Below are positions 1 to 64,000 of a stretch of 64,000 nt of DNA, piece after piece. The notes beneath the pieces were generated by a model. That model was not told where the DNA came from and did no database searches. It worked only from the letters and a program-made list of their open reading frames with translations. Positions within the stretch are counted from its first letter, which is position 1. Every line of letters starts with the position of its first letter. Both the position numbers and the translations under genes were made by a program. Source of the DNA: Candidatus Buchananbacteria bacterium (GTDB taxonomy: Bacteria; Patescibacteriota; Patescibacteriia; 2-01-FULL-39-33; JBAYJR01). The stretch covers positions 25,120-89,119 of the forward strand of contig JBAYJR010000002.1 in the NCBI GenBank assembly GCA_041665005.1, written 5' to 3'.

Positions 1-2415
1 TTGCCCAGCACCTTTAATCGAGAGTTGTTGTTGGTTACGGTGCCTCAGTATTTAATGGATAAAAACGAAAAAGAACAACCCAAAAATTTTAAAGAATTAA
101 TTGGGGTAGTGGAAAATTTTTATGCCAATTTGGGCGGACTAAAAGCGGCCGGTGGGTCAAAAGCTTTTTGGCACGGTCGGCATGATCATTTTTCTTTAGA
201 AATAGTAGTAGATAAAGAGGGTTTGATTAGTTTTTATATTTCTACTCCGCCAGAATTGCGACAATTTTTAGAACAGCAATTGCAAGCGCAATTTTCTAAT
301 GCCCAAATTGAAGAAGTGGCTGATTATAATATTTTTAATCCGAAGGGGGTAGTAGTGGCCGCGACTTTGGGTTTACAGCGTTCGCATATTTTTCCAATTT
401 TGACTTACGATAAAATTCAAAATGATCCTTTAAACGCTTTAACTAATTCTTTAAGTAAATTAGGCGGAGAAGACACGGCCGCGATTCAGATTATTGCGCG
501 GTCGGCGCATAAAAGCTGGCACAAGTTAAGTTACAAGGTTGCTTCGGAAATGCAACAAGGCAAAAAATTATCGGCGGCGGTCAGTGCGGCTCAAAAAAGT
601 GATTTAGCCAAATCTTTAGGCAAACTTTGGCAAGATTTTTTTCCGGCCAAAAAGGATTCCAGCCCTAAAGATTCTTATCGGCTCTCGCCGTTAGAAGAAG
701 AAATGGTTAAATTGATTGAGGAAAAAACTTCGCGGGCGGGTTTTGATGTTAATATTCGTTTATTGGCTTCGGCCCCGACGGCAGAAAAGGCAGAGATGAT
801 TTTACACAACCTGGCTAATGCTTTTTCGCAATTTGCCGGCTATCAATATGGCAACGGTTTTAAGGTAGTTATTCGGGGCACCAACAAAGGGGTAATTCGC
901 GATTTTATTTATCGTAATTTTGATCAACAAAATCAGTTTATATTAAATGCCGCCGAATTAGCCGGTTTATACCATTTTCCCTTACCTTCCACTACTACGC
1001 CCAACATTCGTTGGCTAAAGGCTAGAACCTTGGCTCCACCGCAAAATTTACCAACTGAAGGGATTATTTTAGGTGATAATTATTATCGGGGAGTTAAAAC
1101 AGAAATTCGGATGAAATTATCTGACCGGCGTCGCCATATGTATGTCATCGGCGGTACGGGTACGGGTAAATCTACTTTAATGGAAGAAATGATTAAACAG
1201 GATATTGCGGCCGGAGAGGGAGTTTGTGTAATTGATCCTCACGGCACTTTGATTGATCATATTTTGCCTTGCGTGCCCAAAGAACGGTTTGAAGATATTA
1301 TTTTATTTGATGCTTCAGATACCGAGTGGCCAATTGGCTTAAATATGCTAGAAGGAGATTCGCCGCAAGAAATGGATTACGTTAGTCAAGAAATGATTGC
1401 GATTTTTTATAAATTAGTCACTGATCCCTCCATGATTGGTCCGATTTTTGAACATAACATGCGTAATGTAATGTTTACTTTAATGTCAGATAAGGAAGAT
1501 CCTGGCACGATTGCCGATATTCCGCGGATGTTTACCGATCCGGTTTTTCAAAAATATAAATTAACCAAAGTGACCGACCCGATGGTACGAGCTTTTTGGG
1601 AAAAAGAAATGGCCAAAACTTCAGATTTTCATAAATCAGAAACTTTGGGTTACTTAATTTCCAAAGTCGGCCGGTTTGTGGAAAACACCATGATGCGTAA
1701 TATTATCGGTCAGCAAAAATCCGGTTTTAATTTTAGAGAAGTAATGGATCAAAAAAAGGTCTTGTTGGTTAACTTAGCTAAGGGGGTGACCGGAGAAATT
1801 AATAGTCAGTTGTTGGGTCTGATTATTATGTCAAAATTACAGATGGCAGCTTTGTCGCGGGCCAATGTACCCGAAGAAGAACGTTATGACTTTTTTTGTT
1901 ATATTGATGAGTTTCAAAATTTTATTACAGATTCCATTTCGGTTATTTTGGCCGAAGCTAGAAAGTATCGCTTAGATATGATTATGGCCCACCAATATAT
2001 TGGTCAATTATTTGGCGGAACTAATGTTGAAGGCAAGGCCGGTTCCAACAAAGTTAAAGACGCAATTTTTGGCAATGTTGGTACTTTGATTGCTTATCGT
2101 ATTGGTGTGGACGATTCGGAAATTATTGCCAAGCAAATGGCGCCGGTGGTTAATGAATATGATTTATTAAATTTACCAATGTACACTTCATATATTCGTT
2201 TATTGATTGATAATGCTGGGGCGCCGCCGTTTAATATGACTCATCGTCCGCCCAGTCCCGGCCGGCCCGAAACGGTTGTCGCTCTTAGAGAATTATCGCG
2301 CTTGAAATATGGTCAGCCTCGTGCTATTATAGAACAAGAAATTTTGCGTCGTTCGCAATTAGGCGAAGTGGCCAAAGAAGCGGCCGATATTGGTCGGGCC
2401 GAACCAACTTTATAA
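1..2415 (+). CDS. Type IV secretion/conjugation coupling-protein-like ATPase (VirD4/TraG/TrwB family, AAA-like domain); 5' end truncated by the window edge
   Basis: Walker A YVIGGTGTGKST followed by VIDPHG and a later acidic IDEFQNF box, the order and spacing typical of TraD/VirD4-type hexameric coupling ATPases. The ORF starts at base 1 with no upstream start, so the N-terminus is missing. Confidence 0.55.
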   Translation: MPSTFNRELLLVTVPQYLMDKNEKEQPKNFKELIGVVENFYANLGGLKAAGGSKAFWHGRHDHFSLEIVVDKEGLISFYISTPPELRQFLEQQLQAQFSNAQIEEVADYNIFNPKGVVVAATLGLQRSHIFPILTYDKIQNDPLNALTNSLSKLGGEDTAAIQIIARSAHKSWHKLSYKVASEMQQGKKLSAAVSAAQKSDLAKSLGKLWQDFFPAKKDSSPKDSYRLSPLEEEMVKLIEEKTSRAGFDVNIRLLASAPTAEKAEMILHNLANAFSQFAGYQYGNGFKVVIRGTNKGVIRDFIYRNFDQQNQFILNAAELAGLYHFPLPSTTTPNIRWLKARTLAPPQNLPTEGIILGDNYYRGVKTEIRMKLSDRRRHMYVIGGTGTGKSTLMEEMIKQDIAAGEGVCVIDPHGTLIDHILPCVPKERFEDIILFDASDTEWPIGLNMLEGDSPQEMDYVSQEMIAIFYKLVTDPSMIGPIFEHNMRNVMFTLMSDKEDPGTIADIPRMFTDPVFQKYKLTKVTDPMVRAFWEKEMAKTSDFHKSETLGYLISKVGRFVENTMMRNIIGQQKSGFNFREVMDQKKVLLVNLAKGVTGEINSQLLGLIIMSKLQMAALSRANVPEEERYDFFCYIDEFQNFITDSISVILAEARKYRLDMIMAHQYIGQLFGGTNVEGKAGSNKVKDAIFGNVGTLIAYRIGVDDSEIIAKQMAPVVNEYDLLNLPMYTSYIRLLIDNAGAPPFNMTHRPPSPGRPETVVALRELSRLKYGQPRAIIEQEILRRSQLGEVAKEAADIGRAEPTL

Positions 2416-2629
2416 TTTTATGATAAATACAAACAAGGAAAGTGAGCCAGTAGTTTTAGAGGAATATCCGGTGGTTTTTGGTTCCGATGGTAAGCCAGGC
2501 TTTCCGGAAGGTATTAAAGTTAATCCTCAAGACTATGTTAGTGAGTTAGGCGCGGATGGCAAATGGCATTGGGTTAAAAAAGATGCTAAAATAGAACAAG
2601 AAATGGAAGTTTGGGATGTGGGTAATTAG
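2390..2629 (+). CDS. hypothetical small protein (true start may be the ATG at 2420)
   Basis: Open frame directly downstream of the ATPase gene. No recognisable motif. Confidence 0.35.
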   Translation: MVGPNQLYNFMINTNKESEPVVLEEYPVVFGSDGKPGFPEGIKVNPQDYVSELGADGKWHWVKKDAKIEQEMEVWDVGN

Positions 2630-2668
2630 CATTTGGTCAAAAAATAAAATAACATAAAACAAAACAAA

Positions 2669-3256
2669 ATGAGTACCGACGATGATCAAAAAATGACCTC
2701 GGCTGATTCGGTTGTGGAACAACAAAAGAATCAGGCTTTAAAAAAGGTTTTATCCGATATTCGTGATAATATTGGTCAAGCTTTGTCGTTGTTGGATTCT
2801 GGTCAAGACGTGCCGGTTGAAAAATTAAAGGAATTATTGGGTAGCGGTAATAAATTGTCAGATAAAACTGAACCAGCCGAAGCGGCTAATGTAGTAGAAG
2901 GGGTTTTTGATGGCCAGCAGATGATTGGTTCTGACGGCAAACAGTATACGGTGCCGGCTAATTATGCTTCCAAATCTAAATTAGTAGAAGGAGATATTTT
3001 AAAATTGACCATTGCCAAAAATGGTTCTTTTATTTACAAACAAATTAGCCCGATCGTTCGGGAACGAGTAATTGGTACTATTGTTAAAGACGAAGATACC
3101 AGCAGTTTTTTTGTAGTTAATGACGAACGTAAATGGCGCGTCTTAACCGCTTCGGTAACTTATTTTAATGGGGACACCGGAGATGAAGCAGTAATTTTGG
3201 TGCCCAAAGAAGGCAAGAGCAAATGGGCGGCCATCGAAAATGTGATTAAGCAATAA
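2669..3256 (+). CDS. hypothetical protein
   Basis: 195-aa ORF with composition consistent with coding. No recognisable domain. Confidence 0.5.
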   Translation: MSTDDDQKMTSADSVVEQQKNQALKKVLSDIRDNIGQALSLLDSGQDVPVEKLKELLGSGNKLSDKTEPAEAANVVEGVFDGQQMIGSDGKQYTVPANYASKSKLVEGDILKLTIAKNGSFIYKQISPIVRERVIGTIVKDEDTSSFFVVNDERKWRVLTASVTYFNGDTGDEAVILVPKEGKSKWAAIENVIKQ

Positions 3257-3325
3257 ATGGGCGGAAAGTAGAAAGTTGTAAAGTTTAAAATCGTTATATC
3301 CCATTTTGGTGGGATTTTTAGTGTC

Positions 3326-3354
3326 TTGACAAATTAGATTATTTTTGTTAAGTT
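3326..3354 (+). promoter_or_regulatory. sigma70-type promoter (TTGACA-N17-TAAGTT) upstream of the 3386 ORF
   Basis: ttgaca at 3326..3331, 17-nt spacer, taagtt, then a GGAGGTG RBS 6 nt before the ATG at 3386. Confidence 0.5.
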
Positions 3355-3385
3355 TAAAACAAATCTTAAAAAATGGAGGTGTAGT

Positions 3386-3712
3386 ATGGGTGATCAAATA
3401 AGCAGCCTTAGTTTGTTGAAAAGAATAAAAGAGAAGGTACTATTGCCAAGAGACTTCTTTAGTCTGTTTGGTCATGAATTCATTAGCAATAAGGCTATCT
3501 ATCAAGACGTAGATAGCTACGAACATAATGGCGTAATTCAGAGTTGTGAGTCCGAAAGCTCTAGTTTTAGTATAGAGTTTTTGGACGAAGCCACGCAGGA
3601 GGTTGTAGTATTCTCAGAATACTACGAGGCTGTGACGATGTGTATTTCTGGAACTGACTGGTTAACCGTTAAGAAGGGTAACGGTGCCAGGATGAAAATT
3701 TTATTAGCTTAA
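3386..3712 (+). CDS. hypothetical small protein (108 aa)
   Basis: Strong RBS ggaggtg, consensus-like promoter upstream, and two rho-independent hairpins downstream. Confidence 0.6.
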   Translation: MGDQISSLSLLKRIKEKVLLPRDFFSLFGHEFISNKAIYQDVDSYEHNGVIQSCESESSSFSIEFLDEATQEVVVFSEYYEAVTMCISGTDWLTVKKGNGARMKILLA

Positions 3713-3721
3713 TAATAATTC

Positions 3722-3795
3722 AAGGTAGACTTTTTATAAGTCTACCTTTTTTATAAAATAAAAAGCCCGCGTTATAAATTATACGCGGGTTTATG
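3722..3795. terminator. two tandem rho-independent hairpins (bidirectional terminator region)
   Basis: ggtagac-tttttataa-gtctacc followed by a T-run at 3724..3752, and gcccgcgt-tataaattat-acgcgggt at 3764..3793. These serve the + ORF ending at 3712 and the - small ORF ending at 3801. Confidence 0.6.
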
Positions 3796-3800
3796 TTCTG

Positions 3801-3950
3801 TTACTGGATTGGGCAACAGTAGCACAAGATTAAAATTAACAATCCTATTAAAATGGTTATTGCGCCAACCACCATTAAAAAGCCTTTGAAGCCGGCGATG
3901 AATTTTTCTTTGGTTGTTTTTTCTCTTTCTGGAATCCACGAACTTGACAT
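3801..3950 (-). CDS. small single-pass membrane protein (~50 aa); replaces the listed 3772..4032 minus ORF
   Basis: Minus-strand ATG preceded by GGAGGAA 6 nt upstream. Translation MGMSSSWIPEREKTTKEKFIAGFKGFLMVVGAITILIGLLILILCYCCPIQ has a clear hydrophobic helix, and a terminator hairpin lies immediately downstream. Confidence 0.4.
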   Translation of the reverse strand: MSSSWIPEREKTTKEKFIAGFKGFLMVVGAITILIGLLILILCYCCPIQ

Positions 3951-4272
3951 GCCCATTTTTGATTCCTCCTAAAATTGTAAAATTTTGGTTATTATCCGTC
4001 CTTAACTTAACAAATCTTTGGTAATTTGTCAATAATAACTTGATCGGGTGGAGTTGATCGACTTTAAATAATAATCATTCTAATCAATTTGTCTGATAAG
4101 CGAGCAAAGGTAAAATCGGTAGTTTTTTAGTAGTCAGTTTGGCTGTGGATAAGGTGGTTTTAGCCTCTAAAATATTGGCCTTTTGTGATTCTTTGCGGGT
4201 CGGAGTTAAAAGTGGTAAAATATAGGTGAAAACAAACCTAAAAATCAATTGACCGGCTAAAGGGCTAATTTC

Positions 4273-5847
4273 ATGTCTAATACCTTATATCGTAAATATC
4301 GTCCGCAAACCTGGTCCGAAATGATCGGGCAAAATCACATTAAAGTGACCTTGCAGCACGAATTAGAAACCGATAAGTTGGCGCACGCTTACTTATTTTG
4401 TGGTCCGCGCGGATTGGGTAAAACCACCGCGGCCCGGTTGTTGGCTAAATCTTTAAATTGTACCAATCGCGGCCAAGGTAAAAGTGAACCTTGCAACGAA
4501 TGCAAGGCATGTCAGGAAATTATGGCCGGCCACGCCATTGATTTGATAGAAATTGATGCCGCTTCACAAACCGGAGTGGATAACGTGCGGGAAAATATTA
4601 TTCAAAATTCTCGCTTTACACCTAACGTTGGAAAATATAAAGTTTTTATCATTGACGAAGTGCATATGTTGTCCACTTCGTCTTTTAATGCCCTGTTAAA
4701 AACTTTAGAAGAACCTCCGGCCCATGCGATTTTTATTCTATGCACCACCGAGGTACATAAAATTCCCGAAACGATTATTTCTCGTTGTCAACGTTTTGAT
4801 TTTAAAAGAGTTAGCCAGGGTGATCTGGTTAAGTTGTTAGAAAAGATTTGTGTTCAGGAAAATCGTGAAGTGCAAACCTCGGTGCTACAAGAAATTGTCC
4901 GGCAGTCCGATGGTTGTGTACGCGACGCCGAAACTTTACTCGGTAAAATTTTATCACTAGAAGGAAAAATTACCAAAGAGGTGGCGGAAATAATTTTACC
5001 GCATTCAGATTTTAATTTAGTCATAGAATTGTTGCAAAATTTAACGGCCAACCAAACCGTGCCCGCTTTATTTTTAGTTAATCGTTTAGTGGAAGAAGGT
5101 TTAGATCTGACTAGTTTTGCTCAAGATGTTATTGAAATTTTACGTAAAATTTTACTAATTAAAAATAGTGGAGAGTTAGGAGATTTGGCTGGTGAGTTTG
5201 ATCCCGAAACCGAAAAAGAATTAGTAAAAATTTCAGATATTTTAACTTTAGGACAAATCGTGGAATGGTTGAATATTTTTATTAATTTAAAACAAGAATT
5301 ACGTTATAGTCAAATTGCGCAATTGCCCTTAGAGTTAGCCGTAGTTAAGCTGACTTCTGGGGTAACCGAACCAAACAAAGCAATTACTCCCGTAGCCAGT
5401 AAGCCGGCTGAGATTAAAAAAAAGACTAATCCGGAACCGGCTAAAGCCACCCCGGAGCCAGTTTTGAGTGAAGAGGTTGAAGTCACTAAAGGCGCGAAAG
5501 CCAAACTTTGTTTAGCGACCATCAAGGAAGAGTGGCTTAATTTGTTAAATAATATTTTAGAGCGCAATTATCCTTTGGCCGCCTTGCTAAAAACTTCTGA
5601 GCCGTTAAAATTTAGTGATAATTGTTTAGAAGTGGGGATAAAGTATCAATTTTACGCTGATCGCTTGCATGATCGCAAGCATCAACAAATTTTAAATGAG
5701 GCCACTAAAGCAGTTTTTGGCTCCGCTATCAACTTTAGAGGGATAATTAAGGCCGAAATTACTCCTTATGGTCAAGAGGAGGTGCGACCAGTTGATAATT
5801 TAGCCAGCCAAGTATTAGAAGTAATGGGCGGGGAAGTAGTAGAATAA
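4273..5847 (+). CDS. dnaX: DNA polymerase III subunit gamma/tau
   Basis: N-terminus YRPQTWSEMIGQNH, Walker A GPRGLGKTT, the Zn-binding CNECKAC box and IIDEVHML are all textbook DnaX motifs. Confidence 0.95.
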   Translation: MSNTLYRKYRPQTWSEMIGQNHIKVTLQHELETDKLAHAYLFCGPRGLGKTTAARLLAKSLNCTNRGQGKSEPCNECKACQEIMAGHAIDLIEIDAASQTGVDNVRENIIQNSRFTPNVGKYKVFIIDEVHMLSTSSFNALLKTLEEPPAHAIFILCTTEVHKIPETIISRCQRFDFKRVSQGDLVKLLEKICVQENREVQTSVLQEIVRQSDGCVRDAETLLGKILSLEGKITKEVAEIILPHSDFNLVIELLQNLTANQTVPALFLVNRLVEEGLDLTSFAQDVIEILRKILLIKNSGELGDLAGEFDPETEKELVKISDILTLGQIVEWLNIFINLKQELRYSQIAQLPLELAVVKLTSGVTEPNKAITPVASKPAEIKKKTNPEPAKATPEPVLSEEVEVTKGAKAKLCLATIKEEWLNLLNNILERNYPLAALLKTSEPLKFSDNCLEVGIKYQFYADRLHDRKHQQILNEATKAVFGSAINFRGIIKAEITPYGQEEVRPVDNLASQVLEVMGGEVVE

Positions 5848-5872
5848 AAAAAGACCCAAAGGGGTCTTTTAT
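5846..5872. terminator. bidirectional rho-independent terminator
   Basis: aaaaaaagacccaaaggggtctttt: a perfect hairpin flanked by an A-run and a T-run, sitting between convergent genes. Confidence 0.7.
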
Positions 5873-6162
5873 GGTTTTGCTTTTTCGGTTACGGTCACTT
5901 CGGAGACCATTTTTATTAGTAGGCCTCGCTTAACCGCACCAGTCATGTCTTTACGAAAAGTAGGCAAGAGTTTCTTTCTAAAACTCTCTATCTCTTCTCG
6001 TGTAAACTTTTTAAAGTAATGAGTTGTTTTTCCGCAACTTATTCTTTCTTCTACAGTTTTTAGACAAGCGGTATTTAAAACGCAGGACCAATAAATCGCT
6101 TGACCATTTTGGTCTTGCCCTAATTCTGGCATTGGGACAAAATATGGACAGTTTTCTGCCAT
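5869..6162 (-). CDS. hypothetical Cys-containing small protein (97 aa)
   Basis: Minus-strand ORF with RBS aaggagg 7 nt upstream and a TTGACA-N17-TAAGCT promoter at about 6195..6225 on the minus strand. Four Cys residues. Confidence 0.5.
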   Translation of the reverse strand: MAENCPYFVPMPELGQDQNGQAIYWSCVLNTACLKTVEERISCGKTTHYFKKFTREEIESFRKKLLPTFRKDMTGAVKRGLLIKMVSEVTVTEKAKP

Positions 6163-6326
6163 AATAGCCTCCTTTTTAGATGATGTGTTTATAGCTTAGT
6201 CCTATTAAAAGCGCTTGTCAAGACCAAAAAAAGGTGATAGAATATAGCATTATTTGATTGATCGTTTAATAATTTATCTTTTGCTTAGCTGGCCAGCTTA
6301 TTTGCTTAAATGCTAATTTGCTTATT

Positions 6327-6349
6327 TTTATTGGGAGATCGTCTAATGG
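6327..6349 (+). repeat. 23-bp direct repeat, copy 1 (tttattgggagatcgtctaatgg), identical to 6657..6679
   Basis: Exact 23/23 match. Copy 2 is the 5' flank plus the first 18 nt of tRNA-Gln. Confidence 0.85.
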
Positions 6350-6400
6350 GAGTCGCCTCATCGGCGACCCGCCGAAAAGGCGGGGACAAATTAAATAATT

Positions 6401-6655
6401 ATGTGGTACGTTTACGTTTTACAAAGTTTAAAAAATAAGCGATTATATACAGGATTAACTGGTGATTTAAAAAGAAGATTTGGTGAACATAACGCAAAGC
6501 AGGGTGGAAAGTATACTAGCAAAGTAGCTCCATTTAAGCTAATATATTATGAGGCTTATTTAAATAAGCCTGATGCCAGTGCCGCGGAGAAGTTTTATAA
6601 AAGCGGATACGGCAGAGAAGTGTTTAAAGAGAAGGTAAAAAGTTATCTAAATTAA
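6401..6655 (+). CDS. GIY-YIG nuclease family protein (UPF0213/YhbQ-like)
   Basis: YVYVLQS...LYTGLTGDLKRRFGEHN is the GIY-YIG catalytic core. Confidence 0.85.
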   Translation: MWYVYVLQSLKNKRLYTGLTGDLKRRFGEHNAKQGGKYTSKVAPFKLIYYEAYLNKPDASAAEKFYKSGYGREVFKEKVKSYLN

Positions 6656-6661
6656 ATTTAT

Positions 6662-6735
6662 TGGGAGATCGTCTAATGGTAGGACGCCGCGCTCTGGACG
6701 CGGTAATTCTGGTTCGACTCCAGGTCTCCCAGCCA
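6662..6735 (+). tRNA. tRNA-Gln (anticodon CUG), CCA encoded
   Basis: Manual fold. Acceptor stem UGGGAGA/UCUCCCA with the U1-A72 pair and G73 discriminator characteristic of bacterial tRNA-Gln. D stem GUCU/GGAC. Anticodon stem CCGCG/CGCGG with loop CUCUGGA, giving anticodon CUG. T stem UCUGG/CCAGG with loop UUCGACU. 3' end CCA. Confidence 0.85.
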
Positions 6736-6745
6736 ATAGTCTAGA

Positions 6746-7231
6746 ATGTTTTTTATTAATATGATTAATCAACAACAACTTTGCGAATTTTTAGTTAAAG
6801 CGAAAAAAGTCACTTACGCGGCTGGGGCCGGAGCGCAAACTATAAACGAAAGTGACAAATCAAAAACTTTAAATTTTACGGAAGGCGATTGGCACTATCA
6901 GGATAATTATTTTGGTGGCGAACCGTTCGGTGGTCGGGAAGTAGTATTTTTTAAAAATCAGCCAGTGTATTTAATGGTTTATTATGGTCGGGTCGAAGAG
7001 GTAGTTACAGATTTTGAACCAGTCTATCAGATTTTACGCCAAGCCTTGTCTTTAATACCAGACGCTCAGCCGTTTCGTGGGCCGGCGCAATATCAAACTG
7101 GCGATTATGTTTATATTAATAATTATCAGGGTGAAGTGGATAATTTTTTTGGTGAGGAAAAAATTAGTTATCAGGGAGCGGTAGTTTATCAAGCCCGCTA
7201 CGCCGGCGGCTTAGTTGACCAGAAAAAATAA
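6746..7231 (+). CDS. hypothetical protein; its last ~45 nt plus the downstream spacer are duplicated at 13235..13286
   Basis: 161-aa ORF with no recognised motif. The 3' end is part of the 52-bp repeat. Confidence 0.5.
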   Translation: MFFINMINQQQLCEFLVKAKKVTYAAGAGAQTINESDKSKTLNFTEGDWHYQDNYFGGEPFGGREVVFFKNQPVYLMVYYGRVEEVVTDFEPVYQILRQALSLIPDAQPFRGPAQYQTGDYVYINNYQGEVDNFFGEEKISYQGAVVYQARYAGGLVDQKK

Positions 7232-7237
7232 TTTTTT

Positions 7238-7741
7238 ATGACGAAAGCAGTATTTCAAAAAATAATTAAAGATTCTAAGCAGGAAGTAAAAAGGCTTGCT
7301 AATGAAAATGGCTGGTCATGGTTTTATAATATGCACCAAAAGGAAGTAATAAAATATGCTGAAAAGCTATTAAATAAATATAAAAAAGCAGATAAAGAAA
7401 TAGTTTTAATTTCCTGTTGGTTGCACGATATTGCACACTATTATGCCAAAGATGGCAAGGGAATTTTAAAAGTTAAAAAGTCGCATCATATTAACGGCGC
7501 TAAAATTGCGGAGCAATTGTTAAAAAAATACAATTTAGACAAGGAGGAAATTAGTAAGGTTAAAAATTGCATTTTAAAACATCGGAACTGTCAGCCGTAT
7601 TTAGCAGAAACGTTGGAAGAAAAAATTGTAGTGGCCGCTGATACTTTGTCTCATTTCGGTAGTATCTTTTACTTTACATATTTTAAATTTCATCCCGGTC
7701 ATTCTCTAGAAAGAATGGTAAAAGATGATTTAAAAAAATAG
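7238..7741 (+). CDS. HD-domain phosphohydrolase (paralogue of 13284..13841); possibly frameshifted at an A7 run
   Basis: WLHDIAHY...KHRN HD motif, and alignable with the 13284 ORF over most of its length. The frame continues in +1 after aaaaaaa at 7732..7738 for a further 44 codons, to about 7860. Confidence 0.7.
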   Translation: MTKAVFQKIIKDSKQEVKRLANENGWSWFYNMHQKEVIKYAEKLLNKYKKADKEIVLISCWLHDIAHYYAKDGKGILKVKKSHHINGAKIAEQLLKKYNLDKEEISKVKNCILKHRNCQPYLAETLEEKIVVAADTLSHFGSIFYFTYFKFHPGHSLERMVKDDLKK

Positions 7742-8022
7742 CGAGAGATTGGCGTGACCTGCAAATTTTACCCGAAGCAAAAAAGATGGTTGAGACAGAA
7801 TATCAGACTATAAAAAGGTTGTTAGAGAATTATAATAAAAATGGGGCTAATTTAAACTAACGTCGTTAAGCGATCTCCATTAAGGTAATAGATTAGCAGT
7901 TGACTATTTATAGTTGTTGTCGCTTCAAGAGAGATCTTTGTTTTTGGACATAAATAAACTACTATGTTAATATTCTATCGTTACCTGAATAGTCGTTAAT
8001 TTGGCAAAATAAATATAATATT

Positions 8023-8970
8023 ATGAATACAAAAAAAATTTATGAGCTTATCGTTTTGGCTGGCATACAAGCAGATTTGCGCGGCAGTAAAAGAGTAAAA
8101 CAACACCTAAACAGGCTTAATGAAAAATATAAAAAGTTGTCTACCAAAGAAAAGATGGAGTTTGACAAGGAGAGTCTTAGTAATCCATACACAGATTCCC
8201 GTATTTTAAACACCAATGGCAGGGAAATAAAAAGAATTATGGCTGGAATCGATATTGATGGCTCCGAACTTCTTTTGGCTAAACACATAGGTGGCGTTGA
8301 TTTGGTTGTGGCACATCATCCTCAGGGCTTAGCCTTGGCGGGACTACATGAAGTCATGTTAATGCAAGCAGAAATATTAGCCGACTACGGCATCCCTATT
8401 AATATAGCGCAGTCACTTATAAAATTACGTATTTCTGAGGTTAGTCGTAGTTTGTCGCCGGCCAATCATAGTCGTAGCGTAGATTTTGCTAAAATTCTTG
8501 GGCTCGATTTTATGTGCGTTCATACTCCGGCGGATAATTTAGCCGCTAGTTTTTTAGTAAAGTTGTATGAAAAGAAAAAAAATAGTCTAGAAACTGTTGA
8601 AGATTTAATTGATCTCTTGAAGACGATACCAGAATATAGTAATGCGGTGAAAATAAAGAACGGCCCCAAAATTTTTGTTGGGTTACCTGAAAATTATTTA
8701 GGCAAGGTGGTTTTTACGGAAATCACTGGTGGCACTTCTGGATCAAAAGATATTTATGAAAAAATGTCTCATTATGGAATAGGCACTATAGTTGGCATGC
8801 ACATGAGTGACGAACATCGTCAGGAGGCAGAAAAATACCATATTAACGTAGTTATTGCGGGCCATATGTCTTCCGATTCTTTGGGTATGAATTTGTTTTT
8901 GGATAAAATAGAAAAAAGAGGAGTAGAAATAATCCCTGTTTCTGGTTTTATAAGAGTTAAAAGATTTTAA
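8023..8970 (+). CDS. NIF3-like (DUF34/YqfO family) dinuclear-metal-centre protein, tentative
   Basis: DLVVAHHPQG and a C-terminal VVIAGHMSSD resemble the NIF3 His-rich metal-binding motifs. Low-GC gene. Confidence 0.4.
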   Translation: MNTKKIYELIVLAGIQADLRGSKRVKQHLNRLNEKYKKLSTKEKMEFDKESLSNPYTDSRILNTNGREIKRIMAGIDIDGSELLLAKHIGGVDLVVAHHPQGLALAGLHEVMLMQAEILADYGIPINIAQSLIKLRISEVSRSLSPANHSRSVDFAKILGLDFMCVHTPADNLAASFLVKLYEKKKNSLETVEDLIDLLKTIPEYSNAVKIKNGPKIFVGLPENYLGKVVFTEITGGTSGSKDIYEKMSHYGIGTIVGMHMSDEHRQEAEKYHINVVIAGHMSSDSLGMNLFLDKIEKRGVEIIPVSGFIRVKRF

Positions 8971-9012
8971 AAATTGTGCCTAAAGATTCATTTTTGTTGT
9001 ATTTTAGTAAAT

Positions 9013-9040
9013 TTGACGTTTTTTGTAAGAAGAGTATACT
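9013..9040 (+). promoter_or_regulatory. sigma70-type promoter TTGACG-N16-TATACT upstream of the small-peptide ORF
   Basis: ttgacg at 9013..9018 and tatact at 9035..9040. Confidence 0.5.
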
Positions 9041-9072
9041 AATAATAGCTAAGTTATATCTAATTTATAACT

Positions 9073-9177
9073 ATGAAAAAAATTAAGAAAAAGAGTTTGA
9101 CTCAGGGGACTGTTGAATTAGTAAAATTGGCATGGATTAAAGGTAAAAAGTTCAAACAGTCAATGGTTTGCAATTAA
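9073..9177 (+). CDS. 34-aa Lys-rich peptide MKKIKKKSLTQGTVELVKLAWIKGKKFKQSMVCN; candidate RiPP precursor
   Basis: Short ORF with its own promoter and a perfect terminator hairpin, directly upstream of the methyltransferase/radical-SAM operon. There is no obvious SD sequence, which lowers confidence. Confidence 0.4.
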   Translation: MKKIKKKSLTQGTVELVKLAWIKGKKFKQSMVCN

Positions 9178-9180
9178 AAT

Positions 9181-9213
9181 AAAAAAAGGCTTATTTAATT
9201 TAAGCCTTTTTTT
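9181..9213 (+). terminator. rho-independent terminator/attenuator after the peptide ORF
   Basis: aggctta-tttaatt-taagcct followed by T7. Confidence 0.7.
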
Positions 9214-9219
9214 GCTCCT

Positions 9220-10131
9220 ATGAAAGAACAAAAAGAGATAAGTTTTTTTGAATATTTTGGTGTAGCCAAAAAATATATTGGTAATATTACCTTGGTTTTT
9301 GAGTTTTTAAAAAATCAGGAGGGGATAGGCTATAATATTTTTAAAAAGGGCAAGCTTATAAGGTATTTATCATCTCATTATTTAGTTAGAGATAGAAAAA
9401 AGTTAAAAAATAACAAAACTTGGCTGTGCTACAAAAAAGATTTTAATAAAAAAATTGTTGTTGGGTATCAAGGCTTATGGTTTTTTTGTCGAGAGACAGT
9501 TTGGAGCCCATCGGTTGACGCTGTTTTTATGATTGATGCAATTAATAAATACAAGAGCCTTAGTATAAATAATTTTTCTTCTATATTGGATTATGGTTGC
9601 GGTTCGGGTGTTGTTGGTATATCGTTGGCTAAAAAAAGTAAAAAGGTAAAAGAATTGAGCTTGGTGGATGTTAACGATTCGGCATTGTTCTGCTCTTTAA
9701 TAAATTGTATCGGTAATAATTTAAAAGTAAATTTTAATATAGCCAACCATTTAAATAAAAAGAGATATGATCTCGGTTTGGTTACGCCTTATTATTTTCC
9801 CATTGAAAAGCGTGACTATTTAGATTCTAGGCAGGCCATGCAGGCCATTGTAAAAGCCGGCAAGGACTCCGCCATAATGATTAATGATTTAAGCAAGATT
9901 TGCAGTGAGGTATTTTTTGTTTATTCGTCTATAACAGAAAAAGTTTTTAGAGAAGAGCTAAGTGTTAAATATAAAGATGTTTGTTATATGGATGTACCTT
10001 TTTCTTTAGGTGATAATGTCAGTAGTAACTCGTTGGTCGGAGCCGCCGCTGAAAATAATTTGTTAATTTTTAAAAAGGATTCTCAATTTAAATTTTGGCA
10101 TAGAATATATATGGCTAAAATTATTAGTTAA
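9220..10131 (+). CDS. class I SAM-dependent methyltransferase (methyltransferase small domain, PrmC/RsmC-like)
   Basis: LDYGCGSGVVG glycine-rich SAM motif I, followed by an acidic LVDVND motif II. Confidence 0.7.
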   Translation: MKEQKEISFFEYFGVAKKYIGNITLVFEFLKNQEGIGYNIFKKGKLIRYLSSHYLVRDRKKLKNNKTWLCYKKDFNKKIVVGYQGLWFFCRETVWSPSVDAVFMIDAINKYKSLSINNFSSILDYGCGSGVVGISLAKKSKKVKELSLVDVNDSALFCSLINCIGNNLKVNFNIANHLNKKRYDLGLVTPYYFPIEKRDYLDSRQAMQAIVKAGKDSAIMINDLSKICSEVFFVYSSITEKVFREELSVKYKDVCYMDVPFSLGDNVSSNSLVGAAAENNLLIFKKDSQFKFWHRIYMAKIIS

Positions 10132-10134
10132 TAT

Positions 10135-11457
10135 ATGAAAGAATCTATTATTTGCAAAGAAATTGTTCCGGGGTATTTAGTTGTTTATAATAAAAAAACT
10201 AACGAAACATTCCTAACTAAGTCGTTAGAAGTTAAAAATTTTTCTCAAAAAGATTGGGATATCTTTTTTAATAAACAACCAAAAAAAACGGCAAAGAAAT
10301 TCGACGCCCGATCTTTTTTTACAACGGTCGTTCTTAATACTACAGAATCATGTAATCTAAGATGTCGTTATTGTTCAAGATATAAAGAACAGTATAAAAA
10401 AGAAAAGACAATGCCCGATGTTATTATGTTTTTGGGTGTTGAAAGGGCTATCGAGCACGCTAAGTTGATCAAGGAAAGGGTTGTTGTGCAATTTCACGGT
10501 GGTGAACCTTTATTGTTTTTTACAAAAATTAAGTCTGTTTTAGAGAGTTTTTCTAAAAAAGATTTAAAAAAGATAGATTTAAGAATACAAACAAACGGAA
10601 CTTTAATTACGGATGATATTTTAAAATTTTGTCTTCTTTATAATATTCATTTAGGTATTTCGGTAGATGGGCCGCCGGAGATAAATGGCATTAATCGTCG
10701 ATTTGCAGACGGAACTCCAATTTCCGAAGTTTTAGATAAAAAATTAAAACAGGTTAGAAAGTATTTACCAAATAATCACATAAGTTGTTTGGCTGTTTTA
10801 ACTCAAGCAAACGTTAATAACGCCAAAAAAGTTTTGGATTATATTTATAAAAATAAAATTAATGATGTCTCTATTTTACCAATTTATCCAGATTTTACCA
10901 ATTGTTTAAATACCTCGGATCACATAATTCCGAGAACAGAAAAAATGGTTGAATTTTCTAAATTGATTTTTGATTTATGGTTAGAAAGATTAAGAAAGGG
11001 GCAGTTTGTTTCTATACCAAATTTTCAAATTTGGTTTTGGAACTTTTTAGGCATTAATGCTAATTATATAACTAACAATACTTCTTGTGGTGTTGGACAA
11101 AGTATGATTTTTATAAATACTGATGGGGAAATTTATCCCTGTGGGCCGTTCTCCTATGAAAACAAAATGTCTTTCGGAAATATAAGAAAAATTAATTTGA
11201 TTGATATAAAGAAAAAAAAGGTATTTAAGATGTTTAATAAAAGGAGTACTAAAAATGTTGATGATTGTCGAGATTGCGCTCTACAGAGTATCTGTATGGG
11301 TGGGTGCCCAGCTAATAGTTACCTCAAAGAGAAGTCAATTTATAAGAAAGATCCATTTTGTGAATATTGGCAGGGGATAATTGAATATATTGTTAAAAAT
11401 ATCATAGACGATCCTGATATTTGTAATTTAATTCCAGATTTTTCAATTCGTTTGTAG
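10135..11457 (+). CDS. radical SAM enzyme with a C-terminal SPASM domain (peptide-modifying/anSME-like maturase)
   Basis: CNLRCRYC (CxxxCxxC) radical-SAM cluster motif, and a C-terminal CRDCALQSICMGGCP (Cx2Cx5Cx3C) SPASM motif. Confidence 0.85.
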   Translation: MKESIICKEIVPGYLVVYNKKTNETFLTKSLEVKNFSQKDWDIFFNKQPKKTAKKFDARSFFTTVVLNTTESCNLRCRYCSRYKEQYKKEKTMPDVIMFLGVERAIEHAKLIKERVVVQFHGGEPLLFFTKIKSVLESFSKKDLKKIDLRIQTNGTLITDDILKFCLLYNIHLGISVDGPPEINGINRRFADGTPISEVLDKKLKQVRKYLPNNHISCLAVLTQANVNNAKKVLDYIYKNKINDVSILPIYPDFTNCLNTSDHIIPRTEKMVEFSKLIFDLWLERLRKGQFVSIPNFQIWFWNFLGINANYITNNTSCGVGQSMIFINTDGEIYPCGPFSYENKMSFGNIRKINLIDIKKKKVFKMFNKRSTKNVDDCRDCALQSICMGGCPANSYLKEKSIYKKDPFCEYWQGIIEYIVKNIIDDPDICNLIPDFSIRL

Positions 11458-11461
11458 TTTT

Positions 11462-12490
11462 ATGAAAAATATAAACTCCACCAATCTTTCTGGTAAAACA
11501 GAAATTGATCTATTATTGACTACTAGGTGTAATTTGGCTTGCAAACACTGTTTGTATGTTGATCATAAAAAGTTTGTTGATTTAGATGATAAAATATTGA
11601 AGATTATTTTAGATAAACTGCCAGTAAACGGCTCAGAAGTTCATTTGTTAGGCGGCGAACCGTTATGTCGCACCGATATTGTTAAAATTGTAGACAAGAT
11701 AAATAAAAAACAATTGAATCCCCAAATATTAACCAATGGCTTTGCTTTGACTGATAGTTTATTAAAAAAATTACACCAAGCTGGTTTGAAAAAAATTGGT
11801 TTTAGTCTTGATGGCACAAAAAGCGTCCATAATTTCATAAGGGGGAAAGGCGATGTTTTTCAACGGGTAATTAGGGCTATAAAAGCTATCAAAAAGTTAG
11901 GTTATATTCCCAAAATCAGTTCAGCGGTTCATCAGCACAATAAAGACAGTATTTTAAAATTAATTCCTTTTCTTGACAAACTGGGCGTGCAAAGAGTATT
12001 AATTGAACATTTTCTTCCGATTAACGGGGGAACACAATTGGCGGGAAAAAATTTAAATAAGAAAGAATGGCAAGCTTTTATTAAAGATATAAAAGTTTTA
12101 AAAAAAATAAATAAATTGTCCATTAGAGTTGCTGTCCAAAAAGTTTTTTATGATAAACAGGAGGCAAGAGATTTTTCTTGTGTTTGTAAAAACTTAAAAT
12201 ATCCAATTGTTGACTCTTCAGGAAATTATTATCCTTGCATAATTTATTACGCCGCCGGTTTTCCAGCTGGTAATTTAAATAAAGATACGTGGGAAAAAAT
12301 TCACTCAGTTAAGTCTATTAGTAGTTACATAAAAAAAGTTAATAAAATAACGGGCCATGTAAAAGTTAACAAAATTAAGGTTTTGTGCCCGGCAATTAAA
12401 TTATTGGTGGTAAGAAAAGAATTGGATTTATCGAGTATATCAAATGTCAAAGGAACTATTGGTTGTTTTCACAAAGTAGAGTTGTTATGA
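11462..12490 (+). CDS. radical SAM enzyme (second, shorter; partial twitch/SPASM-like C-terminus)
   Basis: CNLACKHC CxxxCxxC motif near the N-terminus, LLGGEP glycine motif, and a C-terminal CVC...PC cysteine set. Confidence 0.8.
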   Translation: MKNINSTNLSGKTEIDLLLTTRCNLACKHCLYVDHKKFVDLDDKILKIILDKLPVNGSEVHLLGGEPLCRTDIVKIVDKINKKQLNPQILTNGFALTDSLLKKLHQAGLKKIGFSLDGTKSVHNFIRGKGDVFQRVIRAIKAIKKLGYIPKISSAVHQHNKDSILKLIPFLDKLGVQRVLIEHFLPINGGTQLAGKNLNKKEWQAFIKDIKVLKKINKLSIRVAVQKVFYDKQEARDFSCVCKNLKYPIVDSSGNYYPCIIYYAAGFPAGNLNKDTWEKIHSVKSISSYIKKVNKITGHVKVNKIKVLCPAIKLLVVRKELDLSSISNVKGTIGCFHKVELL

Positions 12491-13206
12491 AAGCCAGTAT
12501 AAAATATTATCAATATTCAAAATCAAGTTGGGGTAAAAGGAGGGGGGCGCTTATTTTTAGGCAGATTAAAAATTTACAATCAGAAAAAATTTTGAAATTA
12601 GATAATTTAAATATTATAGAACTTGGTTGTGGCGTTTGTACTGTCTCAAAAAAGTTTATTACAAAAAATAATAAAATTATCGCCGTTGATAAGAATTTGG
12701 AAATGTTGGTGTTAGTTAAAAATAGCCGGATTAATTTGGTAAACTATGATGTTTTGGATTTTTTAAAGAAAAACAAAAAAAAGTTTGATTTGATTATTTG
12801 TAATAATATTATTGAATATATAACTGATAAAGAAAGGTTTATGGGCTTATTGAATAAGGCAGTTAAAAAGAATTCTATTCTTTCATTGGTAGTTATTAAT
12901 TTAAATTATGAAGTTCTAAAAAGATTTAGGAATAATGAGTGGCGAGCTGGGATTTCATTGTTAAGAACAAGAAAATATTATAGTAATAATTTTAAATGCT
13001 CCTTTAATTTAAAGAGTATAGAAGAGTGGAAGATATTTTTAAATAGATTTGGATGGAAGATCGTTAATTGGCACGGGGTCGGCTTGATTGATAGCGATCT
13101 ATACAAAGATTCACATAAAGGAATGGACTATGAGCTAGAGTTATTAAAAAAATCACCTTATCGTGATCAAGCGGTTTTAACCCATTTTGTGTGTAAGATT
13201 ATGTAA
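12487..13206 (+). CDS. class I SAM-dependent methyltransferase
   Basis: IIELGCGVCTVS motif I and ADKNLEML motif II. The ATGA start overlaps the stop of the upstream radical-SAM gene. The ORF track begins at 12463 but the ATG at 12487 is the likelier start. Confidence 0.75.
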   Translation: MKASIKYYQYSKSSWGKRRGALIFRQIKNLQSEKILKLDNLNIIELGCGVCTVSKKFITKNNKIIAVDKNLEMLVLVKNSRINLVNYDVLDFLKKNKKKFDLIICNNIIEYITDKERFMGLLNKAVKKNSILSLVVINLNYEVLKRFRNNEWRAGISLLRTRKYYSNNFKCSFNLKSIEEWKIFLNRFGWKIVNWHGVGLIDSDLYKDSHKGMDYELELLKKSPYRDQAVLTHFVCKIM

Positions 13207-13234
13207 AATGATAAATTTTATTGGTAAAAGTTTG

Positions 13235-13286
13235 TCAAGCCCGCTACGCCGGGGGCTTAGTTGATCAGAAAAAATAATTTTTTATG
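13235..13286 (+). repeat. 52-bp repeat, copy 2 (copy 1 at 7189..7240), 50/52 identical
   Basis: tcaagcccgctacgccgg(c/g)ggcttagttga(c/t)cagaaaaaataattttttatg. Both copies end in the start codon of an HD-domain gene. Confidence 0.85.
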
Positions 13287-13841
13287 GATTTAATTCAAGA
13301 GGTAAAAAACTTTGTAGAAAGCGAATCTTTAAAAGCCGATAGTAAATATGGGGCGGAGCCTTTTTATTATCATTTTACTTCGGTGGTTGAATATGCCAAG
13401 CGGCTAGCAGTAGAATTAGGAGGCGATGAAGAAGTAGTAACTATTGCCGGTTGGTTGCACGATATTGGTTCAATTATGCATGGTCGGGCTGATCACCATT
13501 TAACCGGCGCTAAAATTGCCGAAGAAAAATTAAAGGCCTGGGGTTATCCGGCCGAAAAAATCGCTTTGGTTAAAAAATGTATCTTAAATCATCGAGGCTC
13601 GCAACAAAATGATCGTCATAGCTTGGAAGAACAAATTGTGGCCGAAGCCGATACGATGAGTAATTTTGATAATCTGGCCGGTCTGTTTAAAGCCGCTTTG
13701 GTTTATGAAAATTTAAATCAAGGCGAAGCCAAAGATTCAGTTAGACAAAAATTGGAACGCAAATATAAAAAACTTCATTTTGCTAAATCTCAAGAATTAA
13801 TTAAGCCAAAATTTGAGGCCGCGATGTTATTGTTAAAGTAG
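13284..13841 (+). CDS. HD-domain phosphohydrolase (paralogue of 7238..7741)
   Basis: WLHDIGS...HH...NHRG HD motifs. Confidence 0.8.
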   Translation: MDLIQEVKNFVESESLKADSKYGAEPFYYHFTSVVEYAKRLAVELGGDEEVVTIAGWLHDIGSIMHGRADHHLTGAKIAEEKLKAWGYPAEKIALVKKCILNHRGSQQNDRHSLEEQIVAEADTMSNFDNLAGLFKAALVYENLNQGEAKDSVRQKLERKYKKLHFAKSQELIKPKFEAAMLLLK

Positions 13842-13854
13842 TAAAATTGTTAGT

Positions 13855-14514
13855 ATGAAATTATTACTTACTTCTAATGGATTAACCAATCAATCAATTG
13901 TTAAGGCCTTGTTTGAGTTAGTTAATAAAAAACCAGAAGACACCTCATTAATTTTTATTCCTACGGCTTCAAATGTGGAAGTAGGGGACAAAAGTTGGGT
14001 GACTGATGATTTAGAAAATTTAAACCAGCAAAACTTTAAGTCAATTGAGTCTGTCGACATTTCGGCGGTTGAAGAAAAGATTTGGCGACCAAAACTGGCA
14101 GCGGCTGATGTATTATTTTTTGAAGGAGGTAACTCTTTTCATTTAATGACTTGGATTAATAAATCTGGCTTAGCTTTGCTTTTACCGGAATTATTAAAAA
14201 ATAAAGTTTATGTTGGCTTGAGCGCCGGTAGTATGGTTGCTTGCAAGGATTTAACTTTGCAGATTAATCAGAATATTTATGAGGAAGATTTGGATAAAAC
14301 CCAGAATCTGCCCGGCCTTAATTTAGTGGATTTTTATTTTTTACCTCATCTAAACTCACCGTATTTTAAAAAAGCGCGAGAAAATTTTATTAAAGAAACT
14401 ATTAAAGAATCTCCCAAAACATTTTATGCGCTAGATGATAACTCAGCCTTAAAAATTGTTGATGGAAAAGTGGAAGTGATTAGCGAAGGGGAATGGTTTG
14501 GAGTGAATAATTAA
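13855..14514 (+). CDS. peptidase S51 family (dipeptidase E-like, type-1 glutamine-amidotransferase fold)
   Basis: MKLLLTSNG...FEGGNSFHLM...YVGLSAGSM matches the PepE catalytic Ser region. Confidence 0.75.
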   Translation: MKLLLTSNGLTNQSIVKALFELVNKKPEDTSLIFIPTASNVEVGDKSWVTDDLENLNQQNFKSIESVDISAVEEKIWRPKLAAADVLFFEGGNSFHLMTWINKSGLALLLPELLKNKVYVGLSAGSMVACKDLTLQINQNIYEEDLDKTQNLPGLNLVDFYFLPHLNSPYFKKARENFIKETIKESPKTFYALDDNSALKIVDGKVEVISEGEWFGVNN

Positions 14515-14562
14515 ACCACTGCCTATAAAAAAATAATTTAGCAGGCGGTTTTAGTAAGTAAT

Positions 14563-15033
14563 ATGCAAAAGATAACTATTTTAGCCATCGGTAAAATTAA
14601 AACTGATTATTTTGCGCAAGCCGCGGCGGAATATCTTAAGCGACTCAAATCTTTTGTGAAGGTTGAAATTAGGGAATTGCCGGCTTTGAGTTTTTCTTCT
14701 GCTAATCAGGTAAAAGTTAAAAAGGAGGAGGGGAGAAAGTTACAAGAGGAATTAGCTAGGCAAAAAGGTTGTCGGATAGTAATTTTAGATGAACATGGTA
14801 AACAATTTACTTCGCCTGATTTTTCGCAATTTATTTTTGCAAATACCCAACCGCTGGTCCTGGTAATTGGCGGTTCATTGGGTTTAACTGAAGAATTATT
14901 TAAGGCCTTCCCACAAGCCATTAAACTATCTTTAGCGGCTATGACTTTACCACACGAGTTAGCGCGCGTGGTTTTATTAGAACAACTCTATCGCGCGGTG
15001 ACGATTGCTAAAAAAATGACTTATCATTATTAA
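14563..15033 (+). CDS. rlmH: 23S rRNA (pseudouridine1915-N3)-methyltransferase
   Basis: About 155 aa, SPOUT fold, with LDEHGKQFTS, VIGGSLGL and LPHELARVVL motifs. Confidence 0.9.
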   Translation: MQKITILAIGKIKTDYFAQAAAEYLKRLKSFVKVEIRELPALSFSSANQVKVKKEEGRKLQEELARQKGCRIVILDEHGKQFTSPDFSQFIFANTQPLVLVIGGSLGLTEELFKAFPQAIKLSLAAMTLPHELARVVLLEQLYRAVTIAKKMTYHY

Positions 15034-15082
15034 TTTTGTTGGTCATAAAAAAGAACGCCAGACTATTTTTATAGTTTGGCGT

Positions 15083-15403
15083 TTAGTTATTGGTTTGGCG
15101 AATAAGGCCAAATTCTTCTTGCAACACTTTTTCGGCGCTGGTTTGTTTGCTGTAAGCGTGTTCATCAACAAACCAGTTTTTTAAATTAGTTTTGGCGGCT
15201 TTGCGGTGGGCTAAAATTTTTAATTCTTGGCCGGTATAAATATCAAAATCAGTTTCGGCTGATTCCGGCAGACCTTTGGCAATAATATAGTATTGTTCTG
15301 GCACCAAAGTATTTTTGACTTGATACCATTTTTCGCCATTAACTCGCCAAGCGCCGATTAAATTAGAAAATTTGTGGTGCTTAAATTCAATATTTATAAT
15401 CAT
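15083..15403 (-). CDS. hypothetical protein (106 aa)
   Basis: Minus-strand ORF with RBS aaggagg 6 nt upstream. Confidence 0.55.
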   Translation of the reverse strand: MIINIEFKHHKFSNLIGAWRVNGEKWYQVKNTLVPEQYYIIAKGLPESAETDFDIYTGQELKILAHRKAAKTNLKNWFVDEHAYSKQTSAEKVLQEEFGLIRQTNN

Positions 15404-15762
15404 TCTTTCCTCCTTTGTTTGAAATAAAAAGAACCATCCTTAAAGATGACTCTTAATAAAACGCAATTAGGGTCGGATTAGCCGACTGTTTTTGGGGTCT
15501 AAATTATATTGCTGCCTGCTACTGGCCATAACCCAATATTTTGGGATTGCTAAATTCATATTATGTAAAATATTATAGCAGGTTTAAAGGGTAAAATACA
15601 GCTTTGATGTCAAGTGAATAGGCTAAAAATGGTTAAATTAACAGTCAATTGGGCCAAAATAAATTAAGGTAGTATTGGCTTAATAGGGGAGTGAGTTGTT
15701 AATTTTATTATATGCCAACTTACTGACCCGCTGACTCGTTTATTTTCTGATTTGTTTGTTTA

Positions 15763-15791
15763 TTGACAAGCTGTTTGTAATTTTGTATAAT
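15763..15791 (+). promoter_or_regulatory. perfect consensus sigma70 promoter TTGACA-N17-TATAAT
   Basis: ttgaca at 15763..15768 and tataat at 15786..15791, 30 nt upstream of the Rrf2 regulator ATG. Confidence 0.7.
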
Positions 15792-15810
15792 TCCTACTAG
15801 ATAAGTAGGA
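15792..15810 (+). promoter_or_regulatory. perfect 7-bp inverted repeat TCCTACT-agata-AGTAGGA; candidate operator (Rrf2/IscR autoregulation)
   Basis: The palindrome lies between the -10 element and the start codon of the Rrf2-family gene that heads the suf operon. Confidence 0.5.
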
Positions 15811-15820
15811 TATTAAATTT

Positions 15821-16234
15821 ATGTTATTTTGGCAAAAAATCCCAGCGCGGGAACATTATTTATTAAGATTATTAACTCACCTGGTAAAAACTTACCAAAC
15901 CCAGGTGCCGGTTTCAATTGCCGATATTAGTGCCCAGGAAAAAATCTCGGTTAAGTATTTAGAAAAATTAGTGGCGCCGTTAAAAAAAGCGGGCTGGGTT
16001 AAATCAGTGCGCGGTCGGGATGGTGGTTATTTGTTAGCGGTTAATCCTAACAAACTATCATTGCAAGATGTGGCGCTAGCAATTAATCGCCGGCCCAAGT
16101 TATTAGTTTGTTTACATAATCAGTCGGGTTGTATTTTGGCTTCCCATTGTCCATCCAAAGGAGCCTGGGAACAGCTCTTAAATTCTTGGAATAAAACTTT
16201 GAGTACTTATAAATTATCAAAATTAATAAAATAA
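15821..16234 (+). CDS. Rrf2 family transcriptional regulator (IscR/SufR-like)
   Basis: N-terminal winged helix-turn-helix LRLLTHL...ISVKYLEKL...GGYLLA. Its position ahead of sufCBDSU fits the regulator role. Confidence 0.8.
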   Translation: MLFWQKIPAREHYLLRLLTHLVKTYQTQVPVSIADISAQEKISVKYLEKLVAPLKKAGWVKSVRGRDGGYLLAVNPNKLSLQDVALAINRRPKLLVCLHNQSGCILASHCPSKGAWEQLLNSWNKTLSTYKLSKLIK

Positions 16235-16235
16235 T

Positions 16236-16979
16236 ATGAGCAATAGCTTGATCGTAAAAAATCTGACGGTTAGCTTGGGTCAGAAAAAAATCTTGTCAGA
16301 AATTAATTTAACGGTAGCGGCCGGTAAAATTGTAGTCTTAATGGGTCTTAATGGTTCAGGCAAGTCTACTTTAGCCAAGGCCATTTCTGGGCATCCGGAT
16401 TATCAAATTAATCGCGGTCAAATAATTTTTAATCAAAAAGATTTTACCAAACAACCCAGTTGGCAACGTAGTCGGGCGGGCTTATTCGGGTCTTGGCAAA
16501 ATCCGCTAGAAATAGCCGGACTTAATTTTTATCAATTTTTGTTAACAATTTTTTCAGCTAGTTGTGGCCATAATCAAGCCACTTTGTTTGAGCAACGATT
16601 GCAACAAGGTCTAAAAAATCTAAAACTAAAAGCTGAATTTTTAGAGCGTGATTTAAATGTGGGTTTTTCTGGCGGGGAAAAAAAGAAAGCGGAAATTTTG
16701 CAATTATACATTTTACAACCGCAAATTGCCGTCTTAGACGAAATTGATTCGGGTTTAGATATTGATGCCTTGCATTTGATTGCTAAAAATATTAAGCAAT
16801 TGGCCAAGCAAGGAGTTGGCTTTTTGTTAATTACTCATTATGCGCGATTGTTAAGCTATCTAAAAGTAAAAGAAGTTAAAGTAATGATTAGTGGTAAAAT
16901 TGTTAAAAGTGGTGGGATGGCCTTGGTGCGACAATTAGAAAAACAGGGTTATCAAAAAATTAGCAGTCAATCAAAATAG
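16236..16979 (+). CDS. sufC: Fe-S cluster assembly ATPase SufC
   Basis: Walker A LNGSGKST, ABC signature FSGGEKK, Walker B ILDEIDSGLD. Confidence 0.95.
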   Translation: MSNSLIVKNLTVSLGQKKILSEINLTVAAGKIVVLMGLNGSGKSTLAKAISGHPDYQINRGQIIFNQKDFTKQPSWQRSRAGLFGSWQNPLEIAGLNFYQFLLTIFSASCGHNQATLFEQRLQQGLKNLKLKAEFLERDLNVGFSGGEKKKAEILQLYILQPQIAVLDEIDSGLDIDALHLIAKNIKQLAKQGVGFLLITHYARLLSYLKVKEVKVMISGKIVKSGGMALVRQLEKQGYQKISSQSK

Positions 16980-16988
16980 TTTTATTTT

Positions 16989-18374
16989 TTGGTTATGGCA
17001 GAGTTCAAAAAATATAATTTTAAGGATATCAATCGGGCGGTGTATAAAACTTTGCCTGGTTTGTCGTCAAAAATTATCAAACAGATTTCTTTGCACAAAC
17101 AAGAGCCAGCTTGGATGCTAGTCAAGCGCCTGGCCGCGTATAAAATTTTTAAAAAACTGCCACTACCTAAGTGGGGTCCAAATTTAGCCTCATTGAATTT
17201 TGATCAGATCACTTATTATTGGGATCCGGCTAACCAACAGTCGTCTACTTGGCAGGAGGTGCCAGAAAACATTAAAAATACTTTTACAAAATTAGGTATT
17301 CCGCAAGCCGAACGGAAATTTTTGGCCGGGGTGGGAGCACAATATGAATCCGAGATGATCTACCATAATTTAAAAGAACAGTGGACAAAATTGGGTGTAG
17401 TATTTTGTGATATGTCGGAAGCGCCTAAACTTTATCCAGAACTAGTTAAGAAATATTTTGGTTCGTTAGTGCCGGCCGCAGACAACAAATTCGCCGCTTT
17501 AAATGCCGCCTGCTGGTCCGGTGGTTCATTTATTTACGTTCCTAAAGGGGTAAAAGTAGAACAGCCCTTACAGGCCTATTTTCGGTTAAATGCCTCGCAA
17601 TTAGGTCAATTTGAGCGTACCTTGATTATCGTAGACGAAGGGGCCTCGTTGCATTATATTGAAGGTTGTACGGCACCAACTTATAGTAAAAACTCTTTAC
17701 ACGCGGCGGTGGTAGAAGTGTTCGCTTTAAAAAATTCTAAGGTGCGTTATACGACGATTCAAAATTGGTCCAATAATGTTTTAAATTTAGTTACTAAACG
17801 AGCGGCGGCGGAAGCTAATGCCGTGGTGGAATGGGTGGATGGCAATTTAGGTTCTAAAATAACTATGAAATATCCGGCGGTAATTTTGCGGGGCGCTGGC
17901 GCTAAGGCAGAAATTTTAACTATTGCTTTAGCCGGCCAGGGTCAACAGCAAGATACTGGTGCCAAGGTGATTCATTTAGCACCTAATACCAAATCTAGTA
18001 TCGTAGCCAAGTCAATTTCTAAAAGTGGCGGGGTGGCCACTTATCGCGGTTTGGTGAAGATTGGCCCACGAGCTTATGGCAGTCAGAGTAAGGTAAAATG
18101 CGATGCTTTAATTCTAGATGAAAAATCCAGCAGTAATACTTTCCCAACGATTAATGATGCCACCAATCAAGCGGTGGTGGAACATGAAGCGACGGTGTCA
18201 AAAATTTCCGCCGAGCAATTAGCTTATTTACAAAGTCGCGGCTTAACTTCGGCCGAAGCGGAAAAATTAATTGTCTCTGGTTTTTTGCAAATTTTCGCCA
18301 AAGAATTACCAATGGAATATGCTTTAGAATTAAATCGGCTAATTGCTTTAGAAATGACCGGAGCGGTTGGTTAG
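16989..18374 (+). CDS. sufB: Fe-S cluster assembly protein SufB
   Basis: SufB/SufD beta-helix core with conserved FIYVPKGV and C-terminal GLTSAEAEKLIVSGF. Confidence 0.93.
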   Translation: MVMAEFKKYNFKDINRAVYKTLPGLSSKIIKQISLHKQEPAWMLVKRLAAYKIFKKLPLPKWGPNLASLNFDQITYYWDPANQQSSTWQEVPENIKNTFTKLGIPQAERKFLAGVGAQYESEMIYHNLKEQWTKLGVVFCDMSEAPKLYPELVKKYFGSLVPAADNKFAALNAACWSGGSFIYVPKGVKVEQPLQAYFRLNASQLGQFERTLIIVDEGASLHYIEGCTAPTYSKNSLHAAVVEVFALKNSKVRYTTIQNWSNNVLNLVTKRAAAEANAVVEWVDGNLGSKITMKYPAVILRGAGAKAEILTIALAGQGQQQDTGAKVIHLAPNTKSSIVAKSISKSGGVATYRGLVKIGPRAYGSQSKVKCDALILDEKSSSNTFPTINDATNQAVVEHEATVSKISAEQLAYLQSRGLTSAEAEKLIVSGFLQIFAKELPMEYALELNRLIALEMTGAVG

Positions 18375-18389
18375 TCAAAGGATTAAAAT

Positions 18390-19136
18390 ATGAAAGACTT
18401 AAAATTAATTAAAAATTTAGAAGTTAAGCTAGAAGCTAAAACTTTAGTTTTAACTGTCAAAAAAAGATGTACGGTAGAAATTATTAGTGCCAAATTTTTG
18501 GCTAAAAAAATTAAAGTAATTGTTCAAGCTGGCGCTAAACTAAATTTATTAATTTCTCGCACGCAACTTAAGCCAGAAAACTGGAAATTTGTTTTACAAG
18601 AGCAAAGCCAGTTGGCCCAGGTAATCTATTTAAAAAATCAATCGGCTTTACAGTTTAGTCAGCAGTTTAGTTTAGTTGGTCGCCAGGCTAGCCAACAAAC
18701 CTTGTTAGCCGGTCAGTTTAAAGCTGGTCAGACCAAGATTGATTTAGCAGTCAAGCAGTTGGCGCGGCAAACCAGTAGTCAAATTATTATTAAGGCTTTA
18801 GCCGAAAGTAACGGACAAACGCAAATTACCGTAGATAATTTAATTACTAAAGTGGCCACGGAATCTTTAGCAAATATTACCCAGCAGTCGTTAATTTTAT
18901 CGCCTCAAGCACAAGTTATTATTAGGCCCAATTTAGTAATTAATAATAATGAGGTTTTAGCCAGTCACGCCGCGACTTTGGGTGATTTAGATAATCAAGC
19001 TTTAATTTATCTGCAGGAACGCGGTTTGACTTATATGCAGGCTAAAGAATTACTGGTGCAATCATTTTTTCGGCCATTGCTTCACCAGCTAAATTCGGCT
19101 ACAATTAAATCAGCTTTTTGCAAACTAATTTCCTAA
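18390..19136 (+). CDS. sufD: Fe-S cluster assembly protein SufD (short form)
   Basis: SufB/D family. Its C-terminal LIYLQERGLTYMQAKELLVQSF parallels the SufB C-terminus. Confidence 0.75.
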   Translation: MKDLKLIKNLEVKLEAKTLVLTVKKRCTVEIISAKFLAKKIKVIVQAGAKLNLLISRTQLKPENWKFVLQEQSQLAQVIYLKNQSALQFSQQFSLVGRQASQQTLLAGQFKAGQTKIDLAVKQLARQTSSQIIIKALAESNGQTQITVDNLITKVATESLANITQQSLILSPQAQVIIRPNLVINNNEVLASHAATLGDLDNQALIYLQERGLTYMQAKELLVQSFFRPLLHQLNSATIKSAFCKLIS

Positions 19137-19137
19137 A

Positions 19138-20358
19138 ATGAGTAAGCAAAATTATAAAAAAGATTTTCCTATTTTTAAAACTTATCCCAAGCTAGTTTAC
19201 TTAGATTCGGCCGCGACCAGTCAAAAGCCGGCGGTGGTGATTCAGGCGGAAATTGATTGGTATCAGAAATATAACGCCAACGTGCATCGTGGAGCCTATG
19301 CTTTAGCCGAAAGTGCTACCAAGCAATATGAACAGTCGCGACAAATAGTGGCAGATTTTTTGCAAGCTAAATCAGCGGAAATTGTGTTTACCAAAGGAGC
19401 CACTGAAGCTATAAATTTGGCAGCCAGTGCCTGGGGCTTAAAAAATTTAAAACGCGGGGACGTAATTTTATTAACCGAGATGGAGCATCATGCCAATTTA
19501 GTGCCTTGGCAGGTAGTAGCTAAAATTACCGGAGCTAAATTGCGATTTTGGCCGATCAATAAACAAGGAGAATTAATTTGGCGAGATTTAAATAAACTAT
19601 TTAAAAATGTTAAATTAGTAGGAGTGTCGCATATTTCTAATGTTTTGGGGACGATCAATCCTATTGCCAAAATTACTAAGTTAGCGCATAAGCATCGGGC
19701 TAAAGTTTTGGTAGACGCCGCGCAAAGCGCCGGTCACTTACCATTGTCAGTAAAAAAATTACAACCCGATTGGTTGGTTTTGGCTGGGCATAAAATGTTG
19801 GGGCCAACCGGAATTGGGGTATTATATACCAAAGCGGAACGCTATCCAGAAATGGCTGTTTATCAAACCGGCGGTAGTATGATTAGCGAAGTAAAATATT
19901 TTCAAACTAAATTTGCAAAACCGCCAACTAAATTTGAAGCGGGGACCCCGCCGTTAGCTCAAGCCTATGGCTTGGCGGTAGCCATTAAATATTTACAAAA
20001 AATTGGTTTAACAAAAATTGAACAACACCATCAAGAATTGACTAAATGTGCCTATAAACAGTTATTAAAAATTCCCGCCATTAAAATTTATGGTCCAAAT
20101 TTTACCAAGCGGGGAGCAGTGATCGCTTTTGGGGTGGCCGGTCTTCATCCTCATGATTTAGCTACTTGGTTAGATGGTTATCAGGTCGCCATTCGGGCGG
20201 GGCATCATTGTGCTCAGCCTTTGCACGATCAGTTGGGCGTTGTTGCCTCGGCTAGAATTAGTTTTCACTTATACAATACCAAAAGTGACGTGGTTAAATT
20301 TATTCAAGCTTTAAAAATAATTATCAAAAAATGGCAGAGCTCTATCAGCAAAAAATAA
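19138..20358 (+). CDS. sufS: cysteine desulfurase SufS (class V aminotransferase)
   Basis: YLDSAATSQKP, the PLP-lysine region VLAGHKMLGPTGIGVLY, and the RAGHHCAQP catalytic Cys loop. Confidence 0.95.
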   Translation: MSKQNYKKDFPIFKTYPKLVYLDSAATSQKPAVVIQAEIDWYQKYNANVHRGAYALAESATKQYEQSRQIVADFLQAKSAEIVFTKGATEAINLAASAWGLKNLKRGDVILLTEMEHHANLVPWQVVAKITGAKLRFWPINKQGELIWRDLNKLFKNVKLVGVSHISNVLGTINPIAKITKLAHKHRAKVLVDAAQSAGHLPLSVKKLQPDWLVLAGHKMLGPTGIGVLYTKAERYPEMAVYQTGGSMISEVKYFQTKFAKPPTKFEAGTPPLAQAYGLAVAIKYLQKIGLTKIEQHHQELTKCAYKQLLKIPAIKIYGPNFTKRGAVIAFGVAGLHPHDLATWLDGYQVAIRAGHHCAQPLHDQLGVVASARISFHLYNTKSDVVKFIQALKIIIKKWQSSISKK

Positions 20359-20693
20359 TGCGCCACTATCAACAGCCGCAAAATCGTGGTAAACTGAAAG
20401 CGGCGGATTTAGTCTTGTTGGGAAACAACCCATTTTGTGGTGATCAGGTAGAAATTTATTTAAAATTAGACTCAGCCAAAAAGATTAAAGAAGTGGGTTG
20501 GCTGGGGGCCGGTTGTGTAATTTCTCAGGCCTCGATGTCATTGTTTTCTCAAGTATTAAAAGGTAAAACTTTAGCGCAGGCCAAAAAGATTAAGTCGGAA
20601 AAGATTATTAAAGAATTGGGCATCAAACTTTCGCCGACACGGTTAAAATGCGCGCTATTGCCACTGTATGCGATTAAAGAGCAGGGGAATTAA
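20331..20693 (+). CDS. sufU: SUF-system NifU-family Fe-S scaffold SufU
   Basis: NPFCGD and GAGCVIS Cys motifs with a C-terminal LKCA, at the SufU position of the operon. Confidence 0.85.
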   Translation: MAELYQQKIMRHYQQPQNRGKLKAADLVLLGNNPFCGDQVEIYLKLDSAKKIKEVGWLGAGCVISQASMSLFSQVLKGKTLAQAKKIKSEKIIKELGIKLSPTRLKCALLPLYAIKEQGN

Positions 20694-20713
20694 AATTAAA
20701 TTTATTAGACCAT

Positions 20714-21061
20714 ATGATTTCTGAAGACACTACTAATCCAGATTTAGGTTCGCCGATTTTAAGTTTTGAGGAGTTTTCTTTGCGCGGTCCGGATAATCGC
20801 CCGCGTTATGAAAATTTCTTTTTGTTTTTTGCCAAGGCTGATCCAGAAGCTTATGATGGCTATCATGACAAGCTTTGCTATAAAAAATTTATCGCAGAGA
20901 ACCCTGAATTAAATCAAATTTTGAATAATAAAGTTCAAGCGGTAATTGATAGCAAGATTTTGTCACGTTCTAAATCTTTTAAGGAATTTGATGACCAGCT
21001 TTATGAGGCTTATAAAATTATGCGTGGTTATGGGGTTAGTGACGAGGAATTATTTGGTTAG
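20714..21061 (+). CDS. hypothetical protein
   Basis: 115-aa ORF with no recognised motif. Confidence 0.45.
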   Translation: MISEDTTNPDLGSPILSFEEFSLRGPDNRPRYENFFLFFAKADPEAYDGYHDKLCYKKFIAENPELNQILNNKVQAVIDSKILSRSKSFKEFDDQLYEAYKIMRGYGVSDEELFG

Positions 21062-21220
21062 TTTGGGATAAAAATTTATAATTCAAACATGGCCGATACT
21101 GTTTATTTTTACGTAGACAGCCATGGGCGGATAAGTTATAATTAGGTTTTAATACTTTGTATATAAACGAGTTAGCTGAAATTAAGAATAGGCAAAAAAA
21201 GATAAAATAAATTCTTACAT

Positions 21221-22024
21221 ATGGGCAACCATAAAATCAGCATAACTGCAGAATTTGCATCTTTGATTAAATCAAGAACGGATGAAAAATATAATTATTT
21301 CGTTTCTAATAAAACGAGGAAATTATACAAGCTAATTTCTAATGTTTTTTCAAAAAATGCGATAGATAAGATTTTTCATGATAGACTGACTCTTTCGAAT
21401 GAATTTGGCACATTCATAGAAAAAAACAATTTTGAGACTATCGTTGAATTTGGTGCCGGTTATTCATTAAGGGGATTTGTATATTCCTTACAAAATAAGG
21501 ATGTAATTTATATTGATACGGATTTTGTTGGGGTGATAGAAAATAAAAAACAAATATTATTTGATATCTGTAAGGATGCTAATATTATTTACCCTGATAA
21601 TTATAGATTATTATCTGTGGATGTTTTAAATGATGATCTGGCTGAAAAATTGAATTCATATCTGAAAAATAGGAATTTATTTTTAGCTGAGGGTTTAACG
21701 TCGTATTTCAATTTTAAGGAATATTCAAAATTCTTGGACCGAATACGTCCATTTTTGAAACAATTTCAAAATGTATTTTTTTCTCAAGAGAATTTTTTAA
21801 AAAAACATTCTCTAGTTTATATGATTTTAAGGAAATTGGTTGTTGTTATGACTAGAAATAAATCATACATTAAATTTAAAACAAAAGACGATTTAACCAA
21901 ATTCCTAACAATAAAGGATTTAGCGATTGTCATGCATATTTCAAAGATGAGCATTTATTTTATAGAATCAATTAAATTATTTTGCCCATTTTTAACATCA
22001 TTTAATAACGTATATTTGTTTTAG
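21221..22024 (+). CDS. putative SAM-dependent methyltransferase (leucine-carboxyl/tetracenomycin O-MT-like), tentative; very AT-rich
   Basis: IVEFGAGYSLRG resembles the LCM-family motif I, followed by an acidic YIDTDF. Weak. Confidence 0.35.
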   Translation: MGNHKISITAEFASLIKSRTDEKYNYFVSNKTRKLYKLISNVFSKNAIDKIFHDRLTLSNEFGTFIEKNNFETIVEFGAGYSLRGFVYSLQNKDVIYIDTDFVGVIENKKQILFDICKDANIIYPDNYRLLSVDVLNDDLAEKLNSYLKNRNLFLAEGLTSYFNFKEYSKFLDRIRPFLKQFQNVFFSQENFLKKHSLVYMILRKLVVVMTRNKSYIKFKTKDDLTKFLTIKDLAIVMHISKMSIYFIESIKLFCPFLTSFNNVYLF

Positions 22025-22054
22025 GCTTTCCACAAAAGCTCCATTTATAATTCT

Positions 22055-22591
22055 ATGAACTACAAACATACTCAAATTGGTTACCTAATGCTGGTTGTTA
22101 CGCTGGCCGTGCTAGCGTTTTTCACTTGGCTGTATATTACGAGCGCGGTCGAGCCTCCCTCGGTTGACTCCGGCAATAATCTTGCTGTTACTACTGTCAT
22201 GGCCTTAATTTTATTTATTCTGGCTTCCTTCTGGTCACTTCAAATAATGATTGATGAAAAGTATTTACGAATTAAATTTGGCTACGGTCTTTATCAAAAA
22301 AAGTTTTTGCTTAATGACGTAATATCCGCTAAAATAGTAAAGAATCACTGGTACTACGGCTGGGGAGTAAAAGTCTGGTTTTGGCCTTATATGTGGATTT
22401 ACAATATTTCCGGTTTTGACGCGGTTGAAATAAAATTGAAGAATGGCCAAACGTACCGGATAGGCACGGATGAACCCAAGAAATTAGAACAAGCGATTCT
22501 GCAGTCAATCCGCAGAACTTCGGATACGGTTATATCCACAGGAGCCAAAGATGCACTAAATAAAATCATGGAGCAAAAAATTAAATACTAA
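22055..22591 (+). CDS. membrane protein (two N-terminal TM helices plus a bacterial PH-like domain), hypothetical
   Basis: Hydrophobic segments at residues about 10..30 and 45..65. Confidence 0.45.
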   Translation: MNYKHTQIGYLMLVVTLAVLAFFTWLYITSAVEPPSVDSGNNLAVTTVMALILFILASFWSLQIMIDEKYLRIKFGYGLYQKKFLLNDVISAKIVKNHWYYGWGVKVWFWPYMWIYNISGFDAVEIKLKNGQTYRIGTDEPKKLEQAILQSIRRTSDTVISTGAKDALNKIMEQKIKY

Positions 22592-22602
22592 TCTCATTTC
22601 TT

Positions 22603-22908
22603 ATGGAGTTTAATAAATTAGTCAGGGATAATATTCCAGAAATTATTGAAGGTAAAGGTGAAAAGGCTTTTACACACATTGCCGAAGAAAAAGAATATGG
22701 GGAAGCTTTAGAGCAGAAGTTATTGGAGGAAGCAAATGAATTTTTACAAAATCCTTCAGTTGAAGAGGCGGCGGATATTTTAGAAGTTTTGCAGGCAATT
22801 TGTGCTCTAAAGGGCATTGATCTAAGTAAGCTTGAAGAAGTCCGTCAGAAAAAAGCCAAGGAGCGGGGAGGTTTTAAGAATAGAATAATTTTAGATAGAA
22901 CAGAGTAA
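22603..22908 (+). CDS. MazG-like nucleoside triphosphate pyrophosphohydrolase (all-alpha NTP-PPase)
   Basis: KLVRDNIPEII...EExxE...AADILEVL matches the MazG nucleotide pyrophosphohydrolase domain. Confidence 0.7.
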   Translation: MEFNKLVRDNIPEIIEGKGEKAFTHIAEEKEYGEALEQKLLEEANEFLQNPSVEEAADILEVLQAICALKGIDLSKLEEVRQKKAKERGGFKNRIILDRTE

Positions 22909-22979
22909 CGTTGGGGCGGTTATCTTATAACATTGCAGAACACCGAGTATGACCACAAGAGTGAAAAAATTATTTTTTT

Positions 22980-23549
22980 ATGTCTAAACAATCAGCGGCC
23001 ATTGAAGCAATCACTAAATTTATTTTTTTAGAATCTTCCAAAATAAAAAAGGTAGATTTAATCTTTGTTTTTGGCAGTAGTTATTTAACAACTATGGATG
23101 AAGTAAAAAAGCTTTATAATAAAAAAGTGGCCAACAAAATACTTATTACCGGTCATAGCAAGGGTAAGTTAAAAGAAATTGAGGCCGACAGATTTTACAA
23201 CAAAGGCTTAGAACTGGGGATTGTCCCGGAAGTTTTTTTGCTGGAAAAAGAAGCCACTAACACCAAAGAAAATATTATTAATTCTCGGCCGTTGATTGAA
23301 CGGTCAATTGGTTTTAAAAATATTAAAAAGATAATGTTTGTTTGTAAGGCCTTTCATACCAGAAGAGTATTAATGACCGCCAAAAAGTTTTTTCCATCAA
23401 ATATCAAATACTATTTTTGCCCGGTTATTGATGAAAGAAACATCAAAAAAGAAAATTGGTGGCAAAACAAAGAGGCCAAAACCAGAGTACTTGAGGAATT
23501 GCGTCGTATTGCGGAATATACCTTAAAAGGTGATTTGTCGCTTGAATAA
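22980..23549 (+). CDS. YdcF/SanA family protein (DUF218)
   Basis: LIFVFGSS...ILITGHSKGK...EATNTKEN pattern typical of DUF218. Confidence 0.6.
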   Translation: MSKQSAAIEAITKFIFLESSKIKKVDLIFVFGSSYLTTMDEVKKLYNKKVANKILITGHSKGKLKEIEADRFYNKGLELGIVPEVFLLEKEATNTKENIINSRPLIERSIGFKNIKKIMFVCKAFHTRRVLMTAKKFFPSNIKYYFCPVIDERNIKKENWWQNKEAKTRVLEELRRIAEYTLKGDLSLE

Positions 23550-23594
23550 AGGATAATTACAAGTACTAGCTTAAAATATTTTATAATTTTTAAA

Positions 23595-24032
23595 ATGTTA
23601 GTTAAAGAAATTAAATATAATTCTCAAGAATATCAAGCAGCTGTTAATTTGAGAAATAAGATATTGCGACTCCCTTTAGGTTTAGTACTTAAGGAAGAAG
23701 ACTTGCAGAGAGAAAAATCTGATTTTCATTTTGCTTTTTTTAAAGGCCAGGAAATAATTGGTACGTTAATACTTACTCCGCTAGATAATACTACTGTAAG
23801 AATGAGACAGGTGGCGGTGGCAAGCGATAATCAAGGTCAGGGGATTGGCTCTAAGTTAGTTGAATTTGCCGAAAAGTTTGCTATTGATCATAAATTTTTA
23901 AAAATTATTTTAAGCGCCAGGAGCACGGCTTTAAATTTTTATAAGAAAAATGGCTATCAAGTTTTAGGCGACGAGTATTTGGGTAAAAGTATAAAAATTC
24001 TACACTTTGAGATGTCAAAAGACATTGCTTAA
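23595..24032 (+). CDS. GNAT family N-acetyltransferase
   Basis: RQVAV...QGQGIGSKLVEFAE is the acetyl-CoA binding motif A (Q/RxxGxG/A). Confidence 0.85.
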   Translation: MLVKEIKYNSQEYQAAVNLRNKILRLPLGLVLKEEDLQREKSDFHFAFFKGQEIIGTLILTPLDNTTVRMRQVAVASDNQGQGIGSKLVEFAEKFAIDHKFLKIILSARSTALNFYKKNGYQVLGDEYLGKSIKILHFEMSKDIA

Positions 24033-24178
24033 TTCAAAGCCCAACTATGAACTTAGCATAATTTAAAAAAATTAATACGCAAATGATTTATAGTCAAAAC
24101 GTCCAAAGCAGGACGGTTTTTGTTTTACCAAAAAAGAGGTATAATAAAAGCAGTTTGATAAATAATTAATCCAACTTT

Positions 24179-25180
24179 ATGGAAAAAAAGGACTATTTTA
24201 AATTGTTTATTGCCTTGCTAATTCCCCAAGTAGCCGGCTGGATTGGTGCAATTTTTACCACGCCGGCAATTACGGGCTGGTATACTGGCTTAAATCGTCC
24301 AGTCTTAGCCCCACCCAATTGGCTCTTTGGTCCCGTTTGGACTATTTTATTTATTTTAATGGGCCTCGCTGTTTACTTAATTTGGCAAAAAGACCATCAA
24401 AGCCAAACAGCTAAAATTGCTTTAAGTGTTTTTGCTTTACAATTAGTTTTGAACACTCTTTGGTCAATTATATTTTTTGGCCTGCATAACCCGGCGGTGG
24501 CGCTAGTAGAAATTGCTTTTTTGTGGTTGGCTATTTTGGTTACGATTATTTATTTTGCCAAAATTTCTAAATCCGCCGCTTGGCTGTTGGTGCCGTATAT
24601 TTTGTGGGTTAGTTTCGCCAGTTATTTAAATTATTCTTTTGTGGTTTTAAATGGCGCAAATTCGGCGGTAGTAATTAATAATAATTCATCAGCCGCTGTT
24701 GAAACCGTCGGTTTAGCTAATCCCGCCAGTGTCAATTGTCAAAAAGTTGGTGGTAATTTAATGATTCAAACTAAGCCCGACGGCGGCCAATATGGGTTAT
24801 GTTATTTTGATGATGCGCGCGCCTGCGAAGAGTGGGCTTTACTGCGCGGTGATTGTACGCCGGGCGGAGCTAAGACTACTGGTTATGATACAGAAGAACA
24901 AAAATATTGTGCTTGGCAGGGCGGACACACTAGCACTAATCCCGGTGCGGTCTGCACCTTTGGGGATGGCTCAACTTGTGTCTTGGCTAAATTATATAAT
25001 GGCGAATGCCGAAAGGGACAAAATGTTAAGGCAAAATATTCTGTAGAAAAAGTTTTGACTGAAACCTGCGATCAAGATTATGAGTGTCAAACTCCAGGAG
25101 AATACTTAGTGCGGTCCAGCTGTCCTTTCACCACTAAATGTCTTGATAAAAAATGCACCGTAATTTGTCCTAAGTTTTAA
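24179..25180 (+). CDS. TspO/MBR (tryptophan-rich sensory protein) fused to C-terminal DUF333-like Cys-rich repeats
   Basis: The N-terminal 160 aa are five Trp-rich TM helices (GWYTGLNRP...PNWLFGPVWTILF). The C-terminus ANPASVNCQKVGGNL...GLCYFDDARACEEWALLRGDC matches the DUF333 (putative hemolysin) consensus, and a second partial copy follows. Confidence 0.7.
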   Translation: MEKKDYFKLFIALLIPQVAGWIGAIFTTPAITGWYTGLNRPVLAPPNWLFGPVWTILFILMGLAVYLIWQKDHQSQTAKIALSVFALQLVLNTLWSIIFFGLHNPAVALVEIAFLWLAILVTIIYFAKISKSAAWLLVPYILWVSFASYLNYSFVVLNGANSAVVINNNSSAAVETVGLANPASVNCQKVGGNLMIQTKPDGGQYGLCYFDDARACEEWALLRGDCTPGGAKTTGYDTEEQKYCAWQGGHTSTNPGAVCTFGDGSTCVLAKLYNGECRKGQNVKAKYSVEKVLTETCDQDYECQTPGEYLVRSSCPFTTKCLDKKCTVICPKF

Positions 25181-25192
25181 GTTGGTTTATTT

Positions 25193-26506
25193 ATGAAAAA
25201 GTTATTACTTGGTTTGCTGAGCTTGATTTTTTTAATCGTGGTGATCGTGGCGGTGATGCTTGTTTTTAAGCTTTGTCCACCGGCCGGTCCTTGGCCAACC
25301 CCGCCGTGGTGTCGTGGCGATTTTGTGGTTGATCAATATCAAGTTAAGGTTTCACCAACCAAATTATCACCAATCAAAGCTGTTAACATGTATGATACTT
25401 GGGGGCGAAATTATAATCAAAGTATGTTTGAAACCACCCAGGCGAATATTGATCGTTCATTTGATCGCGTTAAAGCTTTGGGCGCCCAAGAAGTTTATGT
25501 TCACGATTTTGATCGAGCAATTTATGATGATAAGTATGATCCTTTAAGTATTAATTATAAATTGGTTGATGAAACTTTTTGGAATGATTTTCGAGATCAA
25601 TCGATTAGTCAGGCGGAATTAGTTAAGTTGGTACAAAGTGCACACCAACGTGGTTTAAAATTAGGAATTAAACGAAATTTGGCTTTTGTAAATATTGGTA
25701 AATATCTTTGGTCGGGGCTGTCGGGAAAAATTTCTAGCGAAGTGCAAAAAGATTACGAAGCTTTTAATAGTTCACATAGCGAAGCCTGGATTAAGGATTT
25801 TTTTCAGAAATGGCAGGAGCGTTTAGTGGCTAAGGGTAAAATGTATCAGGCGGCGGGCGTGGATAGTATGACTATTTCGCCAATGTTTCAAGATCCCACT
25901 TTTGCCGGTCAGGAAGATTTGGCTAATGGGTTATGGAAAAATTTGATTACGGAATTACGCAAAAGTTTTACGGGGCAAATTATGGTTGATTTAAATGTTT
26001 ATGGGTTTATTGATGGTAACAATGGCGCCGAAAATTGGCAAAAATATGACTATTACAAACAAGCGGATATTGTGGAAGTAAGAATTTATAAGATTTTAGA
26101 AAAATATCAGACTAAATTTGGTTTTGACCAAAGCAAAATGCAAACTGAGATTTCAGCGATGGTTGCCGAGTTAGATGCTAAAGCTAGGGCGGCAGGGATT
26201 AGGCTTTCGGTATTTTATGCGCCGTCTAGTTATCAAAATTCTATTTTTGCTGGGCCAGTAGAATACTTGGACGTTAAAAACCCGGCCATTAAAAATTTAA
26301 TCAAGGACTATGATGAACAGGCACGAGCCTTTGATTATTTTTTTGTCGCAGTTAATGGTAAGCAAAATATTGTTAGACTTAATGCCGGAAATTTTGCCTG
26401 GGATGACGCTTTGGATCCGGCCGTAATGGCCAGAGTATCAATTTCTGCCAGTTTTCGTAATAAACCGGCGGAGCAGGTAGTAAAAGCCTGGTTTAGTAAA
26501 GAATAG
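25193..26506 (+). CDS. hypothetical membrane-anchored exported protein (possibly a TIM-barrel glycoside-hydrolase-like fold)
   Basis: N-terminal TM anchor LLLGLLSLIFLIVVIVAVMLVF. No confident motif in the remainder. Confidence 0.4.
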   Translation: MKKLLLGLLSLIFLIVVIVAVMLVFKLCPPAGPWPTPPWCRGDFVVDQYQVKVSPTKLSPIKAVNMYDTWGRNYNQSMFETTQANIDRSFDRVKALGAQEVYVHDFDRAIYDDKYDPLSINYKLVDETFWNDFRDQSISQAELVKLVQSAHQRGLKLGIKRNLAFVNIGKYLWSGLSGKISSEVQKDYEAFNSSHSEAWIKDFFQKWQERLVAKGKMYQAAGVDSMTISPMFQDPTFAGQEDLANGLWKNLITELRKSFTGQIMVDLNVYGFIDGNNGAENWQKYDYYKQADIVEVRIYKILEKYQTKFGFDQSKMQTEISAMVAELDAKARAAGIRLSVFYAPSSYQNSIFAGPVEYLDVKNPAIKNLIKDYDEQARAFDYFFVAVNGKQNIVRLNAGNFAWDDALDPAVMARVSISASFRNKPAEQVVKAWFSKE

Positions 26507-26574
26507 TCGGTTTTTGATATTAACGATAATTTTAACTTTATACTTTAAACTTTTAACTTTAAACTCACAATTTT

Positions 26575-27165
26575 ATGCCCCATACCTTAGCTCCCTTGCC
26601 TTACTCCTACGAAGCATTAGAGTCGTTTATTGATCAAGAGACCATGAAAATTCATCACGATAAGCATCACCAGACTTATTGTGATAAATTTAATACGGCT
26701 TTGGCTAAATATCCGCAATATGCAGAAATGGAGCCAGTGGAGTTATTAACCAAATTAGAATCTTTAACTGATATTGAAGCCAAAGATAAAACGGCTATTA
26801 AAAATCATGGCGGGGGATTTGTTAATCATAGTTTGTTTTGGCAGATGATGGATCCGAAAAATACTAAGGATGAGAAATTAATCGCAGAAATTATTACCGC
26901 CTTTGGTTCAGTAGATGAATTTAAAAAGAAATTTAGTGAAATAGCCGTTAATCATTTCGCTTCAGGCTGGGCCTGGTTGGTACGCGATCAAGAAGGGAAA
27001 CTGCAAATTTATTCTTTACCTAATCAAGACACCCCGTACGCCAAAGGCCACACGCCAATTTTGACTTTAGATCTTTGGGAACATGCCTATTATTTAAAAT
27101 ATCAAAATAAGCGCGCGGACTATATTGCTAATTGGTGGCAAGTGATAAAATTAATCCAAGGTTAG
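26575..27165 (+). CDS. sodA: Fe/Mn superoxide dismutase
   Basis: LPYSYEALE..IHHDKHHQTY N-terminus and the C-terminal DLWEHAYY metal-ligand motif. Confidence 0.95.
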   Translation: MPHTLAPLPYSYEALESFIDQETMKIHHDKHHQTYCDKFNTALAKYPQYAEMEPVELLTKLESLTDIEAKDKTAIKNHGGGFVNHSLFWQMMDPKNTKDEKLIAEIITAFGSVDEFKKKFSEIAVNHFASGWAWLVRDQEGKLQIYSLPNQDTPYAKGHTPILTLDLWEHAYYLKYQNKRADYIANWWQVIKLIQG

Positions 27166-27194
27166 TTAATTAAATATTTAACAAAAATAAATTT

Positions 27195-27920
27195 ATGGAA
27201 AAACTTTATTTAAAAAATTTGGTTGCGGCGGGCGTGCTGGGAGTAGCGTTAATTATCTCCACCATTTACGCCTCGCAAACTTTTTATCAGGTTAAGTCAT
27301 TAGATAACGCTTTGTCGGTTACCGGTTCAGCTAAGCAACAAATTACCTCAGACAGCGTTAAATGGATTAGCAGTTTTACCCGCACGGTGGCCATTGATCA
27401 ATTAAAAGGCGGTTATGACCAAATGAGAAGCGATCAGGCTTTAGTAACTAAGTTTTATAAAGACAACGGTTTTGCAGAAAGCGATTTATTAATTTCGCCG
27501 GTAACTTTAGAGCAACCTTTTAAATATGATGCTAATGCACCCAAACAATATCAGCTAACGCAAACCGTGCAATTACAATCTACAGACCTTAAAAAAGTTA
27601 CCGAATTGGCAAAAAATACTAAGAGTTTGATTGATGCCGGAGTAATTTTTGCTAATCAATCCCTAGAATATTATTACAGTAAGTTGCCTGAGTTGCGCAT
27701 TTCTATGTTATCGCAGGCGATTGCGGACGCTAAAACCCGGGCGGAAAAATTAGCCGAAAGTAGCGGTAAAAAAGTTGGCACCTTAAAATCAGCCAGTATG
27801 GGTGTAGTGCAGGTGACGCCGGTCAATTCGGTAGATGTGGCTGATTACGGTTCGTATGATACCTCTACCATTGATAAAGAAGTAATGGTAACAGTTAAAG
27901 CGCTCTTTACTTTAAAGTAA
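27195..27920 (+). CDS. SIMPL domain (DUF541) protein
   Basis: N-terminal TM, then the typical SIMPL pattern ...LQSTDLKKV...SQAIADAKTRAEKLAESSGKKVGTLKS... Confidence 0.7.
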   Translation: MEKLYLKNLVAAGVLGVALIISTIYASQTFYQVKSLDNALSVTGSAKQQITSDSVKWISSFTRTVAIDQLKGGYDQMRSDQALVTKFYKDNGFAESDLLISPVTLEQPFKYDANAPKQYQLTQTVQLQSTDLKKVTELAKNTKSLIDAGVIFANQSLEYYYSKLPELRISMLSQAIADAKTRAEKLAESSGKKVGTLKSASMGVVQVTPVNSVDVADYGSYDTSTIDKEVMVTVKALFTLK

Positions 27921-27940
27921 GAATCAGCTTGATAATTAAG

Positions 27941-27967
27941 AGCCCCGCCAAGCGGGGTTCTTTTTTG
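27941..27967 (+). terminator. rho-independent terminator after the SIMPL gene
   Basis: ccccgc-caa-gcgggg followed by a T-run. Confidence 0.7.
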
Positions 27968-28016
27968 TTAAATAAAAAAGATCGGAATTTAATTATTCCG
28001 ATCTTGGTTTCACTTT

Positions 28017-28439
28017 TCAGATGGTTGGCTCTAAAAAATTTTTTAAGCCAATACAGACAATTAACATAAACATTGATCCGCCGCCAGAAAAAAAACATAG
28101 GCGGGTCAGTGACCAAGTGATATTATTTGGCCACAATAAAAAAAGAATGAATACACAAAAGGTAGCAATGGCGTATAGTATCAAATAAGCTAGGTAATGC
28201 AATATCCACCAGGTTCTAATGGCCCAAGGATCAAAATTGGCTTGATCATTCGAAGGTTGATTGTAAGGACCAATCAGCCAAAGAAATATTAATGGCAGAA
28301 GTAAGCCACTGATACTAAATAAAAATGCCAATTCATTGGTACCAAACAGGACTGAAATCGCGGCACTTAACATCGCTATTAATGATGCAAGGTGTATAAA
28401 TATGTTTAGGTTTGCAAATGACCAGGTATATTCTTTCAT
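28017..28439 (-). CDS. polytopic membrane protein, hypothetical
   Basis: Four predicted TM helices. Minus-strand terminator hairpin at 27971..28006. Confidence 0.5.
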   Translation of the reverse strand: MKEYTWSFANLNIFIHLASLIAMLSAAISVLFGTNELAFLFSISGLLLPLIFLWLIGPYNQPSNDQANFDPWAIRTWWILHYLAYLILYAIATFCVFILFLLWPNNITWSLTRLCFFSGGGSMFMLIVCIGLKNFLEPTI

Positions 28440-28573
28440 AATACCCTCCTTTTTTTGTAATATAATTGAAAAATCTTAAACTGTCAAGGGTAAAAATTTG
28501 TTAAAATTTAAGGTAGTTTATTAGTTAATTAAAATAAAAAAAGATCGGCATTATTCCCGATCTTTTAAAAATT

Positions 28574-28777
28574 TTACTGTGTCCAAATGATATATAACCA
28601 TAGCAAGAAGATCATAAATAGCATAATTTGGAGTATGCTCAAAAGACAGAGCGCAGCCGCTGATATTGCTATATTCTGCCAGGTGGCAAATTTGTAGTAG
28701 ATCAGTGGCAGAAAACAAATTATTGCGCCAATGGCAGTATAAAGAATTTGGTAACCCTGATGCTTTATTTGTGTCAT
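28574..28777 (-). CDS. small two-TM membrane protein, hypothetical
   Basis: RBS aaggagg upstream on the minus strand, and a minus-strand terminator at 28535..28566. Confidence 0.5.
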   Translation of the reverse strand: MTQIKHQGYQILYTAIGAIICFLPLIYYKFATWQNIAISAAALCLLSILQIMLFMIFLLWLYIIWTQ

Positions 28778-28892
28778 GATTGTGCCTCCTTGGTTGATAA
28801 GTTAAGGGTAATTTAGCTTAAATTGATTGATTTGTCAAAAATGTTTAGACCTTTCGGGATTTTAAAAAATGTATTATAATAATAAGGAATTT

Positions 28893-29903
28893 ATGACTAA
28901 GAATATTCAAATAGTTTGCTTGGGTTCTATTTCTCGCGATTTGATGTTTTATACACCCGCGGGCAAGGTTTTTATTGATCAGAATAATCAAGTTGATTCT
29001 CAGTGGTTAGCCTTTGTTTTGGCTACCAAAGTTGATATGCCAGAATTTTATTATACTTGGGGCGGGGGTGCGGCCAATACCGCCGTTGGTTTAGCCAAGC
29101 TGGGTTTAAAAGTAGGAGTGGTTGGTTGTATTGGTGATGATCATGATGGTCGTCGAGCACTGGTTAATTTAAAAAATTTTAAAGTTGATACTACCGGAGT
29201 CACTAAGACCAAAAAAGCCCAAACTGGCTTGTCTATTATTGTTAGCCGACAGTCGGTAGACAAGGAACACGTCGCTTTTGTTCATCGCGGTGCTAATGAT
29301 TATTTTAAATTTGTTTGCCCTACTAAATATTTAGCGGCTAAATATTTTTACCTTAATACTTTAAACGGGGAGGCCTGGCTAAAGATTTTAAAACAAATTT
29401 TTGCAACAGCCCGACAGCAACAAATTAAAATTTATTGGAACCCAGGCGGTAAGCAGTTAGCGGCTGGATTGAAAGCTCTAGAACCATTTTTAGCACAAAC
29501 TGAGATTTTACAGCTTAACCAGGAAGAAGCCAAAAAGTTGCTAGTTTCAGCGTTGTCAGCTGCAGATTTAAGTCAGCCCAAGCGGCTGTTAATTGGTTTG
29601 TCTGCCTTGGGCCCAAAACTGGTTATAGTTACTTTGGGTGAACAAGGGGCAATAGTTTATGATGGTCATAATTTTTATAGCCAGCCAATTTATCCCAGTA
29701 AAAATGTAGATACAATTGGGGTAGGTGATTCCTTTGGTGCTGCCTTTTTAGCCAGTTTGATTTATCAGCCCCAGCAAATTACTACGGCCCTGGCTTGGGG
29801 GTTAATTAATTCCGGTTGTAACGTGGCTAAAATTGGCGCGCAGGAGGGAATTATCACTAAAGCCGAAATTTCTAAAAAATTTAAGCAGTGGTTTAAATCA
29901 TAA
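28893..29903 (+). CDS. PfkB-family carbohydrate/nucleoside kinase
   Basis: N-terminal GxGSxxxD and a C-terminal DTIGVGDSFGAAF anion-hole motif. Start placed at the ATG at 28893 (RBS taagga), not the ORF-track start at 28869. Confidence 0.8.
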   Translation: MTKNIQIVCLGSISRDLMFYTPAGKVFIDQNNQVDSQWLAFVLATKVDMPEFYYTWGGGAANTAVGLAKLGLKVGVVGCIGDDHDGRRALVNLKNFKVDTTGVTKTKKAQTGLSIIVSRQSVDKEHVAFVHRGANDYFKFVCPTKYLAAKYFYLNTLNGEAWLKILKQIFATARQQQIKIYWNPGGKQLAAGLKALEPFLAQTEILQLNQEEAKKLLVSALSAADLSQPKRLLIGLSALGPKLVIVTLGEQGAIVYDGHNFYSQPIYPSKNVDTIGVGDSFGAAFLASLIYQPQQITTALAWGLINSGCNVAKIGAQEGIITKAEISKKFKQWFKS

Positions 29904-30058
29904 GTTATTTTTTTTATGATGTTTAGTAAGCTTTTTTTGCCCATTGTTTTGATTGTAATTTTGGCCATTGTTTTGGTTAAAATTATTCAGCAAAAAATGA
30001 GCTAAGTGGTCAGCAAAAGACAGTTCTTTAATTAGCTGGGTATTTTCAGTAATTTTTT

Positions 30059-31225
30059 ATGGCAAAAATTTTGGTGCTAAATTCAGGCAGCACTTTTTTA
30101 AATTTTAAATTGTATAATTCGGTTGATTTAACCTTGTTGGCGTTTGGGCAAATTACCGGTATTACTACTGCTCCGGCCAGTTATTCTTTGAATGATTTAG
30201 AGCATCAAGCTTTAACGGCTAAAACTTTTCCCGAAGGTTTGGCTGACCACGAAGATGCTTGGTTATTGTTGTCTGGTTTTTTAAAAAATTATCAGGAGCA
30301 AATTGTGGCGATTGGTCATTTGATTTTAAGAGGCAGTAAAGATTTTTGTCAAACCACGATAGTTAATGAAATTAATTTTGAATCTTTGGCTAAAACACTG
30401 GATTACTCCCCGCCGGAGCAAAAGGTTAATTTATATTATTTGCAGGAAAGTTTAACCAAATTTAAAAGTGCTTTACAGTTTGCTATTTTTGATGACACTT
30501 GGTATCAAACTGTTCCTTTGGCCGCTAAAATTTTACCCCTGCCATTGGCTTATTATCGGGAGCATAAAATAAGGCGCTATGGTAGTGATGGAGTTTTGCA
30601 TCGGCAAATACTAAATTTGGCTAGTTCAGAATTAATTATTCCAGTTAGTCGAGCCAAAGTAATTACTGGTTATTTAGATAAAACCTTAAGTTTGGTGGCG
30701 GTTAAGCGCGGTCAAGTATTGGAGTTTAGCGGTGGCTTTGGCAAAGCCGAAGGTTTATTTGGTTTAACGGAAGCGGGAGAAATTGACCCCGAAGTAATTT
30801 GGTATTTGCAAAATAAATTTAATCTTTCGGCTAAGGAAGCAGTGGAAATTTTTAGAGAAAAATCCGGTTTGGTCGGTTTGTGTGGGATTGATAATTGGCC
30901 GGAATTTTTATTTTTGGCTGGAGAAAAAATTGATTATACTCCCAAAGTAAAAAGATTAGCCGAAGAAAAGGAAATGGTTAAGTTAGCCAAGGAAGTAGTG
31001 GTTTATCGGTTAGCTAAGGCTTTGGCCGGCTTGGCAGGCTTGCTCGGTCAAGTGGAAGCGGTGGTTTTAGCTGGGGAGTTAAGCGAGTTAGGTAAAAATT
31101 TAATCAAGCAAGTTTTGCATAAGGCTAATTTAGATCAGGCCCAAAAAATTTTTGTTAAAACTGATTTAGCCTTAGCGTTAGCGCAAGAAGTGTCGGCACA
31201 ACTAAAAACTAATATAAAGAAATAA
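30059..31225 (+). CDS. acetate/propionate kinase family protein with degenerate active site (probable pseudoenzyme)
   Basis: Clear AckA-like blocks: ILVLNSGSTFLNF (AckA VLVLNCGSSSLKF), AIGHLILRGS (AIGHRIVHGG), IRRYGSDGVLHRQ (IRRYGAHGTSHFY), GLTEAGEIDP (GTRSGDIDP) and VYRLAKAL (CHRLAKY). Catalytic His91, His180 and Arg241 are replaced. Confidence 0.7.
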   Translation: MAKILVLNSGSTFLNFKLYNSVDLTLLAFGQITGITTAPASYSLNDLEHQALTAKTFPEGLADHEDAWLLLSGFLKNYQEQIVAIGHLILRGSKDFCQTTIVNEINFESLAKTLDYSPPEQKVNLYYLQESLTKFKSALQFAIFDDTWYQTVPLAAKILPLPLAYYREHKIRRYGSDGVLHRQILNLASSELIIPVSRAKVITGYLDKTLSLVAVKRGQVLEFSGGFGKAEGLFGLTEAGEIDPEVIWYLQNKFNLSAKEAVEIFREKSGLVGLCGIDNWPEFLFLAGEKIDYTPKVKRLAEEKEMVKLAKEVVVYRLAKALAGLAGLLGQVEAVVLAGELSELGKNLIKQVLHKANLDQAQKIFVKTDLALALAQEVSAQLKTNIKK

Positions 31226-32914
31226 ATGGCTTGGCTAAAAATTTTAAACAAACAAAGTAAAAATATCACTTCGGCTGCGATTATTATTGGCGGTACTTCG
31301 TTGGCTTCACGGGTGTTAGGGATGTTTCGTGATCGTATCTTGGCGGGAGAATTTGGTACCAGTAATATTTTGGATGCTTATTATGCCGCTTTTCGCATTC
31401 CCGATTTAGTTTATAATTTATTAGTATTAGGGGCCTTGTCAGCGGGTTTGATTCCGGTTTTTTCGGCCTATTTGGCCATGAATAAAACTGCCGAGGGTTA
31501 TCGGGTGATAAATATTTTGTTAAATTTAATCAGTGTATTTTTAATTATTGTTTGCGCTTTATTGGCAATTTTTGCTGGTCAATTAGTGCCGTTAATTACG
31601 CCGGGCTTTAGTGGCGATAAACTAGCTTTAACCATCCAGTTTAGTCGGATTATGTTTTTGTCGCCGATTTTTTTAGGCTTATCCGGGATTTTCGGTTCAA
31701 TTACTCAGTCACTTAAAAGATTTTTTATTTATTCTTTGGCGCCAATTATGTATAATTTTGGCATTATTATTGGGGCGCTATTTTTTGTAAAATGGTGGGG
31801 GCCGATTGGTTTGGCCTGGGGGGTAGTGGTCGGTGCGGCTTTGCATTTTTTTATTCAGCTAGTTGGTTTACACGGCAGTGGTTATCGTTATCAATGGTTA
31901 TGGCAGTGGCGTCATCCAGGAGTAAAACAAATTAGTTGGTTAATGATCCCGAGAGTTTTAGCTTTATCTATTTCACAAATTAGCTTAACGGTAGAAACAA
32001 TTATTTGTTCAACTTTGGCGGCGGGCAGTTTAGTAGTGTTTTCTTTTGCCAATAATTTGCAAAGTTTTCCGTTAGGGGTGTTTGCCATTTCTTTTGCGGT
32101 GGCTGCGCTACCAACTTTATCAGAATTTGCTGCGCAAGCTAAAATTTCCGATTTTATTAATAGTCTATCCAGTACTTTGCGGCAGATTATTTTTTGGTTA
32201 GCGCCAATTTCAGTTTTACTGTTTGTGTTACGGGCGCAAATCGTTCGGGTGTTATTAGGCACCGGTCAGTTTGACTGGGAGGCTACCCGTTTGACGGCGG
32301 CGTTGTTGGCAGTTTTTGCGGTTAGTTTGCTGGCTCAAGGTTTAGTGCCGTTGCTTACCCGGGCTTTTTACGCTTGGCAGGATACCAAAACGCCATTTTA
32401 TTTAGGCTTGATTCACGCTGCCATTAATGTTTCTTTGGCTTTAGTTTTAGTTAAGGTTCTTTCGCAATTTAATTTATTTACTTTTTTTATCAAGAGCACT
32501 CTCAAATTATCAGATTTGGCGGATATCAGAGTTTTGGCCCTGCCGTTGGCTTATGGCTTGGCTCATCTTTTTTATATTTTAGCTTTACTATATTTTTTAA
32601 GAAAAAAAATTGGTCGGTTGGATGGCCGAAAAATTTTTGATTCCACTTGGCGAATTTTATTTTCTAGTCTTGGTTCGGGTTTGGTCGCTTTTTATACTTT
32701 AAGATTAGTTAATCAGTTCGTCAGTTTAAATTCTTTTAGTGGAGTTTTAACCCAAGGTTTGACGGCCGGTGTTTTGGGTGTTTTAACTTATATTATTTTA
32801 GGCATCTTATTAAATAGTGAAGAAATTAAACTTTTCTTAGCGGCTTGGCAAAAAAAACTGTTTAGGCAAGTGGTGGTTGACAAAACTGGTGTGGGCGAGG
32901 GGACTACGCTATAA
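31226..32914 (+). CDS. murJ: lipid II flippase MurJ
   Basis: About 14 TM helices and the N-terminal MurJ/MviN signature RDRILAGEFGTSNILDAYYAAFRIPDL. Confidence 0.85.
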   Translation: MAWLKILNKQSKNITSAAIIIGGTSLASRVLGMFRDRILAGEFGTSNILDAYYAAFRIPDLVYNLLVLGALSAGLIPVFSAYLAMNKTAEGYRVINILLNLISVFLIIVCALLAIFAGQLVPLITPGFSGDKLALTIQFSRIMFLSPIFLGLSGIFGSITQSLKRFFIYSLAPIMYNFGIIIGALFFVKWWGPIGLAWGVVVGAALHFFIQLVGLHGSGYRYQWLWQWRHPGVKQISWLMIPRVLALSISQISLTVETIICSTLAAGSLVVFSFANNLQSFPLGVFAISFAVAALPTLSEFAAQAKISDFINSLSSTLRQIIFWLAPISVLLFVLRAQIVRVLLGTGQFDWEATRLTAALLAVFAVSLLAQGLVPLLTRAFYAWQDTKTPFYLGLIHAAINVSLALVLVKVLSQFNLFTFFIKSTLKLSDLADIRVLALPLAYGLAHLFYILALLYFLRKKIGRLDGRKIFDSTWRILFSSLGSGLVAFYTLRLVNQFVSLNSFSGVLTQGLTAGVLGVLTYIILGILLNSEEIKLFLAAWQKKLFRQVVVDKTGVGEGTTL

Positions 32915-32929
32915 TAACTAAAAGTTTTT

Positions 32930-34960
32930 ATGAAACTACAAAATTTTTTATTTCCGAAGACAATTGCCGTAATTGGGGCCTCGGCTAATCCGGCCAAGCT
33001 GGGTTATCAAATTTTAAATAATATTTTAGCCGGTGGTTTTACGGGTCAAGTTTATCCTATAAATTTGCAGGCGCAAACAATCTTGGGTTTAGCTACTGTG
33101 GCTAATATTAAACAACTTAAGCCTCCGGTTGATTTAGCTATTATTGCCATTCCAGCCGCTTTGGTTTTAGCGGAAGTAGAAAATTGCGCGATAGCCGGAA
33201 TAAAAAATTTAGTAATTATTACAGCCGGGTTTGGCGAATTAAATTTGGCCGGTAAAAAATTAGAGCAACAACTAGAGGGTTTAGTTAAAAAGTATCAGTT
33301 AAATATTTTGGGCCCTAACTGCTTAGGCTTTGTTAATAGTGGACTTAAATTAAACGCGACCTTTGCCAAAACCGATCTAAAGTCCGGTCGGGTGGCTTTT
33401 CTGTCGCAATCGGGAGCGATTGGTAGTGCGGTTTTGGATTTAGCGGCTAAACAGAACTTTGGCTTTTCTTATTTTTTAAGTTTAGGCAACAAAGCGGATT
33501 TAACCGAAAATGATTGTTTAGAATTTTTGGCTAATGATCCGCAAACAGATTTAATTGTGATTTATTTAGAAAGCATTGCGGCTGGGCAAAGGATGTTAAG
33601 TTTATTAACAAAAATTTCGGCCAAAAAACCAGTAGCTATTCTTAAGGCAGGGATAACCAAGGCGGGAGCGCAAGCCGCCTTGTCTCACACCGGTAGCTTG
33701 GCTTCTTCGGCGGTGGCAGTGCAGGCTGCTTGGGCGCGCGCGGGAGTAATTGAGCTTAAAAATATCGGCGAGATGTTTAATTTGCTAGAGGTGTATCAAA
33801 CTAAGTTGTTAAAGGGTAACGATGAATTATTTATTTTGTCTAATGCCGGCGGGCCTTTGGTGGTTACTGTTGATGCTTTAAGTGAATTGAATTTAAGTTT
33901 GGGGCAATATACTCCGGCTCTAACTAAAAAGCTAAGTCAGGTTTTGCCACCAACAGTGCAAGTTAAAAATCCGCTAGATATTTTAGGTGATGCCGAGCCG
34001 GCTCGTTACCAATTGGCGATTGACGGTTTGTTGGCGGAACCAAAAGTTCATAACTTGTTAATTTTATTAACCCCGCAAACCGCCACCTTGGTTAAAGAAA
34101 CAGCTTTGGTAATTACCCAGGCGGTTAAAAAATATCCACAAAAAAATATTTTTGTCAGTTTTATCGGTGGTCAAGCAATTATGCCGGCTTTAGAAATTTT
34201 GCAAACGGTTGATTTAATTAATTTTATTAACCCCGCCGAATTGGTTGGTTTGTTGGCAAAAATTTTTAATTACAAAAACAGTCGGCAGTTAATTAAACCG
34301 TATTTATTATCAACCAAGCCGGCTTCGGCGGTGATTAAAAACGAGCAATTGGATTTTTTGGCGGCTCAAAAATTATTAACCCAAGCCGGTATTCAGTTTG
34401 TAAATACTAAAGTGATTAAAAGGTTAGCAGATTTAGAAACTTTAAAATACCCGATAGTTTTAAAAGTGGTTGGCCCTAAAATTATTCATAAAACTGAATT
34501 GCAAGCGGTGCTTACTAATTTGACTGGTTTAACAACCGCACAAAAGGCTTATTTAAAATTAAGTAAAATTGCCCAAAAGTTTTCGGCGCAAGTGATTGCT
34601 CAGGCAATGGTTAAGGAGGCTCAAGAAATAATGATTGGGTTTAAACAAGACCCAAATTTTGGTCCGTTGGTAATAGTTGGTCAGGGTGGTATTTATGCCG
34701 AAGTTTTTAAAGATGTTCAAGTTGCAATTGCTGATCTTGATCAGTTTGCGGCTTTAGCGTTGCTAAAGCAATTGAAAATTTATCCAATTTTAGCCGGCAG
34801 TCGTGGCCTTTTGCCAGTCAATCTTAAAGCTTTAGCTCAAGTTATTGTCAAAATAGCCAGGTTGGCACAACAAAATCCCCAGTGGCAAGAGCTAGATTTA
34901 AATCCGGTGTTTGTTGGTAAACAAAAAGTGTTAGCGGTTGATGTAAGAATTATTATTTAG
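32930..34960 (+). CDS. acetate--CoA ligase (ADP-forming), fused alpha/beta (NDP-forming acyl-CoA synthetase)
   Basis: N-terminal CoA-binding KTIAVIGAS, succinyl-CoA-synthetase-like flavodoxin domain containing the phospho-His loop LSHTGSLASS (the residues flanking the phospho-His), and a C-terminal ATP-grasp domain. Confidence 0.85.
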   Translation: MKLQNFLFPKTIAVIGASANPAKLGYQILNNILAGGFTGQVYPINLQAQTILGLATVANIKQLKPPVDLAIIAIPAALVLAEVENCAIAGIKNLVIITAGFGELNLAGKKLEQQLEGLVKKYQLNILGPNCLGFVNSGLKLNATFAKTDLKSGRVAFLSQSGAIGSAVLDLAAKQNFGFSYFLSLGNKADLTENDCLEFLANDPQTDLIVIYLESIAAGQRMLSLLTKISAKKPVAILKAGITKAGAQAALSHTGSLASSAVAVQAAWARAGVIELKNIGEMFNLLEVYQTKLLKGNDELFILSNAGGPLVVTVDALSELNLSLGQYTPALTKKLSQVLPPTVQVKNPLDILGDAEPARYQLAIDGLLAEPKVHNLLILLTPQTATLVKETALVITQAVKKYPQKNIFVSFIGGQAIMPALEILQTVDLINFINPAELVGLLAKIFNYKNSRQLIKPYLLSTKPASAVIKNEQLDFLAAQKLLTQAGIQFVNTKVIKRLADLETLKYPIVLKVVGPKIIHKTELQAVLTNLTGLTTAQKAYLKLSKIAQKFSAQVIAQAMVKEAQEIMIGFKQDPNFGPLVIVGQGGIYAEVFKDVQVAIADLDQFAALALLKQLKIYPILAGSRGLLPVNLKALAQVIVKIARLAQQNPQWQELDLNPVFVGKQKVLAVDVRIII

Positions 34961-35066
34961 TTTTGTTACTTAAAAATACAACCAGGCCTAAAGCCTGGTT
35001 TTTTGACTTGACAGTTATTTTGTTTATTGATAAGGTTTTCTTAATTAAAACAAAGGAGGCTAGTAT

Positions 35067-35609
35067 ATGGCTAGAATTTTGTTAGTAACTACAGCTAACA
35101 ATCAGATCATTACCAATCTAAGTGAGGCGGGTAATGTCATGATAGTAGTAGAAGAGGAAAAAGAAGTAAGGGTATTGTGGAAAGGGTCGGCGGTTAATGA
35201 TAAGGTTTTAAAAAGATACGTTGAAGGTCTTACCGCCTTAAAAAAATTCAATATTTTAGCTAAAAATCCGGAAGCGGAAATTTTAGCTAAAATAAAACCC
35301 GTGAGTTTAAAGGAGAATCCTATGCCCAAAGAAAAGAAAAATAAGAAGTCAGTATTAGTGGAGGTCGGTACCGAAGGAACTAGACCGGGCTATGTGGGAG
35401 TTTTTGAGGGTGGTGAAACCCCAGCGACTAAAGCCCCGTGTGTTGTTTCGGTAGAAATGAGCTCCGAAGGGGCAATTTCTAATAAACCCGCTTATGTGAA
35501 GGTTTATCGAGATGGAAAGTTGATCGTTGATGTGGAGGCAGTAGTGGAACAAAGACCAGGGGGCGACGGGGGAATGTATCCCGTTGTTAAACTTAAATTA
35601 AAACAATAA
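35067..35609 (+). CDS. hypothetical protein
   Basis: RBS aaggagg 7 nt upstream. Terminator hairpin at 35614..35643. Confidence 0.5.
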   Translation: MARILLVTTANNQIITNLSEAGNVMIVVEEEKEVRVLWKGSAVNDKVLKRYVEGLTALKKFNILAKNPEAEILAKIKPVSLKENPMPKEKKNKKSVLVEVGTEGTRPGYVGVFEGGETPATKAPCVVSVEMSSEGAISNKPAYVKVYRDGKLIVDVEAVVEQRPGGDGGMYPVVKLKLKQ

Positions 35610-35700
35610 CTGCCAAGCGTATCCTTTAGGATACGCTTTTTTTATCCTTGACTATTTGCCGTTTTTTTGCTAGGGTATATTTAATTAAGGAGGTGTAATT

Positions 35701-35895
35701 ATGGCTGCTGTAAGGATCGTTGTAAAAGGCCCAACTGGTACAGTAAGTTTATTGCAAGTTTGTAAAGAGAGGGGGGAACTGGAGATTGTTACGGTTCGTC
35801 CCGCCGAAAGTTGTGCTATTTTTCTTGAGAAAGACGAAGGTGGAATGACCTGTATTTTTGGTGACGCTAATCTCGCCAAAGAAATAACAAGTTGA
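35701..35895 (+). CDS. hypothetical small protein (64 aa)
   Basis: RBS aggaggtg, upstream TTGACT promoter element, and a perfect terminator at 35911..35946. Confidence 0.5.
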   Translation: MAAVRIVVKGPTGTVSLLQVCKERGELEIVTVRPAESCAIFLEKDEGGMTCIFGDANLAKEITS

Positions 35896-35985
35896 TTCCG
35901 TTAAAAATTTTTAATCCCGCTAAAGTAATTTAGCGGGATTTTTTCTTGATTAATTAACGGTTTTTTGCTATAATGTTGGAGTTTT

Positions 35986-37788
35986 ATGATTGAAAAAAAT
36001 ATTAGAAATTTTTGCATTATTGCTCACATTGATCACGGTAAATCTACGCTGGCGGATCGTTTTTTGGAATTAACCAAAACCGTGGCCAAGCGCGATATGA
36101 AGGATCAACTGTTAGATCAAATGGATATTGAGCGGGAGCGGGGAATTACTATTAAGTTGCAGCCGGTGCGGATGAATTATCATTTTAATAATCAAGATTA
36201 CGAATTAAATTTAATTGACACTCCCGGGCATGTCGATTTTACTTACGAAGTCTCTCGCAGTTTAGCGGCGGTAGAAGGGGCAATTTTGTTAGTTGATGCG
36301 ACGCAAGGGGTGCAGGCGCAAACTTTGGCTAATTTATATTTGGCCTTAGAGCAAGATTTAACTATTATTCCGGTGATTAATAAAATTGATTTACCGGCCT
36401 CGCAAGTAGAAAAATGTCGTGGGGAATTAAAAAATTTATTGGGTTGTGCGGATGAGGAAATAATTTTAGCTTCGGGCAAAAGCGGTCAGGGCGTGGAAGA
36501 AATTTTACAAGCCGTGGTCCGGTTGGTGCCACCACCAGTACTAAAGCCAGAGGCCCCGTTGCGAGCTTTAATTTTTGATTCGGTATTTGATGAGTATAAA
36601 GGAGTAATTGCTTTTGTTAGAGTAGTTGATGGTCAAATTAAGGCCGGTGATCAAGTGGCGATGTTTTCTAGTCGCAAAGAATCCGAAGTTTTGGAAGTAG
36701 GAATGTTTAAGCCCAAGTTAAGTCCGGTAGCTTCTTTGCAATCCGGAGAAATTGGTTATGTGGTAACTGGTCTTAAAGAAGTTAGGGAATGCAAAGTGGG
36801 CGACACTATTATTGCTGCTTTAGGAGTAGCACAAAATCAAGTAATTCCTTTACCGGGTTATAAAGAAGTTAAACCAATGGTTTTTGCCGGTATTTTTTGT
36901 CGGGATGGTTCGGATTTTCCAAAATTGCGTGATTCCATTGAAAAACTTAAATCCAATGATGCTTCATTAACTTTTGAGCCGGAAAATTCGCAAGCCTTGG
37001 GGTTTGGCTTTCGTTGCGGATTTTTGGGTTTATTGCATTTGGAAATTTTTCAAGAAAGATTGTTGCGCGAATATGGTTTAGATTTAGTAGTGACCACGCC
37101 TAGCGTGGCCTATAAAATTTATTTAAAAAATCGTCCGGAACCAGAAATTATTTATAATCCCTTACATTGGCCGGATCCGGGAGTAATTAATAGTATTGAA
37201 GAGCCGGTGATGAAATTAGATTTAGTTACGCCTAAAGATTATTTAGGTGGCGTCATGCAGTTGGCGCAAGAAAAAAGAGGAGTTTATTTAAATACTGAGT
37301 ATTTGGCTGAAGATTTGGTTTTGGTTCATTATCAAATTCCTTTGACGGCAATTTTAGTTGATTTTTATGATAAGCTAAAAAGTGTTTCTTCGGGCTATGC
37401 CTCATTGAATTATGAATTTTTTGGTTATCAAAAAGCGGAAGTAATTAAATTAGATATTTTGGTGGCGGAAGATAAAGTAGAAGCACTTTCTAGTATTGTT
37501 TATGAAGACGAGGCTTTTCGTGTTGGCCGAAAAATTTGTGAAACTTTGAAAGAAACTTTGCCTAAGCAACAATTTTTGGTAAAAATTCAAGCGGCCATTG
37601 GCGGTAAAATTGTGGCCTCGGAGCATTTGAGTGCTTTACGTAAAGATGTGACGGCTAAATTATATGGCGGTGATTGGACGCGCCGCGCTAAGTTGTTAGA
37701 AAAACAGAAAAAAGGTAAGAAAAAGATGATGCAACAAGGTCGGGTAGAAATTCCACCCGAAAGTTTTTTGGCGGTGTTAAAAAGATAA
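35986..37788 (+). CDS. lepA: elongation factor 4 (LepA)
   Basis: IRNFCIIAHIDHGKST G1 motif, DTPGHVDF, NKIDL, and the LepA-specific C-terminal domain. Confidence 0.97.
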   Translation: MIEKNIRNFCIIAHIDHGKSTLADRFLELTKTVAKRDMKDQLLDQMDIERERGITIKLQPVRMNYHFNNQDYELNLIDTPGHVDFTYEVSRSLAAVEGAILLVDATQGVQAQTLANLYLALEQDLTIIPVINKIDLPASQVEKCRGELKNLLGCADEEIILASGKSGQGVEEILQAVVRLVPPPVLKPEAPLRALIFDSVFDEYKGVIAFVRVVDGQIKAGDQVAMFSSRKESEVLEVGMFKPKLSPVASLQSGEIGYVVTGLKEVRECKVGDTIIAALGVAQNQVIPLPGYKEVKPMVFAGIFCRDGSDFPKLRDSIEKLKSNDASLTFEPENSQALGFGFRCGFLGLLHLEIFQERLLREYGLDLVVTTPSVAYKIYLKNRPEPEIIYNPLHWPDPGVINSIEEPVMKLDLVTPKDYLGGVMQLAQEKRGVYLNTEYLAEDLVLVHYQIPLTAILVDFYDKLKSVSSGYASLNYEFFGYQKAEVIKLDILVAEDKVEALSSIVYEDEAFRVGRKICETLKETLPKQQFLVKIQAAIGGKIVASEHLSALRKDVTAKLYGGDWTRRAKLLEKQKKGKKKMMQQGRVEIPPESFLAVLKR

Positions 37789-37852
37789 CGGCTTGCTAAA
37801 AAATTTAAAATAGCTTAAACTAAGGGCAATAAATTTAAGGAGGGCAGTGATT

Positions 37853-38014
37853 ATGAAGAGGTGCTTAATAAACACTCCAGGCGGAGTGCTAACAATTTGG
37901 GTTTTTGCCAAAGGGACTTTTGGTAGTGTTAAAACCATCGACAGTTGCCCGGTAGCAAGACCAACAACCTTCTGCCAGGATTTATGGCGGTTGATAAAAG
38001 ATTCGTTTAAGTGA
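37853..38014 (+). CDS. small Cys-containing protein (~53 aa), hypothetical
   Basis: AAGGAGG 8 nt upstream of the ATG, and a terminator hairpin cccgtaaaaatagtatttacggg followed by a T-run at 38041..38070. Confidence 0.4.
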   Translation: MKRCLINTPGGVLTIWVFAKGTFGSVKTIDSCPVARPTTFCQDLWRLIKDSFK

Positions 38015-38069
38015 TAGTTAGTTTGCAGTTCGTCAGTTTTCCCGTAAAAATAGTATTTACGGGATTTTT

Positions 38070-38098
38070 TTGACATTTTTTAACCCAGGTTGTAAGAT
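38070..38098 (+). promoter_or_regulatory. promoter TTGACA-N17-TAAGAT, duplicated at 39097..39125
   Basis: ttgacattttttaacccaggttgtaagat compared with ttgacatttttcaacctaggttataagat, 25/29 identical. Each is followed by an aggaggtgtt RBS at the same spacing from the start codon. Confidence 0.6.
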
Positions 38099-38129
38099 AG
38101 GGGAAATTAAAAAAAAGGGAGGTGTTACC

Positions 38130-39053
38130 GTGAGCAAACAAAAAATGAATCCACGTGTATTGCACTTAAGTGTTAATTCCATCATTCAGTTTATTGCAAA
38201 ATCTAAACTGGCCGATCGGGGCTATTCAAAAATCTCATCTCAAAATTTGTTAAAAAGCATTGATTGGGATCTGGACCTTGGGAACGTTAAAAAAATACTT
38301 TCTTTGGGTCAGTGTCAACTCGCTAGAGAAAGCACTTCTGTACTAAACTTTCTGATTTTGAATTTAGACAGAGTTGAATATTTTCGGAAAGAAGAAATTT
38401 TGAAAATATCAAAATGGCTAAAAAATAGCAGAAAGAACAGAGGTATTTTAAAAGAGTTTTTGAAAGATGACCAAGTTAGCAGTAGAGAGGGTTTTAATTT
38501 GTCTATAACTCGTATTGCAGAAATGCTAACCTTGATAAAGGTTCTAGACATCGCTGTTGGTGAGAAGATGATACAAATAGTAGAAGGAACAAAATTAGCA
38601 GCCAAAAAAGTAATCGTCTTCGATCGTCCCCAATGCAGATCACCGTTAACCTGGAATGAAGCCTTTGATGTGTTAGCGAAGGTTAAGTTAATTGATCGGG
38701 TTAGAATGAGCCTTCCCTTAAAACTGGAAAAAAAGATTAATCCGTCTAAGACGAGCACCAAAAAGGTTATCAACATGGTAATCGCTCAAACTTCTCGTAG
38801 CAGATCTTCTGTTGAGAGTGTGGTGATTTTTGCTACACCCAAAGTAAAATATTATGCGAGTGATCGCATTAAAAAGGTAAAGGATTATTTGCAGAAAAAC
38901 AAAACTTTGGAGTTTGAGTTAAAGTGTCTAACGGGAGACAAAAAGATGCCTGAGTCCTTTGAGCAATTAGCCGAGATTTTAGTGGCCATGGCTATGGCGT
39001 ATCTGGCTCATTATCAAGGCCTGATTATTTTAGAGTGGCACGCAGAGAATTAG
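38130..39053 (+). CDS. hypothetical protein, paralogue A (GTG start); no recognisable domain
   Basis: GGAGGTG followed by 5 nt and then GTG, the same geometry as paralogue B. The segment LKEFLKDDQVSSREGFNLSITRIAEMLTLIKVLDIAVGE aligns with paralogue B. The ORF track starts earlier, at 38070. Confidence 0.55.
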   Translation: MSKQKMNPRVLHLSVNSIIQFIAKSKLADRGYSKISSQNLLKSIDWDLDLGNVKKILSLGQCQLARESTSVLNFLILNLDRVEYFRKEEILKISKWLKNSRKNRGILKEFLKDDQVSSREGFNLSITRIAEMLTLIKVLDIAVGEKMIQIVEGTKLAAKKVIVFDRPQCRSPLTWNEAFDVLAKVKLIDRVRMSLPLKLEKKINPSKTSTKKVINMVIAQTSRSRSSVESVVIFATPKVKYYASDRIKKVKDYLQKNKTLEFELKCLTGDKKMPESFEQLAEILVAMAMAYLAHYQGLIILEWHAEN

Positions 39054-39057
39054 CTTA

Positions 39058-39095
39058 GACTACCCCCAAAAGTAATTTAATTTGGGGGTTTTTTA
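39058..39095 (+). terminator. rho-independent terminator
   Basis: cccccaaa-agtaatttaa-tttggggg followed by T6. Confidence 0.7.
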
Positions 39096-39154
39096 TTTGA
39101 CATTTTTCAACCTAGGTTATAAGATGGGTAAAACTACAAAAAGGAGGTGTTGTC

Positions 39155-39667
39155 ATGAAAAAACAGGAAATTAAAAAACCGGCAAAATATCCGCAGTTTA
39201 TCCAATTGTTGCACTTTCAATCGGCGGTTAAATTGTTTATTCAATTTAAGTTAGTTGATAACTTTGATAGTTTAAAAGTTATCTCTCAGGAATTGTTAGA
39301 AATAATTAAACCGAAACCCGAGAGCGTCAGGCTGGTTGTTTCGCTAACCAGGTGCTCAATTAATCGTCCCCAAACATCGTTCTTCGGTTTTGCTATTTTA
39401 GCCGCGGGCAAAATTAATTCGTACGAGAAGGATATGATTAGCGAAGTGGCCAGCTATTTAGCTAAAGACAAAGAGCTGAAAATAACTCTTAAGAAGTTTT
39501 TGAAAGAGGACAGTTCCCAGGAAAGTTTGTCCAGGGCATTTAACCGCATTGCGAGTTTTATGATAACAATTAGAATCATGGAAATGTCGGTTGAGCAAGG
39601 AATTGCCACTTGTTCAATTGATCCAAAAAATGGCAGAATGATTTGCTTTAACCCCCAGGAAGTTTAA
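39155..39667 (+). CDS. hypothetical protein, paralogue B of 38130..39053
   Basis: The segment LKKFLKEDSSQESLSRAFNRIASFMITIRIMEMSVEQG aligns with paralogue A. Terminator hairpin at 39652..39686. Confidence 0.55.
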   Translation: MKKQEIKKPAKYPQFIQLLHFQSAVKLFIQFKLVDNFDSLKVISQELLEIIKPKPESVRLVVSLTRCSINRPQTSFFGFAILAAGKINSYEKDMISEVASYLAKDKELKITLKKFLKEDSSQESLSRAFNRIASFMITIRIMEMSVEQGIATCSIDPKNGRMICFNPQEV

Positions 39668-39792
39668 CTGGGGTTTTTATTTTTGTATTAATTTGATTTG
39701 CTCTTGACATTTATTGTATTTCTGTTATAATGTATTTGCTTAAGAAAGACACAAAAGCGGCCAAAGTGCGCTTTTTTATTTATTTTACTTAA

Positions 39793-41613
39793 ATGAGCTT
39801 AAATAACATTAGAAACATTGCGATCATTGCTCACGTTGACCACGGCAAGACTACGCTGGTGGATGCTTTGTTGCGTCAATCTAAAACCTACTTATCCAAA
39901 GAATTACAAGGCTCTGATTTGATTATGGATAGTAATGATTTGGAGCGCGAGCGCGGTATTACTATTTTTTCTAAAAATGCTTCGGTGGTTTATGATGGCA
40001 TTAAAATTAATATTATTGATACTCCCGGGCACGCCGATTTTGGTGGGGAAGTAGAACGGGTCTTGAATATGGCCGACGGCTGTTTGTTATTAGTGGATGC
40101 CAAAGAAGGGCCCATGCCTCAGACTCGGTTTGTTTTAAAAAAGGCTTTGCAGCAAAAATTAAGAATTATTGTGGTGATTAATAAAATTGATAAACCGGAC
40201 GCTAGATCACACTACGCCTTGGACAAAACTTTTGAATTGTTTATGGAATTAGGGGCGGATGATAAAACTTTAGATTTTCCGGTTTTATATGCGGCCGCCA
40301 AACAAGGTAAGGCGGGTTTGCAAGAAAAATTAGCGGACATGACAGATGTGACGCCAATTTTTGATACGATTATTAAAGAAGTACCGCCACCTAGTGGTGA
40401 TGATGATTTGCCGTTGCAAATAATGATTAATACGGTCGCGGGTGATAATTTTAAGGGTCGGATTGCCATTGGTCGCATTTACAATGGTCAAATTAAAGCC
40501 GGTCAGGAAGTAATGCATATTAATCGTTCGGGTCAGATGAATAAATTTAGAATTATTTCGTTAATGACTTTTACGGGTTTAGCTCGGCAAGAAACTCCTT
40601 TTGCTAAAGCGGGCGACATTGTGGCAATTGCCGGTATTCCGGAAGTAACCGTCGGTGAAACTTTGGCTGATGTGCAAAATCCGATTGCTTTACCATTATT
40701 ACATATTGATGAGCCAACCGTTAAAATGAATTTTTTAGTTAATGATTCGCCGTTTACCGGTCGCGAAGGTCAATATTCTACTTCCCGCCAAATTCGCGAA
40801 CGTTTATTTAAAGAATTAGAAACCGACGTGGCTTTGCAGGTAGTGGATAATCCAGCCGGTGGCTGGGAAGTGGCCGGTCGGGGTGAATTACATTTGGCAA
40901 TTTTGATTGAAAGATTGCGTCGTGAAGGTTTTGAATTTCAAGTTTCGCGGCCACAGGTGATTGAAAAAGAAGTTAATGGTAAGAAGATTGTGCCATTTGA
41001 AAGTGTCTTTATTGAAGTGACCGACGATTTTGCGGGAATTGTTATTCAAAAATTAAGTGGCCGGCGCGGAGAATTAAGAAACATGCACAGCGACGGTAAT
41101 ATTACTCACTTAGAGTTTAACATTCCCACGCGTGGATTGTTTGGTTATCGCTCAGAGTTTTTAACCGACACTCGTGGTTTGGGTATTATGAATTTTATCT
41201 TTTTGGATTATTTGCCCGACCCTGGTAATTGGAAGGATCGTGAACAAGGTTCGTTAGTCGTATTTGAAGACGGCATTTCTAACAACTATGGTTTAGTAAA
41301 TATTCAGGATCGTGGCACTTTATTTATTGGTTCGGCGGTTTCGGTTTATAAGGGCCAAGTGATTGGTCAAAATTCTCGGGCCGAAGATATTTGGGTTAAT
41401 GTTTGTAAGGCCAAACAATTATCCAACATGCGTTCTAAGGGTGATGGTGTTTCCGAAGCCTTAAACACCCCGCACGTTATGGACTTAGAAGATGCTTTAG
41501 AATATATTAATGATGAAGAATTGGTTGAGGTAACTCCACAAAATATTCGGATTCGCAAGAAGGTTTTGGATTTAAACAAAGCTAAACGGGAATCTAAAGG
41601 GATTAAGGAATAA
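39793..41613 (+). CDS. typA: translational GTPase TypA/BipA
   Basis: [31 protein letters not shown] and NKIDKP motifs, and a 606-aa length matching BipA. Confidence 0.95.
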
Positions 41614-41815
41614 ATTTTTAAGCTTAAATAAAAAAACGCCACCAGTTTAGCTGGGGGTGTTTTTTTGGTTTTTTATTGGCCCAGCAAAGGATAAATAGTC
41701 CACAAAACCATCATAATCGCCACGAAGGCTGAAACGATGATCCAAAGAATGCGATTGGTTTTTCTATTCATAGTAATTATATTTTAGCATAACTAGCTTA
41801 TTTTAAAAACCGCCC

Positions 41816-42022
41816 TTAGCTTAAAATAATCTCAGGGCGGTCAGCGATAAAACGGATAATTTTTTTGACAACCACCGGCTGGCCATTGGTTAGTTGGGTT
41901 ATATCAACTCGGTGGCCATAATTTAGTGGTTCCTGACAAGTTTGGCAAATGTCGGCTTCAAAGTCGTTGGCATGCCCATGGTCGCAGTATTTTATGGGTA
42001 TTTGGTGTAGATATTCTTCCAT
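41816..42022 (-). CDS. small putative zinc-ribbon protein (68 aa)
   Basis: RBS aaggagg on the minus strand. CxH...CxxC cysteine/histidine pattern. Confidence 0.45.
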   Translation of the reverse strand: MEEYLHQIPIKYCDHGHANDFEADICQTCQEPLNYGHRVDITQLTNGQPVVVKKIIRFIADRPEIILS

Positions 42023-42105
42023 TAGCTAATTCCTCCTTTGGCCGTATTTTAGGCGTTATTTTAATTTTTGTCAAAAAGCTTTTGATGTGATAAAATTACT
42101 GCCGT

Positions 42106-43833
42106 ATGACCCAAAAAATTTGGCAAATTAAGCCCAAGGTTCCAGCTGACGTGGTTGAGAAATTTCCCGAAATTCAACCTTTGGTTTTACAGTTATTATA
42201 TAATCGTGGCTTAGTCACCACGGAACAAATTGAAGAATTTTTAAATCCCGATTATACGGAGGATTTACATGATCCTTTTTTATTTGCCGACGCCCTAAAA
42301 GCAGTCAAACGTATTTTAGCGGCTAAAACTAAAAAGGAAAAAGTAGTAGTTTATGGTGATTATGACGCGGACGGTGTTTCGGCCAGTGCGGTAATTATTA
42401 GTTTGTTGGATCAATTAGGTATTAGTAATGATGTTTATATTCCTTATCGCGATATTGAAGGCTATGGTTTAAATGAGGAAGCGGTCAGAGGAATTGCCAC
42501 GGCTGGCGCTAAATTGGTTATTACCGTTGATTGTGGTATTACCAATAATAATGAAGTGGATATTTTACAAGCGCAGGGGGTAGATGTAATTATTACAGAT
42601 CATCATCAACCTCCGCCAAATTTGCCGCGGGCTTTGGCCATTTTAAATCCTAATGTTAAAACCGAAAAATATCCTTATCAGGGTTTGTCCGGCGCTGGAG
42701 TGGCTTTTAAATTAGTCCAAGCGGTTTTAAAATATTTAAAAGAACAAAATGATAGTTTACTACCACCCAAAGGTTGGGAAAAATGGTTGTTAGATTTAGT
42801 AGCCATTGCTACGATTAGCGATATGTGTCCTTTGGTTGGAGAAAATCGCACCTTGGTGCGTTGGGGCACAATTGTTCTGCAAAAAAGTAAACGGCTTGGT
42901 TTGCAGGAATTGGTTAAATTAATGGGCAATGATTTAAAAAAATTAGAGGTTTGGTCGGTGGCTTGGCAAATTGGTCCGCGGCTTAACGCGGCTGGACGGT
43001 TAAACCACGCTAGCACGGCTTACCGTTTGTTGATTACTAAAGATTTAGCCGAAGCAAAAAAATTAGCTTTAGAATTAGAAGAAACTAATCGCGAACGGCA
43101 AAAGTTAACTGATAAAATGGCGGAAGAGGCCAAGGCGATGCTTGGCGAGGTGGATGACAGTCGGCGGATTTTGTTGTTGGTTAAAGATGATTGGCCGTTG
43201 GGTTTGGTAGGTTTAATTGCTGGGCGGTTGTCAGATCAATATAATCGGCCCAGTTTAGTGGCCTGTAAAAATCACGAAGGAAATTATGTTGGTTCGGGTC
43301 GCAGTATTACCGGTTTTAATTTAATTCAAGCCATTCAAGAATGCAGTGAATTATTATTGCACGCCGGAGGCCACAGTCAGGCGGCGGGTTTTACGGTAGC
43401 GGATAAATTTAAGTTGGAAGAATTTTTTGCAAAATTGGACAGCTTAACTCAAAAACAAATTAAACCCGAACAGATGCGGGCGGTAATTGAAGTGGAAATG
43501 GAAGTAGGTTTGGATAAAATTGATTGGGCTTTGTGGGAAGAAATTTCTAGTTTTGCGCCGTTTGGTTACGCCAATCCTCAGCCAGTTTTATTAGCTAGAG
43601 GTTTAAAAATAGAAAGTTTTCAGACTATCGGTAAAGATAACAAACATTTACGATTGTTGGTTAGCCACGGTAGTCAAAAAATCCATAAAACCATTGGTTT
43701 TAGTTTAGCCAAGCAAGCGGCAGGTTTTAAAGTCGGGGATAAAGTTGATTTGGTTTTTGAGTTGGGGGTTAATGAATGGAATGGCAATCGGGAGTTGCAA
43801 TTAAAAATTGTAGATTTTTTGGCTAGTAGCTAA
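42106..43833 (+). CDS. recJ: single-stranded-DNA-specific exonuclease RecJ
   Basis: DHH motifs VYGDYDADGVSA and ITDHH, a DHHA1 domain, and a C-terminal OB fold. Confidence 0.9.
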   Translation: MTQKIWQIKPKVPADVVEKFPEIQPLVLQLLYNRGLVTTEQIEEFLNPDYTEDLHDPFLFADALKAVKRILAAKTKKEKVVVYGDYDADGVSASAVIISLLDQLGISNDVYIPYRDIEGYGLNEEAVRGIATAGAKLVITVDCGITNNNEVDILQAQGVDVIITDHHQPPPNLPRALAILNPNVKTEKYPYQGLSGAGVAFKLVQAVLKYLKEQNDSLLPPKGWEKWLLDLVAIATISDMCPLVGENRTLVRWGTIVLQKSKRLGLQELVKLMGNDLKKLEVWSVAWQIGPRLNAAGRLNHASTAYRLLITKDLAEAKKLALELEETNRERQKLTDKMAEEAKAMLGEVDDSRRILLLVKDDWPLGLVGLIAGRLSDQYNRPSLVACKNHEGNYVGSGRSITGFNLIQAIQECSELLLHAGGHSQAAGFTVADKFKLEEFFAKLDSLTQKQIKPEQMRAVIEVEMEVGLDKIDWALWEEISSFAPFGYANPQPVLLARGLKIESFQTIGKDNKHLRLLVSHGSQKIHKTIGFSLAKQAAGFKVGDKVDLVFELGVNEWNGNRELQLKIVDFLASS

Positions 43834-43849
43834 AAAGTAAGTTTAATTT

Positions 43850-44917
43850 ATGCCAAACATAGAAAATGATTGTTTAAAACTTGCTCAAATACTTTTGGAA
43901 CTAAAAAACCTTAAGTCAGAATTTACTGTGGCCTATCAAGAGGCCTTGGTTAGTCATGATTTGACTAGACCTAGAGAGTTAAAAAAACAGCTTAAGATTA
44001 AATTAGTAGAAATTAATAGCGAGGTTGCAAAATTAGAAGAAAAGACGGATCCTTATAATATAGGCTTAAGAAGGCGCTTGGCCAAAGAGAATGGTTTTAC
44101 ATATGTTAGTAATTTTTACAATGGTTCGGCGAGAGTTGCCAAAGGTCACAAGCGGTTTTGTATTGATCGTGCTGGTAAAGAGGTGGACCCGGAGAATACA
44201 AGCGGTAATGCGCATGATTATTTTGAGGATATCGCGGTAGTTAAAAAAGATGAAAAATATTTTTATGTTAATTCTTCTGGTCAGAAAATCAATGCTGAAA
44301 AATATCAGACGGCTTGTAATTTTTCCGAAGGTCTAGCTGCGGTTGTTAAAGACGAAAAACATTTTTTTATTAATCGAGCCGGCCGTAAAATTAGCTCAAA
44401 AATGTATGATTCTGCCCTTAGTTTTTCCGAAGGCTTGGCCGCTGTCGAAGAAGACAAAAAATGGTTTTATATTGATTATACTGGTAAAGATTTATTTTCT
44501 GAAAGATACGATGACGCCGGAATTTTTCATGAAGGCTTGGCCTGTGTTAAAAAAAATAATAAATATTTTTTTATAAATAAAGCTGGTCTATTGGCTATTC
44601 CAGAAAGATACGATAAGGCCTATAGTTTTTCGGCAGGAATCGCCTTAGTTAAAAAAGATGATAAGTGGTTTTATATTGATTGTGCTGGGCAGGAGATTGA
44701 TTCAAGGGGATATAAACCTGTAGAAAATTTTTGTCGGGGTTTTGCTTGGGTTAGCCAAAACGGAAAATATCTTGTTGTTAATACTGCTTTTGAGCAGATT
44801 AGTCCAACTAAATATGATTCTTTTAGAATTATAGAACAGGGGTTAGGCTGGGTTAAAAAAGATGGAAAATCTTTTTATGTTGATTATCGCGGTCAAAAAA
44901 TGTTTGACGCTGAGTAA
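43850..44917 (+). CDS. WG-repeat (KWG-type beta-propeller-like repeat) protein with a shared N-terminal helical module; tandem paralogue 1
   Basis: N-terminal MPNIENDCLKLAQILLELKNLKSEF module, then about 9 repeats of GLAxVKKDxKYFYIxxxGKxIxxEKYDxAxxFSEGLA. Confidence 0.7.
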   Translation: MPNIENDCLKLAQILLELKNLKSEFTVAYQEALVSHDLTRPRELKKQLKIKLVEINSEVAKLEEKTDPYNIGLRRRLAKENGFTYVSNFYNGSARVAKGHKRFCIDRAGKEVDPENTSGNAHDYFEDIAVVKKDEKYFYVNSSGQKINAEKYQTACNFSEGLAAVVKDEKHFFINRAGRKISSKMYDSALSFSEGLAAVEEDKKWFYIDYTGKDLFSERYDDAGIFHEGLACVKKNNKYFFINKAGLLAIPERYDKAYSFSAGIALVKKDDKWFYIDCAGQEIDSRGYKPVENFCRGFAWVSQNGKYLVVNTAFEQISPTKYDSFRIIEQGLGWVKKDGKSFYVDYRGQKMFDAE

Positions 44918-44926
44918 TTTTTATCT

Positions 44927-46000
44927 ATGCCAAATATAAAAACCAACTGCCAAGAACTTACTAACTTACTTTTGGCATTAAAAAACCTTAAGCCTGAGTT
45001 TGATTTGGCCTATCAAGAAGCCCTAGTTAGTCGTGACCTAACTAAGCTTAGAGAGTCCAAGAAGCAAATTGAAGGCAAAATAAAAGAACTAGAGGCCAAA
45101 CTTGACCCTTATAACATTGAACTACGAAAAAAACTAGCTGAAGAAAGCGGGTTTGACTTTGTTAATAATTTTCATGATGGTTGGGCTAAAGTTAGAAAGG
45201 ATGGAGAATATTTTTATGTTAATCAAGTCGGTAAAGCAATTAATTCCGAAAAATATGATGGTGCTGATGATTTTTCGGAAGGCCTAGCCTGGGTACATAT
45301 AAAGCACGAATATTTTTATATAGACCGTACCGGCGAAAGAACTAACTCGGAAACATATAGTAATGCTGGAACTTTTCATGAGGGCCTAGCTTGGATTGGA
45401 AAAAACGGAAAATACTTTTACATCAACCCAAAGGGTAAAATAGCGATTTCAGAAAAATATGACGACGCTGAAGATTTTTCTGAAGGTCTGGCCTCGGTTG
45501 CAAAAAATTTGCCAAAAAAGCTTGCCCATAGGCCTACCTATACCTATGTGTACATTAACCGCACTGGTAAAAGAATTAACTCGGAAACATATGATGCTGC
45601 TGGAATTTTTCATGAAGGCCTAGCCTGGGTTGAAAAAGACAGAGAATTTTTTTGTATCGACCACGCCGGTAAAACAATTATTTCGGAAAAATACGACGAA
45701 GTCGGGGATTTTTTTGACGGTTTGGCTCGAGTTAAAAAAGATGGAGAACACTTTTATATAGACCGTACCGGTAAAATCGTTATCTCAGCAAAATATGATG
45801 AAGCTGGAGATTTTTCGGAAGGCCTGGCTTTAGTTAAAAAAGATGGAGAATACTTTTATATAGACCGTGCCGGTAAAATGGCTATTTCGGAAAAATACGA
45901 CGACGCCGGAGATTTTTTTGAAGGCTTAGCTTTGGTTCAAAAAAACAACGAATACTACTACATTGATCATGCTGGTCGCAAAATATTTGACACGGAATAA
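44927..46000 (+). CDS. WG-repeat protein with shared N-terminal module; tandem paralogue 2
   Basis: Same architecture. Its 5' end is about 90% identical at the nucleotide level to paralogue 3. Confidence 0.7.
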   Translation: MPNIKTNCQELTNLLLALKNLKPEFDLAYQEALVSRDLTKLRESKKQIEGKIKELEAKLDPYNIELRKKLAEESGFDFVNNFHDGWAKVRKDGEYFYVNQVGKAINSEKYDGADDFSEGLAWVHIKHEYFYIDRTGERTNSETYSNAGTFHEGLAWIGKNGKYFYINPKGKIAISEKYDDAEDFSEGLASVAKNLPKKLAHRPTYTYVYINRTGKRINSETYDAAGIFHEGLAWVEKDREFFCIDHAGKTIISEKYDEVGDFFDGLARVKKDGEHFYIDRTGKIVISAKYDEAGDFSEGLALVKKDGEYFYIDRAGKMAISEKYDDAGDFFEGLALVQKNNEYYYIDHAGRKIFDTE

Positions 46001-46009
46001 TTTTTATTT

Positions 46010-47317
46010 ATGCTAAACACTGAACACAATTGCCAAGAACTTACCAATTTACTTCAGGAACTAAAAAACCTTAAGCCTGAGTTTGATTTGGCCTATCAAG
46101 AAGCCTTAATCAGCCGTGACCTGACTAAACTTAGAGAATTAAAGGTGGTGCTTAAAGATAAGGTAGAGAAGTTAGAGATGAAGATCGACCCTCACGATAT
46201 TGAATTGCGGAAAAAAATTGCTGAAAAAAATTTTTTTGATTTTGTTGATATTTTTTCCGAAGGCTTGGCCCTAGCAAGAAAGTCTAGAGTATATTCTGAT
46301 AGAGGATATTCTTATACTAACCGGGCTGGAAAAGTAATTAGTTCAGAGGTTTATAATGACGCTAGACGGTTTTCCGAAGGTTTGGCTGGGGTTACTACTA
46401 GTAATTATAGTAAAGGATGGTTTTTTATTGATCGTGCTGGTCAGGTAATTAATTCTGAAAAATATGATAATGTTCGTGATTTTTCCGAAGGCTTGGCTTG
46501 TGTTTGGAGAGGAAGTAAATGGTTTTATATTGACCAAAATGGCAATGATGTATTTAAAAAAAGATTTGATGCTGCTAATAGTTTTAGTAATGGATTGGCT
46601 TGTGTGGCTATAGATCATGATCATTTTTATATTGATCATACCGGTAAAAATGCTTTTTTAGAAAAGTATGACTTTGTGGATAATTTTCACGAAGATTTAG
46701 CTAGAGTGGGTAATTTTTCTGAGGGTGCTAATAATATGGACTATTTTTTTATTAATCGGGCTGGTCAAGCGATAAATCAAGAAAAGTATATAGAGGCTAA
46801 TAATTTTTTTGAAGGCCTGGCTGCGGTAAAAAAATATTATTCAGGTGGTTATAAGTATTCTTTCATTGATTCTACGGGAGTAGAAGTTATTCCGGCAAAG
46901 TATGACTATGCTACTAGATTTTTTGAAGGTTTGGCCCGAGTCAAAAGAAATGGCAAATTCTATTTTATTGATCACGCTGGCAAAGAGATAAATAGTGAAG
47001 GATATGACGGAGCCAGTGATTTTCATGAAGGCTTAGCTGCGGTTAAAACCAATAAAAAGGAAGAATGGTTCTACATTAACCAGATTGGCCAAAAAATTAG
47101 TCCGACTAGGTATTATTATGCCGGAAATTTTTCTGAAGGCGTAGCTTTGGTCAGAAAGGATAATAAAAACTTTTTGATTAATAAATTTGGTGAAGAAATT
47201 GGTTCGGATAAATATGATGGCGCCGAAAGTTATGGCGAGGGTTTGTATTTGGTAAGAAAAGGCTACGAGAACAAATTTTATATTGATCAGCGCGGTCGTA
47301 AAATATTTGACGCTTAA
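46010..47317 (+). CDS. WG-repeat protein with shared N-terminal module; tandem paralogue 3
   Basis: Same architecture, 435 aa. Confidence 0.7.
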   Translation: MLNTEHNCQELTNLLQELKNLKPEFDLAYQEALISRDLTKLRELKVVLKDKVEKLEMKIDPHDIELRKKIAEKNFFDFVDIFSEGLALARKSRVYSDRGYSYTNRAGKVISSEVYNDARRFSEGLAGVTTSNYSKGWFFIDRAGQVINSEKYDNVRDFSEGLACVWRGSKWFYIDQNGNDVFKKRFDAANSFSNGLACVAIDHDHFYIDHTGKNAFLEKYDFVDNFHEDLARVGNFSEGANNMDYFFINRAGQAINQEKYIEANNFFEGLAAVKKYYSGGYKYSFIDSTGVEVIPAKYDYATRFFEGLARVKRNGKFYFIDHAGKEINSEGYDGASDFHEGLAAVKTNKKEEWFYINQIGQKISPTRYYYAGNFSEGVALVRKDNKNFLINKFGEEIGSDKYDGAESYGEGLYLVRKGYENKFYIDQRGRKIFDA

Positions 47318-47329
47318 TAATTTTTATAT

Positions 47330-48400
47330 ATGCGAAACACTGAGCATAATTGCCAAGAACTTACTAATTTACTTCAGGAACTAAAAAACTTAAAGTCCGA
47401 ATTTGATGTGATTCATCAAGAGGCCTTGGTTAGCCGTGATTTGACTAAAATTAGAGAGCTTAAAAAACAAATTGAAAGTAAGGTGGTAGAATTGGAACCA
47501 AAAATAGATCCATATAATATAGAACTAAGAAAAGAAATAGCCAAGGAAAACGGTTTTGAATTTGTCGGTAATTTTCATGATGGCTGGGCGAGGGTTCAAA
47601 AGGATGGAGAATGGTTTTTTATTAGCCAAACCGGTAAAAAACTTAGCTGGGAAAAATATAAAGCTGTCTCTGATTTTCATGATGGTTTGGCTCGGATTAT
47701 TATAGATAACAAATATTTTTATCTTAATCAAATTGAAGAGGTGATAAATCAAAAAGGATATAGTGAGGCTAGTGATTTTTCGGAAGGTTTGGCTTGTGTT
47801 AAATATGGTTCATCTTATTATTTTATTGATCGTGAGGATAAAAGGGTTTTTGGAGAATATGTAGAGGCTAAGGGTTTTTCCGAAGGCTTGGCTTGGGTAA
47901 AAAATCAGCAGAAAAAATGGTATATTATTGATCGGACTGGTCAGGAAGTCGGCTCAGAAAAATATGATGGTGCTTTAAGTTTTTCTGAAGGAGTGGCCTG
48001 GGCCAATAAAGATGGACTTTGGTTTATTGTTGATCGTGATGGTAAAAAAATCAGTAACAAATGCTATGAGAGGGTTGAGAGTTTTCATGAAGGTTTGGCT
48101 CCAGTTACTTCTAGTTATGGTAAGGGTTGGTTTTTTATTGATCATTCTGAAAAAGAAGTAAGCCTAGCAAGATATGGTATGGCTGGTTATTTTTCGGAAG
48201 GCTTGGCTGCTGTTAAGCATGGTAGTAGTTATTTATATATTGATCATGCCGGCCAAGATGTATTTTTTGAAAGATACGACGTAAAGGCTGATTACTTTTA
48301 TGATGGTTTGGCTGAAGTTATAAAAGGCTCACTGAAATTTTATATTGATCATCGTGGTCAAGAAGTGTTTGGTAGCTGGCGCGTACAAGTTGATTGGTAA
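47330..48400 (+). CDS. WG-repeat protein with shared N-terminal module; tandem paralogue 4
   Basis: Same architecture, 356 aa. Confidence 0.7.
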   Translation: MRNTEHNCQELTNLLQELKNLKSEFDVIHQEALVSRDLTKIRELKKQIESKVVELEPKIDPYNIELRKEIAKENGFEFVGNFHDGWARVQKDGEWFFISQTGKKLSWEKYKAVSDFHDGLARIIIDNKYFYLNQIEEVINQKGYSEASDFSEGLACVKYGSSYYFIDREDKRVFGEYVEAKGFSEGLAWVKNQQKKWYIIDRTGQEVGSEKYDGALSFSEGVAWANKDGLWFIVDRDGKKISNKCYERVESFHEGLAPVTSSYGKGWFFIDHSEKEVSLARYGMAGYFSEGLAAVKHGSSYLYIDHAGQDVFFERYDVKADYFYDGLAEVIKGSLKFYIDHRGQEVFGSWRVQVDW

Positions 48401-48433
48401 TTTAGTTTAAAATAAACTTAATAAAAAATAATT

Positions 48434-48832
48434 ATGTCTAAAGCCAGCATGTATACGGACGGAGGCGCCCGGGGCAACCCTGGACCAGCGGGGATTGGGG
48501 TGGTAATTGAATTAGGGGGAACAATTTTTCGCTATAAAGAATTTATTGGTGTTGGCACCAATAATCAAGCGGAATATCAGGCGGTGCTTTTGGGTTTAAC
48601 TAAGGCGCAAGAATTAGGAGTGAAAGAGCTAGAATGTTTTTTGGACAGCGAATTAGTGGTGGAACAATTAAATTTAAATTATAAAGTTAAAGATAAAAAT
48701 TTAGGAGTATTGTTCGTTAAAGCTTGGAACTTAATTCATGGTTTTAAAAAAGTTACTTTTAAACATATTCCCCGGGAAAAAAATAAAGAAGCAGACCGGT
48801 TGGTTAATGAAGCTTTAGACGAAAGCGCCTAA
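48434..48832 (+). CDS. rnhA: ribonuclease HI
   Basis: YTDGGARGNPGPAGIGVV...AEYQAV..L and a C-terminal DxxxN...D active-site pattern. Confidence 0.9.
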   Translation: MSKASMYTDGGARGNPGPAGIGVVIELGGTIFRYKEFIGVGTNNQAEYQAVLLGLTKAQELGVKELECFLDSELVVEQLNLNYKVKDKNLGVLFVKAWNLIHGFKKVTFKHIPREKNKEADRLVNEALDESA

Positions 48833-48860
48833 ATTTTAAGTTATTAGTATTTTAGCAATT

Positions 48861-48889
48861 AAAAAAATCTACTGAAGTAGATTTTTTTA
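48861..48889. terminator. bidirectional rho-independent terminator between rnhA (+) and rnpB (-)
   Basis: aaaaaaa-atctact-gaa-gtagat-ttttttt. Confidence 0.7.
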
Positions 48890-49351
48890 TTATCCAAGTA
48901 AACCGATAAGCCGAATTCTGTCAGCCTAATTAAAGGCGGGTGATTATCTCTCTAGCCCCAACATTGCTGTTGGAGTCATGCTGCCTACCTTATTTGGCAT
49001 TGCACCGGGTAGGTGTTTTCCACGGCTGTCATCACTGACAGTCCCGCGTGGGCTCTTACTTTGGCCTAGCCGAAGCTTGGCTTATCCCGCGCATAGGCGG
49101 GCCCACGATTTCAACCTTACTTGTCCCACCATCGGTGGGATTTAGTCCACAAGGGACTCAAGCGGTATATTTTCTGTTGCACTTTCCCTGGGCTTGAAAT
49201 TTGCAGAAGTCTGCAGGACTTCTATAAACTTTGCTCCCGGTCGCTGTTAGCGATTACCTCTGAATTCCAATCCTAAGATTGAAAAACGGTGTTCGGACTT
49301 TCCTCAATGCGCTTTAACACGCACCGCAATCACCTGGTTTACTTGGATAAA
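48889..49351 (-). ncRNA. rnpB: RNase P RNA (bacterial type)
   Basis: On the minus strand, GAGGAAAGUCCGAACACC near the 5' end is the universally conserved P4 5' strand, and ACAGAAUUCGGCUUAUCGG near the 3' end is the P4 3' strand. The P1 stem pairs UAUCCAAGUAAACC with GGUUUACUUGGAUA. The region is GC-rich relative to its surroundings and has no ORF. A TTGACT-N17-TATGCT promoter lies at 49355..49383 on the minus strand. Confidence 0.85.
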
Positions 49352-49441
49352 CTTAGCATAGCATAATTTACAAAAAAAGTCAAGATAATGGCTTGTTTTT
49401 TTCTAAAAAAAATGGTAAATTTGTAAGAGAATAAAACAACC

Positions 49442-50845
49442 ATGAAACGTAGTGAAATATTTTTTGGCGCAATTTTGGTACCCGTTGATTTGTTAATGAT
49501 CATGTTGGCCAGTTTAACGGCCTATTGGATTCGCTTTGGCCAATATGCTAGCAGTTTACGGCCGGTTACTTTTAAATTGCCCTGGCAAACTTATTTGTGG
49601 TATAGCCTGTTAGTGGCCGCGGTCTGGTTGATAATTTTTGCTTTAGCTAAACTTTATGTTATCGCCGCCACGCGGTCGTGGCGAGAAGAATTTCGGCGGT
49701 TATTTTTTGCCTGCACCACTGGTTTACTGGTGGTTATTTTAATTGATTTTGCGCGGCATGAACTTTTTTCTTCGCGCTTTATTGTGTTAGCGGTGTGGTT
49801 GTTGTCCATTATTTATATTGGCTTTGGCCGGTGGTTAATTAGGCATTTACAACAACAATTATTGAGGCGGGGGATTGGTGTGCATCGGATTGTAATTATT
49901 GGTCAAGATAAAGCTAGCCAGGTTTTGACCCAGTATTTTAAAAATAATTATAAATTAGGCTATGTAGTGGTTAAGGTTTTTATTGATTTTAGTCCAACCA
50001 TTAAGCAAGAGTTGCAACAATTAATTCAGCAAGATAAGGTTGATGAAATTTTAGCCGGCTCGCCACATTTAGCCAAAACCGAATTGCAGGAATTATATGC
50101 TTTTTCTTACGAACATCATTTACCGTTAAAATATGTGGCTGATTTATTTGCCGCCCAAGCCCCCAAAATTGAGATTTCTTTTTTGGCCGGTATTCCTGTA
50201 GTAGAAGTAAAAAAAACCAAGTTGGATGGTTGGGGCCGAGTCGCTAAAAGATTGTCTGATTTAATTGGTGCAATTATTTTGATTATTATCTTTTCGCCGA
50301 TTATGTTGCTAGAAGCCTTGGCGATTAAATTAGATTCGGCTGGTCCAGTTTTTTTTGCTTATCAGCGGATTGGCCAAAACGGCAAAACTTTTCGTTATTT
50401 TAAATTTCGTTCCATGAAACACAATACTCATCACTTGCGGTATGATGATGAATTTGTGCTGCAACAACAAAATTTGCGTAATGGCACGCCAGTCATTAAA
50501 TTTAAAAATGATCCGCGGATTACCCGAGTGGGGAAAATTATTAGGCGGTTTAGTTTGGACGAATTGGCAGAATTATTTTTGGTGCTGATTGGTCAAATGA
50601 GCTTAGTCGGGCCCCGGCCTCATGAGGTGGAAGAAGTAGCGCGTTATGATCAGTGGCAAAAAAGAGTGTTAAATATTAAGCCGGGGATGACCGGTTTGGC
50701 CCAAGTTTCGGGTCGGTCAGATTTAGCGTTTAATCAGGAAGTAAATTTAGATATTTATTACATGGAACATTGGTCGTGGCTGCAAGATTTAGTTATTTTA
50801 GTAAAAACTCCCTTAGCAGTTTTGCGTAAAAGGCGAGCGGAATAA
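49442..50845 (+). CDS. undecaprenyl-phosphate hexose-1-phosphate transferase (WbaP/exopolysaccharide polyprenyl glycosylphosphotransferase family)
   Basis: Four N-terminal TM helices, then a bacterial sugar-transferase domain RLSDLIGAI...PVFFAYQRIGQNGKTFRYFKFRSM...LVGPRP. Confidence 0.88.
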   Translation: MKRSEIFFGAILVPVDLLMIMLASLTAYWIRFGQYASSLRPVTFKLPWQTYLWYSLLVAAVWLIIFALAKLYVIAATRSWREEFRRLFFACTTGLLVVILIDFARHELFSSRFIVLAVWLLSIIYIGFGRWLIRHLQQQLLRRGIGVHRIVIIGQDKASQVLTQYFKNNYKLGYVVVKVFIDFSPTIKQELQQLIQQDKVDEILAGSPHLAKTELQELYAFSYEHHLPLKYVADLFAAQAPKIEISFLAGIPVVEVKKTKLDGWGRVAKRLSDLIGAIILIIIFSPIMLLEALAIKLDSAGPVFFAYQRIGQNGKTFRYFKFRSMKHNTHHLRYDDEFVLQQQNLRNGTPVIKFKNDPRITRVGKIIRRFSLDELAELFLVLIGQMSLVGPRPHEVEEVARYDQWQKRVLNIKPGMTGLAQVSGRSDLAFNQEVNLDIYYMEHWSWLQDLVILVKTPLAVLRKRRAE

Positions 50846-50858
50846 AAGAACCACCGAA

Positions 50859-51290
50859 TTACTTCGGTGGTTTGGTTTTTGGTTTAACTTTTACGACTAG
50901 CGCCTTAGTGGCACTGCCGCTAAAAATCATTGCGTTTAGCGGGGTAAGAACATCAATGATGTCATAGTCCTGCTTTATCTTTGCTAAGCCTTCCTTTAGG
51001 GCCGGCAGATAAGAAATGCTACTACAATCAAGGCTGGTATACTCCGTTGCTTCTAGTAGCAACAGCTCGTTACTAATCGTAACGATGGAAAAACTTGATT
51101 TTGCATAATGGTTCCGTACGCCGTGGTTGGTATCAGCTGCCCTTGCCTTGGCAAAACTTTTTTCAAATGGTATATATAGAGATTTATATAAATAGTTATA
51201 TACACCGCCGAATACTAGCAGAATTATCACAATTATTACTACTAGTGCAATAGCTGCTAGAGTTTTAGAGTTTTTGGTTGATATTTGCAT
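50859..51290 (-). CDS. hypothetical membrane-anchored protein
   Basis: Minus-strand ORF with an N-terminal TM helix and RBS aaggagg. A terminator hairpin at 50845..50882 overlaps its 3' end. Confidence 0.45.
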   Translation of the reverse strand: MQISTKNSKTLAAIALVVIIVIILLVFGGVYNYLYKSLYIPFEKSFAKARAADTNHGVRNHYAKSSFSIVTISNELLLLEATEYTSLDCSSISYLPALKEGLAKIKQDYDIIDVLTPLNAMIFSGSATKALVVKVKPKTKPPK

Positions 51291-51395
51291 TAGCTAAACA
51301 CCTCCTTTTTGTTATTAAACTAGCAGTTTTTTGATTTGTTGTCAAGTGGGCTAAAAGTTGCTAAAATATAAACACTAATTGACTAGTTATCATTT

Positions 51396-52493
51396 ATGAA
51401 AATTGCTTTGGTTCATGATCATTTAGCCCAAGATGGGGGAGCGGAACGGGTTTTAAAAATTATTCAACAAACCTTTGTTGGCGCGCCTACTTATACTTTA
51501 TTTTATAATCCGCAAAAAGCGGACCCTTTTTTTGCTAAACAAGATATTCGCACTTCTTGGTTGCAACAAATGCCAGGGATTACCAAACATTATCAATGGT
51601 ATTTAACTTTAATGCCCGCCGCGGTGGAAAGTTTAAAATTTGAAGAATATGATGTGGTTTTATCCGACACTTCTTCTTTTGCAAAAGGGATAATTACCGG
51701 ACCACAAACTTTGCATCTTTGTTACTGTCATACCCCCACTAGGTATATTTGGAGTGATCGCCATACTTACGTTAAAGAATTGCATTATAACCGCTTAGTT
51801 AAATTGGCTATTCCGGCCGTGCTTAGTCGTTTGCGTCAATGGGATTTTATGGCCGCGCAACGGCCGGATAAATTTTTGGCCAATTCCGCCTTGGTACAAA
51901 AACGGATTGCTAAATATTATCATCGGCCGTCGCAAATTATTCATCCGCCGGTAGAAACTAATAATTTTAAAATTGCCCCCAAGGTAGGAAATTATTTTTT
52001 AATTGGTGGCCGCTTGGTGGCTTATAAGCGTTATGATTTAGCCGTTAAAGCTTTTTCGCGGATTGGTTTACCTTTAAAAATTTTTGGTGAAGGTCCGGAA
52101 CTAGCTAATCTACAAAAATTGGCCAAAAAGAATATAGAATTTTTAGGCAAGGTTGATTATCAACAGTTGACTAAATTATATAGCGAGTGTTTGGCTTTTT
52201 TGCATCCGCAGGAAGAAGATTTTGGTATTACGGCGGTGGAAGCGATGGCGGCCGGCCGGCCAGTAATTGCTTATGCGGCCGGTGGTGCTTTAGAAACGGT
52301 TATACCAGGTGTCAGCGGACAGTTTATTGATGAACAAAGCTGGGAGGCAATTATTGACGCAGTGATTAGATTTAAACCGGAAAATCTTAATCCGTTGGCC
52401 ATAAAAAATCAGGCGGAAAAATTTTCAGTCGCTAATTTTCAGCAACAACTTTTACAAGTAGTCAACGATGGCTGGCAAGAATTTCGTAATTAA
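51396..52493 (+). CDS. glycosyltransferase family 4
   Basis: EEDFGITAVEAMAAGRPVIAYAAGG is the GT4 EX7E motif. Confidence 0.88.
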   Translation: MKIALVHDHLAQDGGAERVLKIIQQTFVGAPTYTLFYNPQKADPFFAKQDIRTSWLQQMPGITKHYQWYLTLMPAAVESLKFEEYDVVLSDTSSFAKGIITGPQTLHLCYCHTPTRYIWSDRHTYVKELHYNRLVKLAIPAVLSRLRQWDFMAAQRPDKFLANSALVQKRIAKYYHRPSQIIHPPVETNNFKIAPKVGNYFLIGGRLVAYKRYDLAVKAFSRIGLPLKIFGEGPELANLQKLAKKNIEFLGKVDYQQLTKLYSECLAFLHPQEEDFGITAVEAMAAGRPVIAYAAGGALETVIPGVSGQFIDEQSWEAIIDAVIRFKPENLNPLAIKNQAEKFSVANFQQQLLQVVNDGWQEFRN

Positions 52494-52498
52494 TCTTT

Positions 52499-53671
52499 AT
52501 GAACATTGGCGTAGATATTAGATGTTTAATTCGTGGTCGCTACAATGGCGTGGCGGAATACACTTATCAGCTGTTAACGGCCTTGTTTGCGTTAGATCAA
52601 AAAAATCAGTATTGGTTGTTTTATAATTCTTACAGTCAGGTAAGTTTGCCGCCATTTAATCAGGCCAACGTTCATTACGTGGGGTTTCGTTACCCTAATC
52701 GGTTATTAATGTTGGGATTAAAACTTTTTAACTGGCCCAAATTAGATCAATTGATTGCCCAAAGATATTTGTTGTATCCGGAACCGATAAAATTTGATTT
52801 ATTTTTTTTACCTAATTTAGATTTTGTGTGTTTTAGTAAAAAGGTACCAGTAGTTTTAACGGCTCATGACTTATCTTACGAATTATTTCCTTACTTTTTT
52901 TCGCAAAAAATATTATGGTGGCATCGTTTAATTAATCCGCGTCGCTTAGCCCAAACGGCGCAAAAGATTTTAGCGGTTTCGGAAAATACTAAAAATGATT
53001 TGGTTAAAATATATCAAATTCCCGAAACCAAGGTGGTGAAGGTTTATTCCGGCTTGGATCAAGCGTTTAAAAAGATCACGGACCAGGAAGCTTTGGCTTT
53101 GGCACGAACTAATTGGCGATTGCCGGAAAAATTTATTTTAGGCTTGGGTACGATTGAGCCGCGGAAAAATTGGGAGAGTCTAATTTTGGCCTGGCAACGG
53201 GCTAAAATTAAATACAATATTCCGCACCAGCTGGTTTTGGTGGGTAATCAAGGCTGGCTACAAAGTTCGGTTTTTAATCTAATTAAACAATCGCGCTTGC
53301 GCCAAGAAATCAGATATTTAAATTCCGTTCAGCCCGAGGAACGCGTTTGGTTGTATAATTTAGCGGATTTGTTTGTTTATCCTTCCTGGTATGAAGGTTT
53401 TGGTTTTCCGCCGTTGGAAGCCATGGCTTGTGGCTTGCCGACAATTATCGCTAGTAATTCCGCCTTGTCCGAAGTGGCTAGTGCCGGGGCGTTATTGGTT
53501 AATCCCGATAATATTATTGAAATCAGTGAAGCGATGCAACAGGTTTTGAGTGATGAAAATTTAAAAAATGATTTAGCTAAACGGGGCCAGCAAGTTGCCG
53601 GTAATTATCCTTGGTCAAAAACCGCCCAAGAAGTTTTGGCCGTGTTTAATCAGCTAAAAATTCAGTCATAA
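52499..53671 (+). CDS. glycosyltransferase family 4
   Basis: YEGFGFPPLEAMACGLPTIAS. Confidence 0.88.
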   Translation: MNIGVDIRCLIRGRYNGVAEYTYQLLTALFALDQKNQYWLFYNSYSQVSLPPFNQANVHYVGFRYPNRLLMLGLKLFNWPKLDQLIAQRYLLYPEPIKFDLFFLPNLDFVCFSKKVPVVLTAHDLSYELFPYFFSQKILWWHRLINPRRLAQTAQKILAVSENTKNDLVKIYQIPETKVVKVYSGLDQAFKKITDQEALALARTNWRLPEKFILGLGTIEPRKNWESLILAWQRAKIKYNIPHQLVLVGNQGWLQSSVFNLIKQSRLRQEIRYLNSVQPEERVWLYNLADLFVYPSWYEGFGFPPLEAMACGLPTIIASNSALSEVASAGALLVNPDNIIEISEAMQQVLSDENLKNDLAKRGQQVAGNYPWSKTAQEVLAVFNQLKIQS

Positions 53672-53673
53672 TT

Positions 53674-54786
53674 ATGAAAGTCATAATTGATGCTCGTTTT
53701 TGGGGGCCAACACACACTGGCTTGGGAGTTTATACTAAGCAATTTGTTTTAGCCTTGGCCGAAATTGATCAAATTAATCAGTATGTTTTATTATTGCGTC
53801 AAGAAGTGCTGGCCGAAATTAATTTGCCGGCTAATTTTAAAAAAGTAGTTTGTAATTTAAAACCCTATTCTCTTAAAGAGCAATTAATTTTGCCGATTAT
53901 TTTGGGGCGATTAAAACCAGATTTGGTGCATTTTACTTCGATTAATGTGCCAATTTTTTATTTTGGTAAATATTTAGTTACGGTACATGATTTAATTAAA
54001 CATCAATTTACGGGCAAAGAAATGACTACTCGCCAACAGAGTATTTATTGGCTAAAGCAGTTTGGTTATTTAGCAGTTTTTAGAGTAATTTGTAAATTAG
54101 CTAAATTAATTTTAGTGCCATCGCAGTCAGTAAAGTCCGAGTTAGTTAAATTTTATCCGTTTACGGCTAATAAAATCTCGGTTACTTACGAGGCGGCCAC
54201 TTTGACCCAGTTTAAGTCAGTAGTTAGTAATTTAGCCCAATATAATTTACCGCCAAAGTTTTGTGTTTATACGGGGAACCCTTACCCGCATAAAAATTTA
54301 GCCAGATTAATTAAAGCTTGGCCGGCGGTTTATACTGCCACTAGTCAACAGTTAGTTTTGGTCTGCGGTCGTAGTGTTTTTAGTCAAAGGATAAATAAAT
54401 TAGTTAAACAACAAAACGCCGAACAGTTTGTTAAGTTTGTTGGTTATGTTAGGGATCAAGATTTATTAGCGGTTTATCGCCAGGCCTCCGCTTATATTTT
54501 TCCAACTTTGGCTGAGGGGTTTGGTTTGCCGGGATTAGACGCAATGTTGGTTGGTTTGCCAGTGGCTTGTTCGGATATTCCAGTTTTGCGCGAGGTTTAT
54601 GGCCCGGCCGCCGTTTATTTTAATCCGCGGGATACTGTGGATATGGCCGCTAAAATTACTGAATTAATCAGTAACCAAGTACTTAGAACCAAAGTAATTG
54701 ATTTTGGCTTTATACAAGCGGCCAGGTATAGCTGGTTAACTTGCGCTCAAGAGACACTTAGACTGTATCAGTTGCTTGCTAAATAA
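53674..54786 (+). CDS. glycosyltransferase family 4
   Basis: AEGFGLPGLDAMLVGLPVACSD. Confidence 0.88.
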   Translation: MKVIIDARFWGPTHTGLGVYTKQFVLALAEIDQINQYVLLLRQEVLAEINLPANFKKVVCNLKPYSLKEQLILPIILGRLKPDLVHFTSINVPIFYFGKYLVTVHDLIKHQFTGKEMTTRQQSIYWLKQFGYLAVFRVICKLAKLILVPSQSVKSELVKFYPFTANKISVTYEAATLTQFKSVVSNLAQYNLPPKFCVYTGNPYPHKNLARLIKAWPAVYTATSQQLVLVCGRSVFSQRINKLVKQQNAEQFVKFVGYVRDQDLLAVYRQASAYIFPTLAEGFGLPGLDAMLVGLPVACSDIPVLREVYGPAAVYFNPRDTVDMAAKITELISNQVLRTKVIDFGFIQAARYSWLTCAQETLRLYQLLAK

Positions 54787-54831
54787 TGAGTTATAATTTA
54801 AGATTTAGTAGTGCTAGAATAATAAACTTAT

Positions 54832-56016
54832 ATGCCCCAACTTTGCCCCGAACTCACAATTAAGTTAGTCTCCCTCAAACAACTCAAAGCAGAGTTTGAT
54901 TTGGAATTGACTAACTTGTCCCAAACAGGCAAGACAGGGGATTTAGTTTTGGTTAGAGAAGCTAAAGCCAACCTAAATCAAACCCTCCAAGAGTTCCAGA
55001 AACAAATCACTCAAATTGAATGGCAAGAGTTTTATGCTTATTCTTCTCGAGAATTGATTGCGGTAGAAAAGAAAATAAATTATCACGAAATTAAAACTCT
55101 CGAAGGACATACTAATACTGTACAGACCCTCCAAGTCCTCCCTGATAGTCGCATTGTTTCAGGTAGTCATGATAATACTATTAAGATTTGGCAACCAGAT
55201 AGTCAGGGTAATTATCAAAATACGCAAACCCTTAAAGAACATGTTTATCTTGTGGATACTCTCCAAGCCCTCCCTGATGGTCGTATTGTTTCAGGTAGTG
55301 CTGATGGTACTATTAAAATCTGGCAAACAGATAGCCAGGGCAACTATCAAAACACCCAAACACTCGAAGGACACACTAATTGGGTATCCGCCCTGCAAGT
55401 CCTACCTGATGGCCTTATTGTTTCGGGTAGTGGTGATAACACTATCAAAATTTGGAAACCAGACAGCCAAGGCAACTATAAAAACACCCAAACCCTCACC
55501 CAAATCCTCAGAGGAAAGATTGAATCTGTCCTCACCTTGAAGGTTCTACCCGATGGCCGGATTGTTTCGGGTTGTCATGATAGAACTATTAAAATTTGGC
55601 AACCAGACAGTCAAGGTAACTATAAAAATACGCAAACCCTCAAAGGACATGTCGATCAGGTGCGTACCCTCCAAGCCTTCTCTGATGGTCGCATTGTTTC
55701 AGGTAGTGCTGATGGTACTATTAAAATCTGGCAAACAGATAGCCAGGGCAACTATCAAAACACCCAAACACTCGAGGGGCATACTAATGCTGTATACACT
55801 CTGCAAGTCCTCACCGATGGTCGCATTGTTTCAGGTAGTGGTGATAAGACCATTAAAATTTGGGAACTAGACAGTCAAAACGACTATCAAAACACCCAAA
55901 CACTCGAGGGGCATACTAGATGGGTAGACACCCTCCAAGTCCTCCCTGATGGCCGCATTGTTTCGGGTAGTGGTGATCACACTATTAAAATATGGGATGG
56001 TGATAAAGTAGATTAA
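54832..56016 (+). CDS. WD40-repeat (7-bladed) protein with the shared MPQLCPEL N-terminal module (family B, member 1)
   Basis: Seven repeats of LxGHxxxVxxLQVLPDGRIVSGSxDxTIKIW. The repeats are nearly identical at the nucleotide level (55281..55380 compared with 55691..55790). Confidence 0.8.
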   Translation: MPQLCPELTIKLVSLKQLKAEFDLELTNLSQTGKTGDLVLVREAKANLNQTLQEFQKQITQIEWQEFYAYSSRELIAVEKKINYHEIKTLEGHTNTVQTLQVLPDSRIVSGSHDNTIKIWQPDSQGNYQNTQTLKEHVYLVDTLQALPDGRIVSGSADGTIKIWQTDSQGNYQNTQTLEGHTNWVSALQVLPDGLIVSGSGDNTIKIWKPDSQGNYKNTQTLTQILRGKIESVLTLKVLPDGRIVSGCHDRTIKIWQPDSQGNYKNTQTLKGHVDQVRTLQAFSDGRIVSGSADGTIKIWQTDSQGNYQNTQTLEGHTNAVYTLQVLTDGRIVSGSGDKTIKIWELDSQNDYQNTQTLEGHTRWVDTLQVLPDGRIVSGSGDHTIKIWDGDKVD

Positions 56017-56026
56017 ATAAATTTAT

Positions 56027-57085
56027 ATGCCCCAACTTTGCCCCGAACTCACTACCAAACTAGTCTCTCTCAAACAACTCAAACAAGAGTTCGATTTGGA
56101 ATTATCTGGCCTACCTCAAACAGGTAAGACAGGGGATTTAGCCTTGGTTAGAGAAGCTAAGAATAAATTAGTGCAGGGAATTAAAGAACTTCAAAAAAGT
56201 CTTTGGCCGTTAGAATATACGGAATTAACTTTTGAAAATTTTGAAGCCCAATATGAATTCCAGAAAAACCTTCTCCTAAACTCAGGCCTGCTAAAAACCC
56301 TCACCACTGGCGGATTAGGCATTGAAGCAATTGATAACAAAGAATATCCCATACCCACCTTAGAACAGATTGAAGAAATGATGCTAGAGAAACGAGAGTT
56401 TTTAAAAACTAAAATACCACAAGGCTTTGTTAAGTTAGTCCTTGTTCCACTCGGCCTACCTCTAGATTCCTTGATTAAGGCCTATGGTGACACTCTAAAC
56501 GAACACTATCGGCAAGGCAAGCTCTTGGACACCAAAAATAAACCCTTAGAGCTTGGGGAAGAGTCTATTGTTGGTTGCGCTAGGTATACAGAGGCCGAAG
56601 CCACAGGAGACTTAGTATATTTCCCCCAAGAATACTCTAAAACTACTCACCAAGGTAAAACCAAAAAACAACTTCTACTCATCCAAGCCTGGCAAGTCCT
56701 ACTAATTGAAGACTTGCCCGATCTTCCAGCCGAAGGTCGGAGTAAAATCAAGGCTAAACGCCAGCAACAAGAAGCTAACCAATCACCTAATTATTATCTT
56801 AAACAACTCCAAAACGACCCTCAGTATAAAGGTGAACAGGGTCTAACCCCAGAATCATGGTTAATTTATGCCTTAAGCCACTTAACCCAAACCAATCAAG
56901 TAATTGATAATTATGAGGGTTCGAGTAAGGGTTGTTATCTGCTTAGCGTTTGTTTCAAAAAATTTGGCTACGTGTCGTATGTCTATTTCTACCGTAAACT
57001 TGCGCAGGTTATTTTTGATCAACATGATCCGGCCGCCGGTTCTTATTCTAACGTTTCCAGCCGTTCGGCGGTGAGTATTCTTTAA
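56027..57085 (+). CDS. hypothetical protein with the shared MPQLCPEL N-terminal module and an unknown C-terminal domain (family B, member 2)
   Basis: Its first ~150 nt, including 12 nt upstream of the ATG, are about 85-90% identical to the WD40 gene's 5' end. Its C-terminal domain is homologous to the next gene. Confidence 0.7.
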   Translation: MPQLCPELTTKLVSLKQLKQEFDLELSGLPQTGKTGDLALVREAKNKLVQGIKELQKSLWPLEYTELTFENFEAQYEFQKNLLLNSGLLKTLTTGGLGIEAIDNKEYPIPTLEQIEEMMLEKREFLKTKIPQGFVKLVLVPLGLPLDSLIKAYGDTLNEHYRQGKLLDTKNKPLELGEESIVGCARYTEAEATGDLVYFPQEYSKTTHQGKTKKQLLLIQAWQVLLIEDLPDLPAEGRSKIKAKRQQQEANQSPNYYLKQLQNDPQYKGEQGLTPESWLIYALSHLTQTNQVIDNYEGSSKGCYLLSVCFKKFGYVSYVYFYRKLAQVIFDQHDPAAGSYSNVSSRSAVSIL

Positions 57086-57095
57086 ATAAATTTGT

Positions 57096-58157
57096 ATGCC
57101 CCAACTTTGCCCCGAACTTACTTCCAAACTAGCCTCCCTCAAACAGCTCAAACAACAGTTTGATTTGGAATTTACTAAAATTAAAAGTCTAGACTCTAAA
57201 AAATCCGATAATCTTATTTTCATCAGAGAAACTAAAATTAAACTAGAGCAAGGCTTAGCAGAATTTTCAGACCTTTTCTGGCCATTTGAAAATACTGAAT
57301 TAAATTGGGAAAATTTTGAAACCCAATATGAATCCCAGAAAAACCTTCTTATCAAGACCGGCTTATTAAAGAAAATTTCAACTGGCGAACTAGGTATTAA
57401 GGCAATTGATAAGAAGGAATATCCCATACTTACATTAGAACAGATTAAAGAAATGATGTTAGAAAAAAGAGATTTCTTTAAAACCAAAATTAATCAAGGT
57501 TTTGTTAAACTAGCTCTTGTTCCCTTTGGCTTACCAATTAGCTCTCTAATAAAGGCTTATGACAAGGCCCTAACCGAACATCATCAACAAGGCAAACTCT
57601 TGGACACCAAAAATCAACCCTTAATGCTTACGGAAGAGCCTATTAAAGATTGGGCTGGATTTGTAGAGGCCGAAACCACAGGAGATTTAGTATATTTTCC
57701 CCAAGCATACTCTAAAACTACTCACCAAGGTAAAACCAAACAAGAACTTTTGTCCAACCAAGCCTGGCAAGTCCTATTACTTGAAGACCTACCCGACCTT
57801 CCACCCGAAGGCCAAGGTAAAATCATCGATCATCGCCAGCAACCAGAAGCTAACCAATCACCCAATAACTATCTTAAACAGCTCCAAACCAACCCTCAGT
57901 ATAAAGGTGAACAAGGTTTAACCCCAGAATCTTGGATAACCTATGCCTTAGGCCACTTAGAACAAACCAATCAGGTGATTGATAATTATGAGGGTTCGGG
58001 TAAGGCTTGCTACTTGCTTAGTATTTTTTTTAAAGAAACTGGCGGCGTGCCGAACGCCTGTTTCAGCCGTAGCCTTGCAGAGGTCGGTTTGGTTCAGCGC
58101 GCTCCGGGCGATCCCAATCCCGACTTTGCCGGCCGTTTTGGGGTGAGTATTTCTTAA
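57096..58157 (+). CDS. hypothetical protein, family B member 3 (paralogue of 56027..57085)
   Basis: Collinear with member 2 across the domain body (DLVYFPQxYSKTTHQGKTK, NYEGSxKxCYLLS). Confidence 0.7.
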   Translation: MPQLCPELTSKLASLKQLKQQFDLEFTKIKSLDSKKSDNLIFIRETKIKLEQGLAEFSDLFWPFENTELNWENFETQYESQKNLLIKTGLLKKISTGELGIKAIDKKEYPILTLEQIKEMMLEKRDFFKTKINQGFVKLALVPFGLPISSLIKAYDKALTEHHQQGKLLDTKNQPLMLTEEPIKDWAGFVEAETTGDLVYFPQAYSKTTHQGKTKQELLSNQAWQVLLLEDLPDLPPEGQGKIIDHRQQPEANQSPNNYLKQLQTNPQYKGEQGLTPESWITYALGHLEQTNQVIDNYEGSGKACYLLSIFFKETGGVPNACFSRSLAEVGLVQRAPGDPNPDFAGRFGVSIS

Positions 58158-58352
58158 TTTTATTAATTTTTTTATTTGTTTTATCTAAAATAAGACAAAT
58201 TGGCAGTATTATATAAAATAGGCGAGGAGCTTGTTTTTTTGTTTAAATTGATATTTGTTGTTGTCTGGCTAAATATGTTATAATATGTCCAGTTAAAGTT
58301 AATCACAGCCAAGAAAAATGCCTCGGTAAAATTTTTTTATTGAATAAAGTTA

Positions 58353-61100
58353 ATGGCTAGCAAAAAAATCAATCTTTCGGGGACTAAACCTTCTAAAAAA
58401 TTAAAGACAAAGAAGGTTATTTTGGCGACTAAAGGTAAAACAGCCGAAGTTAAACGTTTGGCTGATCCTAGTTTAGATTTATTGCATTTATTGGCAAAAA
58501 ACGGCATTGATTTGGGAATTACCCCGATTATTTCTAATAAAAATTTGGGGGGAACTCAGAAAAAGTTTGCTAAACCGCCTAAAATTAACAAAATTAAAGT
58601 TTTAGCGGCAACTCCTCGTCGGTCAGGTAAGGCGTTGCCTAAGGAAATAAAAATAACGTTTAAAGTTAAGCAAAAAAAGCCAATTCCTTCACCACACTTG
58701 TTAAATTTAAAAAAGTGGTTAGAGTTATCCACCGCTCAAAAAAGATCTTTATTAATTAGTAAAATAATTCCCGAAGTAAAATCGGAATTAAAAACCGGTA
58801 AATGGTTGAATTTTTGGTTTTTGGAAAATAGTCCGTTGTTGAATTGGACCAAGCAGGCTTTAAAAAGTTCTCCGGCCATAGAAGTTAATTCTTACTTAAC
58901 TAGCGCTAAGCCAAATTGGACTGAAAAAAATCTATGGATCGCTGAAAAACCCGCCAAGAATATTAAATCAGTGGCCGAAGAAAAATTAGTTACACCGTTA
59001 ATTATTGAAGATGAGGCTGGTGAAGTCGGTTGGCGACAAAATCAACTTTTAACCTGGCCAAATATTAAACAAAGAATTGCCTTTGGCGAATTGGCGCCAG
59101 TTTTTTATACGTTTAAAAGAGTCACGGTTTTTTTAATGGTAAGCTTTTTAATTTTAACGCCGCTGTTATTTTTTGGTTATTATCAAAACTTGCAAGTTAG
59201 TCGCGGTCAAATTTTAGGAGTTAGCACCAAAGGGGTGGAGCAATTAATGGCGGCCGGTCAAGCGGCCTCGCAGTTTAATTTACCGTTGGCGGATCAAAAA
59301 TTTAATGACGCTAAACAGGCTTTTGGCCAAGCGCAGGAGCAATTAAAGCAAACTTTAGGAATAGTGGGTGCTTTGGCGCAGTGGGCGCCGTTTGCCAATC
59401 AAATCCGTTCGGGGCAGGAAATTTTAGCCGCTGGGCAAAGCATTGCCGAAGCTGGCCGATATTTAAGTCAAGGTTTAAATCCCTTAACTACTACTGCTAG
59501 TAGTACTGCCAAATTGCCATTAACGGCTAAGTTGCGTTATTTGCAAAATAGCGCCCAGTTGGCTTTGGCAAAAATTAGCTTGGCGCAAAAGCAGGTGAAT
59601 GAAGTGTCTGTTAAAGATGTTCCGGCCGATAAACAAGTGGCTTGGCAACAATTGAATAACACTTTGCCAAGTTTGATTACTAATTTAAGAAGTTCCAGTC
59701 AGGCCTTAGAAATAATTTTAAATTTATTGGGCGAAACCGAACCCAGTCGGGTATTGGTGTTGTTACAAAATAATCATGAACTAAGAGCCACCGGAGGCTT
59801 TGTTGGTAGCTATGCTTTGGTAGATGTTAAGCAAGGACAAGTAGTTAAATTAGAAGTACCAGCCGGTGGTAGTTATGACTTAAAAGGTGGGGCGACTAAA
59901 AATATTACGGCGCCACGGGCCTTGCAAATGATCAATCCGGTTTGGAGTTTTTGGGATGCAAATTGGTGGCCGGATTTTCCAGCTTCGGCGCGAAATATTT
60001 TGTGGTTTTACCAAAAAAGTGGCGGACCTTCGGTTGATTATCTTTTGGCCTTTAATGTAGAAATGGTGGCGAAATTGCTAGGAATTATTGGGCCTATTCA
60101 AAGCGGTGACCAAGTAATCAATCAGGCTAATTTAGTGGAAGTTTTGCAAACCGCTTCGGAAGCGCAAAGATTTGTGGTGGGAGGTAAACCCAAACAAATG
60201 ATTTCTGATTTAACGCCTCAGTTGATTCAAAAAATTATTCAAAGTTCGCCCGAACAATTTTTAGAAATTATTGCTTTATTGCAACAGGCGCTCAGCCAAA
60301 AAGATTTAATGTTGTTTGCTAGTGATAATTTAGAGCAAGCCAAGATTATTGAAGCTAATTGGGGAGGAGAACTAAAATCAACGGCGGGAGATTATTTGGC
60401 GGTGATCAATACTAATATTGGTGGCGGTAAAACGGATAACGCTATTAAACAAGAAATTAGATTACAGTCTAAAATTTTGCCGGATAATTCGGTAATTAAT
60501 ACTTTGATTATTAAACGGCAACATCAGGGGTTACTTGGTGATCATTTTACTAAAGATCCTAATAATAGCTACCTTAGAATTTATGTGCCCGCTGGTGCTA
60601 AGTTATTATTAGCTCAGGGCTTTAACCCGCCAGCCGCCAGCGAGTATGAAGTTTCTACGGTTAAAACGCAGGATTCGGAATTTTTACAAGCCGAAAAAAA
60701 TGCCCAAATTGATCCAGCCTCTGGCACGGCGGTTTACCAAGAATTTGGTAAAACAGTTTTTGCTAATTGGCTAAGGTTAAAACCAGGCCAAAGCCAAGAG
60801 ATTATTTTGCAATATTTATTGCCGTTTAAGTTGCAAGCGCAAAAGCAAAGCAGTGGTTGGTTTAGTAGCTTAAAAGAGTTTTTTCAAACAGATTTTTCTT
60901 TAGTTAATTATTCTCTGTTAGTGCAACGTCAAGCGGGCAGTGGCCTAGATCAGTTTTTTTCGCGATTAGTTTTTCCTAGCCAATTAAAACCCTATTGGTA
61001 TTATCCCGACAGCTTAACGGTATTGGGTCAAGAAATTAATGGTCAAACAGTAATTAATCAAGATTTTTATAGCTCAATTAATTTTTTAGCGCCTAATTAA
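58353..61100 (+). CDS. large membrane-anchored protein, probably DUF4012 family (often linked to surface-polysaccharide loci)
   Basis: One TM helix around residue 260. The central segment LLQNNHELRATGGFVGSYALV resembles the conserved core of DUF4012. Adjacent to the glycosyltransferase cluster. Confidence 0.4.
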   Translation: MASKKINLSGTKPSKKLKTKKVILATKGKTAEVKRLADPSLDLLHLLAKNGIDLGITPIISNKNLGGTQKKFAKPPKINKIKVLAATPRRSGKALPKEIKITFKVKQKKPIPSPHLLNLKKWLELSTAQKRSLLISKIIPEVKSELKTGKWLNFWFLENSPLLNWTKQALKSSPAIEVNSYLTSAKPNWTEKNLWIAEKPAKNIKSVAEEKLVTPLIIEDEAGEVGWRQNQLLTWPNIKQRIAFGELAPVFYTFKRVTVFLMVSFLILTPLLFFGYYQNLQVSRGQILGVSTKGVEQLMAAGQAASQFNLPLADQKFNDAKQAFGQAQEQLKQTLGIVGALAQWAPFANQIRSGQEILAAGQSIAEAGRYLSQGLNPLTTTASSTAKLPLTAKLRYLQNSAQLALAKISLAQKQVNEVSVKDVPADKQVAWQQLNNTLPSLITNLRSSSQALEIILNLLGETEPSRVLVLLQNNHELRATGGFVGSYALVDVKQGQVVKLEVPAGGSYDLKGGATKNITAPRALQMINPVWSFWDANWWPDFPASARNILWFYQKSGGPSVDYLLAFNVEMVAKLLGIIGPIQSGDQVINQANLVEVLQTASEAQRFVVGGKPKQMISDLTPQLIQKIIQSSPEQFLEIIALLQQALSQKDLMLFASDNLEQAKIIEANWGGELKSTAGDYLAVINTNIGGGKTDNAIKQEIRLQSKILPDNSVINTLIIKRQHQGLLGDHFTKDPNNSYLRIYVPAGAKLLLAQGFNPPAASEYEVSTVKTQDSEFLQAEKNAQIDPASGTAVYQEFGKTVFANWLRLKPGQSQEIILQYLLPFKLQAQKQSSGWFSSLKEFFQTDFSLVNYSLLVQRQAGSGLDQFFSRLVFPSQLKPYWYYPDSLTVLGQEINGQTVINQDFYSSINFLAPN

Positions 61101-61111
61101 ATAAATTTTGT

Positions 61112-63010
61112 ATGGCTAAAAAAACAAACAATGAATTACCGATTAATAAATTAATTGAAAGTCGTCAGGTGGAAATTTTGGCGGAAGAAGATTTGATAAT
61201 TCACGAAGGACTTAAACAGGTTTATGCTGACGGCAATGGGATATTGCCAGATTTATCTAAGATTGAAAAAAAACAAACCTCTTGGTGGTTTTCTTCTCTA
61301 GTTTGGACGGTTATTATTTTAGCGGTGTTGACGGCGATTTCTTGGTTGATGTTTTTTTGGTGGTCTAACGGCAATGAAAAATTTAGTGGCAAAAATGTTA
61401 GCGTCAAAATCAGCGGTCCGTTAGTAATCAGTCCCGGGCAAGCCACGGACTATAGCTTAATTATTACCAATCAAGAACAAGTAGATATTTATAATCTAAA
61501 CTTAGAATTAAATTATCCGGAAAATTTTGTTTTGGCTTCGTCTACGCCCGAACCTTTTAGTGAATCGCAAACCAATTTTTGGAAGTTTGCCGTTTTAAAA
61601 AGCGGCCAGAGTCAAAAAATAGATTTTAAGGGAATAACTTGGGCCGACAAAAACAGTACTCAGAATCTTTCGGCCAGTTTAAAATTTCGGCCGGCTAATT
61701 TTAATGCCGATTTTAAAGCGGAAAATGTTTTGGAGTTAAATGTGGGTGTCGGTGCGGTCAGTTTGGTTTTGTCTGGCTCGGATAAAATTTTACCGGAACA
61801 ACCCGCCGCTTATAGTTTAAAATTTAAAAATAATTCCTCGGAAACTTTAAAAGATTTACAGCTGGTAGTAATTCCGCCAGCCGCTTATGTGCTTAAACAG
61901 GCTTCAGTTGAAGCAGAAAAAGATCAGACTGGTTTGTGGCTAATTAAACAATTAAAAGCCGGAGAAGAAGGAGAAGTTAAGATCTCAGGAAACTATGAAG
62001 CCAGTAAATTAATTGGACCGCAAGAATTTAAAGCTCAGATAAAACTTAAAGGGCCGGCCGATAATTATTTTGTGTTGGATGAGCAAGTAATTGATTTGAC
62101 TGTTGTTAAAGATCAGGTTTCTTTAGATTTGGTGATAAACAATTCAGCACAGAATCAGGTTATTAATTTTGGTGAGACTTTAAATTACGTTATTAGTTTT
62201 AATAATAATAATCAGACGGCGCTAGATAACTTGGAACTTAGCCTTAAGTTGGATTCGCAAATTTTAGACTGGAGTTCTTTAAAAGATTCTAATCAAGGGA
62301 AAATTACAGACAATGTCATTACTTGGACTTCTAAAGAAATAAAAAATTTAGTCACTTTGGCGGGTGGTCAGGGCAGTAGCCTAAAATTGGTTATTAAAGT
62401 TAAGGATAATTCGGTAATTAATGACCCTAAGGTGACTAATTTTGGAGTTAAGAGCCAGGCGACATTAAGTTTTAAGTCGGCCGACGGTAGTGTTAATTCG
62501 GTGGTTAGTCAAGAATTATCCGAAGAAGTTAATTCTGATGCCAGTATTTCGGCAGTTGGTCGTTATTTTACAGCCGATGGTACGGCTGTGGGCTCGGGGC
62601 CTTTGCCACCCAAAGCGGGCCAGACTACTACTTATCAAATTGGTTGGCAAATTAATAATTCTTTGCATGAATTAGCTGATTTGAAATTTGTAATTACTTT
62701 GCCGGCGGGGATTACTTGGGCTAATCATACTGATTTAGAGGCTGGCAGTTTAGTTTATAATGCCAGCAATCGTTCAGTCACTTGGTCCATTAATCGTTTG
62801 CCAAAAACAGTTAGAAAAATAAGTGCTACTTTTAACGTCAGTGTCACGCCAGTGGCCAGTCAACGAGGTAAATTATTGACTTTAATTCCGGAGTCCAGTT
62901 TAACTACCACTGACAAACAAACCGGCGCTCAGCTTAATTTAACTGCTCCGGCGGTAACAACGGATTTGGTGAATGACGTAAATGCGGCGGGCAAGGGGAT
63001 TGTAGAATAA
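61112..63010 (+). CDS. hypothetical surface protein with N-terminal TM anchor and repeated beta-sandwich (DUF11/CARDB-like) segments
   Basis: TM helix at residues about 60..85. The recurring pattern LxLxYPENFVLASSTPEPF / LxxLxLSLKLDSQ suggests tandem Ig-like domains. Confidence 0.4.
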   Translation: MAKKTNNELPINKLIESRQVEILAEEDLIIHEGLKQVYADGNGILPDLSKIEKKQTSWWFSSLVWTVIILAVLTAISWLMFFWWSNGNEKFSGKNVSVKISGPLVISPGQATDYSLIITNQEQVDIYNLNLELNYPENFVLASSTPEPFSESQTNFWKFAVLKSGQSQKIDFKGITWADKNSTQNLSASLKFRPANFNADFKAENVLELNVGVGAVSLVLSGSDKILPEQPAAYSLKFKNNSSETLKDLQLVVIPPAAYVLKQASVEAEKDQTGLWLIKQLKAGEEGEVKISGNYEASKLIGPQEFKAQIKLKGPADNYFVLDEQVIDLTVVKDQVSLDLVINNSAQNQVINFGETLNYVISFNNNNQTALDNLELSLKLDSQILDWSSLKDSNQGKITDNVITWTSKEIKNLVTLAGGQGSSLKLVIKVKDNSVINDPKVTNFGVKSQATLSFKSADGSVNSVVSQELSEEVNSDASISAVGRYFTADGTAVGSGPLPPKAGQTTTYQIGWQINNSLHELADLKFVITLPAGITWANHTDLEAGSLVYNASNRSVTWSINRLPKTVRKISATFNVSVTPVASQRGKLLTLIPESSLTTTDKQTGAQLNLTAPAVTTDLVNDVNAAGKGIVE

Positions 63011-63020
63011 ATAAAAAATA

Positions 63021-64000
63021 ATGTTTAAATTACTAAAAACCTCAACTAAATCTTTAGCGCGTTTAGGTCGCCTAAAGACCACGCACGGCGAAATTTCTAC
63101 GCCATTTTTTATGCCGATTGCTACCAAGGGAGCGGTTAAGAATTTAATGCCTGTGGAACTTAAAGATTTGGGAGCGGAAATTATTTTGTCCAATACTTAC
63201 CATTTGTGGCTCCGGCCAGGTTTAAAAGTTTTAAATAAGGTCAAAGGGTTGCACAATTTTATGCAATGGCCGGGGCCAATTCTAACTGATTCGGGTGGTT
63301 ATCAGGTTTTTTCTTTAACTAAACTTAGAAAAATTTCTGAGGCGGGGATTAAATTTAAAGACCCAACTACTGGTGAGCAAAAATTTTTAACTCCGGAATT
63401 AGCCATAAAAATTCAACAGGCGATTGGCTCGGATATCATGATGGCTTTAGATGAATGCCCGCCTTATCCGGCAACTAAAGACTATGTTAAAAAGTCGTTA
63501 GCGCTTACGGAACGTTGGGCTTTACGGTGTTTAGCGGCCAATCAAAAAAATTCCCGTCAGCAATTATTTGGGATTGTGCAAGGTGGAATTTATAAAGATT
63601 TACGTCAAGCCGCGGCCCAGTTTTTAGCCGATCAAAAATTTGCCGGCTACGCCTTGGGTGGTCTAGCGGTTGGTGAGCCAATCAAAAAAATGTATCAAGT
63701 CTTAACCTGGACGGTGCCTTTTTTACCAGCCGATAAGCCACGCTATTTAATGGGTTTGGGTTTACCGGAGCAAATAGTTGAAGCCGTCAAGCGGGGAATT
63801 GATATGTTTGATTGTGTTATTCCCACTCGGGAAGCCAGACACGGCCGGCTGTATTTGTGGCGCAAATCAGCATTAGGTAAAGGGTTTTATCAGACCATTA
63901 ATATTACCAATGCTAAGTTTGCTAATAATTTTAAACCGATTAATCAGACTACTTTAAAAAAATATTCACTAGCTTATTTACATCATTTATTTAAAACCAA
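63021..64000 (+). CDS. tgt: queuine tRNA-ribosyltransferase (3' partial)
   Basis: FKLLKTS...ARLGRLKTTHGEISTPFFMPIATKGAVK and the later LGGLAVGE, PRYLMGLG and DMFDCV motifs. The ORF runs off the window end. Confidence 0.9.
   Translation, partial: MFKLLKTSTKSLARLGRLKTTHGEISTPFFMPIATKGAVKNLMPVELKDLGAEIILSNTYHLWLRPGLKVLNKVKGLHNFMQWPGPILTDSGGYQVFSLTKLRKISEAGIKFKDPTTGEQKFLTPELAIKIQQAIGSDIMMALDECPPYPATKDYVKKSLALTERWALRCLAANQKNSRQQLFGIVQGGIYKDLRQAAAQFLADQKFAGYALGGLAVGEPIKKMYQVLTWTVPFLPADKPRYLMGLGLPEQIVEAVKRGIDMFDCVIPTREARHGRLYLWRKSALGKGFYQTINITNAKFANNFKPINQTTLKKYSLAYLHHLFKT

Follow-up and report, generated by a model that had tools for sequence, protein, structure and literature searches.

Organization of the locus

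The DNA analysed here (the window, 64 kb) is part of a contig of about 118 kb from a metagenome-assembled genome of Candidatus Buchananbacteria (CPR/Patescibacteria), an uncultured, groundwater-type organism, and its genes lie on the + strand almost throughout. Between lepA (35986..37788, +; Pfam GTP_EFTU/LepA_C) and typA (39704..41613, +), which has its own consensus promoter (TTGACA-16-TATAAT, 39704-39731), are two genes that we call ORF1 (38130..39053, +) and ORF2 (39155..39667, +); the latter carries the NCBI name 'hypothetical protein WCW02_01050'. The gene recJ (42106..43833, +; Pfam DHH/DHHA1/RecJ_OB) lies further downstream. The gap between lepA and recJ measures 4.3 kb and contains a 53-aa ORF, ORF1, ORF2, typA and a 68-aa ORF on the minus strand. 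With a GC content of 0.36, against about 0.38 for the window, the ORF1/ORF2 region is not odd in composition. In an independent assembly, that of run SRR6484324 in Logan, positions 36861-39970 are matched with 100% identity and the arrangement is the same; this arrangement is therefore not an assembly artefact.

ORF1 encodes 307 amino acids from a GTG at 38130, a length also returned by an independent gene call, and ORF2 encodes 170 amino acids from an ATG at 39155. The preliminary description had the length of ORF2 right and that of ORF1 as 308 amino acids. The N-termini of the two proteins align with each other (M[S/K]KQ...). A longer version of ORF1 (327 amino acids, from a TTG at 38070) is implausible and unlikely to be used, because its start codon would be the -35 hexamer itself.

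Paralogy and coding potential

The proposal that the two genes are paralogues is borne out by two BLASTP alignments, one between residues 9-143 of ORF1 and 17-146 of ORF2 (31% identity, E 5e-15) and the other between residues 167-307 of ORF1 and 13-159 of ORF2 (24% identity, E 3e-9). It follows that ORF1 consists of two fused copies of a module and ORF2 of one, so that three copies are present in total. According to the BLASTP segments and a three-copy alignment, the tandem modules of ORF1, each helical and about 150 amino acids long, occupy approximately 38130-38609 and 38610-39050 (+), while ORF2 comprises one module and a predicted C-terminal β-hairpin.

In a codon-threaded alignment of the three copies, identity is highest at codon position 2 (0.51-0.61), lower at position 1 (0.39-0.47) and lowest at position 3 (0.31-0.36). 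Such an order is expected when selection constrains the protein and synonymous sites are saturated. Despite this saturation the reading frames of all three copies are intact over 147-170 codons. The log-odds score for codon usage exceeds zero in the annotated frames only (0.14 for ORF1 and 0.19 for ORF2); both values fall at the bottom of the range for the genes of the window (mean 0.36, range 0.14-0.52). Judged from these signals in the sequence, ORF1 and ORF2 are real, old and diverged protein-coding paralogues. Their age can be bounded loosely: lepA and its closest sampled orthologues share 0.42-0.46 of third positions, which is above the 0.31-0.36 of the paralogues, and the duplications should thus be at least comparably old. 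If they are that old, the missing homologues described below reflect poor sampling of the lineage, fast divergence of the proteins, or both.

Promoters, leaders and terminators

The two genes had been described as self-contained units of promoter, ribosome-binding site, reading frame and terminator, and all these parts were located for both of them, on the + strand. Upstream of ORF1, the predicted intrinsic terminator T0 (38040..38064; 9-bp stem, T-run at 38065-38071), found by a terminator scan and with an RNAfold energy of -11.3 kcal/mol, is predicted to end the transcript of lepA and the small ORF. Promoter P1 (38070..38098) reads TTGACA-17-TAAGAT and contains the near-palindrome AACCCAGGTT in its spacer (38082-38091). 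The Shine-Dalgarno sequence of ORF1, GGGAGGTG (38117..38124), is located 5 nt before the GTG start codon and aligns with the leader of ORF2. ORF1 is followed by a second predicted intrinsic terminator, T1 (39062..39089; 9-bp stem, 10-nt loop, T-run at 39090-39095; RNAfold -13.1 kcal/mol), which the scan missed because the loop is longer than 8 nt.

The second unit repeats this layout. Promoter P2 (39097..39125) is again TTGACA-17-TAAGAT, and its spacer holds the perfect 10-bp palindrome AACCTAGGTT (39109-39118), nested in an imperfect palindrome of 26 bp (39101-39126). The Shine-Dalgarno sequence of ORF2, AAGGAGGTG (39141..39149), lies 5 nt before the ATG. In the predicted intrinsic terminator T2 (39653..39673; 6-bp stem, T-run at 39674-39684; RNAfold -11.2 kcal/mol) the stop codon of ORF2 is part of the loop. 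We considered whether apparently compensatory changes in the stems of T0 and T1 indicate common descent and do not assert this, because terminators of separate origin come to look alike.

The duplication of the promoter, as originally noted, is real, with 26 of 29 nt identical between P1 and P2 rather than the 25 first counted; the spacer is kept at 14 of 17 positions. The identical spacing claimed for the ribosome-binding site applies to its distance from the start codon, as GGAGGTGTT ends 5 nt upstream of the start in both genes; the distance between the -10 element and the ribosome-binding site differs by 2 nt, owing to an indel in a run of A. Taken from the T-run through the -35 element, spacer, -10 element, leader and Shine-Dalgarno sequence to the start codon, this control block is identical at 51 of 62 positions (82%), with a binomial P of about 3e-14 against an expectation of 0.35; neutral sites of the adjoining ORFs are about 31-36% identical. 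Such identity next to saturated synonymous sites argues that selection acts on how strongly the genes are expressed or on how they are controlled, or else that gene conversion homogenizes the block. Much of the identity stems from the hexamers, the leader rich in A and the Shine-Dalgarno sequence.

A degenerate form of the 29-nt promoter occurs at two sites in the 64 kb, P1 and P2, and in none of 100 shuffled sequences. Promoter-like matches in general show no enrichment in the region (28 against 19.9 ± 5.2 expected). What counts is therefore that the promoters are duplicated and where they lie, not how well they match the consensus. The spacer motif AACCNNGGTT likewise has two occurrences in the window, those in P1 and P2, against 1.3 expected; it is not enriched in itself, and its recurrence may simply be a consequence of the duplication. 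The sequence TTGACATTT also starts the typA promoter, here and in one relative, so that this part of the motif is generic to the clade.

The control block has changed less than the proteins in the course of evolution and was therefore used as a probe for further cassettes. The search suggested by the preliminary description returned no further copy in the window and none in the fetched loci of relatives; the pattern likewise had no match in viral contigs, and the strict 29-mer had none in metagenome contigs. The relaxed pattern TTGACATTTTTNAACCNNGGTT gave eight matches, all of which are plainly fortuitous: they lack a -10 element and a related ORF, and their GC contents range from 0.32 to 0.66. 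Rfam lists no family in the ORF1/ORF2 region.

Searches for homologues

Both proteins are orphans in every collection searched, as had been supposed. A word-indexed search of 5.8 billion proteins, and a full HMMER search in which 1.84 billion cluster representatives were compared with the three-copy profile, each returned ORF1 and ORF2 themselves and nothing else. Searches with the local profile and with jackhmmer through all ORFs of at least 60 amino acids in the window and in 87 fetched loci yielded no homologue. The statement that no domain can be recognized also held: neither protein has a significant match in Pfam, NCBIfam, PADLOC (no family at E ≤ 1), PHROGs or BFVD, searches of the PDB by single sequence and by profile gave nothing relevant, and fold searches were without significant match. 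Sub-threshold matches to DUF5886 (E 0.063) and DUF1694 (E 0.15) were dismissed as noise. Within the databases and relatives searched, ORF1 and ORF2 are carried by one genome only.

Genomic neighbourhood

We compared the locus with 80 loci of LepA relatives (LepA identity 62-72%); the genomes they come from are species representatives and belong to Buchananbacteria, Falkowbacteria and other Patescibacteria. In 67 of the 80, lepA is followed by recJ, which starts 108-2400 bp further on, in many cases after a gap of less than 270 bp; ORF1, ORF2 and typA are found downstream of lepA in none. This bears out the view of ORF1 and ORF2 as accessory genes, and no homologue stands at this position in any of the 80 relatives. 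The picture of an insertion between two conserved translation-GTPase genes has to be corrected, because lepA and typA are not neighbours in any of these relatives. With recJ after lepA and typA elsewhere in the relatives, typA too belongs to what is specific to this lineage in the slot. By gene order, the conserved frame is lepA-recJ, with lepA as its upstream and recJ as its downstream anchor, and ORF1, ORF2 and typA share the variable slot between them, a generic synteny break.

The larger gaps between lepA and recJ in the relatives are occupied by genes for an NTP transferase, a CBS-domain protein, a NUDIX protein, FabH, a metallophosphoesterase and an AAA_14/DUF4143 ATPase, along with some ORFs without a Pfam match; the ORFs that fill these gaps are unrelated to ORF1 and ORF2. 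On long contigs of relatives, typA is preceded by a Pfam-less protein of about 1250 amino acids and followed by the Dus, PLD and RarA genes. This large protein was considered as a source of ORF1 and ORF2 and shows no similarity to them. Identities to the closest TypA proteins are 80, 77 and 73%, and in the relative with 77% identity neither ORF2 nor recJ adjoins typA. Since the TypA identities to other Patescibacteria (73-80%) are in line with that of LepA (72%), they fit vertical descent.

Predicted protein properties and a possible winged helix

ORF1 and ORF2 are predicted to be soluble, with neither a signal peptide nor a hydrophobic stretch of the kind seen in membrane segments. Both are basic (pI 9.4-9.9); this was rejected as a hint of nucleic-acid binding, as half of the proteins of the window have a pI above 9. 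The residues invariant in the three copies are mostly hydrophobic, together with Lys-32, Asp-35, Arg-71, Ser-75, Lys-113 and Glu-123 (ORF2 numbering), and form no obvious catalytic constellation as far as the alignment can indicate. The two proteins therefore probably act by binding and not by catalysis.

An AlphaFold2 model of ORF2, built from an alignment of the three module copies only, has a pLDDT of 66 and a pTM of 0.65, with values of 70-90 in a core from residue 45 to 150, and contains seven helices followed by the C-terminal β-hairpin. The corresponding model of ORF1 (pLDDT 41) was set aside as unusable. All fold matches were non-significant (E of at least 0.19, TM-score of at most 0.48). 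Of the top weak matches that Foldseek gave for the ORF2 model in the PDB, most are winged-helix proteins (MarR, Fur, ORC, TFIIIC, PadR, MecI), and the comparison with this type stays at E values of at least 0.4 and TM-scores, normalized by target, of at most 0.48. Residues 76 to 165, approximately, are modelled as four helices and then the hairpin, which resembles the arrangement in winged-helix regulators such as MarR, Fur and PadR. A candidate operator, AACCYAGGTT, sits at the same place in both promoter spacers, and a palindrome in the gene's own promoter is also a feature of autoregulated repressors. Several features set ORF2 apart from these regulators: searches of Pfam and NCBIfam gave no match to a helix-turn-helix or winged-helix family, in the model of pLDDT 66 the helix that would serve for recognition runs to 26 residues, and the hairpin that would form the 'wing' is missing from the third copy of the module. 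A winged-helix-like protein that binds its own promoter palindrome is thus a doubtful, low-confidence lead.

Interpretation

We consider it fairly probable that ORF1 and ORF2 represent a species- or lineage-restricted family of soluble helical proteins, each separately expressed and probably acting by binding, that expanded in tandem at a synteny break. An ancestral unit of about 150 amino acids would have been duplicated in tandem at least twice together with its promoter, leader and terminator, and two of the three module copies would later have fused to give ORF1. Each gene would now be an insulated monocistronic transcription unit, in which a near-consensus, σ70-type promoter directly follows the preceding terminator, a leader of presumably about 25 nt ends in a strong GGAGGTG Shine-Dalgarno sequence 5 nt from the start codon, and an intrinsic terminator is placed after the ORF. 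The block from promoter to start codon may have been kept by purifying selection on expression or by local gene conversion. In this genome typA would have been relocated into the lepA-recJ break, a lineage-specific arrival alongside the orphans, at a place where relatives have nothing or unrelated ordinary genes. More tentatively, the C-terminal half of the proteins might resemble a winged helix; its binding to the AACCYAGGTT palindrome of the spacers would then result in auto- or cross-regulation.

A further-reaching version of this interpretation appears unlikely to us. It would make the module an unseen family, possibly with a new fold, that belongs to a fast-evolving conflict or regulatory system of an under-sampled Buchananbacteria lineage, either as self-regulating DNA-binding proteins or as immunity-type proteins of an episymbiotic lifestyle, with the conserved promoter-leader block as part of the mechanism.

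Could the two genes instead belong to a conflict system? The preliminary description had suggested a defence or toxin-related pair with constitutive expression, the latter deduced from the quality of the promoters, and the genes are indeed accessory, orphan and apparently fast-diverging, reside in a variable slot and have strong promoters. A two-component system of this kind is very improbable: PADLOC gave no match, Pfam and NCBIfam revealed no toxin, nuclease or ATPase domain, no polar motif of a catalytic type is conserved in the three copies, and neither conflict-system nor mobile marks are found nearby. A type II toxin-antitoxin pair has two different, co-transcribed components, whereas ORF1 and ORF2 are non-complementary paralogues of one module with T1 and P2 between them, an order that by prediction speaks against co-transcription. 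A related idea, which we regard as improbable, is that of an orphan array of immunity proteins, in which tandem helical cytoplasmic paralogues neutralize polymorphic toxins of competitors or hosts and the cognate toxin gene is missing. Tandem paralogues including a fused two-module protein, their small size, predicted helical and soluble character without signal peptide or transmembrane segment, extreme divergence, distribution in one lineage and a strong promoter for each gene are all reminiscent of the tandem immunity arrays of polymorphic toxins. In contrast to such arrays, no toxin or secretion-system gene lies within 10 kb on either side and no Pfam Imm or SUKH-type match was obtained, nor does any structural match support the idea.

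Phage morons are autonomous promoter-gene-terminator units inserted between conserved genes. ORF1 and ORF2 resemble them in having, by prediction, a promoter and terminator each and in standing between genes that are adjacent in relatives; the slot varies among relatives and typA is away from its usual neighbourhood. Cargo of a mobile element or a prophage remnant integrated 3' of lepA, which would have brought typA along, is nevertheless still less probable than an immunity array. The gene list within 10 kb on either side contains no integrase or transposase, there are no flanking direct or inverted repeats, and the only tRNA of the window is far from the two genes, at 6662. Unlike morons, the units have no prophage context and encode no phage-like protein (no significant PHROG or BFVD match), their flanks (lepA, typA, recJ) are chromosomal housekeeping genes and their base composition is normal. 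Viral contigs do not contain the promoter pattern, and the TypA identities, as noted above, fit vertical descent. Least probable of all is that ORF1 and ORF2 are non-functional, that is, ORFs that are open by chance, or pseudogenes now decaying after a duplication that once had a function. Codon-usage scores at the low end of the window genes, the lack of homologues and the low-confidence structure prediction for ORF1 would agree with it. It is countered by the three intact frames despite saturated synonymous sites, by the order of identity among codon positions (2 > 1 > 3), by the conservation of promoter, Shine-Dalgarno sequence and start spacing, and by a pTM of 0.65 reached for ORF2 from only three sequences.

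The interpretation as a lineage-restricted family agrees with what is known of the phylum, for which 54,343 lineage-specific clusters of unknown function have been catalogued, 45,788 of them at species level (PMC9132574). ORF1 and ORF2 have coding evidence and no homologue outside a narrow lineage, the two properties by which a lineage-restricted orphan (ORFan) is recognized, and like other ORFans of Patescibacteria/CPR they are small, domain-less and located at a synteny break. They differ from them in the three old copies of the module, in the one fusion and in a regulatory block that is much better conserved than synonymous sites, which argues for a real, long-maintained family and against a spurious gene call. 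The pair is a well-documented example of lineage-restricted ORFans and not a new kind of system; as one more species-restricted family among tens of thousands in the phylum, it matters little as it stands. Interest would rise if the proteins turned out to be regulators or conflict proteins of a new class. Three diverged copies in one genome constitute internal proof that a homologue-less 'orphan' is a real protein under selection, and the control block is a neat example, on a small scale, of a CPR promoter and leader kept by selection or by gene conversion. In Buchananbacteria and Falkowbacteria genomes, synteny breaks repeatedly at the lepA-recJ junction, to which typA would have moved in this lineage.

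Gene order at the lepA–recJ junction

The recJ gene directly follows lepA in 67 of the 80 related Patescibacteria genomes whose lepA loci were compared, the counterpart of this region in the window being 35986–43833. The lepA–recJ junction is a recurrent synteny break, and its occupants are ordinary genes that differ by lineage. In the genome studied here, typA has been relocated into this junction; in the relatives, typA lies downstream of a gene for a protein of about 1250 residues that carries no Pfam domain and upstream of Dus, PLD and RarA genes.

The promoter of typA is a perfect TTGACA-16-TATAAT, and the leader of about 60 nt that follows it (39731–39795) lacks a Shine-Dalgarno sequence and contains a small GC hairpin and then a T-run just upstream of the start codon. 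The same layout is present at positions 230–288 of the typA locus (L081) of the closest relative with available context, the TypA protein of which is 77% identical, and was not found in more distant relatives. The leader may be attenuator-like, or initiation there may be independent of a Shine-Dalgarno sequence.

Small and orphan reading frames, and a tandem family after recJ

Between lepA and the intrinsic terminator T0 (38040–38064) lies a 53-residue ORF on the forward strand (37853–38014), which the gene calls of the Logan assembly, an independent assembly of run SRR6484324, also include. It has a good Shine-Dalgarno site (AAGGAGGG), and there is no terminator between lepA and this ORF. It has a coding score of about zero, and no homologue was found among the relatives' loci. 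A coding score near zero was likewise obtained for a 68-residue ORF on the minus strand between typA and recJ (41816–42022). This ORF is preceded by an 11/12 promoter match on the same strand (42074–42046) and its product contains a Cys/His-rich stretch (C..H.H...C..C), with no homologue among the gap ORFs of the relatives.

Orphans are abundant throughout the neighbourhood around lepA. Two further ORFs, of 180 and 64 residues, are located between the gene for the ADP-forming acetyl-CoA synthetase and lepA (35067–35895), the shorter one with an exact AAGGAGGTG as its Shine-Dalgarno site; neither matches any family, and neither was detected in the loci of the 80 relatives.

Directly 3′ of recJ, four consecutive paralogous genes (43850–48400) form a second tandem family expansion. 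Their products of 355, 357, 435 and 356 residues are all made up of WG-containing beta repeats (Pfam PF14903, E-values of 1e-39 to 1e-58).

What the first reader, a model, noticed from the sequence alone, without database searches (positions are those of the whole stretch)
43850..58157. Seven-gene family sharing a ~50-aa N-terminal helical module fused to different repeat or unknown C-terminal domains, at two loci
Four tandem genes (43850, 44927, 46010, 47330) begin MPNIxxxCxELTNLLxELKNLKxEFDLAYQEALVSRDLTK... and continue into WG/KWG-type repeats. Three further tandem genes (54832, 56027, 57096) begin MPQLCPELTxKLVSLKQLKxEFDLEL... and continue into a 7-bladed WD40 propeller (B1) or a shared unknown ~260-aa domain (B2, B3). 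The two N-terminal modules are recognisably related (MP..C.EL..L..LK.LK.EFDL) although the C-terminal domains are unrelated. A conserved N-terminal module on otherwise variable protein-interaction domains is the architecture of polymorphic effector or surface-protein families, for example a shared export, sorting or docking domain. Nothing in this window identifies its function.
Basis: seen in the sequence. Interest (0 to 1): 0.78.

Follow-up and report, generated by a model that had tools for sequence, protein, structure and literature searches.

The report
Shared hairpin handle on recognition proteins
Seven genes of an uncultured ultra-small bacterium (Candidatus Buchananbacteria, Patescibacteria) start with the same undescribed 60-residue two-helix "handle" and end in different ligand-binding domains, one of them the kind that retroelements hypermutate. 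The handle probably couples these binders to each other or to a common partner.

Summary
**Observation confirmed.** All seven ORFs exist as described. Their N-termini are homologous: a profile built only from other organisms finds exactly these seven among 265 window ORFs (E 1e-15 to 6e-9, next 0.23).

**The module**
- It is a two-helix hairpin of about 60 residues, at the extreme N-terminus in 93% of 192 members.
- It has a near-invariant Cys (97%) and an LKxLKxEFDLE motif.
- It matches nothing in Pfam, NCBIfam, PADLOC or PDB.
- It precedes at least 24 unrelated C-terminal domains, mostly binding scaffolds.

**The C-terminal domains**
- A1-A4 are WG-repeat beta-propellers and B1 is a WD40 propeller.
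- The "unknown" B2/B3 domain is a target of diversity-generating retroelements (DGR). Module-bearing homologues in two other Patescibacteria have VR/TR pairs that differ only at template adenines.
- No DGR lies in about 116 kb sampled from this genome, which holds at least 31 family members.

**Evolution.** Modules group by genome, not by C-domain. They are under purifying selection with saturated synonymous sites.

**Best reading (inferred).** The module is a homotypic coupling or oligomerisation adaptor, functionally like the effector-associated domains of conflict systems. An export-signal role is unsupported but not excluded.

**Novelty.** It is an undescribed domain, and a new variant of a known kind.

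The parts
43850..44917 (+). A1, 355 aa. N-module at residues 1 to about 66 (nt 43850-44047, with a 7-aa insertion in helix 2), a short linker helix, then a WG-repeat domain.
   Evidence: ORF. WG_beta_rep E 1.3e-44, 6 repeats. External N-module profile E 5.9e-11.
44927..46000 (+). A2, 357 aa. N-module hairpin at residues 1-59 (nt 44927-45103), linker helix at 64-74, then a WG-repeat beta-propeller.
46010..47317 (+). A3, 435 aa. N-module (nt 46010-46186) plus a WG-repeat domain.
   Evidence: WG_beta_rep E 2.3e-57, 9 repeats. External profile E 1.9e-13.
47330..48400 (+). A4, 356 aa. N-module (nt 47330-47506) plus a WG-repeat domain.
   Evidence: WG_beta_rep E 9.5e-39, 7 repeats. External profile E 1e-15.
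54832..56016 (+). B1, 394 aa. N-module at residues 1-63 (nt 54832-55020) plus a 7-repeat WD40 propeller. The repeats are 71% identical to one another and vary at a few positions.
   Evidence: WD40 E 5.2e-64, 7 stretches. External profile E 6.1e-9. Tandem period of 132 nt, 6.7 copies. Repeat identity 0.59-0.84.
56027..57085 (+). B2, 352 aa (WCW02_01130). N-module at residues 1-63 (nt 56027-56215) plus an alpha/beta domain of about 280 aa, homologous to DGR variable proteins of Patescibacteria.
57096..58157 (+). B3, 353 aa (WCW02_01135). N-module at residues 1-65 (nt 57096-57290, loop variant with a 5-aa insertion) plus the same DGR-variable-protein-like domain.
   Evidence: 66% identical to B2. 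External profile E 2.1e-13.
56957..57082 (+). VR-equivalent hypervariable segment of B2 (last 42 codons).
   Evidence: This is the least conserved block among 19 paralogues. Columns aligned to the Asn codons of the L007 template repeat have 9.1 distinct residues against 4.6 in other VR columns, and 96% are NNY-encodable against 73% in background columns. The 3' end CCGTTCGGCGGTGAGTATT resembles the conserved VR end.
58032..58154 (+). VR-equivalent hypervariable segment of B3 (last 41 codons).
   Evidence: Same analyses as for B2.

Best explanation
**What is shown.** The seven genes belong to a family, so far seen almost only in Patescibacteria, defined by a portable N-terminal module of about 60 residues. 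The module is a two-helix hairpin that starts at the protein's first residues. It has a near-invariant Cys at the cap of helix 1 and a conserved LKxLKxEFDLE face.

The module is fused to many unrelated C-terminal domains, nearly all of them ligand-recognition scaffolds. In this window they are:
- WG-repeat beta-propellers (A1-A4);
- a WD40 propeller with near-identical repeats (B1);
- the C-type-lectin-like variable-protein domain that diversity-generating retroelements (DGRs) hypermutate in related organisms (B2, B3).

**What is inferred.** The C-domains bind varied ligands. The hairpin has no catalytic features and acts as a coupling or oligomerisation adaptor. Hairpins of different family members in one cell would associate with each other, for example as four-helix bundles, and/or with one shared partner. 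That would make the binders multivalent or connect them to a common downstream component.

The candidate partner, seen only in other genomes, is a MoxR-like AAA_5 ATPase. Functionally this is the logic of effector-associated or Death-like adaptor domains in bacterial conflict systems. The proteins are predicted to be cytoplasmic.
For: **Homology and position of the module**
- 289 representative proteins reach E<=1e-3 in an exhaustive search of 1.84 billion.
- 179 of 192 modules start within 5 residues of the N-terminus. Cys is present in 180 of 185 and Phe in 93%.
- The hairpin is predicted with high confidence in two different contexts.

**Promiscuity**
- At least 24 unrelated C-terminal clusters follow the module: CLec-type, type D, WG, WD40, HEAT-like, type C, LRR_6, DUF5701 and others.

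**Adaptor-like evolution**
- Modules are more alike within a genome across different C-domains (mean 46% identity; 93% in L007, 57% in this organism without the WG set, 51% in L003). Between genomes with the same C-domain the mean is 26.5%.
- This is not recent gene conversion. dS is saturated (0.7 to above 2) while dN/dS is 0.09-0.5.

**Gene arrangement**
- Members sit in same-strand tandem arrays with 9-12 nt spacers.
- A WD40 member lies directly upstream of a CLec-type member at three loci of this organism.

**Link to a partner**
- AAA_5 ATPase genes lie beside members in L003, L007, L008, L013 and L015.
- P0104 is the module fused to the C-terminal 125 aa of that ATPase family: 90% identity to the L007 protein and 35-51% to three others.

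**Analogy**
- WG repeats elsewhere sit behind TIR, Ser/Thr-kinase, SLH or zinc-ribbon domains. The module therefore occupies the output or anchor position.
- The features Kaur et al. list for EADs (small, helical, terminal, paralogous copies in adjacent genes, closer within a lineage) match (PMC7159879).
- DGR-diversified CLec sensors associated with MoxR ATPases are described in PMC10907252.

**Localisation**
- No signal peptide or transmembrane segment.
Against: - No interaction has been observed or modelled. Only monomer predictions could be run.
- No hub component (AAA_5, vWA, STAND) lies in the window or in about 116 kb of this genome.
- The AAA_5 association is not statistically established among species-representative loci: 2 of 13 module-bearing loci against 1 of 47 others.
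- Unlike classic EADs, no copy fused to a core NTPase domain was found. Most fusion partners look like sensors rather than enzymatic effectors.
- High pTM values (0.91 and 0.83) may mean the hairpin packs on its own C-domain rather than being free to pair.
- The role of the invariant Cys is unexplained by this model.
- This genome holds two module subtypes, the WG set against the rest (33.5% identity). That argues against a single common partner.
Confidence: 0.5

Rival explanations
1. **Export or surface-sorting signal.** The hairpin would target the variable binders to a Patescibacteria-specific secretion or surface-display route. This would resemble the helix-turn-helix N-domains of type VII secretion substrates (WXG100, LXG, PE/PPE). 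The binders would then act outside the cell, for example in attachment to host cells.
For: - The architecture parallels PE/PPE and LXG families: a conserved N-terminal helical hairpin, variable C-termini, tandem arrays, and at least 31 copies in a small genome.
- DGR variable proteins of other bacteria are mostly surface-anchored binders (PMC8144416). Reviews assume a host-attachment role in CPR (PMC10221324).
- In CPR targets the module sits where other DGR targets carry a signal peptide or lipobox, and it has an invariant Cys.
- Cell-envelope genes flank cluster B: Bac_transf, three GT4 glycosyltransferases, DUF4012 and DUF11.
Against: - There is no hydrophobic segment.
- There is no hit to WXG100, LXG, PE, PPE or any secretion-related family at E<=1.
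- The loop motif is T-G-D/N-L, not W-x-G.
- No secretion ATPase lies next to any of the loci examined.
- WD40, LRR and HEAT partners, and the AAA_5 fusion, are typical of cytoplasmic systems.
- Cellular DGR targets can be cytoplasmic.
Confidence: 0.2
2. **Self-oligomerisation only.** The hairpin would simply make each protein a homodimer or trimer to raise avidity of weak, variable binding sites. There would be no mixing between paralogues and no shared partner.
For: - The hydrophobic pattern is amphipathic and heptad-like.
- The only weak database matches are to coiled coils and designed helical bundles.
- Avidity through multimerisation is how the phage DGR protein Mtd achieves recognition (PMC2408619, listed; its content is from my own knowledge).
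- Two module subtypes coexist in one genome.
Against: - Homo-oligomerisation alone does not predict that modules of unrelated proteins stay similar within a genome while synonymous sites are saturated.
- It does not predict the conserved charged face LKxLKxEFDLE and the invariant Cys.
- It does not predict the fusion to the ATPase tail.
Confidence: 0.2
3. **Not a functional protein module.** The resemblance would be generic coiled-coil composition, or a conserved DNA/RNA element at the 5' ends (a recombination or translation signal).
For: - The module is short, helical and rich in K/E/L.
- The top hit of the exhaustive search was a repeat artefact.
Against: - An independent external profile finds only the seven genes.
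- 93% of matches start at the N-terminus, with an invariant Cys.
- Amino-acid conservation spans organisms with 34-51% GC, with saturated dS and dN/dS below 0.5.
- There is no DNA-level repeat beyond the coding similarity.
Confidence: 0.02

Closest known systems
Effector-associated domains (EAD1-EAD10) and bacterial Death-like adaptors of NTP-dependent conflict systems (Kaur, Burroughs, Iyer, Aravind 2020, PMC7159879)
   Same: - Both are small, non-enzymatic, mostly all-helical domains at a protein terminus.
- Several paralogous copies lie in adjacent genes, with further copies elsewhere in the genome (up to about 19 per genome there, at least 31 here).
- Copies are closer within a lineage or neighbourhood than across lineages.
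- Both are associated with MoxR-type AAA ATPases and with WD40-type repeats.
- The proposed role in both cases is homotypic coupling.
   Different: - There is no sequence match to any Pfam EAD model.
- No copy was found on a core VMAP, STAND or GAP1 component. The only link is one fusion to the non-ATPase tail of an AAA_5 protein.
- Fusion partners here are mainly recognition domains rather than enzymatic effectors.
- The host is unicellular, genome-reduced Patescibacteria rather than multicellular bacteria.
- The invariant N-terminal Cys has no counterpart.
DGR variable proteins with a C-type-lectin fold (Mtd, TvpA, AvpA, and the CPR 'clade 2' targets of Roux et al. 2021, PMC8144416)
   Same: - The B2/B3 C-domain is homologous to proteins with bona fide VR/TR pairs, Avd and RT.
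- The variable segment is C-terminal and ends in a conserved motif.
- The weak fold matches are to FGE/CLec-like proteins, including TvpA.
- The lack of transmembrane or known domains was already noted for CPR targets.
   Different: - No TR, RT or Avd was found near B2/B3 or in about 116 kb of the genome.
- About 21 diverged paralogues (47-70% identity) are present, rather than one or a few targets.
- The N-terminal module is shared with non-DGR proteins, and I found no description of that in the papers I could read.
PE/PPE, WXG100 and LXG N-terminal helical domains of type VII secretion substrates
   Same: Both show an N-terminal helix-turn-helix hairpin, variable C-terminal domains, tandem gene arrays and large lineage-specific expansions. 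This comparison is from my own knowledge of those families.
   Different: There is no sequence match, no WxG or YxxxD/E motif in the equivalent place, and no secretion ATPase seen nearby. The partners are beta-propellers and CLec domains rather than toxins or PGRS repeats.
Fungal and bacterial NLR-type WD40 arrays with highly conserved internal repeats
   Same: The seven B1 repeats are 71% identical, with variation confined to a few positions. In NLR WD40 arrays this pattern is linked to rapid diversification of recognition; that link is from my own knowledge.
   Different: B1 has no NTPase domain, only the 60-aa module. Positive selection was not tested.

Membership tests
WG_beta_rep (PF14903) repeat proteins (A1-A4) | Multiple WG repeats above the Pfam gathering score | tested here: met
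   131-194 bits against a cut-off of 25.6, with 6-9 repeats. The AF2 model is an all-beta propeller.
WD40 propeller (B1) | Seven WD40 repeats | tested here: met
   PF00400 at 210 bits, 7 stretches.
DGR variable protein (B2, B3) | Homology to proteins whose C-terminal VR pairs with a TR that differs only at adenines, next to Avd and RT | tested here: met
   - L007: VR 2324-2438 against TR 2743-2857, with 12 of 12 mismatches at TR adenines, plus bAvd and RVT_1.
- L013: 13 of 13 mismatches at TR adenines.
- Both targets are full-length homologues with the N-module.
DGR variable protein (B2, B3) | Variability concentrated at positions that are AAY (Asn) codons in the template | tested here: met
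   Across 19 paralogues there are 9.1 distinct residues at these columns against 4.6 at other VR columns. 96% are NNY-encodable against 73% in background columns. This uses the TR of another organism as a proxy.
DGR variable protein (B2, B3) | Cognate TR, reverse transcriptase and Avd in the same genome | tested here: not met
   None was found in the window, L001, L002 or L069 (about 116 kb). The rest of the MAG could not be read, so this remains open for the whole genome.
DGR variable protein (B2, B3) | C-type-lectin / FGE-like fold of the VR-bearing domain | tested here: inconclusive
- Foldseek finds nothing at E below 1.
- No PDB sequence hit.
Effector-associated domains (EADs) | Sequence match to a described EAD family | tested here: not met
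   No Pfam hit at E<=1 other than scattered coiled-coil noise.
Effector-associated domains (EADs) | Small non-enzymatic terminal domain, paralogous copies in adjacent genes, closer within a lineage | tested here: met
Effector-associated domains (EADs) | One copy fused to a core component (VMAP, STAND, GAP1) of a conflict system | tested here: not met
   No such fusion exists among 192 members. The only link is P0104, fused to the C-terminal tail of an AAA_5 protein.
Type VII secretion substrates (WXG100 / LXG / PE / PPE) | Family profile match, WxG or YxxxD/E motif, linked EssC/EccC ATPase | tested here: not met
   No Pfam or NCBIfam hit, and the loop motif is TG[DN]L. No such ATPase appears in the Pfam annotations of the loci examined. 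The whole genome was not examined.
Sec / lipoprotein-exported proteins | N-terminal hydrophobic signal sequence (plus a lipobox for lipoproteins) | tested here: not met
   The maximum hydropathy in the first 40 residues is at most 0.5, against 2.3-3.3 in membrane controls. No upstream in-frame extension exists. No dedicated signal-peptide predictor was available.

The most novel reading that the evidence does not exclude
Patescibacteria would possess a dedicated recognition repertoire of their own. Dozens of germ-line paralogues (beta-propellers, LRR and HEAT arrays, C-type-lectin domains), plus DGR-hypermutated lectin domains, would all plug through one Cys-capped hairpin adaptor into a common hub, such as a MoxR-like ATPase/vWA pair. 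This would be a minimal, modular analogue of the antigen-sensor conflict systems so far tied to multicellular bacteria. It would also answer where and how the enigmatic CPR DGR targets act.
Probability: 0.2. Interest if true: 0.85.

Novelty: new variant of a known kind. Interest (0 to 1): 0.62.

Why it matters
**An open question becomes testable.** DGRs are strongly enriched in Patescibacteria. Their targets there were reported to carry no recognisable transmembrane or conserved domain, which left open whether they work inside or outside the cell (PMC8144416).

**What this finding adds.** It gives those targets a defined, searchable N-terminal domain. The same domain also heads WD40, WG, LRR and HEAT-like proteins. 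DGR targets are therefore one branch of a larger family of modular recognition proteins.

**Concrete experiments follow:**
- What does the hairpin bind?
- Does it oligomerise?
- What does the invariant Cys do?

**It also shows a contrast worth explaining.** This organism keeps about 21 diverged paralogues with a DGR-like variability pattern but no nearby retroelement.

If the module turns out to be a plain dimerisation helix pair, the result is a useful annotation rather than new biology.

Tried and rejected
- **Word-indexed search with the 7-sequence N-module alignment:** nothing found, although family members are in that database. I treat this as a sensitivity failure, not absence.
- **First scan of species-representative genomes with the module pattern:** nothing found. 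The source MAG is evidently not a representative.
- **Exact-sequence look-ups:** these failed for B2, A2, P0010, P0004, P0003 and P0020. Most contigs of the MAG could therefore not be read, and the presence of an RT could not be settled.
- **P0085, the top hit of the exhaustive search (2888 aa):** rejected as the summed score of more than 20 weak tandem repeats of 4-6 bits each.
- **Foldseek of B2 against PDB:** no hit at E below 1. The afdb50 library was unavailable.
- **Viral-contig scans:** no relatives found, or the alignment was unusable.
- **Promoter and terminator scan:** counts no higher than in shuffled sequence, so uninformative.
- **vWA assignment of the 710-aa protein next to the L007 DGR:** only VWA_2 at E 0.026 and DUF444 at E 0.0013, both below cut-off, although a DxSGS motif is present. 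Left as a possibility.
- **My first two attempts at the within- versus between-genome identity table:** both were flawed by alignment handling. Only one search is used.
- **Considered and rejected:** lipoprotein (no h-region), F-box (no profile match; two long helices rather than three short ones), and RiPP leader (the proteins are 350-435 aa globular proteins).

Full report
**1.

The window has seven + strand ORFs at the reported coordinates:
- A1 43850-44917
- A2 44927-46000
- A3 46010-47317
- A4 47330-48400
- B1 54832-56016
- B2 56027-57085
- B3 57096-58157

Spacers within each cluster are 9-12 nt, and no ORF has an in-frame upstream extension of more than three codons.

Domain content:
- A1-A4 carry 6-9 WG_beta_rep repeats.
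- B1 carries seven WD40 repeats.
- B2 and B3 match nothing in Pfam, NCBIfam or PADLOC.

Context:
- Cluster A lies between recJ and an RNase H gene.
- Cluster B lies after a sugar-transferase/GT4 glycosyltransferase block and before DUF4012 and DUF11 proteins.

B2 is 100% identical to a protein named 'MAG: hypothetical protein WCW02_01130 [Candidatus Buchananbacteria bacterium]'. The source is therefore a Patescibacteria (CPR) genome.

**2. The N-terminal similarity is homology, not coiled-coil noise**

- Profile-profile comparison of the A and B modules gives 92.8% probability, E 3.9e-7.
- Each profile finds only the other group among 265 window ORFs.
- The strongest test used a profile built only from 19 homologues in other organisms. 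It retrieves all seven genes at E 1e-15 to 6e-9, with the next ORF at 0.23. The A-type modules score as well as the B-type.
- An exhaustive HMMER search of 1.84 billion representative proteins with a 34-sequence profile finds 289 proteins at E<=1e-3 and 65 at E<=1e-10.
- The top hit of that search is an artefact of many weak repeats.

Among 192 module-bearing proteins:
- 179 start the module within five residues of the N-terminus.
- A Cys at the cap of helix 1 is present in 180 of 185.
- A Phe in the EFDLE motif is present in 93%.

AlphaFold2 predicts the same two-helix hairpin in B2 (helices 6-27 and 35-59; pLDDT 95, pTM 0.91) and in A2 (helices 4-35 and 39-59; pLDDT 94).

The module matches no Pfam family and no solved structure beyond scattered sub-threshold coiled-coil hits.

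**3. What the C-terminal domains are**

*B1.* This is a WD40 propeller whose seven repeats are 59-84% identical, with variation at a few positions.

*B2/B3.* Their domain is the informative one.
- It has 84 homologues in a 5.8-billion-protein collection. About 20 of these are in the same MAG at 47-68% identity.

The decisive evidence for B2/B3 is genomic.
- In L007 (Patescibacteria, GCA_018896455.1), a full-length homologue with the N-module lies directly upstream of bAvd and an RVT_1 reverse transcriptase. Its last 115 nt pair with a template repeat at 89.6% identity, and all 12 mismatches are at template adenines.
- In L013 (Candidatus Azambacteria), two module-bearing homologues flank the same arrangement, with 13 of 13 mismatches at adenines.
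- Seven further species-representative loci with this domain, without the module, have RT and/or Avd within 8 kb.

So the B2/B3 domain is a recurrent target of diversity-generating retroelements.

Two further C-domain types behind the module, here called C and D, share the VR-bearing C-terminal 80 residues with it. hhalign gives 94% probability, E about 1e-7, against 0.1% for an unrelated control.

**4. Are B2 and B3 themselves being hypermutated?**

Their last roughly 42 codons are the least conserved part among 19 paralogues of the MAG.

The columns that align with Asn (AAY) codons of the L007 template are the most variable:

| Column set | Distinct residues | NNY-encodable |
|---|---|---|
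| Columns aligned to template Asn codons | 9.1 | 96% |
| Other VR columns | 4.6 | 90% |
| Variable columns elsewhere | 5.8 | 73% |

The last roughly 24 nt are conserved at the DNA level, with the same Arg and Ser codons in all six copies for which I have DNA.

However, no template repeat, RT or Avd exists in the window or in three other contigs of the organism, about 116 kb in total. I could not read the remaining contigs. The paralogues therefore carry the imprint of DGR diversification. Whether it is ongoing (remote targets) or historical is open.

**5. The family as a whole**

Behind the module I found at least 24 unrelated C-terminal clusters:
- CLec-type (81, inflated by how the sequences were collected)
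- type D (15)
- WG (11)
- WD40 (8)
- a HEAT-like repeat (7)
- type C (5)
- LRR_6 (4)
- DUF5701, other repeats and singletons

Nearly all identifiable ones are binding scaffolds.

This organism has at least 31 members: about 21 CLec-type, at least 4 WD40, at least 2 type C and 4 WG. They sit in tandem arrays scattered among housekeeping genes. A WD40 member lies directly upstream of a CLec-type member at three loci.

Another organism (L003) has six members with four kinds of C-domain in one array.

Homologues of the CLec-type domain also occur without the module in Chloroflexota, Atribacterota, Asgard and other archaea. Full-length module-bearing matches are in Patescibacteria lineages, plus six contigs whose titles say 'Gammaproteobacteria'. 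I did not verify that label.

**6. How the module evolves**

Mean module identities:

| Comparison | Mean identity |
|---|---|
| Same genome, different C-domains (all) | 46% |
| L007 | 93% |
| This organism, excluding the WG genes | 57% |
| L003 | 51% |
| Different genomes, same C-domain | 26.5% |

This is not recent homogenisation. Synonymous sites between the window paralogues are saturated (dS 0.7 to above 2), while dN/dS in the module is 0.09-0.5. In the WG genes the module is more constrained (dN 0.17-0.24) than the propeller (dN 0.41-0.63).

Loop variants of the module do not segregate with C-domain type (alignment), which indicates repeated shuffling. The WG set (A1-A4) forms a second module subtype in this genome, 33.5% identical to the others.

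**7. Mechanism (inferred)**

The module has four relevant properties:
- It is a 60-residue hairpin with no catalytic features.
- It is always terminal and is fused to many alternative binding domains.
- It co-evolves within a genome.
- It is found in adjacent genes.

That profile is the one Kaur et al. used to define effector-associated domains as homotypic coupling adaptors.

WG repeats elsewhere follow TIR, kinase, SLH or zinc-ribbon domains. The module therefore sits in the output or anchor position.

In other genomes, module genes neighbour MoxR-like AAA_5 ATPases (L003, L007, L008, L013, L015). One protein (P0104) is the module fused to the C-terminal 125 residues of that ATPase family. 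L007 may also encode a divergent vWA protein, though the evidence is weak. DGR-diversified lectin sensors linked to MoxR/vWA systems have been proposed as cytoplasmic antigen sensors in multicellular bacteria.

I therefore favour a coupling or oligomerisation adaptor acting in the cytoplasm, with confidence about 0.5. Nothing in this window provides the hub, and the ATPase association is not statistically secured.

The alternatives are:
- an export or sorting signal analogous to PE/PPE or LXG (about 0.2);
- plain self-oligomerisation for avidity (about 0.2).

The invariant Cys is unexplained under all of them.

**8. Comparison with what is known, and verdict**

B2/B3 are new members of a known kind: CPR DGR variable-protein homologues. 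Published surveys describe such targets as lacking recognisable domains.

The N-module is not in Pfam, NCBIfam, PADLOC or PDB, and I found no description of it in the papers I could read. The key CPR DGR paper, Paul et al. 2017, was not available, so prior mention cannot be excluded. The module behaves like a known class of adaptor but fails sequence membership and the 'fused to a core component' criterion.

Overall this is a real, statistically solid, previously unannotated domain family with an inferred function. I rate it a new variant of a known kind, of moderate to high interest.

Noticed in passing
window 55094-55995 (B1): The seven WD40 repeats of B1 are 59-84% identical to each other (132-nt period, 72% matches at the DNA level). 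Differences cluster at a few positions after the GH dipeptide and in the SxDxT turn. This pattern is known from rapidly diversifying NLR-type WD40 arrays.
   Followed up: partly
window 56001-58000: GC skew turns negative (-0.135) and AT skew strongly positive (+0.148) only over B2/B3. The rest of the window has positive GC skew throughout.
   Followed up: no
window 8001-14000: This stretch has markedly lower G+C (0.30-0.33) than the rest of the window (0.35-0.41).
   Followed up: no
window 52499-54786: The two GT4 glycosyltransferases just upstream of cluster B also pass the Pfam cut-off for 'GT4-conflict' (PF20706: 37.0 and 29.2 bits against 26). They match generic Glycos_transf_1 far better. 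They follow a Bac_transf gene, so an envelope-polysaccharide role is more likely.
   Followed up: no
window 48434-48832: An RNase H / RVT_3-type gene lies 33 nt downstream of the WG cluster. It is probably housekeeping RNase HI, and no reverse transcriptase domain is present.
   Followed up: partly
L069 8620-9699: A further CLec-type paralogue of the same organism has ACG in place of the ATG start codon (…TTTCT ACG CCC CAA CTT TGC…). Gene callers therefore start it 25 codons downstream, without helix 1 of the module. It may be a pseudogene, a switched-off copy or a non-canonical start.
   Followed up: no
L002 1950-3772 and 8824-13032; L069 7446-9699: In this organism a WD40 member lies directly upstream of a CLec-type (or type C) member at three separate loci, including B1-B2 in the window. 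This suggests that these two kinds work as pairs.
   Followed up: partly
L007 1384-12701: One 12-kb stretch of another Patescibacterium combines several elements: a module-bearing DGR target, Avd, RT, a 710-aa protein with a DxSGS motif (weak VWA_2/DUF444 hits), two Bro-N proteins, two module-bearing type D genes, an AAA_14/DUF4143 ATPase and an AAA_5 ATPase. It may be a mobile or defence island.
   Followed up: partly
L003 470-2329 and 8502-9488: A 328-aa module-bearing protein shares its C-terminal domain of about 230 aa with the C-terminus of an upstream 619-aa protein that lacks the module. This is a further example of domain shuffling in the family.
   Followed up: no
P0023, P0032, P0040, P0049, P0052 (homologues of B2): A subset of CLec-type homologues replaces the module with a different conserved N-terminus (…LIDQLYGPP…GQKKLxDFKKKxIPKPE…). 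Others have long charged N-terminal extensions. The variable domain has therefore acquired several alternative N-terminal heads.
   Followed up: no
L009, L010, L011, L025, L027, L030: Six contigs with full-length module-bearing homologues carry record titles 'uncultured Gammaproteobacteria bacterium' (automated TPA assemblies; G+C 0.37-0.44). Either the label is wrong or the family reaches beyond Patescibacteria.
   Followed up: no
database behaviour: The word-indexed protein search returned nothing for the module alignment although members are present. A2 has no self-hit in that collection, whereas B2 does. Absence of hits from that tool should not be read as absence of relatives.
   Followed up: partly

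What the first reader, a model, noticed from the sequence alone, without database searches (positions are those of the whole stretch)
54820..57260. Near-identical 5' DNA cassettes (including upstream nucleotides) on three consecutive genes, and ~100-nt exact internal repeats in the WD40 gene
The segments starting at 54829, 56024 and 57093 share tatgccccaactttgccccgaact(c/t)ac followed by about 120 nt at roughly 85-90% identity. The C-terminal halves of the first gene versus the other two are unrelated. Within 54832..56016, blade-encoding units are repeated almost exactly, for example 55281..55380 compared with 55691..55790. This indicates recent duplication or ongoing gene conversion concentrated on the 5' module, and a recombination-prone repeat gene with possible blade-number variation. 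The region also uses C-rich codons (ctc, acc, ccc) that are uncommon elsewhere in the window.
Basis: seen in the sequence. Interest (0 to 1): 0.55.

Follow-up and report, generated by a model that had tools for sequence, protein, structure and literature searches.

The report
Shared handle on hypervariable binding proteins
The repeated 5' "cassette" encodes a roughly 60-residue N-terminal helical handle shared by a very large family of variable binding proteins in a tiny-genome Patescibacteria bacterium, and two of the three genes look like targets of a retroelement that rewrites their 3' ends.

Summary

**The three genes.** g1 (54832-56016), g2 (56027-57085) and g3 (57096-58157) are tandem + strand genes. 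All three start with the exact sequence ATGCCCCAACTTTGCCCCGAACT. It encodes an uncharacterised N-terminal module of about 60 aa: a Cys at residue 5 followed by a helical hairpin.

**What the module is attached to.**
- In g1 it precedes a highly repetitive 7-blade WD40 propeller.
- In g2 and g3 it precedes an unannotated domain with no Pfam or PDB match.
- Four WG-repeat genes upstream (43850-48400) carry a homologous module.
- The source MAG (Candidatus Buchananbacteria) has at least 35 such genes among roughly 1,000.

**New finding.** g2 and g3 belong to a family targeted by diversity-generating retroelements (DGRs). Homologues in two other Patescibacteria sit beside a reverse transcriptase, bAvd and a template repeat, and differ from that template only at its adenines. 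In seven paralogues from this organism, the matching 3' patch has no conserved adenine (0/22 versus 197/462 columns, p = 8e-6) and dN/dS near 1.

**Gene conversion.** Conversion focused on the 5' module is not supported in this window, because synonymous divergence there equals that of the gene body. Mosaic exchange between paralogues is real, however.

**Open points.** The module's role is inferred: I read it as an oligomerising or docking handle. No template repeat or reverse transcriptase was found for this genome.

The parts
54832..56016 (+). g1: N-terminal Cys plus helical-hairpin module (about 54832-55035), a linker, then a 7-blade highly repetitive WD40 propeller.
   Evidence: ORF of 394 aa. 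Pfam WD40 E = 5e-64 in 7 stretches. Module profile hit E = 1e-26 at the N-terminus. Mean blade identity 0.72, with variation concentrated at the positions after GH and flanking the D of GSxDxT.
55094..55995 (+). WD40 tandem repeat array with a 132-nt period (one 144-nt unit). It contains the exact 83-nt repeat 55285-55367 = 55693-55775.
   Evidence: TRF finds 6.7 copies at 72% matches. Exact-repeat scan and blade identity matrix.
56027..57085 (+). g2 (WCW02_01130): N-module (56027-56212) plus the class A domain, a member of a DGR-target family.
   Evidence: 100% identical to P0001. AF2 model pLDDT 93.8, with the hairpin at H6-27 and H35-59. No Pfam, NCBIfam, PADLOC or PHROG hit. No PDB or BFVD fold hit.
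56963..57061 (+). Candidate DGR variable region (VR) of g2, covering residues 313-345.
   Evidence: Among 7 paralogues, 0 of 22 invariant columns are A, against 197 of 462 elsewhere (p = 8e-6). Third-position A is 3% against 38%. GC is 0.56 against 0.40. dN/dS is 0.97 against 0.25. The region is homologous to proven VRs in L008 and L013.
57096..58157 (+). g3 (WCW02_01135): N-module (57096-57284, long-loop variant) plus the class A domain.
   Evidence: 66% identical to g2. Module profile hit E = 8e-27.
58038..58133 (+). Candidate DGR variable region of g3, covering residues 315-346.
   Evidence: Same tests as for g2. It is 78% identical over 152 nt to the VR of paralogue L001:11974, with differences mostly at codon positions 1 and 2.
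56017..56026 (+). 10-nt intergenic junction ATAAATTTAT. The same junction recurs at 57086-57095 (ATAAATTTGT) and in other arrays of the family.
   Evidence: Alignments. The same junction occurs at L001 9991-10000 and at the L004/L002 junction.
43850..48400 (+). Four tandem genes (43850-44917, 44927-46000, 46010-47317, 47330-48400) with a homologous but diverged N-module, each followed by WG beta repeats.
   Evidence: ORFs. Pfam WG_beta_rep E = 1e-39 to 1e-58. hhalign of the two module groups gives probability 95.5%, E = 1.4e-8. These are the only other module hits in the window.

Best explanation
**What the genes are.** The three genes belong to a lineage-expanded, modular superfamily of Patescibacteria proteins. 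The shared 5' cassette encodes an N-terminal module of about 60 residues: M-x(1-6)-C followed by a two-helix hairpin. I read this module as a common handle for oligomerisation or docking.

**What the handle carries.** It is fused to interchangeable ligand-binding domains that are each built to vary:
- a highly repetitive WD40 propeller with variable top-surface residues (g1);
- WG repeats (the four upstream genes);
- LRRs (in other genomes);
- the class A domain of g2 and g3.

**The class A 3' end.** The last ~35 codons of class A before a conserved R-x-A-V-S-I tail form a DGR variable region. In relatives, a reverse transcriptase with bAvd copies a template repeat into this region with adenine-specific errors. 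The ~22 class A paralogues of this genome carry the footprint of that process.

**Why the 5' DNA is so similar.** It reflects common descent, strong purifying selection on helix 1, and occasional recombination between paralogues. That recombination shuffles module variants and probably expands and contracts the arrays by unequal crossing-over at the module and the conserved 10-nt junction.

**Shown versus inferred.**
- Shown: the module and its homology across classes; the family census; the mosaicism; DGR targeting of homologues; the adenine footprint in g2/g3-type genes.
- Inferred: that a DGR is still active in this genome; that the class A domain is a C-type-lectin-like binder; that the handle works by helical-bundle association with itself or with a common partner.
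For: **Module**
- Alignments and the AF2 hairpin.
- hhalign between the two module groups: E = 1.4e-8.
- A profile search of 1.84 billion representative proteins gives 60 hits. Almost all match at residues 1-60, and they are fused to class A, class C, WD40, WG, LRR and other domains.

**Family size and arrangement**
- Census in the MAG.
- Arrays that mix classes: L001 has WD40-C-WD40'-A and A-C. L009 has A-WD40'-A'-C. L006 has LRR-A.
- Modules cluster by genome rather than by class.
- Class C is a short form of class A: hhalign probability 99.1%.

**DGR link**
- L008: 18 of 18 VR/TR mismatches fall at TR adenines, next to bAvd and RVT_1.
- L013 (Azambacteria): two targets bearing the module, plus TR, bAvd and RT. 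13 of 13 mismatches fall at TR adenines.
- This genome: 0 of 22 invariant VR columns are A, against 197 of 462 elsewhere (p = 8e-6). Codons follow an NNY pattern. dN/dS is 0.97 against 0.25 in the core.

**Recombination and localisation**
- Mosaicism and conversion tracts.
- Module-specific homogenisation in L013: pS 0.19 against 0.79.
- No TM segment or signal peptide.

**Literature**
- A Patescibacteria-restricted DGR clade and C-terminal C-Lec VRs (PMC8144416).
- Dispersed DGR-target paralogues with modular N-termini in cyanobacteria (PMC7517822).
Against: - No TR, RT or Avd was found in the window or in the five other loci of this MAG that I could fetch. Active diversification here is therefore unproven, and the VRs could be relics.
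- The seven VRs also differ at some non-variable positions. A single shared TR is unlikely.
- Class C 3' ends show no clear adenine footprint (p = 0.1).
- Nothing tests the proposed association function of the module. The helical-hairpin structural analogues (ING4, histidine-kinase DHp, designed helix-loop-helix dimers) scored E > 1.
- No enzymatic effector partner or core NTPase was seen.
Confidence: 0.6

Rival explanations
1. The N-module is an export or targeting signal rather than an oligomerisation adaptor. On this view, a shared helical-hairpin leader directs a repertoire of variable binders to a Patescibacteria-specific secretion or surface-display route, for host attachment. Known parallels are the WXG100/LXG/PE leaders of type VII secretion and the conserved N-terminal anchors of phage receptor-binding proteins.
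For: - DGR variable proteins of cells are usually surface-exposed binders (PMC8144416).
- The module always sits at the extreme N-terminus.
- It is uniform within a genome across unrelated C-terminal domains, as expected if all copies must fit one receptor.
- The Cys near the N-terminus is invariant.
- The proteins lack classical signal peptides, so any export would need a non-classical signal.
Against: - No secretion-system genes lie next to any array.
- No WXG, LXG or other Pfam match for the module, even at E = 10.
- No hydrophobic segment.
- A stand-alone 81-aa module protein exists.
- To my knowledge type VII secretion is not known in these bacteria.
Confidence: 0.25
2. The module is an effector-associated-domain-like homotypic adaptor of an intracellular conflict or immunity system. 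Repeat proteins (WD40, WG, LRR) and DGR-diversified proteins would sense invader molecules, then recruit each other or an unidentified effector through module-module binding.
For: The module meets the architectural criteria for effector-associated domains (EADs) in PMC7159879:
- it is small, alpha-helical and non-enzymatic;
- it occurs on adjacent genes with different partner domains;
- adjacent and same-lineage copies are the most alike.

An AAA_14/DUF4143 ATPase lies between the two targets in L013.
Against: - No core NTPase, peptidase or nuclease carries the module in any locus examined.
- No PADLOC hit for g2 or g3.
- No Pfam EAD hit.
- All identified partner domains are binders rather than effectors.
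Confidence: 0.2
3. One reading: the 5' identity reflects recent duplication or ongoing gene conversion focused on the 5' module, with no special function implied.
For: - Exact 23-30 nt runs that include upstream bases.
- Mosaic module variants.
- Significant conversion-like tracts.
- Clear 5'-specific homogenisation in the Azambacteria pair.
Against: - In this window and across 7 paralogues, synonymous divergence at the 5' end equals that of the gene body.
- The module is ancient. It is conserved at the protein level across Patescibacteria lineages and in the diverged WG-repeat group.
- Conversion tracts are not 5'-biased.
Confidence: 0.15
4. The hypervariable 3' patch of g2 and g3 is ordinary relaxed constraint or positive selection on a surface loop, unrelated to any retroelement.
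For: - No TR or RT was found for this genome.
- dN/dS is about 1 and not significantly above 1.
- The VRs differ at some non-variable sites.
Against: - Relaxed constraint does not explain the complete absence of conserved adenines (p = 8e-6, unique to this segment), the NNY codon pattern, the lowered pS or the GC jump from 0.40 to 0.56.
- The homologous segment is a proven VR in two relatives.
Confidence: 0.1

Closest known systems
DGR variable proteins with dispersed paralogues (Patescibacteria DGR clade 2, Roux et al. 2021, PMC8144416; cyanobacterial variable-protein paralogues, Vallota-Eastman et al. 2020, PMC7517822)
   Same: - The VR lies at the extreme 3' end, with adenine-specific variation.
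- Homologues have TR, bAvd and RT in cis.
- There are many intragenomic paralogues, some remote from any RT.
- N-terminal parts are modular.
   Different: - The target domain has no Pfam match (not FGE-sulfatase or DUF1566) and no Foldseek match.
- There is no TM segment or signal peptide, unlike most cellular targets.
- About 22 paralogues sit in a genome of roughly 1,000 genes.
- The N-terminal part is a short Cys plus hairpin handle that is also used by binders not targeted by a DGR.
- TR and RT have not been located for this genome.
Highly repetitive prokaryotic WD40 proteins (Hu et al. 2017, PMC5587647). Fungal NLR WD40 repeats with high internal conservation are a further parallel, from my own knowledge.
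   Same: - Internal blade identity is 0.72, above the 0.7 threshold.
- Some blades share near-exact DNA repeats.
- Variation is confined to a few loop positions.
- This implies recent repeat duplication or conversion.
   Different: - The propeller is attached to the Patescibacteria-specific N-module, with no kinase, NTPase or other signalling domain.
- It lies in arrays with DGR-type genes.
Effector-associated domains (EADs) of prokaryotic conflict systems (Kaur et al. 2020, PMC7159879)
   Same: - A small alpha-helical, non-enzymatic module.
- Found at protein termini on adjacent genes with different partner domains.
- Copies are most alike within a locus or lineage.
- Homotypic coupling is the proposed role.
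   Different: - No sequence match to any Pfam family.
- No NTPase or vWA-MoxR core, and no enzymatic effector.
- The host is an ultra-small episymbiont rather than a multicellular bacterium.
- Copy number is far higher.
N-terminal helical-hairpin leaders of multigene families (WXG100/LXG, PE/PPE), from my own knowledge
   Same: - A conserved N-terminal two-helix hairpin followed by a variable C-terminus.
- A large multigene family with recombination between members.
   Different: - No WXG or YxxxD/E motif, and no Pfam hit.
- No type VII secretion genes were seen.
- An invariant Cys sits near the N-terminus.

Membership tests
DGR target (variable protein) | VR at the 3' end of the gene, paired with a TR that differs only at TR adenines. 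| tested here: inconclusive
   No TR was found in the window or in L001, L002, L004, L005 or L009. It is met in homologues: L008 has 18 of 18 mismatches at TR adenines, and L013 has 13 of 13.
DGR target (variable protein) | Adenine-specific mutational footprint in the VR. | tested here: met
   0 of 22 invariant columns are A, against 197 of 462 elsewhere (p = 8e-6), and only in the last 33 codons before the tail. Codons follow an NNY pattern, with third-position A at 3%.
DGR target (variable protein) | Reverse transcriptase and Avd encoded in the same genome. | not testable with these tools
   Only about 110 kb of the MAG could be read, and no RT motif was found in it. All look-ups and scans were exhausted.
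DGR target (variable protein) | The VR is carried on a C-type lectin fold. | tested here: inconclusive
Highly repetitive WD40 (Hu et al. 2017) | [quoted passage not shown] | tested here: met
   Pfam WD40 E = 5e-64 in 7 stretches. Mean pairwise blade identity is 0.72. My register may differ from their method.
Effector-associated domains (Kaur et al. 2020) | A small, non-enzymatic, mostly alpha-helical terminal domain found on adjacent genes with different partner domains, with adjacent and same-lineage copies the most alike. | tested here: met
Effector-associated domains (Kaur et al. 2020) | One copy fused to a core conflict-system component (VMAP, iSTAND, GAP1, Ubl), with others fused to enzymatic effectors. 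| tested here: not met
   No such component was found in any of the 9 related loci or among the 60 representative architectures.
Effector-associated domains (Kaur et al. 2020) | Sequence membership in a described EAD family. | tested here: not met
   hmmscan of six N-modules against Pfam-A at E <= 10 gives only sub-threshold coiled-coil noise.
WXG100/LXG type VII secretion substrates | WXG or LXG domain signature, with type VII secretion genes present. | tested here: not met
   No Pfam hit. No FtsK/EssC-like gene appears in the loci listed. The whole genome was not examined.
WG-repeat proteins (PF14903) | Multiple WG_beta_rep units. This applies to the four upstream module genes. | tested here: met
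   E = 1e-39 to 2e-58, with 5-8 stretches each.

The most novel reading that the evidence does not exclude
An ultra-small episymbiotic bacterium devotes about 3-4% of its genes to a combinatorial recognition repertoire. One conserved N-terminal Cys-hairpin handle plugs interchangeable hypervariable binders into a common, still unknown machine. The binders are retroelement-diversified lectin-like domains, concerted-evolution WD40 propellers, WG repeats and LRRs. The machine could serve host attachment or an intracellular immune hub. Two independent diversification mechanisms (DGR mutagenesis and repeat recombination) would then feed a single output.
Probability: 0.25. Interest if true: 0.85.

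Novelty: new variant of a known kind. Interest (0 to 1): 0.62.

Why it matters
- **Investment by a reduced genome.** Patescibacteria have very small genomes, yet this one keeps at least 35 genes of a single unannotated family. That points to a function central to their host-dependent life.
- **A gap in annotation.** Class A genes are a DGR-target family that Pfam and Foldseek do not recognise, so DGR target catalogues and CPR annotations have a gap here.
- **A testable hypothesis.** The same handle sits on DGR-diversified and repeat-diversified binders. This suggests a common docking or oligomerisation platform for variable recognition modules in these organisms.
- **Practical caution.** Repeated 5' modules and near-identical WD40 blades are likely sites of assembly breaks and collapses in such MAGs. 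One WD40 member is cut off at a contig end.

Tried and rejected
**Annotation and fold searches that found nothing**
- Pfam, NCBIfam, PADLOC and PHROG gave nothing for g2, g3, the N-module, class C, or the other C-terminal classes that I provisionally call D and E.
- PDB sequence-profile searches gave only non-significant hits: the FadA hairpin (E = 0.68) and the DC-SIGNR neck (E = 4).
- Foldseek of both AF2 models against PDB and BFVD gave no hit below E = 0.6.

**Searches that under-performed**
- The N-module profile search in the search for homologous proteins returned only one protein. It evidently missed known members, so I did not use it for the census.
- The genome contigs pattern scan found nothing. 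The metagenome scan found only one contig of the MAG plus a chance hit, L003.
- Six of 12 encoding-contig look-ups were 'not on record'.
- The exact-sequence cluster look-up of g1 and the WG genes failed, so population variants and blade-number variation could not be assessed.

**Ideas considered and dropped**
- Promoter and terminator scans were no better than shuffled sequence. Rfam found nothing in the region.
- F-box-like adaptor: no Pfam hit, and the module is a two-helix hairpin rather than a three-helix F-box.
- Lipoprotein signal: there is no hydrophobic region or lipobox before the Cys.
- P-loop NTPase reading of NHQGKTK...LLIED: the spacing is wrong and there is no fold hit.
- Amyloid signalling motif: the module is a long amphipathic helix pair.
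- Antigenic-variation silent cassettes: every copy is a complete ORF with its own start codon.
- P0017 as an allele that would reveal VR turnover: it is simply another paralogue.


Full report
**1. Observation**

The region holds three tandem + strand ORFs: g1 54832-56016 (394 aa), g2 56027-57085 (352 aa) and g3 57096-58157 (353 aa). They are separated by 10-nt spacers.

The 23-mer ATGCCCCAACTTTGCCCCGAACT is exact at all three starts and occurs nowhere else in the window, with 0 expected by chance. Exact identity extends upstream for 30 nt in g1/g2 and 24 nt in g2/g3, across a shared AT-rich leader.

- g1 versus g2 is 86% identical over 145 nt, but g1 versus g3 is only 62%.
- All three are 83-90% identical only over the first ~78 nt.
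- The WD40 gene is a 132-nt-period array. Its near-exact internal repeat is real, but the coordinates given are 2 nt out of register. The true repeat is 55285-55367 = 55693-55775, an exact 83-nt run.
- The codon claim holds. Third-position C is 0.23-0.24 against 0.08-0.20 in the other 34 long ORFs. These are the only genes in the window with negative coding-strand GC skew.

**2. What the shared cassette encodes**

The cassette encodes an N-terminal module of about 60 residues: M-P-Q-L-C, then two helices (residues 6-27 and 35-59 in a model with pLDDT 93.8).

The window comes from a Candidatus Buchananbacteria MAG, and g2 is WCW02_01130. That MAG carries:
- about 22 paralogues of the g2/g3 type, which I call class A;
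- six of a shorter type, class C, which hhalign shows is a trimmed version of class A (probability 99.1%);
- at least five WD40-type genes;
- one stand-alone 81-aa module protein.

Inside the window, four further tandem genes (43850-48400) carry a diverged but homologous module (hhalign E = 1.4e-8) followed by WG repeats. A local profile search finds exactly these seven module genes in the window.

That makes at least 35 genes. Locus tags run to about 05020 in steps of 5, so the MAG has roughly 1,000 genes.

The genes lie singly or in mixed arrays between housekeeping genes, always co-oriented with their neighbours:
- WD40-A-A in the window;
- WD40-C-WD40'-A and A-C in L001;
- A-WD40'-A'-C in L009;
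- A-A in L004/L002.

**3. Wider distribution**

A profile of the seven window modules, searched against 1.84 billion representative proteins, finds 60 proteins. The match is almost always at residues 1-60. The C-terminal parts are class A, class C, WD40, WG repeats, RNI-like LRRs, other repeats, and at least three further unannotated types.

Named sources are Patescibacteria. GTDB hits are Falkowbacteria, Azambacteria and Magasanikbacteria.

Modules resemble each other by genome, not by C-terminal class. One example is the LRR and class A neighbours in L006 compared with the Buchananbacteria set.

Neither the module nor class A has any Pfam, NCBIfam, PADLOC or PHROG match or any Foldseek match in PDB or BFVD.

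None of the seven window proteins has a TM segment or signal peptide.

**4. The 3' ends of g2 and g3 look like DGR variable regions**

Among seven class A genes with DNA in hand, the last ~35 codons before the conserved R-F-A-V-S-I tail are hypervariable. dN/dS there is 0.97 (bootstrap 0.58-1.55), against 0.25 in the core.

*Proven targets in relatives.*
- A distant class A homologue, P0081 in L008, sits next to bAvd and an RVT_1 reverse transcriptase. Its 3' end (4561-4664) is repeated 452 nt downstream with 18 mismatches, all at adenines of the downstream copy. This is the diagnostic DGR VR/TR relationship.
- An Azambacteria locus, L013, holds two class A genes that carry the Cys-hairpin module, then a TR, bAvd and an RT. 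13 of 13 VR2/TR mismatches are at TR adenines.

*Footprint in this genome.* In the Buchananbacteria paralogues, the homologous segment is g2 56963-57061 and g3 58038-58133. Its features are:
- codon positions 1 and 2 vary, while position 3 stays C or T;
- GC rises from 0.40 to 0.56;
- third-position A falls from 38% to 3%;
- none of the 22 invariant columns is A, against 197 of 462 elsewhere (Fisher p = 8e-6), and only this segment of the gene shows the effect.

*Caveats.*
- No TR, RT or Avd occurs in the window or in the other loci of this MAG that I could read.
- The VRs also differ at some non-variable sites.
- Current activity, the number of TRs and the location of the element are therefore unknown.
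- Class C ends show no clear footprint.

*Literature context.* A Patescibacteria-restricted DGR clade, strictly C-terminal C-Lec VRs and mostly membrane-anchored cellular targets are described in PMC8144416. Dispersed target paralogues with modular N-termini and relic VRs are described for cyanobacteria in PMC7517822.

**5. Is the 5' identity due to gene conversion?**

*Evidence for recombination.* Module loop/helix-2 variants come in three haplotypes that cross-cut the C-terminal classes. g1's module is a patchwork of segments, each closest to a different paralogue. A GENECONV-like permutation test gives p <= 0.003 for 4 of 21 class A pairs.

*Evidence against a 5' focus in this window.*
- The conversion tracts lie along the whole gene.
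- Synonymous divergence (pS) at the 5' end is 0.39, against 0.44 in the core. Non-synonymous divergence there is just 0.12.
- Within the window, pS is 0.40-0.46 for the g1-g2 module. For g2-g3 it is 0.23 in helix 1 and 0.63 in helix 2, and 0.44 in the gene body.

So the 5' similarity here is mainly purifying selection on an old module. The exact first 23 nt in five genes hints at either a short conversion tract or selection on the initiation region, but the evidence is weak.

In the Azambacteria pair, the module is clearly homogenised: pS is 0.19 in the module, 0.79 in the body and 0.12 in the VR.

The conserved module plus the identical 10-nt junction are plausible substrates for unequal crossing-over that builds the arrays. 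This is an inference.

**6. The WD40 gene**

Mean blade identity is 0.72, which meets the 'highly repetitive' threshold of PMC5587647. Variation is concentrated at positions after GH and around the D of GSxDxT. From general WD40 knowledge, these line the top face of the propeller.

Blade-number variation could not be tested. Short homologues with 2 or 4 blades exist, but they may be assembly collapses. One MAG member is truncated at a contig end.

**7. Mechanism**

*Best-supported reading.* The family is a set of variable binders sharing a common N-terminal handle. Two independent diversification routes feed it: DGR mutagenesis for class A, and repeat recombination for WD40.

*Role of the handle (inferred).* Three observations fit homo- or hetero-oligomerisation into helical bundles, or docking to one common partner:
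- the handle is a two-helix hairpin;
- it has invariant L/F positions and invariant K16, K19, R42, E43 and K45 across both module groups;
- its sequence is uniform within a genome.

It satisfies the architectural criteria for effector-associated domains. However, it lacks the core NTPase and the effector context, and it has no sequence match. A targeting or secretion role is the main rival.

**8. Unexplained**

Class A and the highly repetitive WD40 genes have the codon and skew profile of genes on the opposite strand (third-position C 0.21-0.27, third-position G 0.09-0.14, negative skew). Yet they lie co-oriented with neighbours that show the opposite profile. Class C, the diverged WD40-like gene and most WG genes are normal. 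Family genes in another genome, L006, are also enriched in third-position C. I did not find an explanation.

**9. Verdict**

- The more important finding is that g2 and g3 are members of an unannotated DGR-target family, and that the shared cassette is a superfamily-wide handle on hypervariable binders.
- I rate it a new variant of known kinds: DGR variable proteins, highly repetitive WD40 proteins and adaptor-type modules.
- Interest is 0.62.

Noticed in passing
window 43850-48400: Four tandem WG-repeat genes (355, 357, 435 and 356 aa) share a diverged version of the same N-terminal Cys plus hairpin module. The second gene (44927-46000) has intermediate composition: third-position C 0.20 and third-position G 0.11.
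   Followed up: partly
window 54832-58157; L001 1950-3002, 8824-9990, 11974-13032; L002 218-1312; L005 10001-11074: Class A and the highly repetitive WD40 genes have the codon and GC-skew profile of opposite-strand genes (such as topA, dprA, pth, der and lytR in L001), although they are co-oriented with normal-profile neighbours. Class C genes in the same arrays are normal.
   Followed up: partly
window 48891-49345 (- strand): Bacterial RNase P RNA class A (168 bits), spanning 455 nt against a 367-position model. It is the only feature found on the minus strand in a window where all 37 long ORFs are on the + strand.
   Followed up: no
window 6662-6735: tRNA-Gln (CTG), the only tRNA in the window.
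   Followed up: no
window 9000-13000 and 21000-22000: Low-GC stretches (0.27-0.31, against about 0.38 elsewhere) that may be islands of different origin.
   Followed up: no
window 49442-54786 and 58353-61100: The three genes sit between a polysaccharide-type cluster and a 915-aa DUF4012 protein. In the cluster, Pfam confirms only the GT4 glycosyltransferase at 53674-54786; the sugar-transferase-like ORF and the two further glycosyltransferase-like ORFs are my reading of the sequences. Other family members sit among unrelated housekeeping genes, so this context is probably incidental.
   Followed up: partly
L008 75-473 and 5124-5468; L013 7569-8003: In both Patescibacteria DGR loci, bAvd is encoded on the strand opposite to the target and the RT. 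L008 carries a second bAvd/23S_rRNA_IVP gene, and a phage-type integrase lies about 4 kb away.
   Followed up: no
L013 4711-5985: An AAA_14/DUF4143 ATPase gene lies between the two DGR targets of the Azambacteria locus.
   Followed up: no
L006 10827-11592: The class A gene next to the LRR module gene appears truncated or frameshifted: a 210-aa ORF, with the conserved tail in another frame. It may be a pseudogene or an assembly error.
   Followed up: no
window 54833-54854 (also 56028-56049 and 57097-57119): The conserved 23-mer is itself an imperfect 11-nt tandem duplication (TGCCCCAACTT / TGCCCCGAACT). This is specific to this lineage's version of the module.
   Followed up: no
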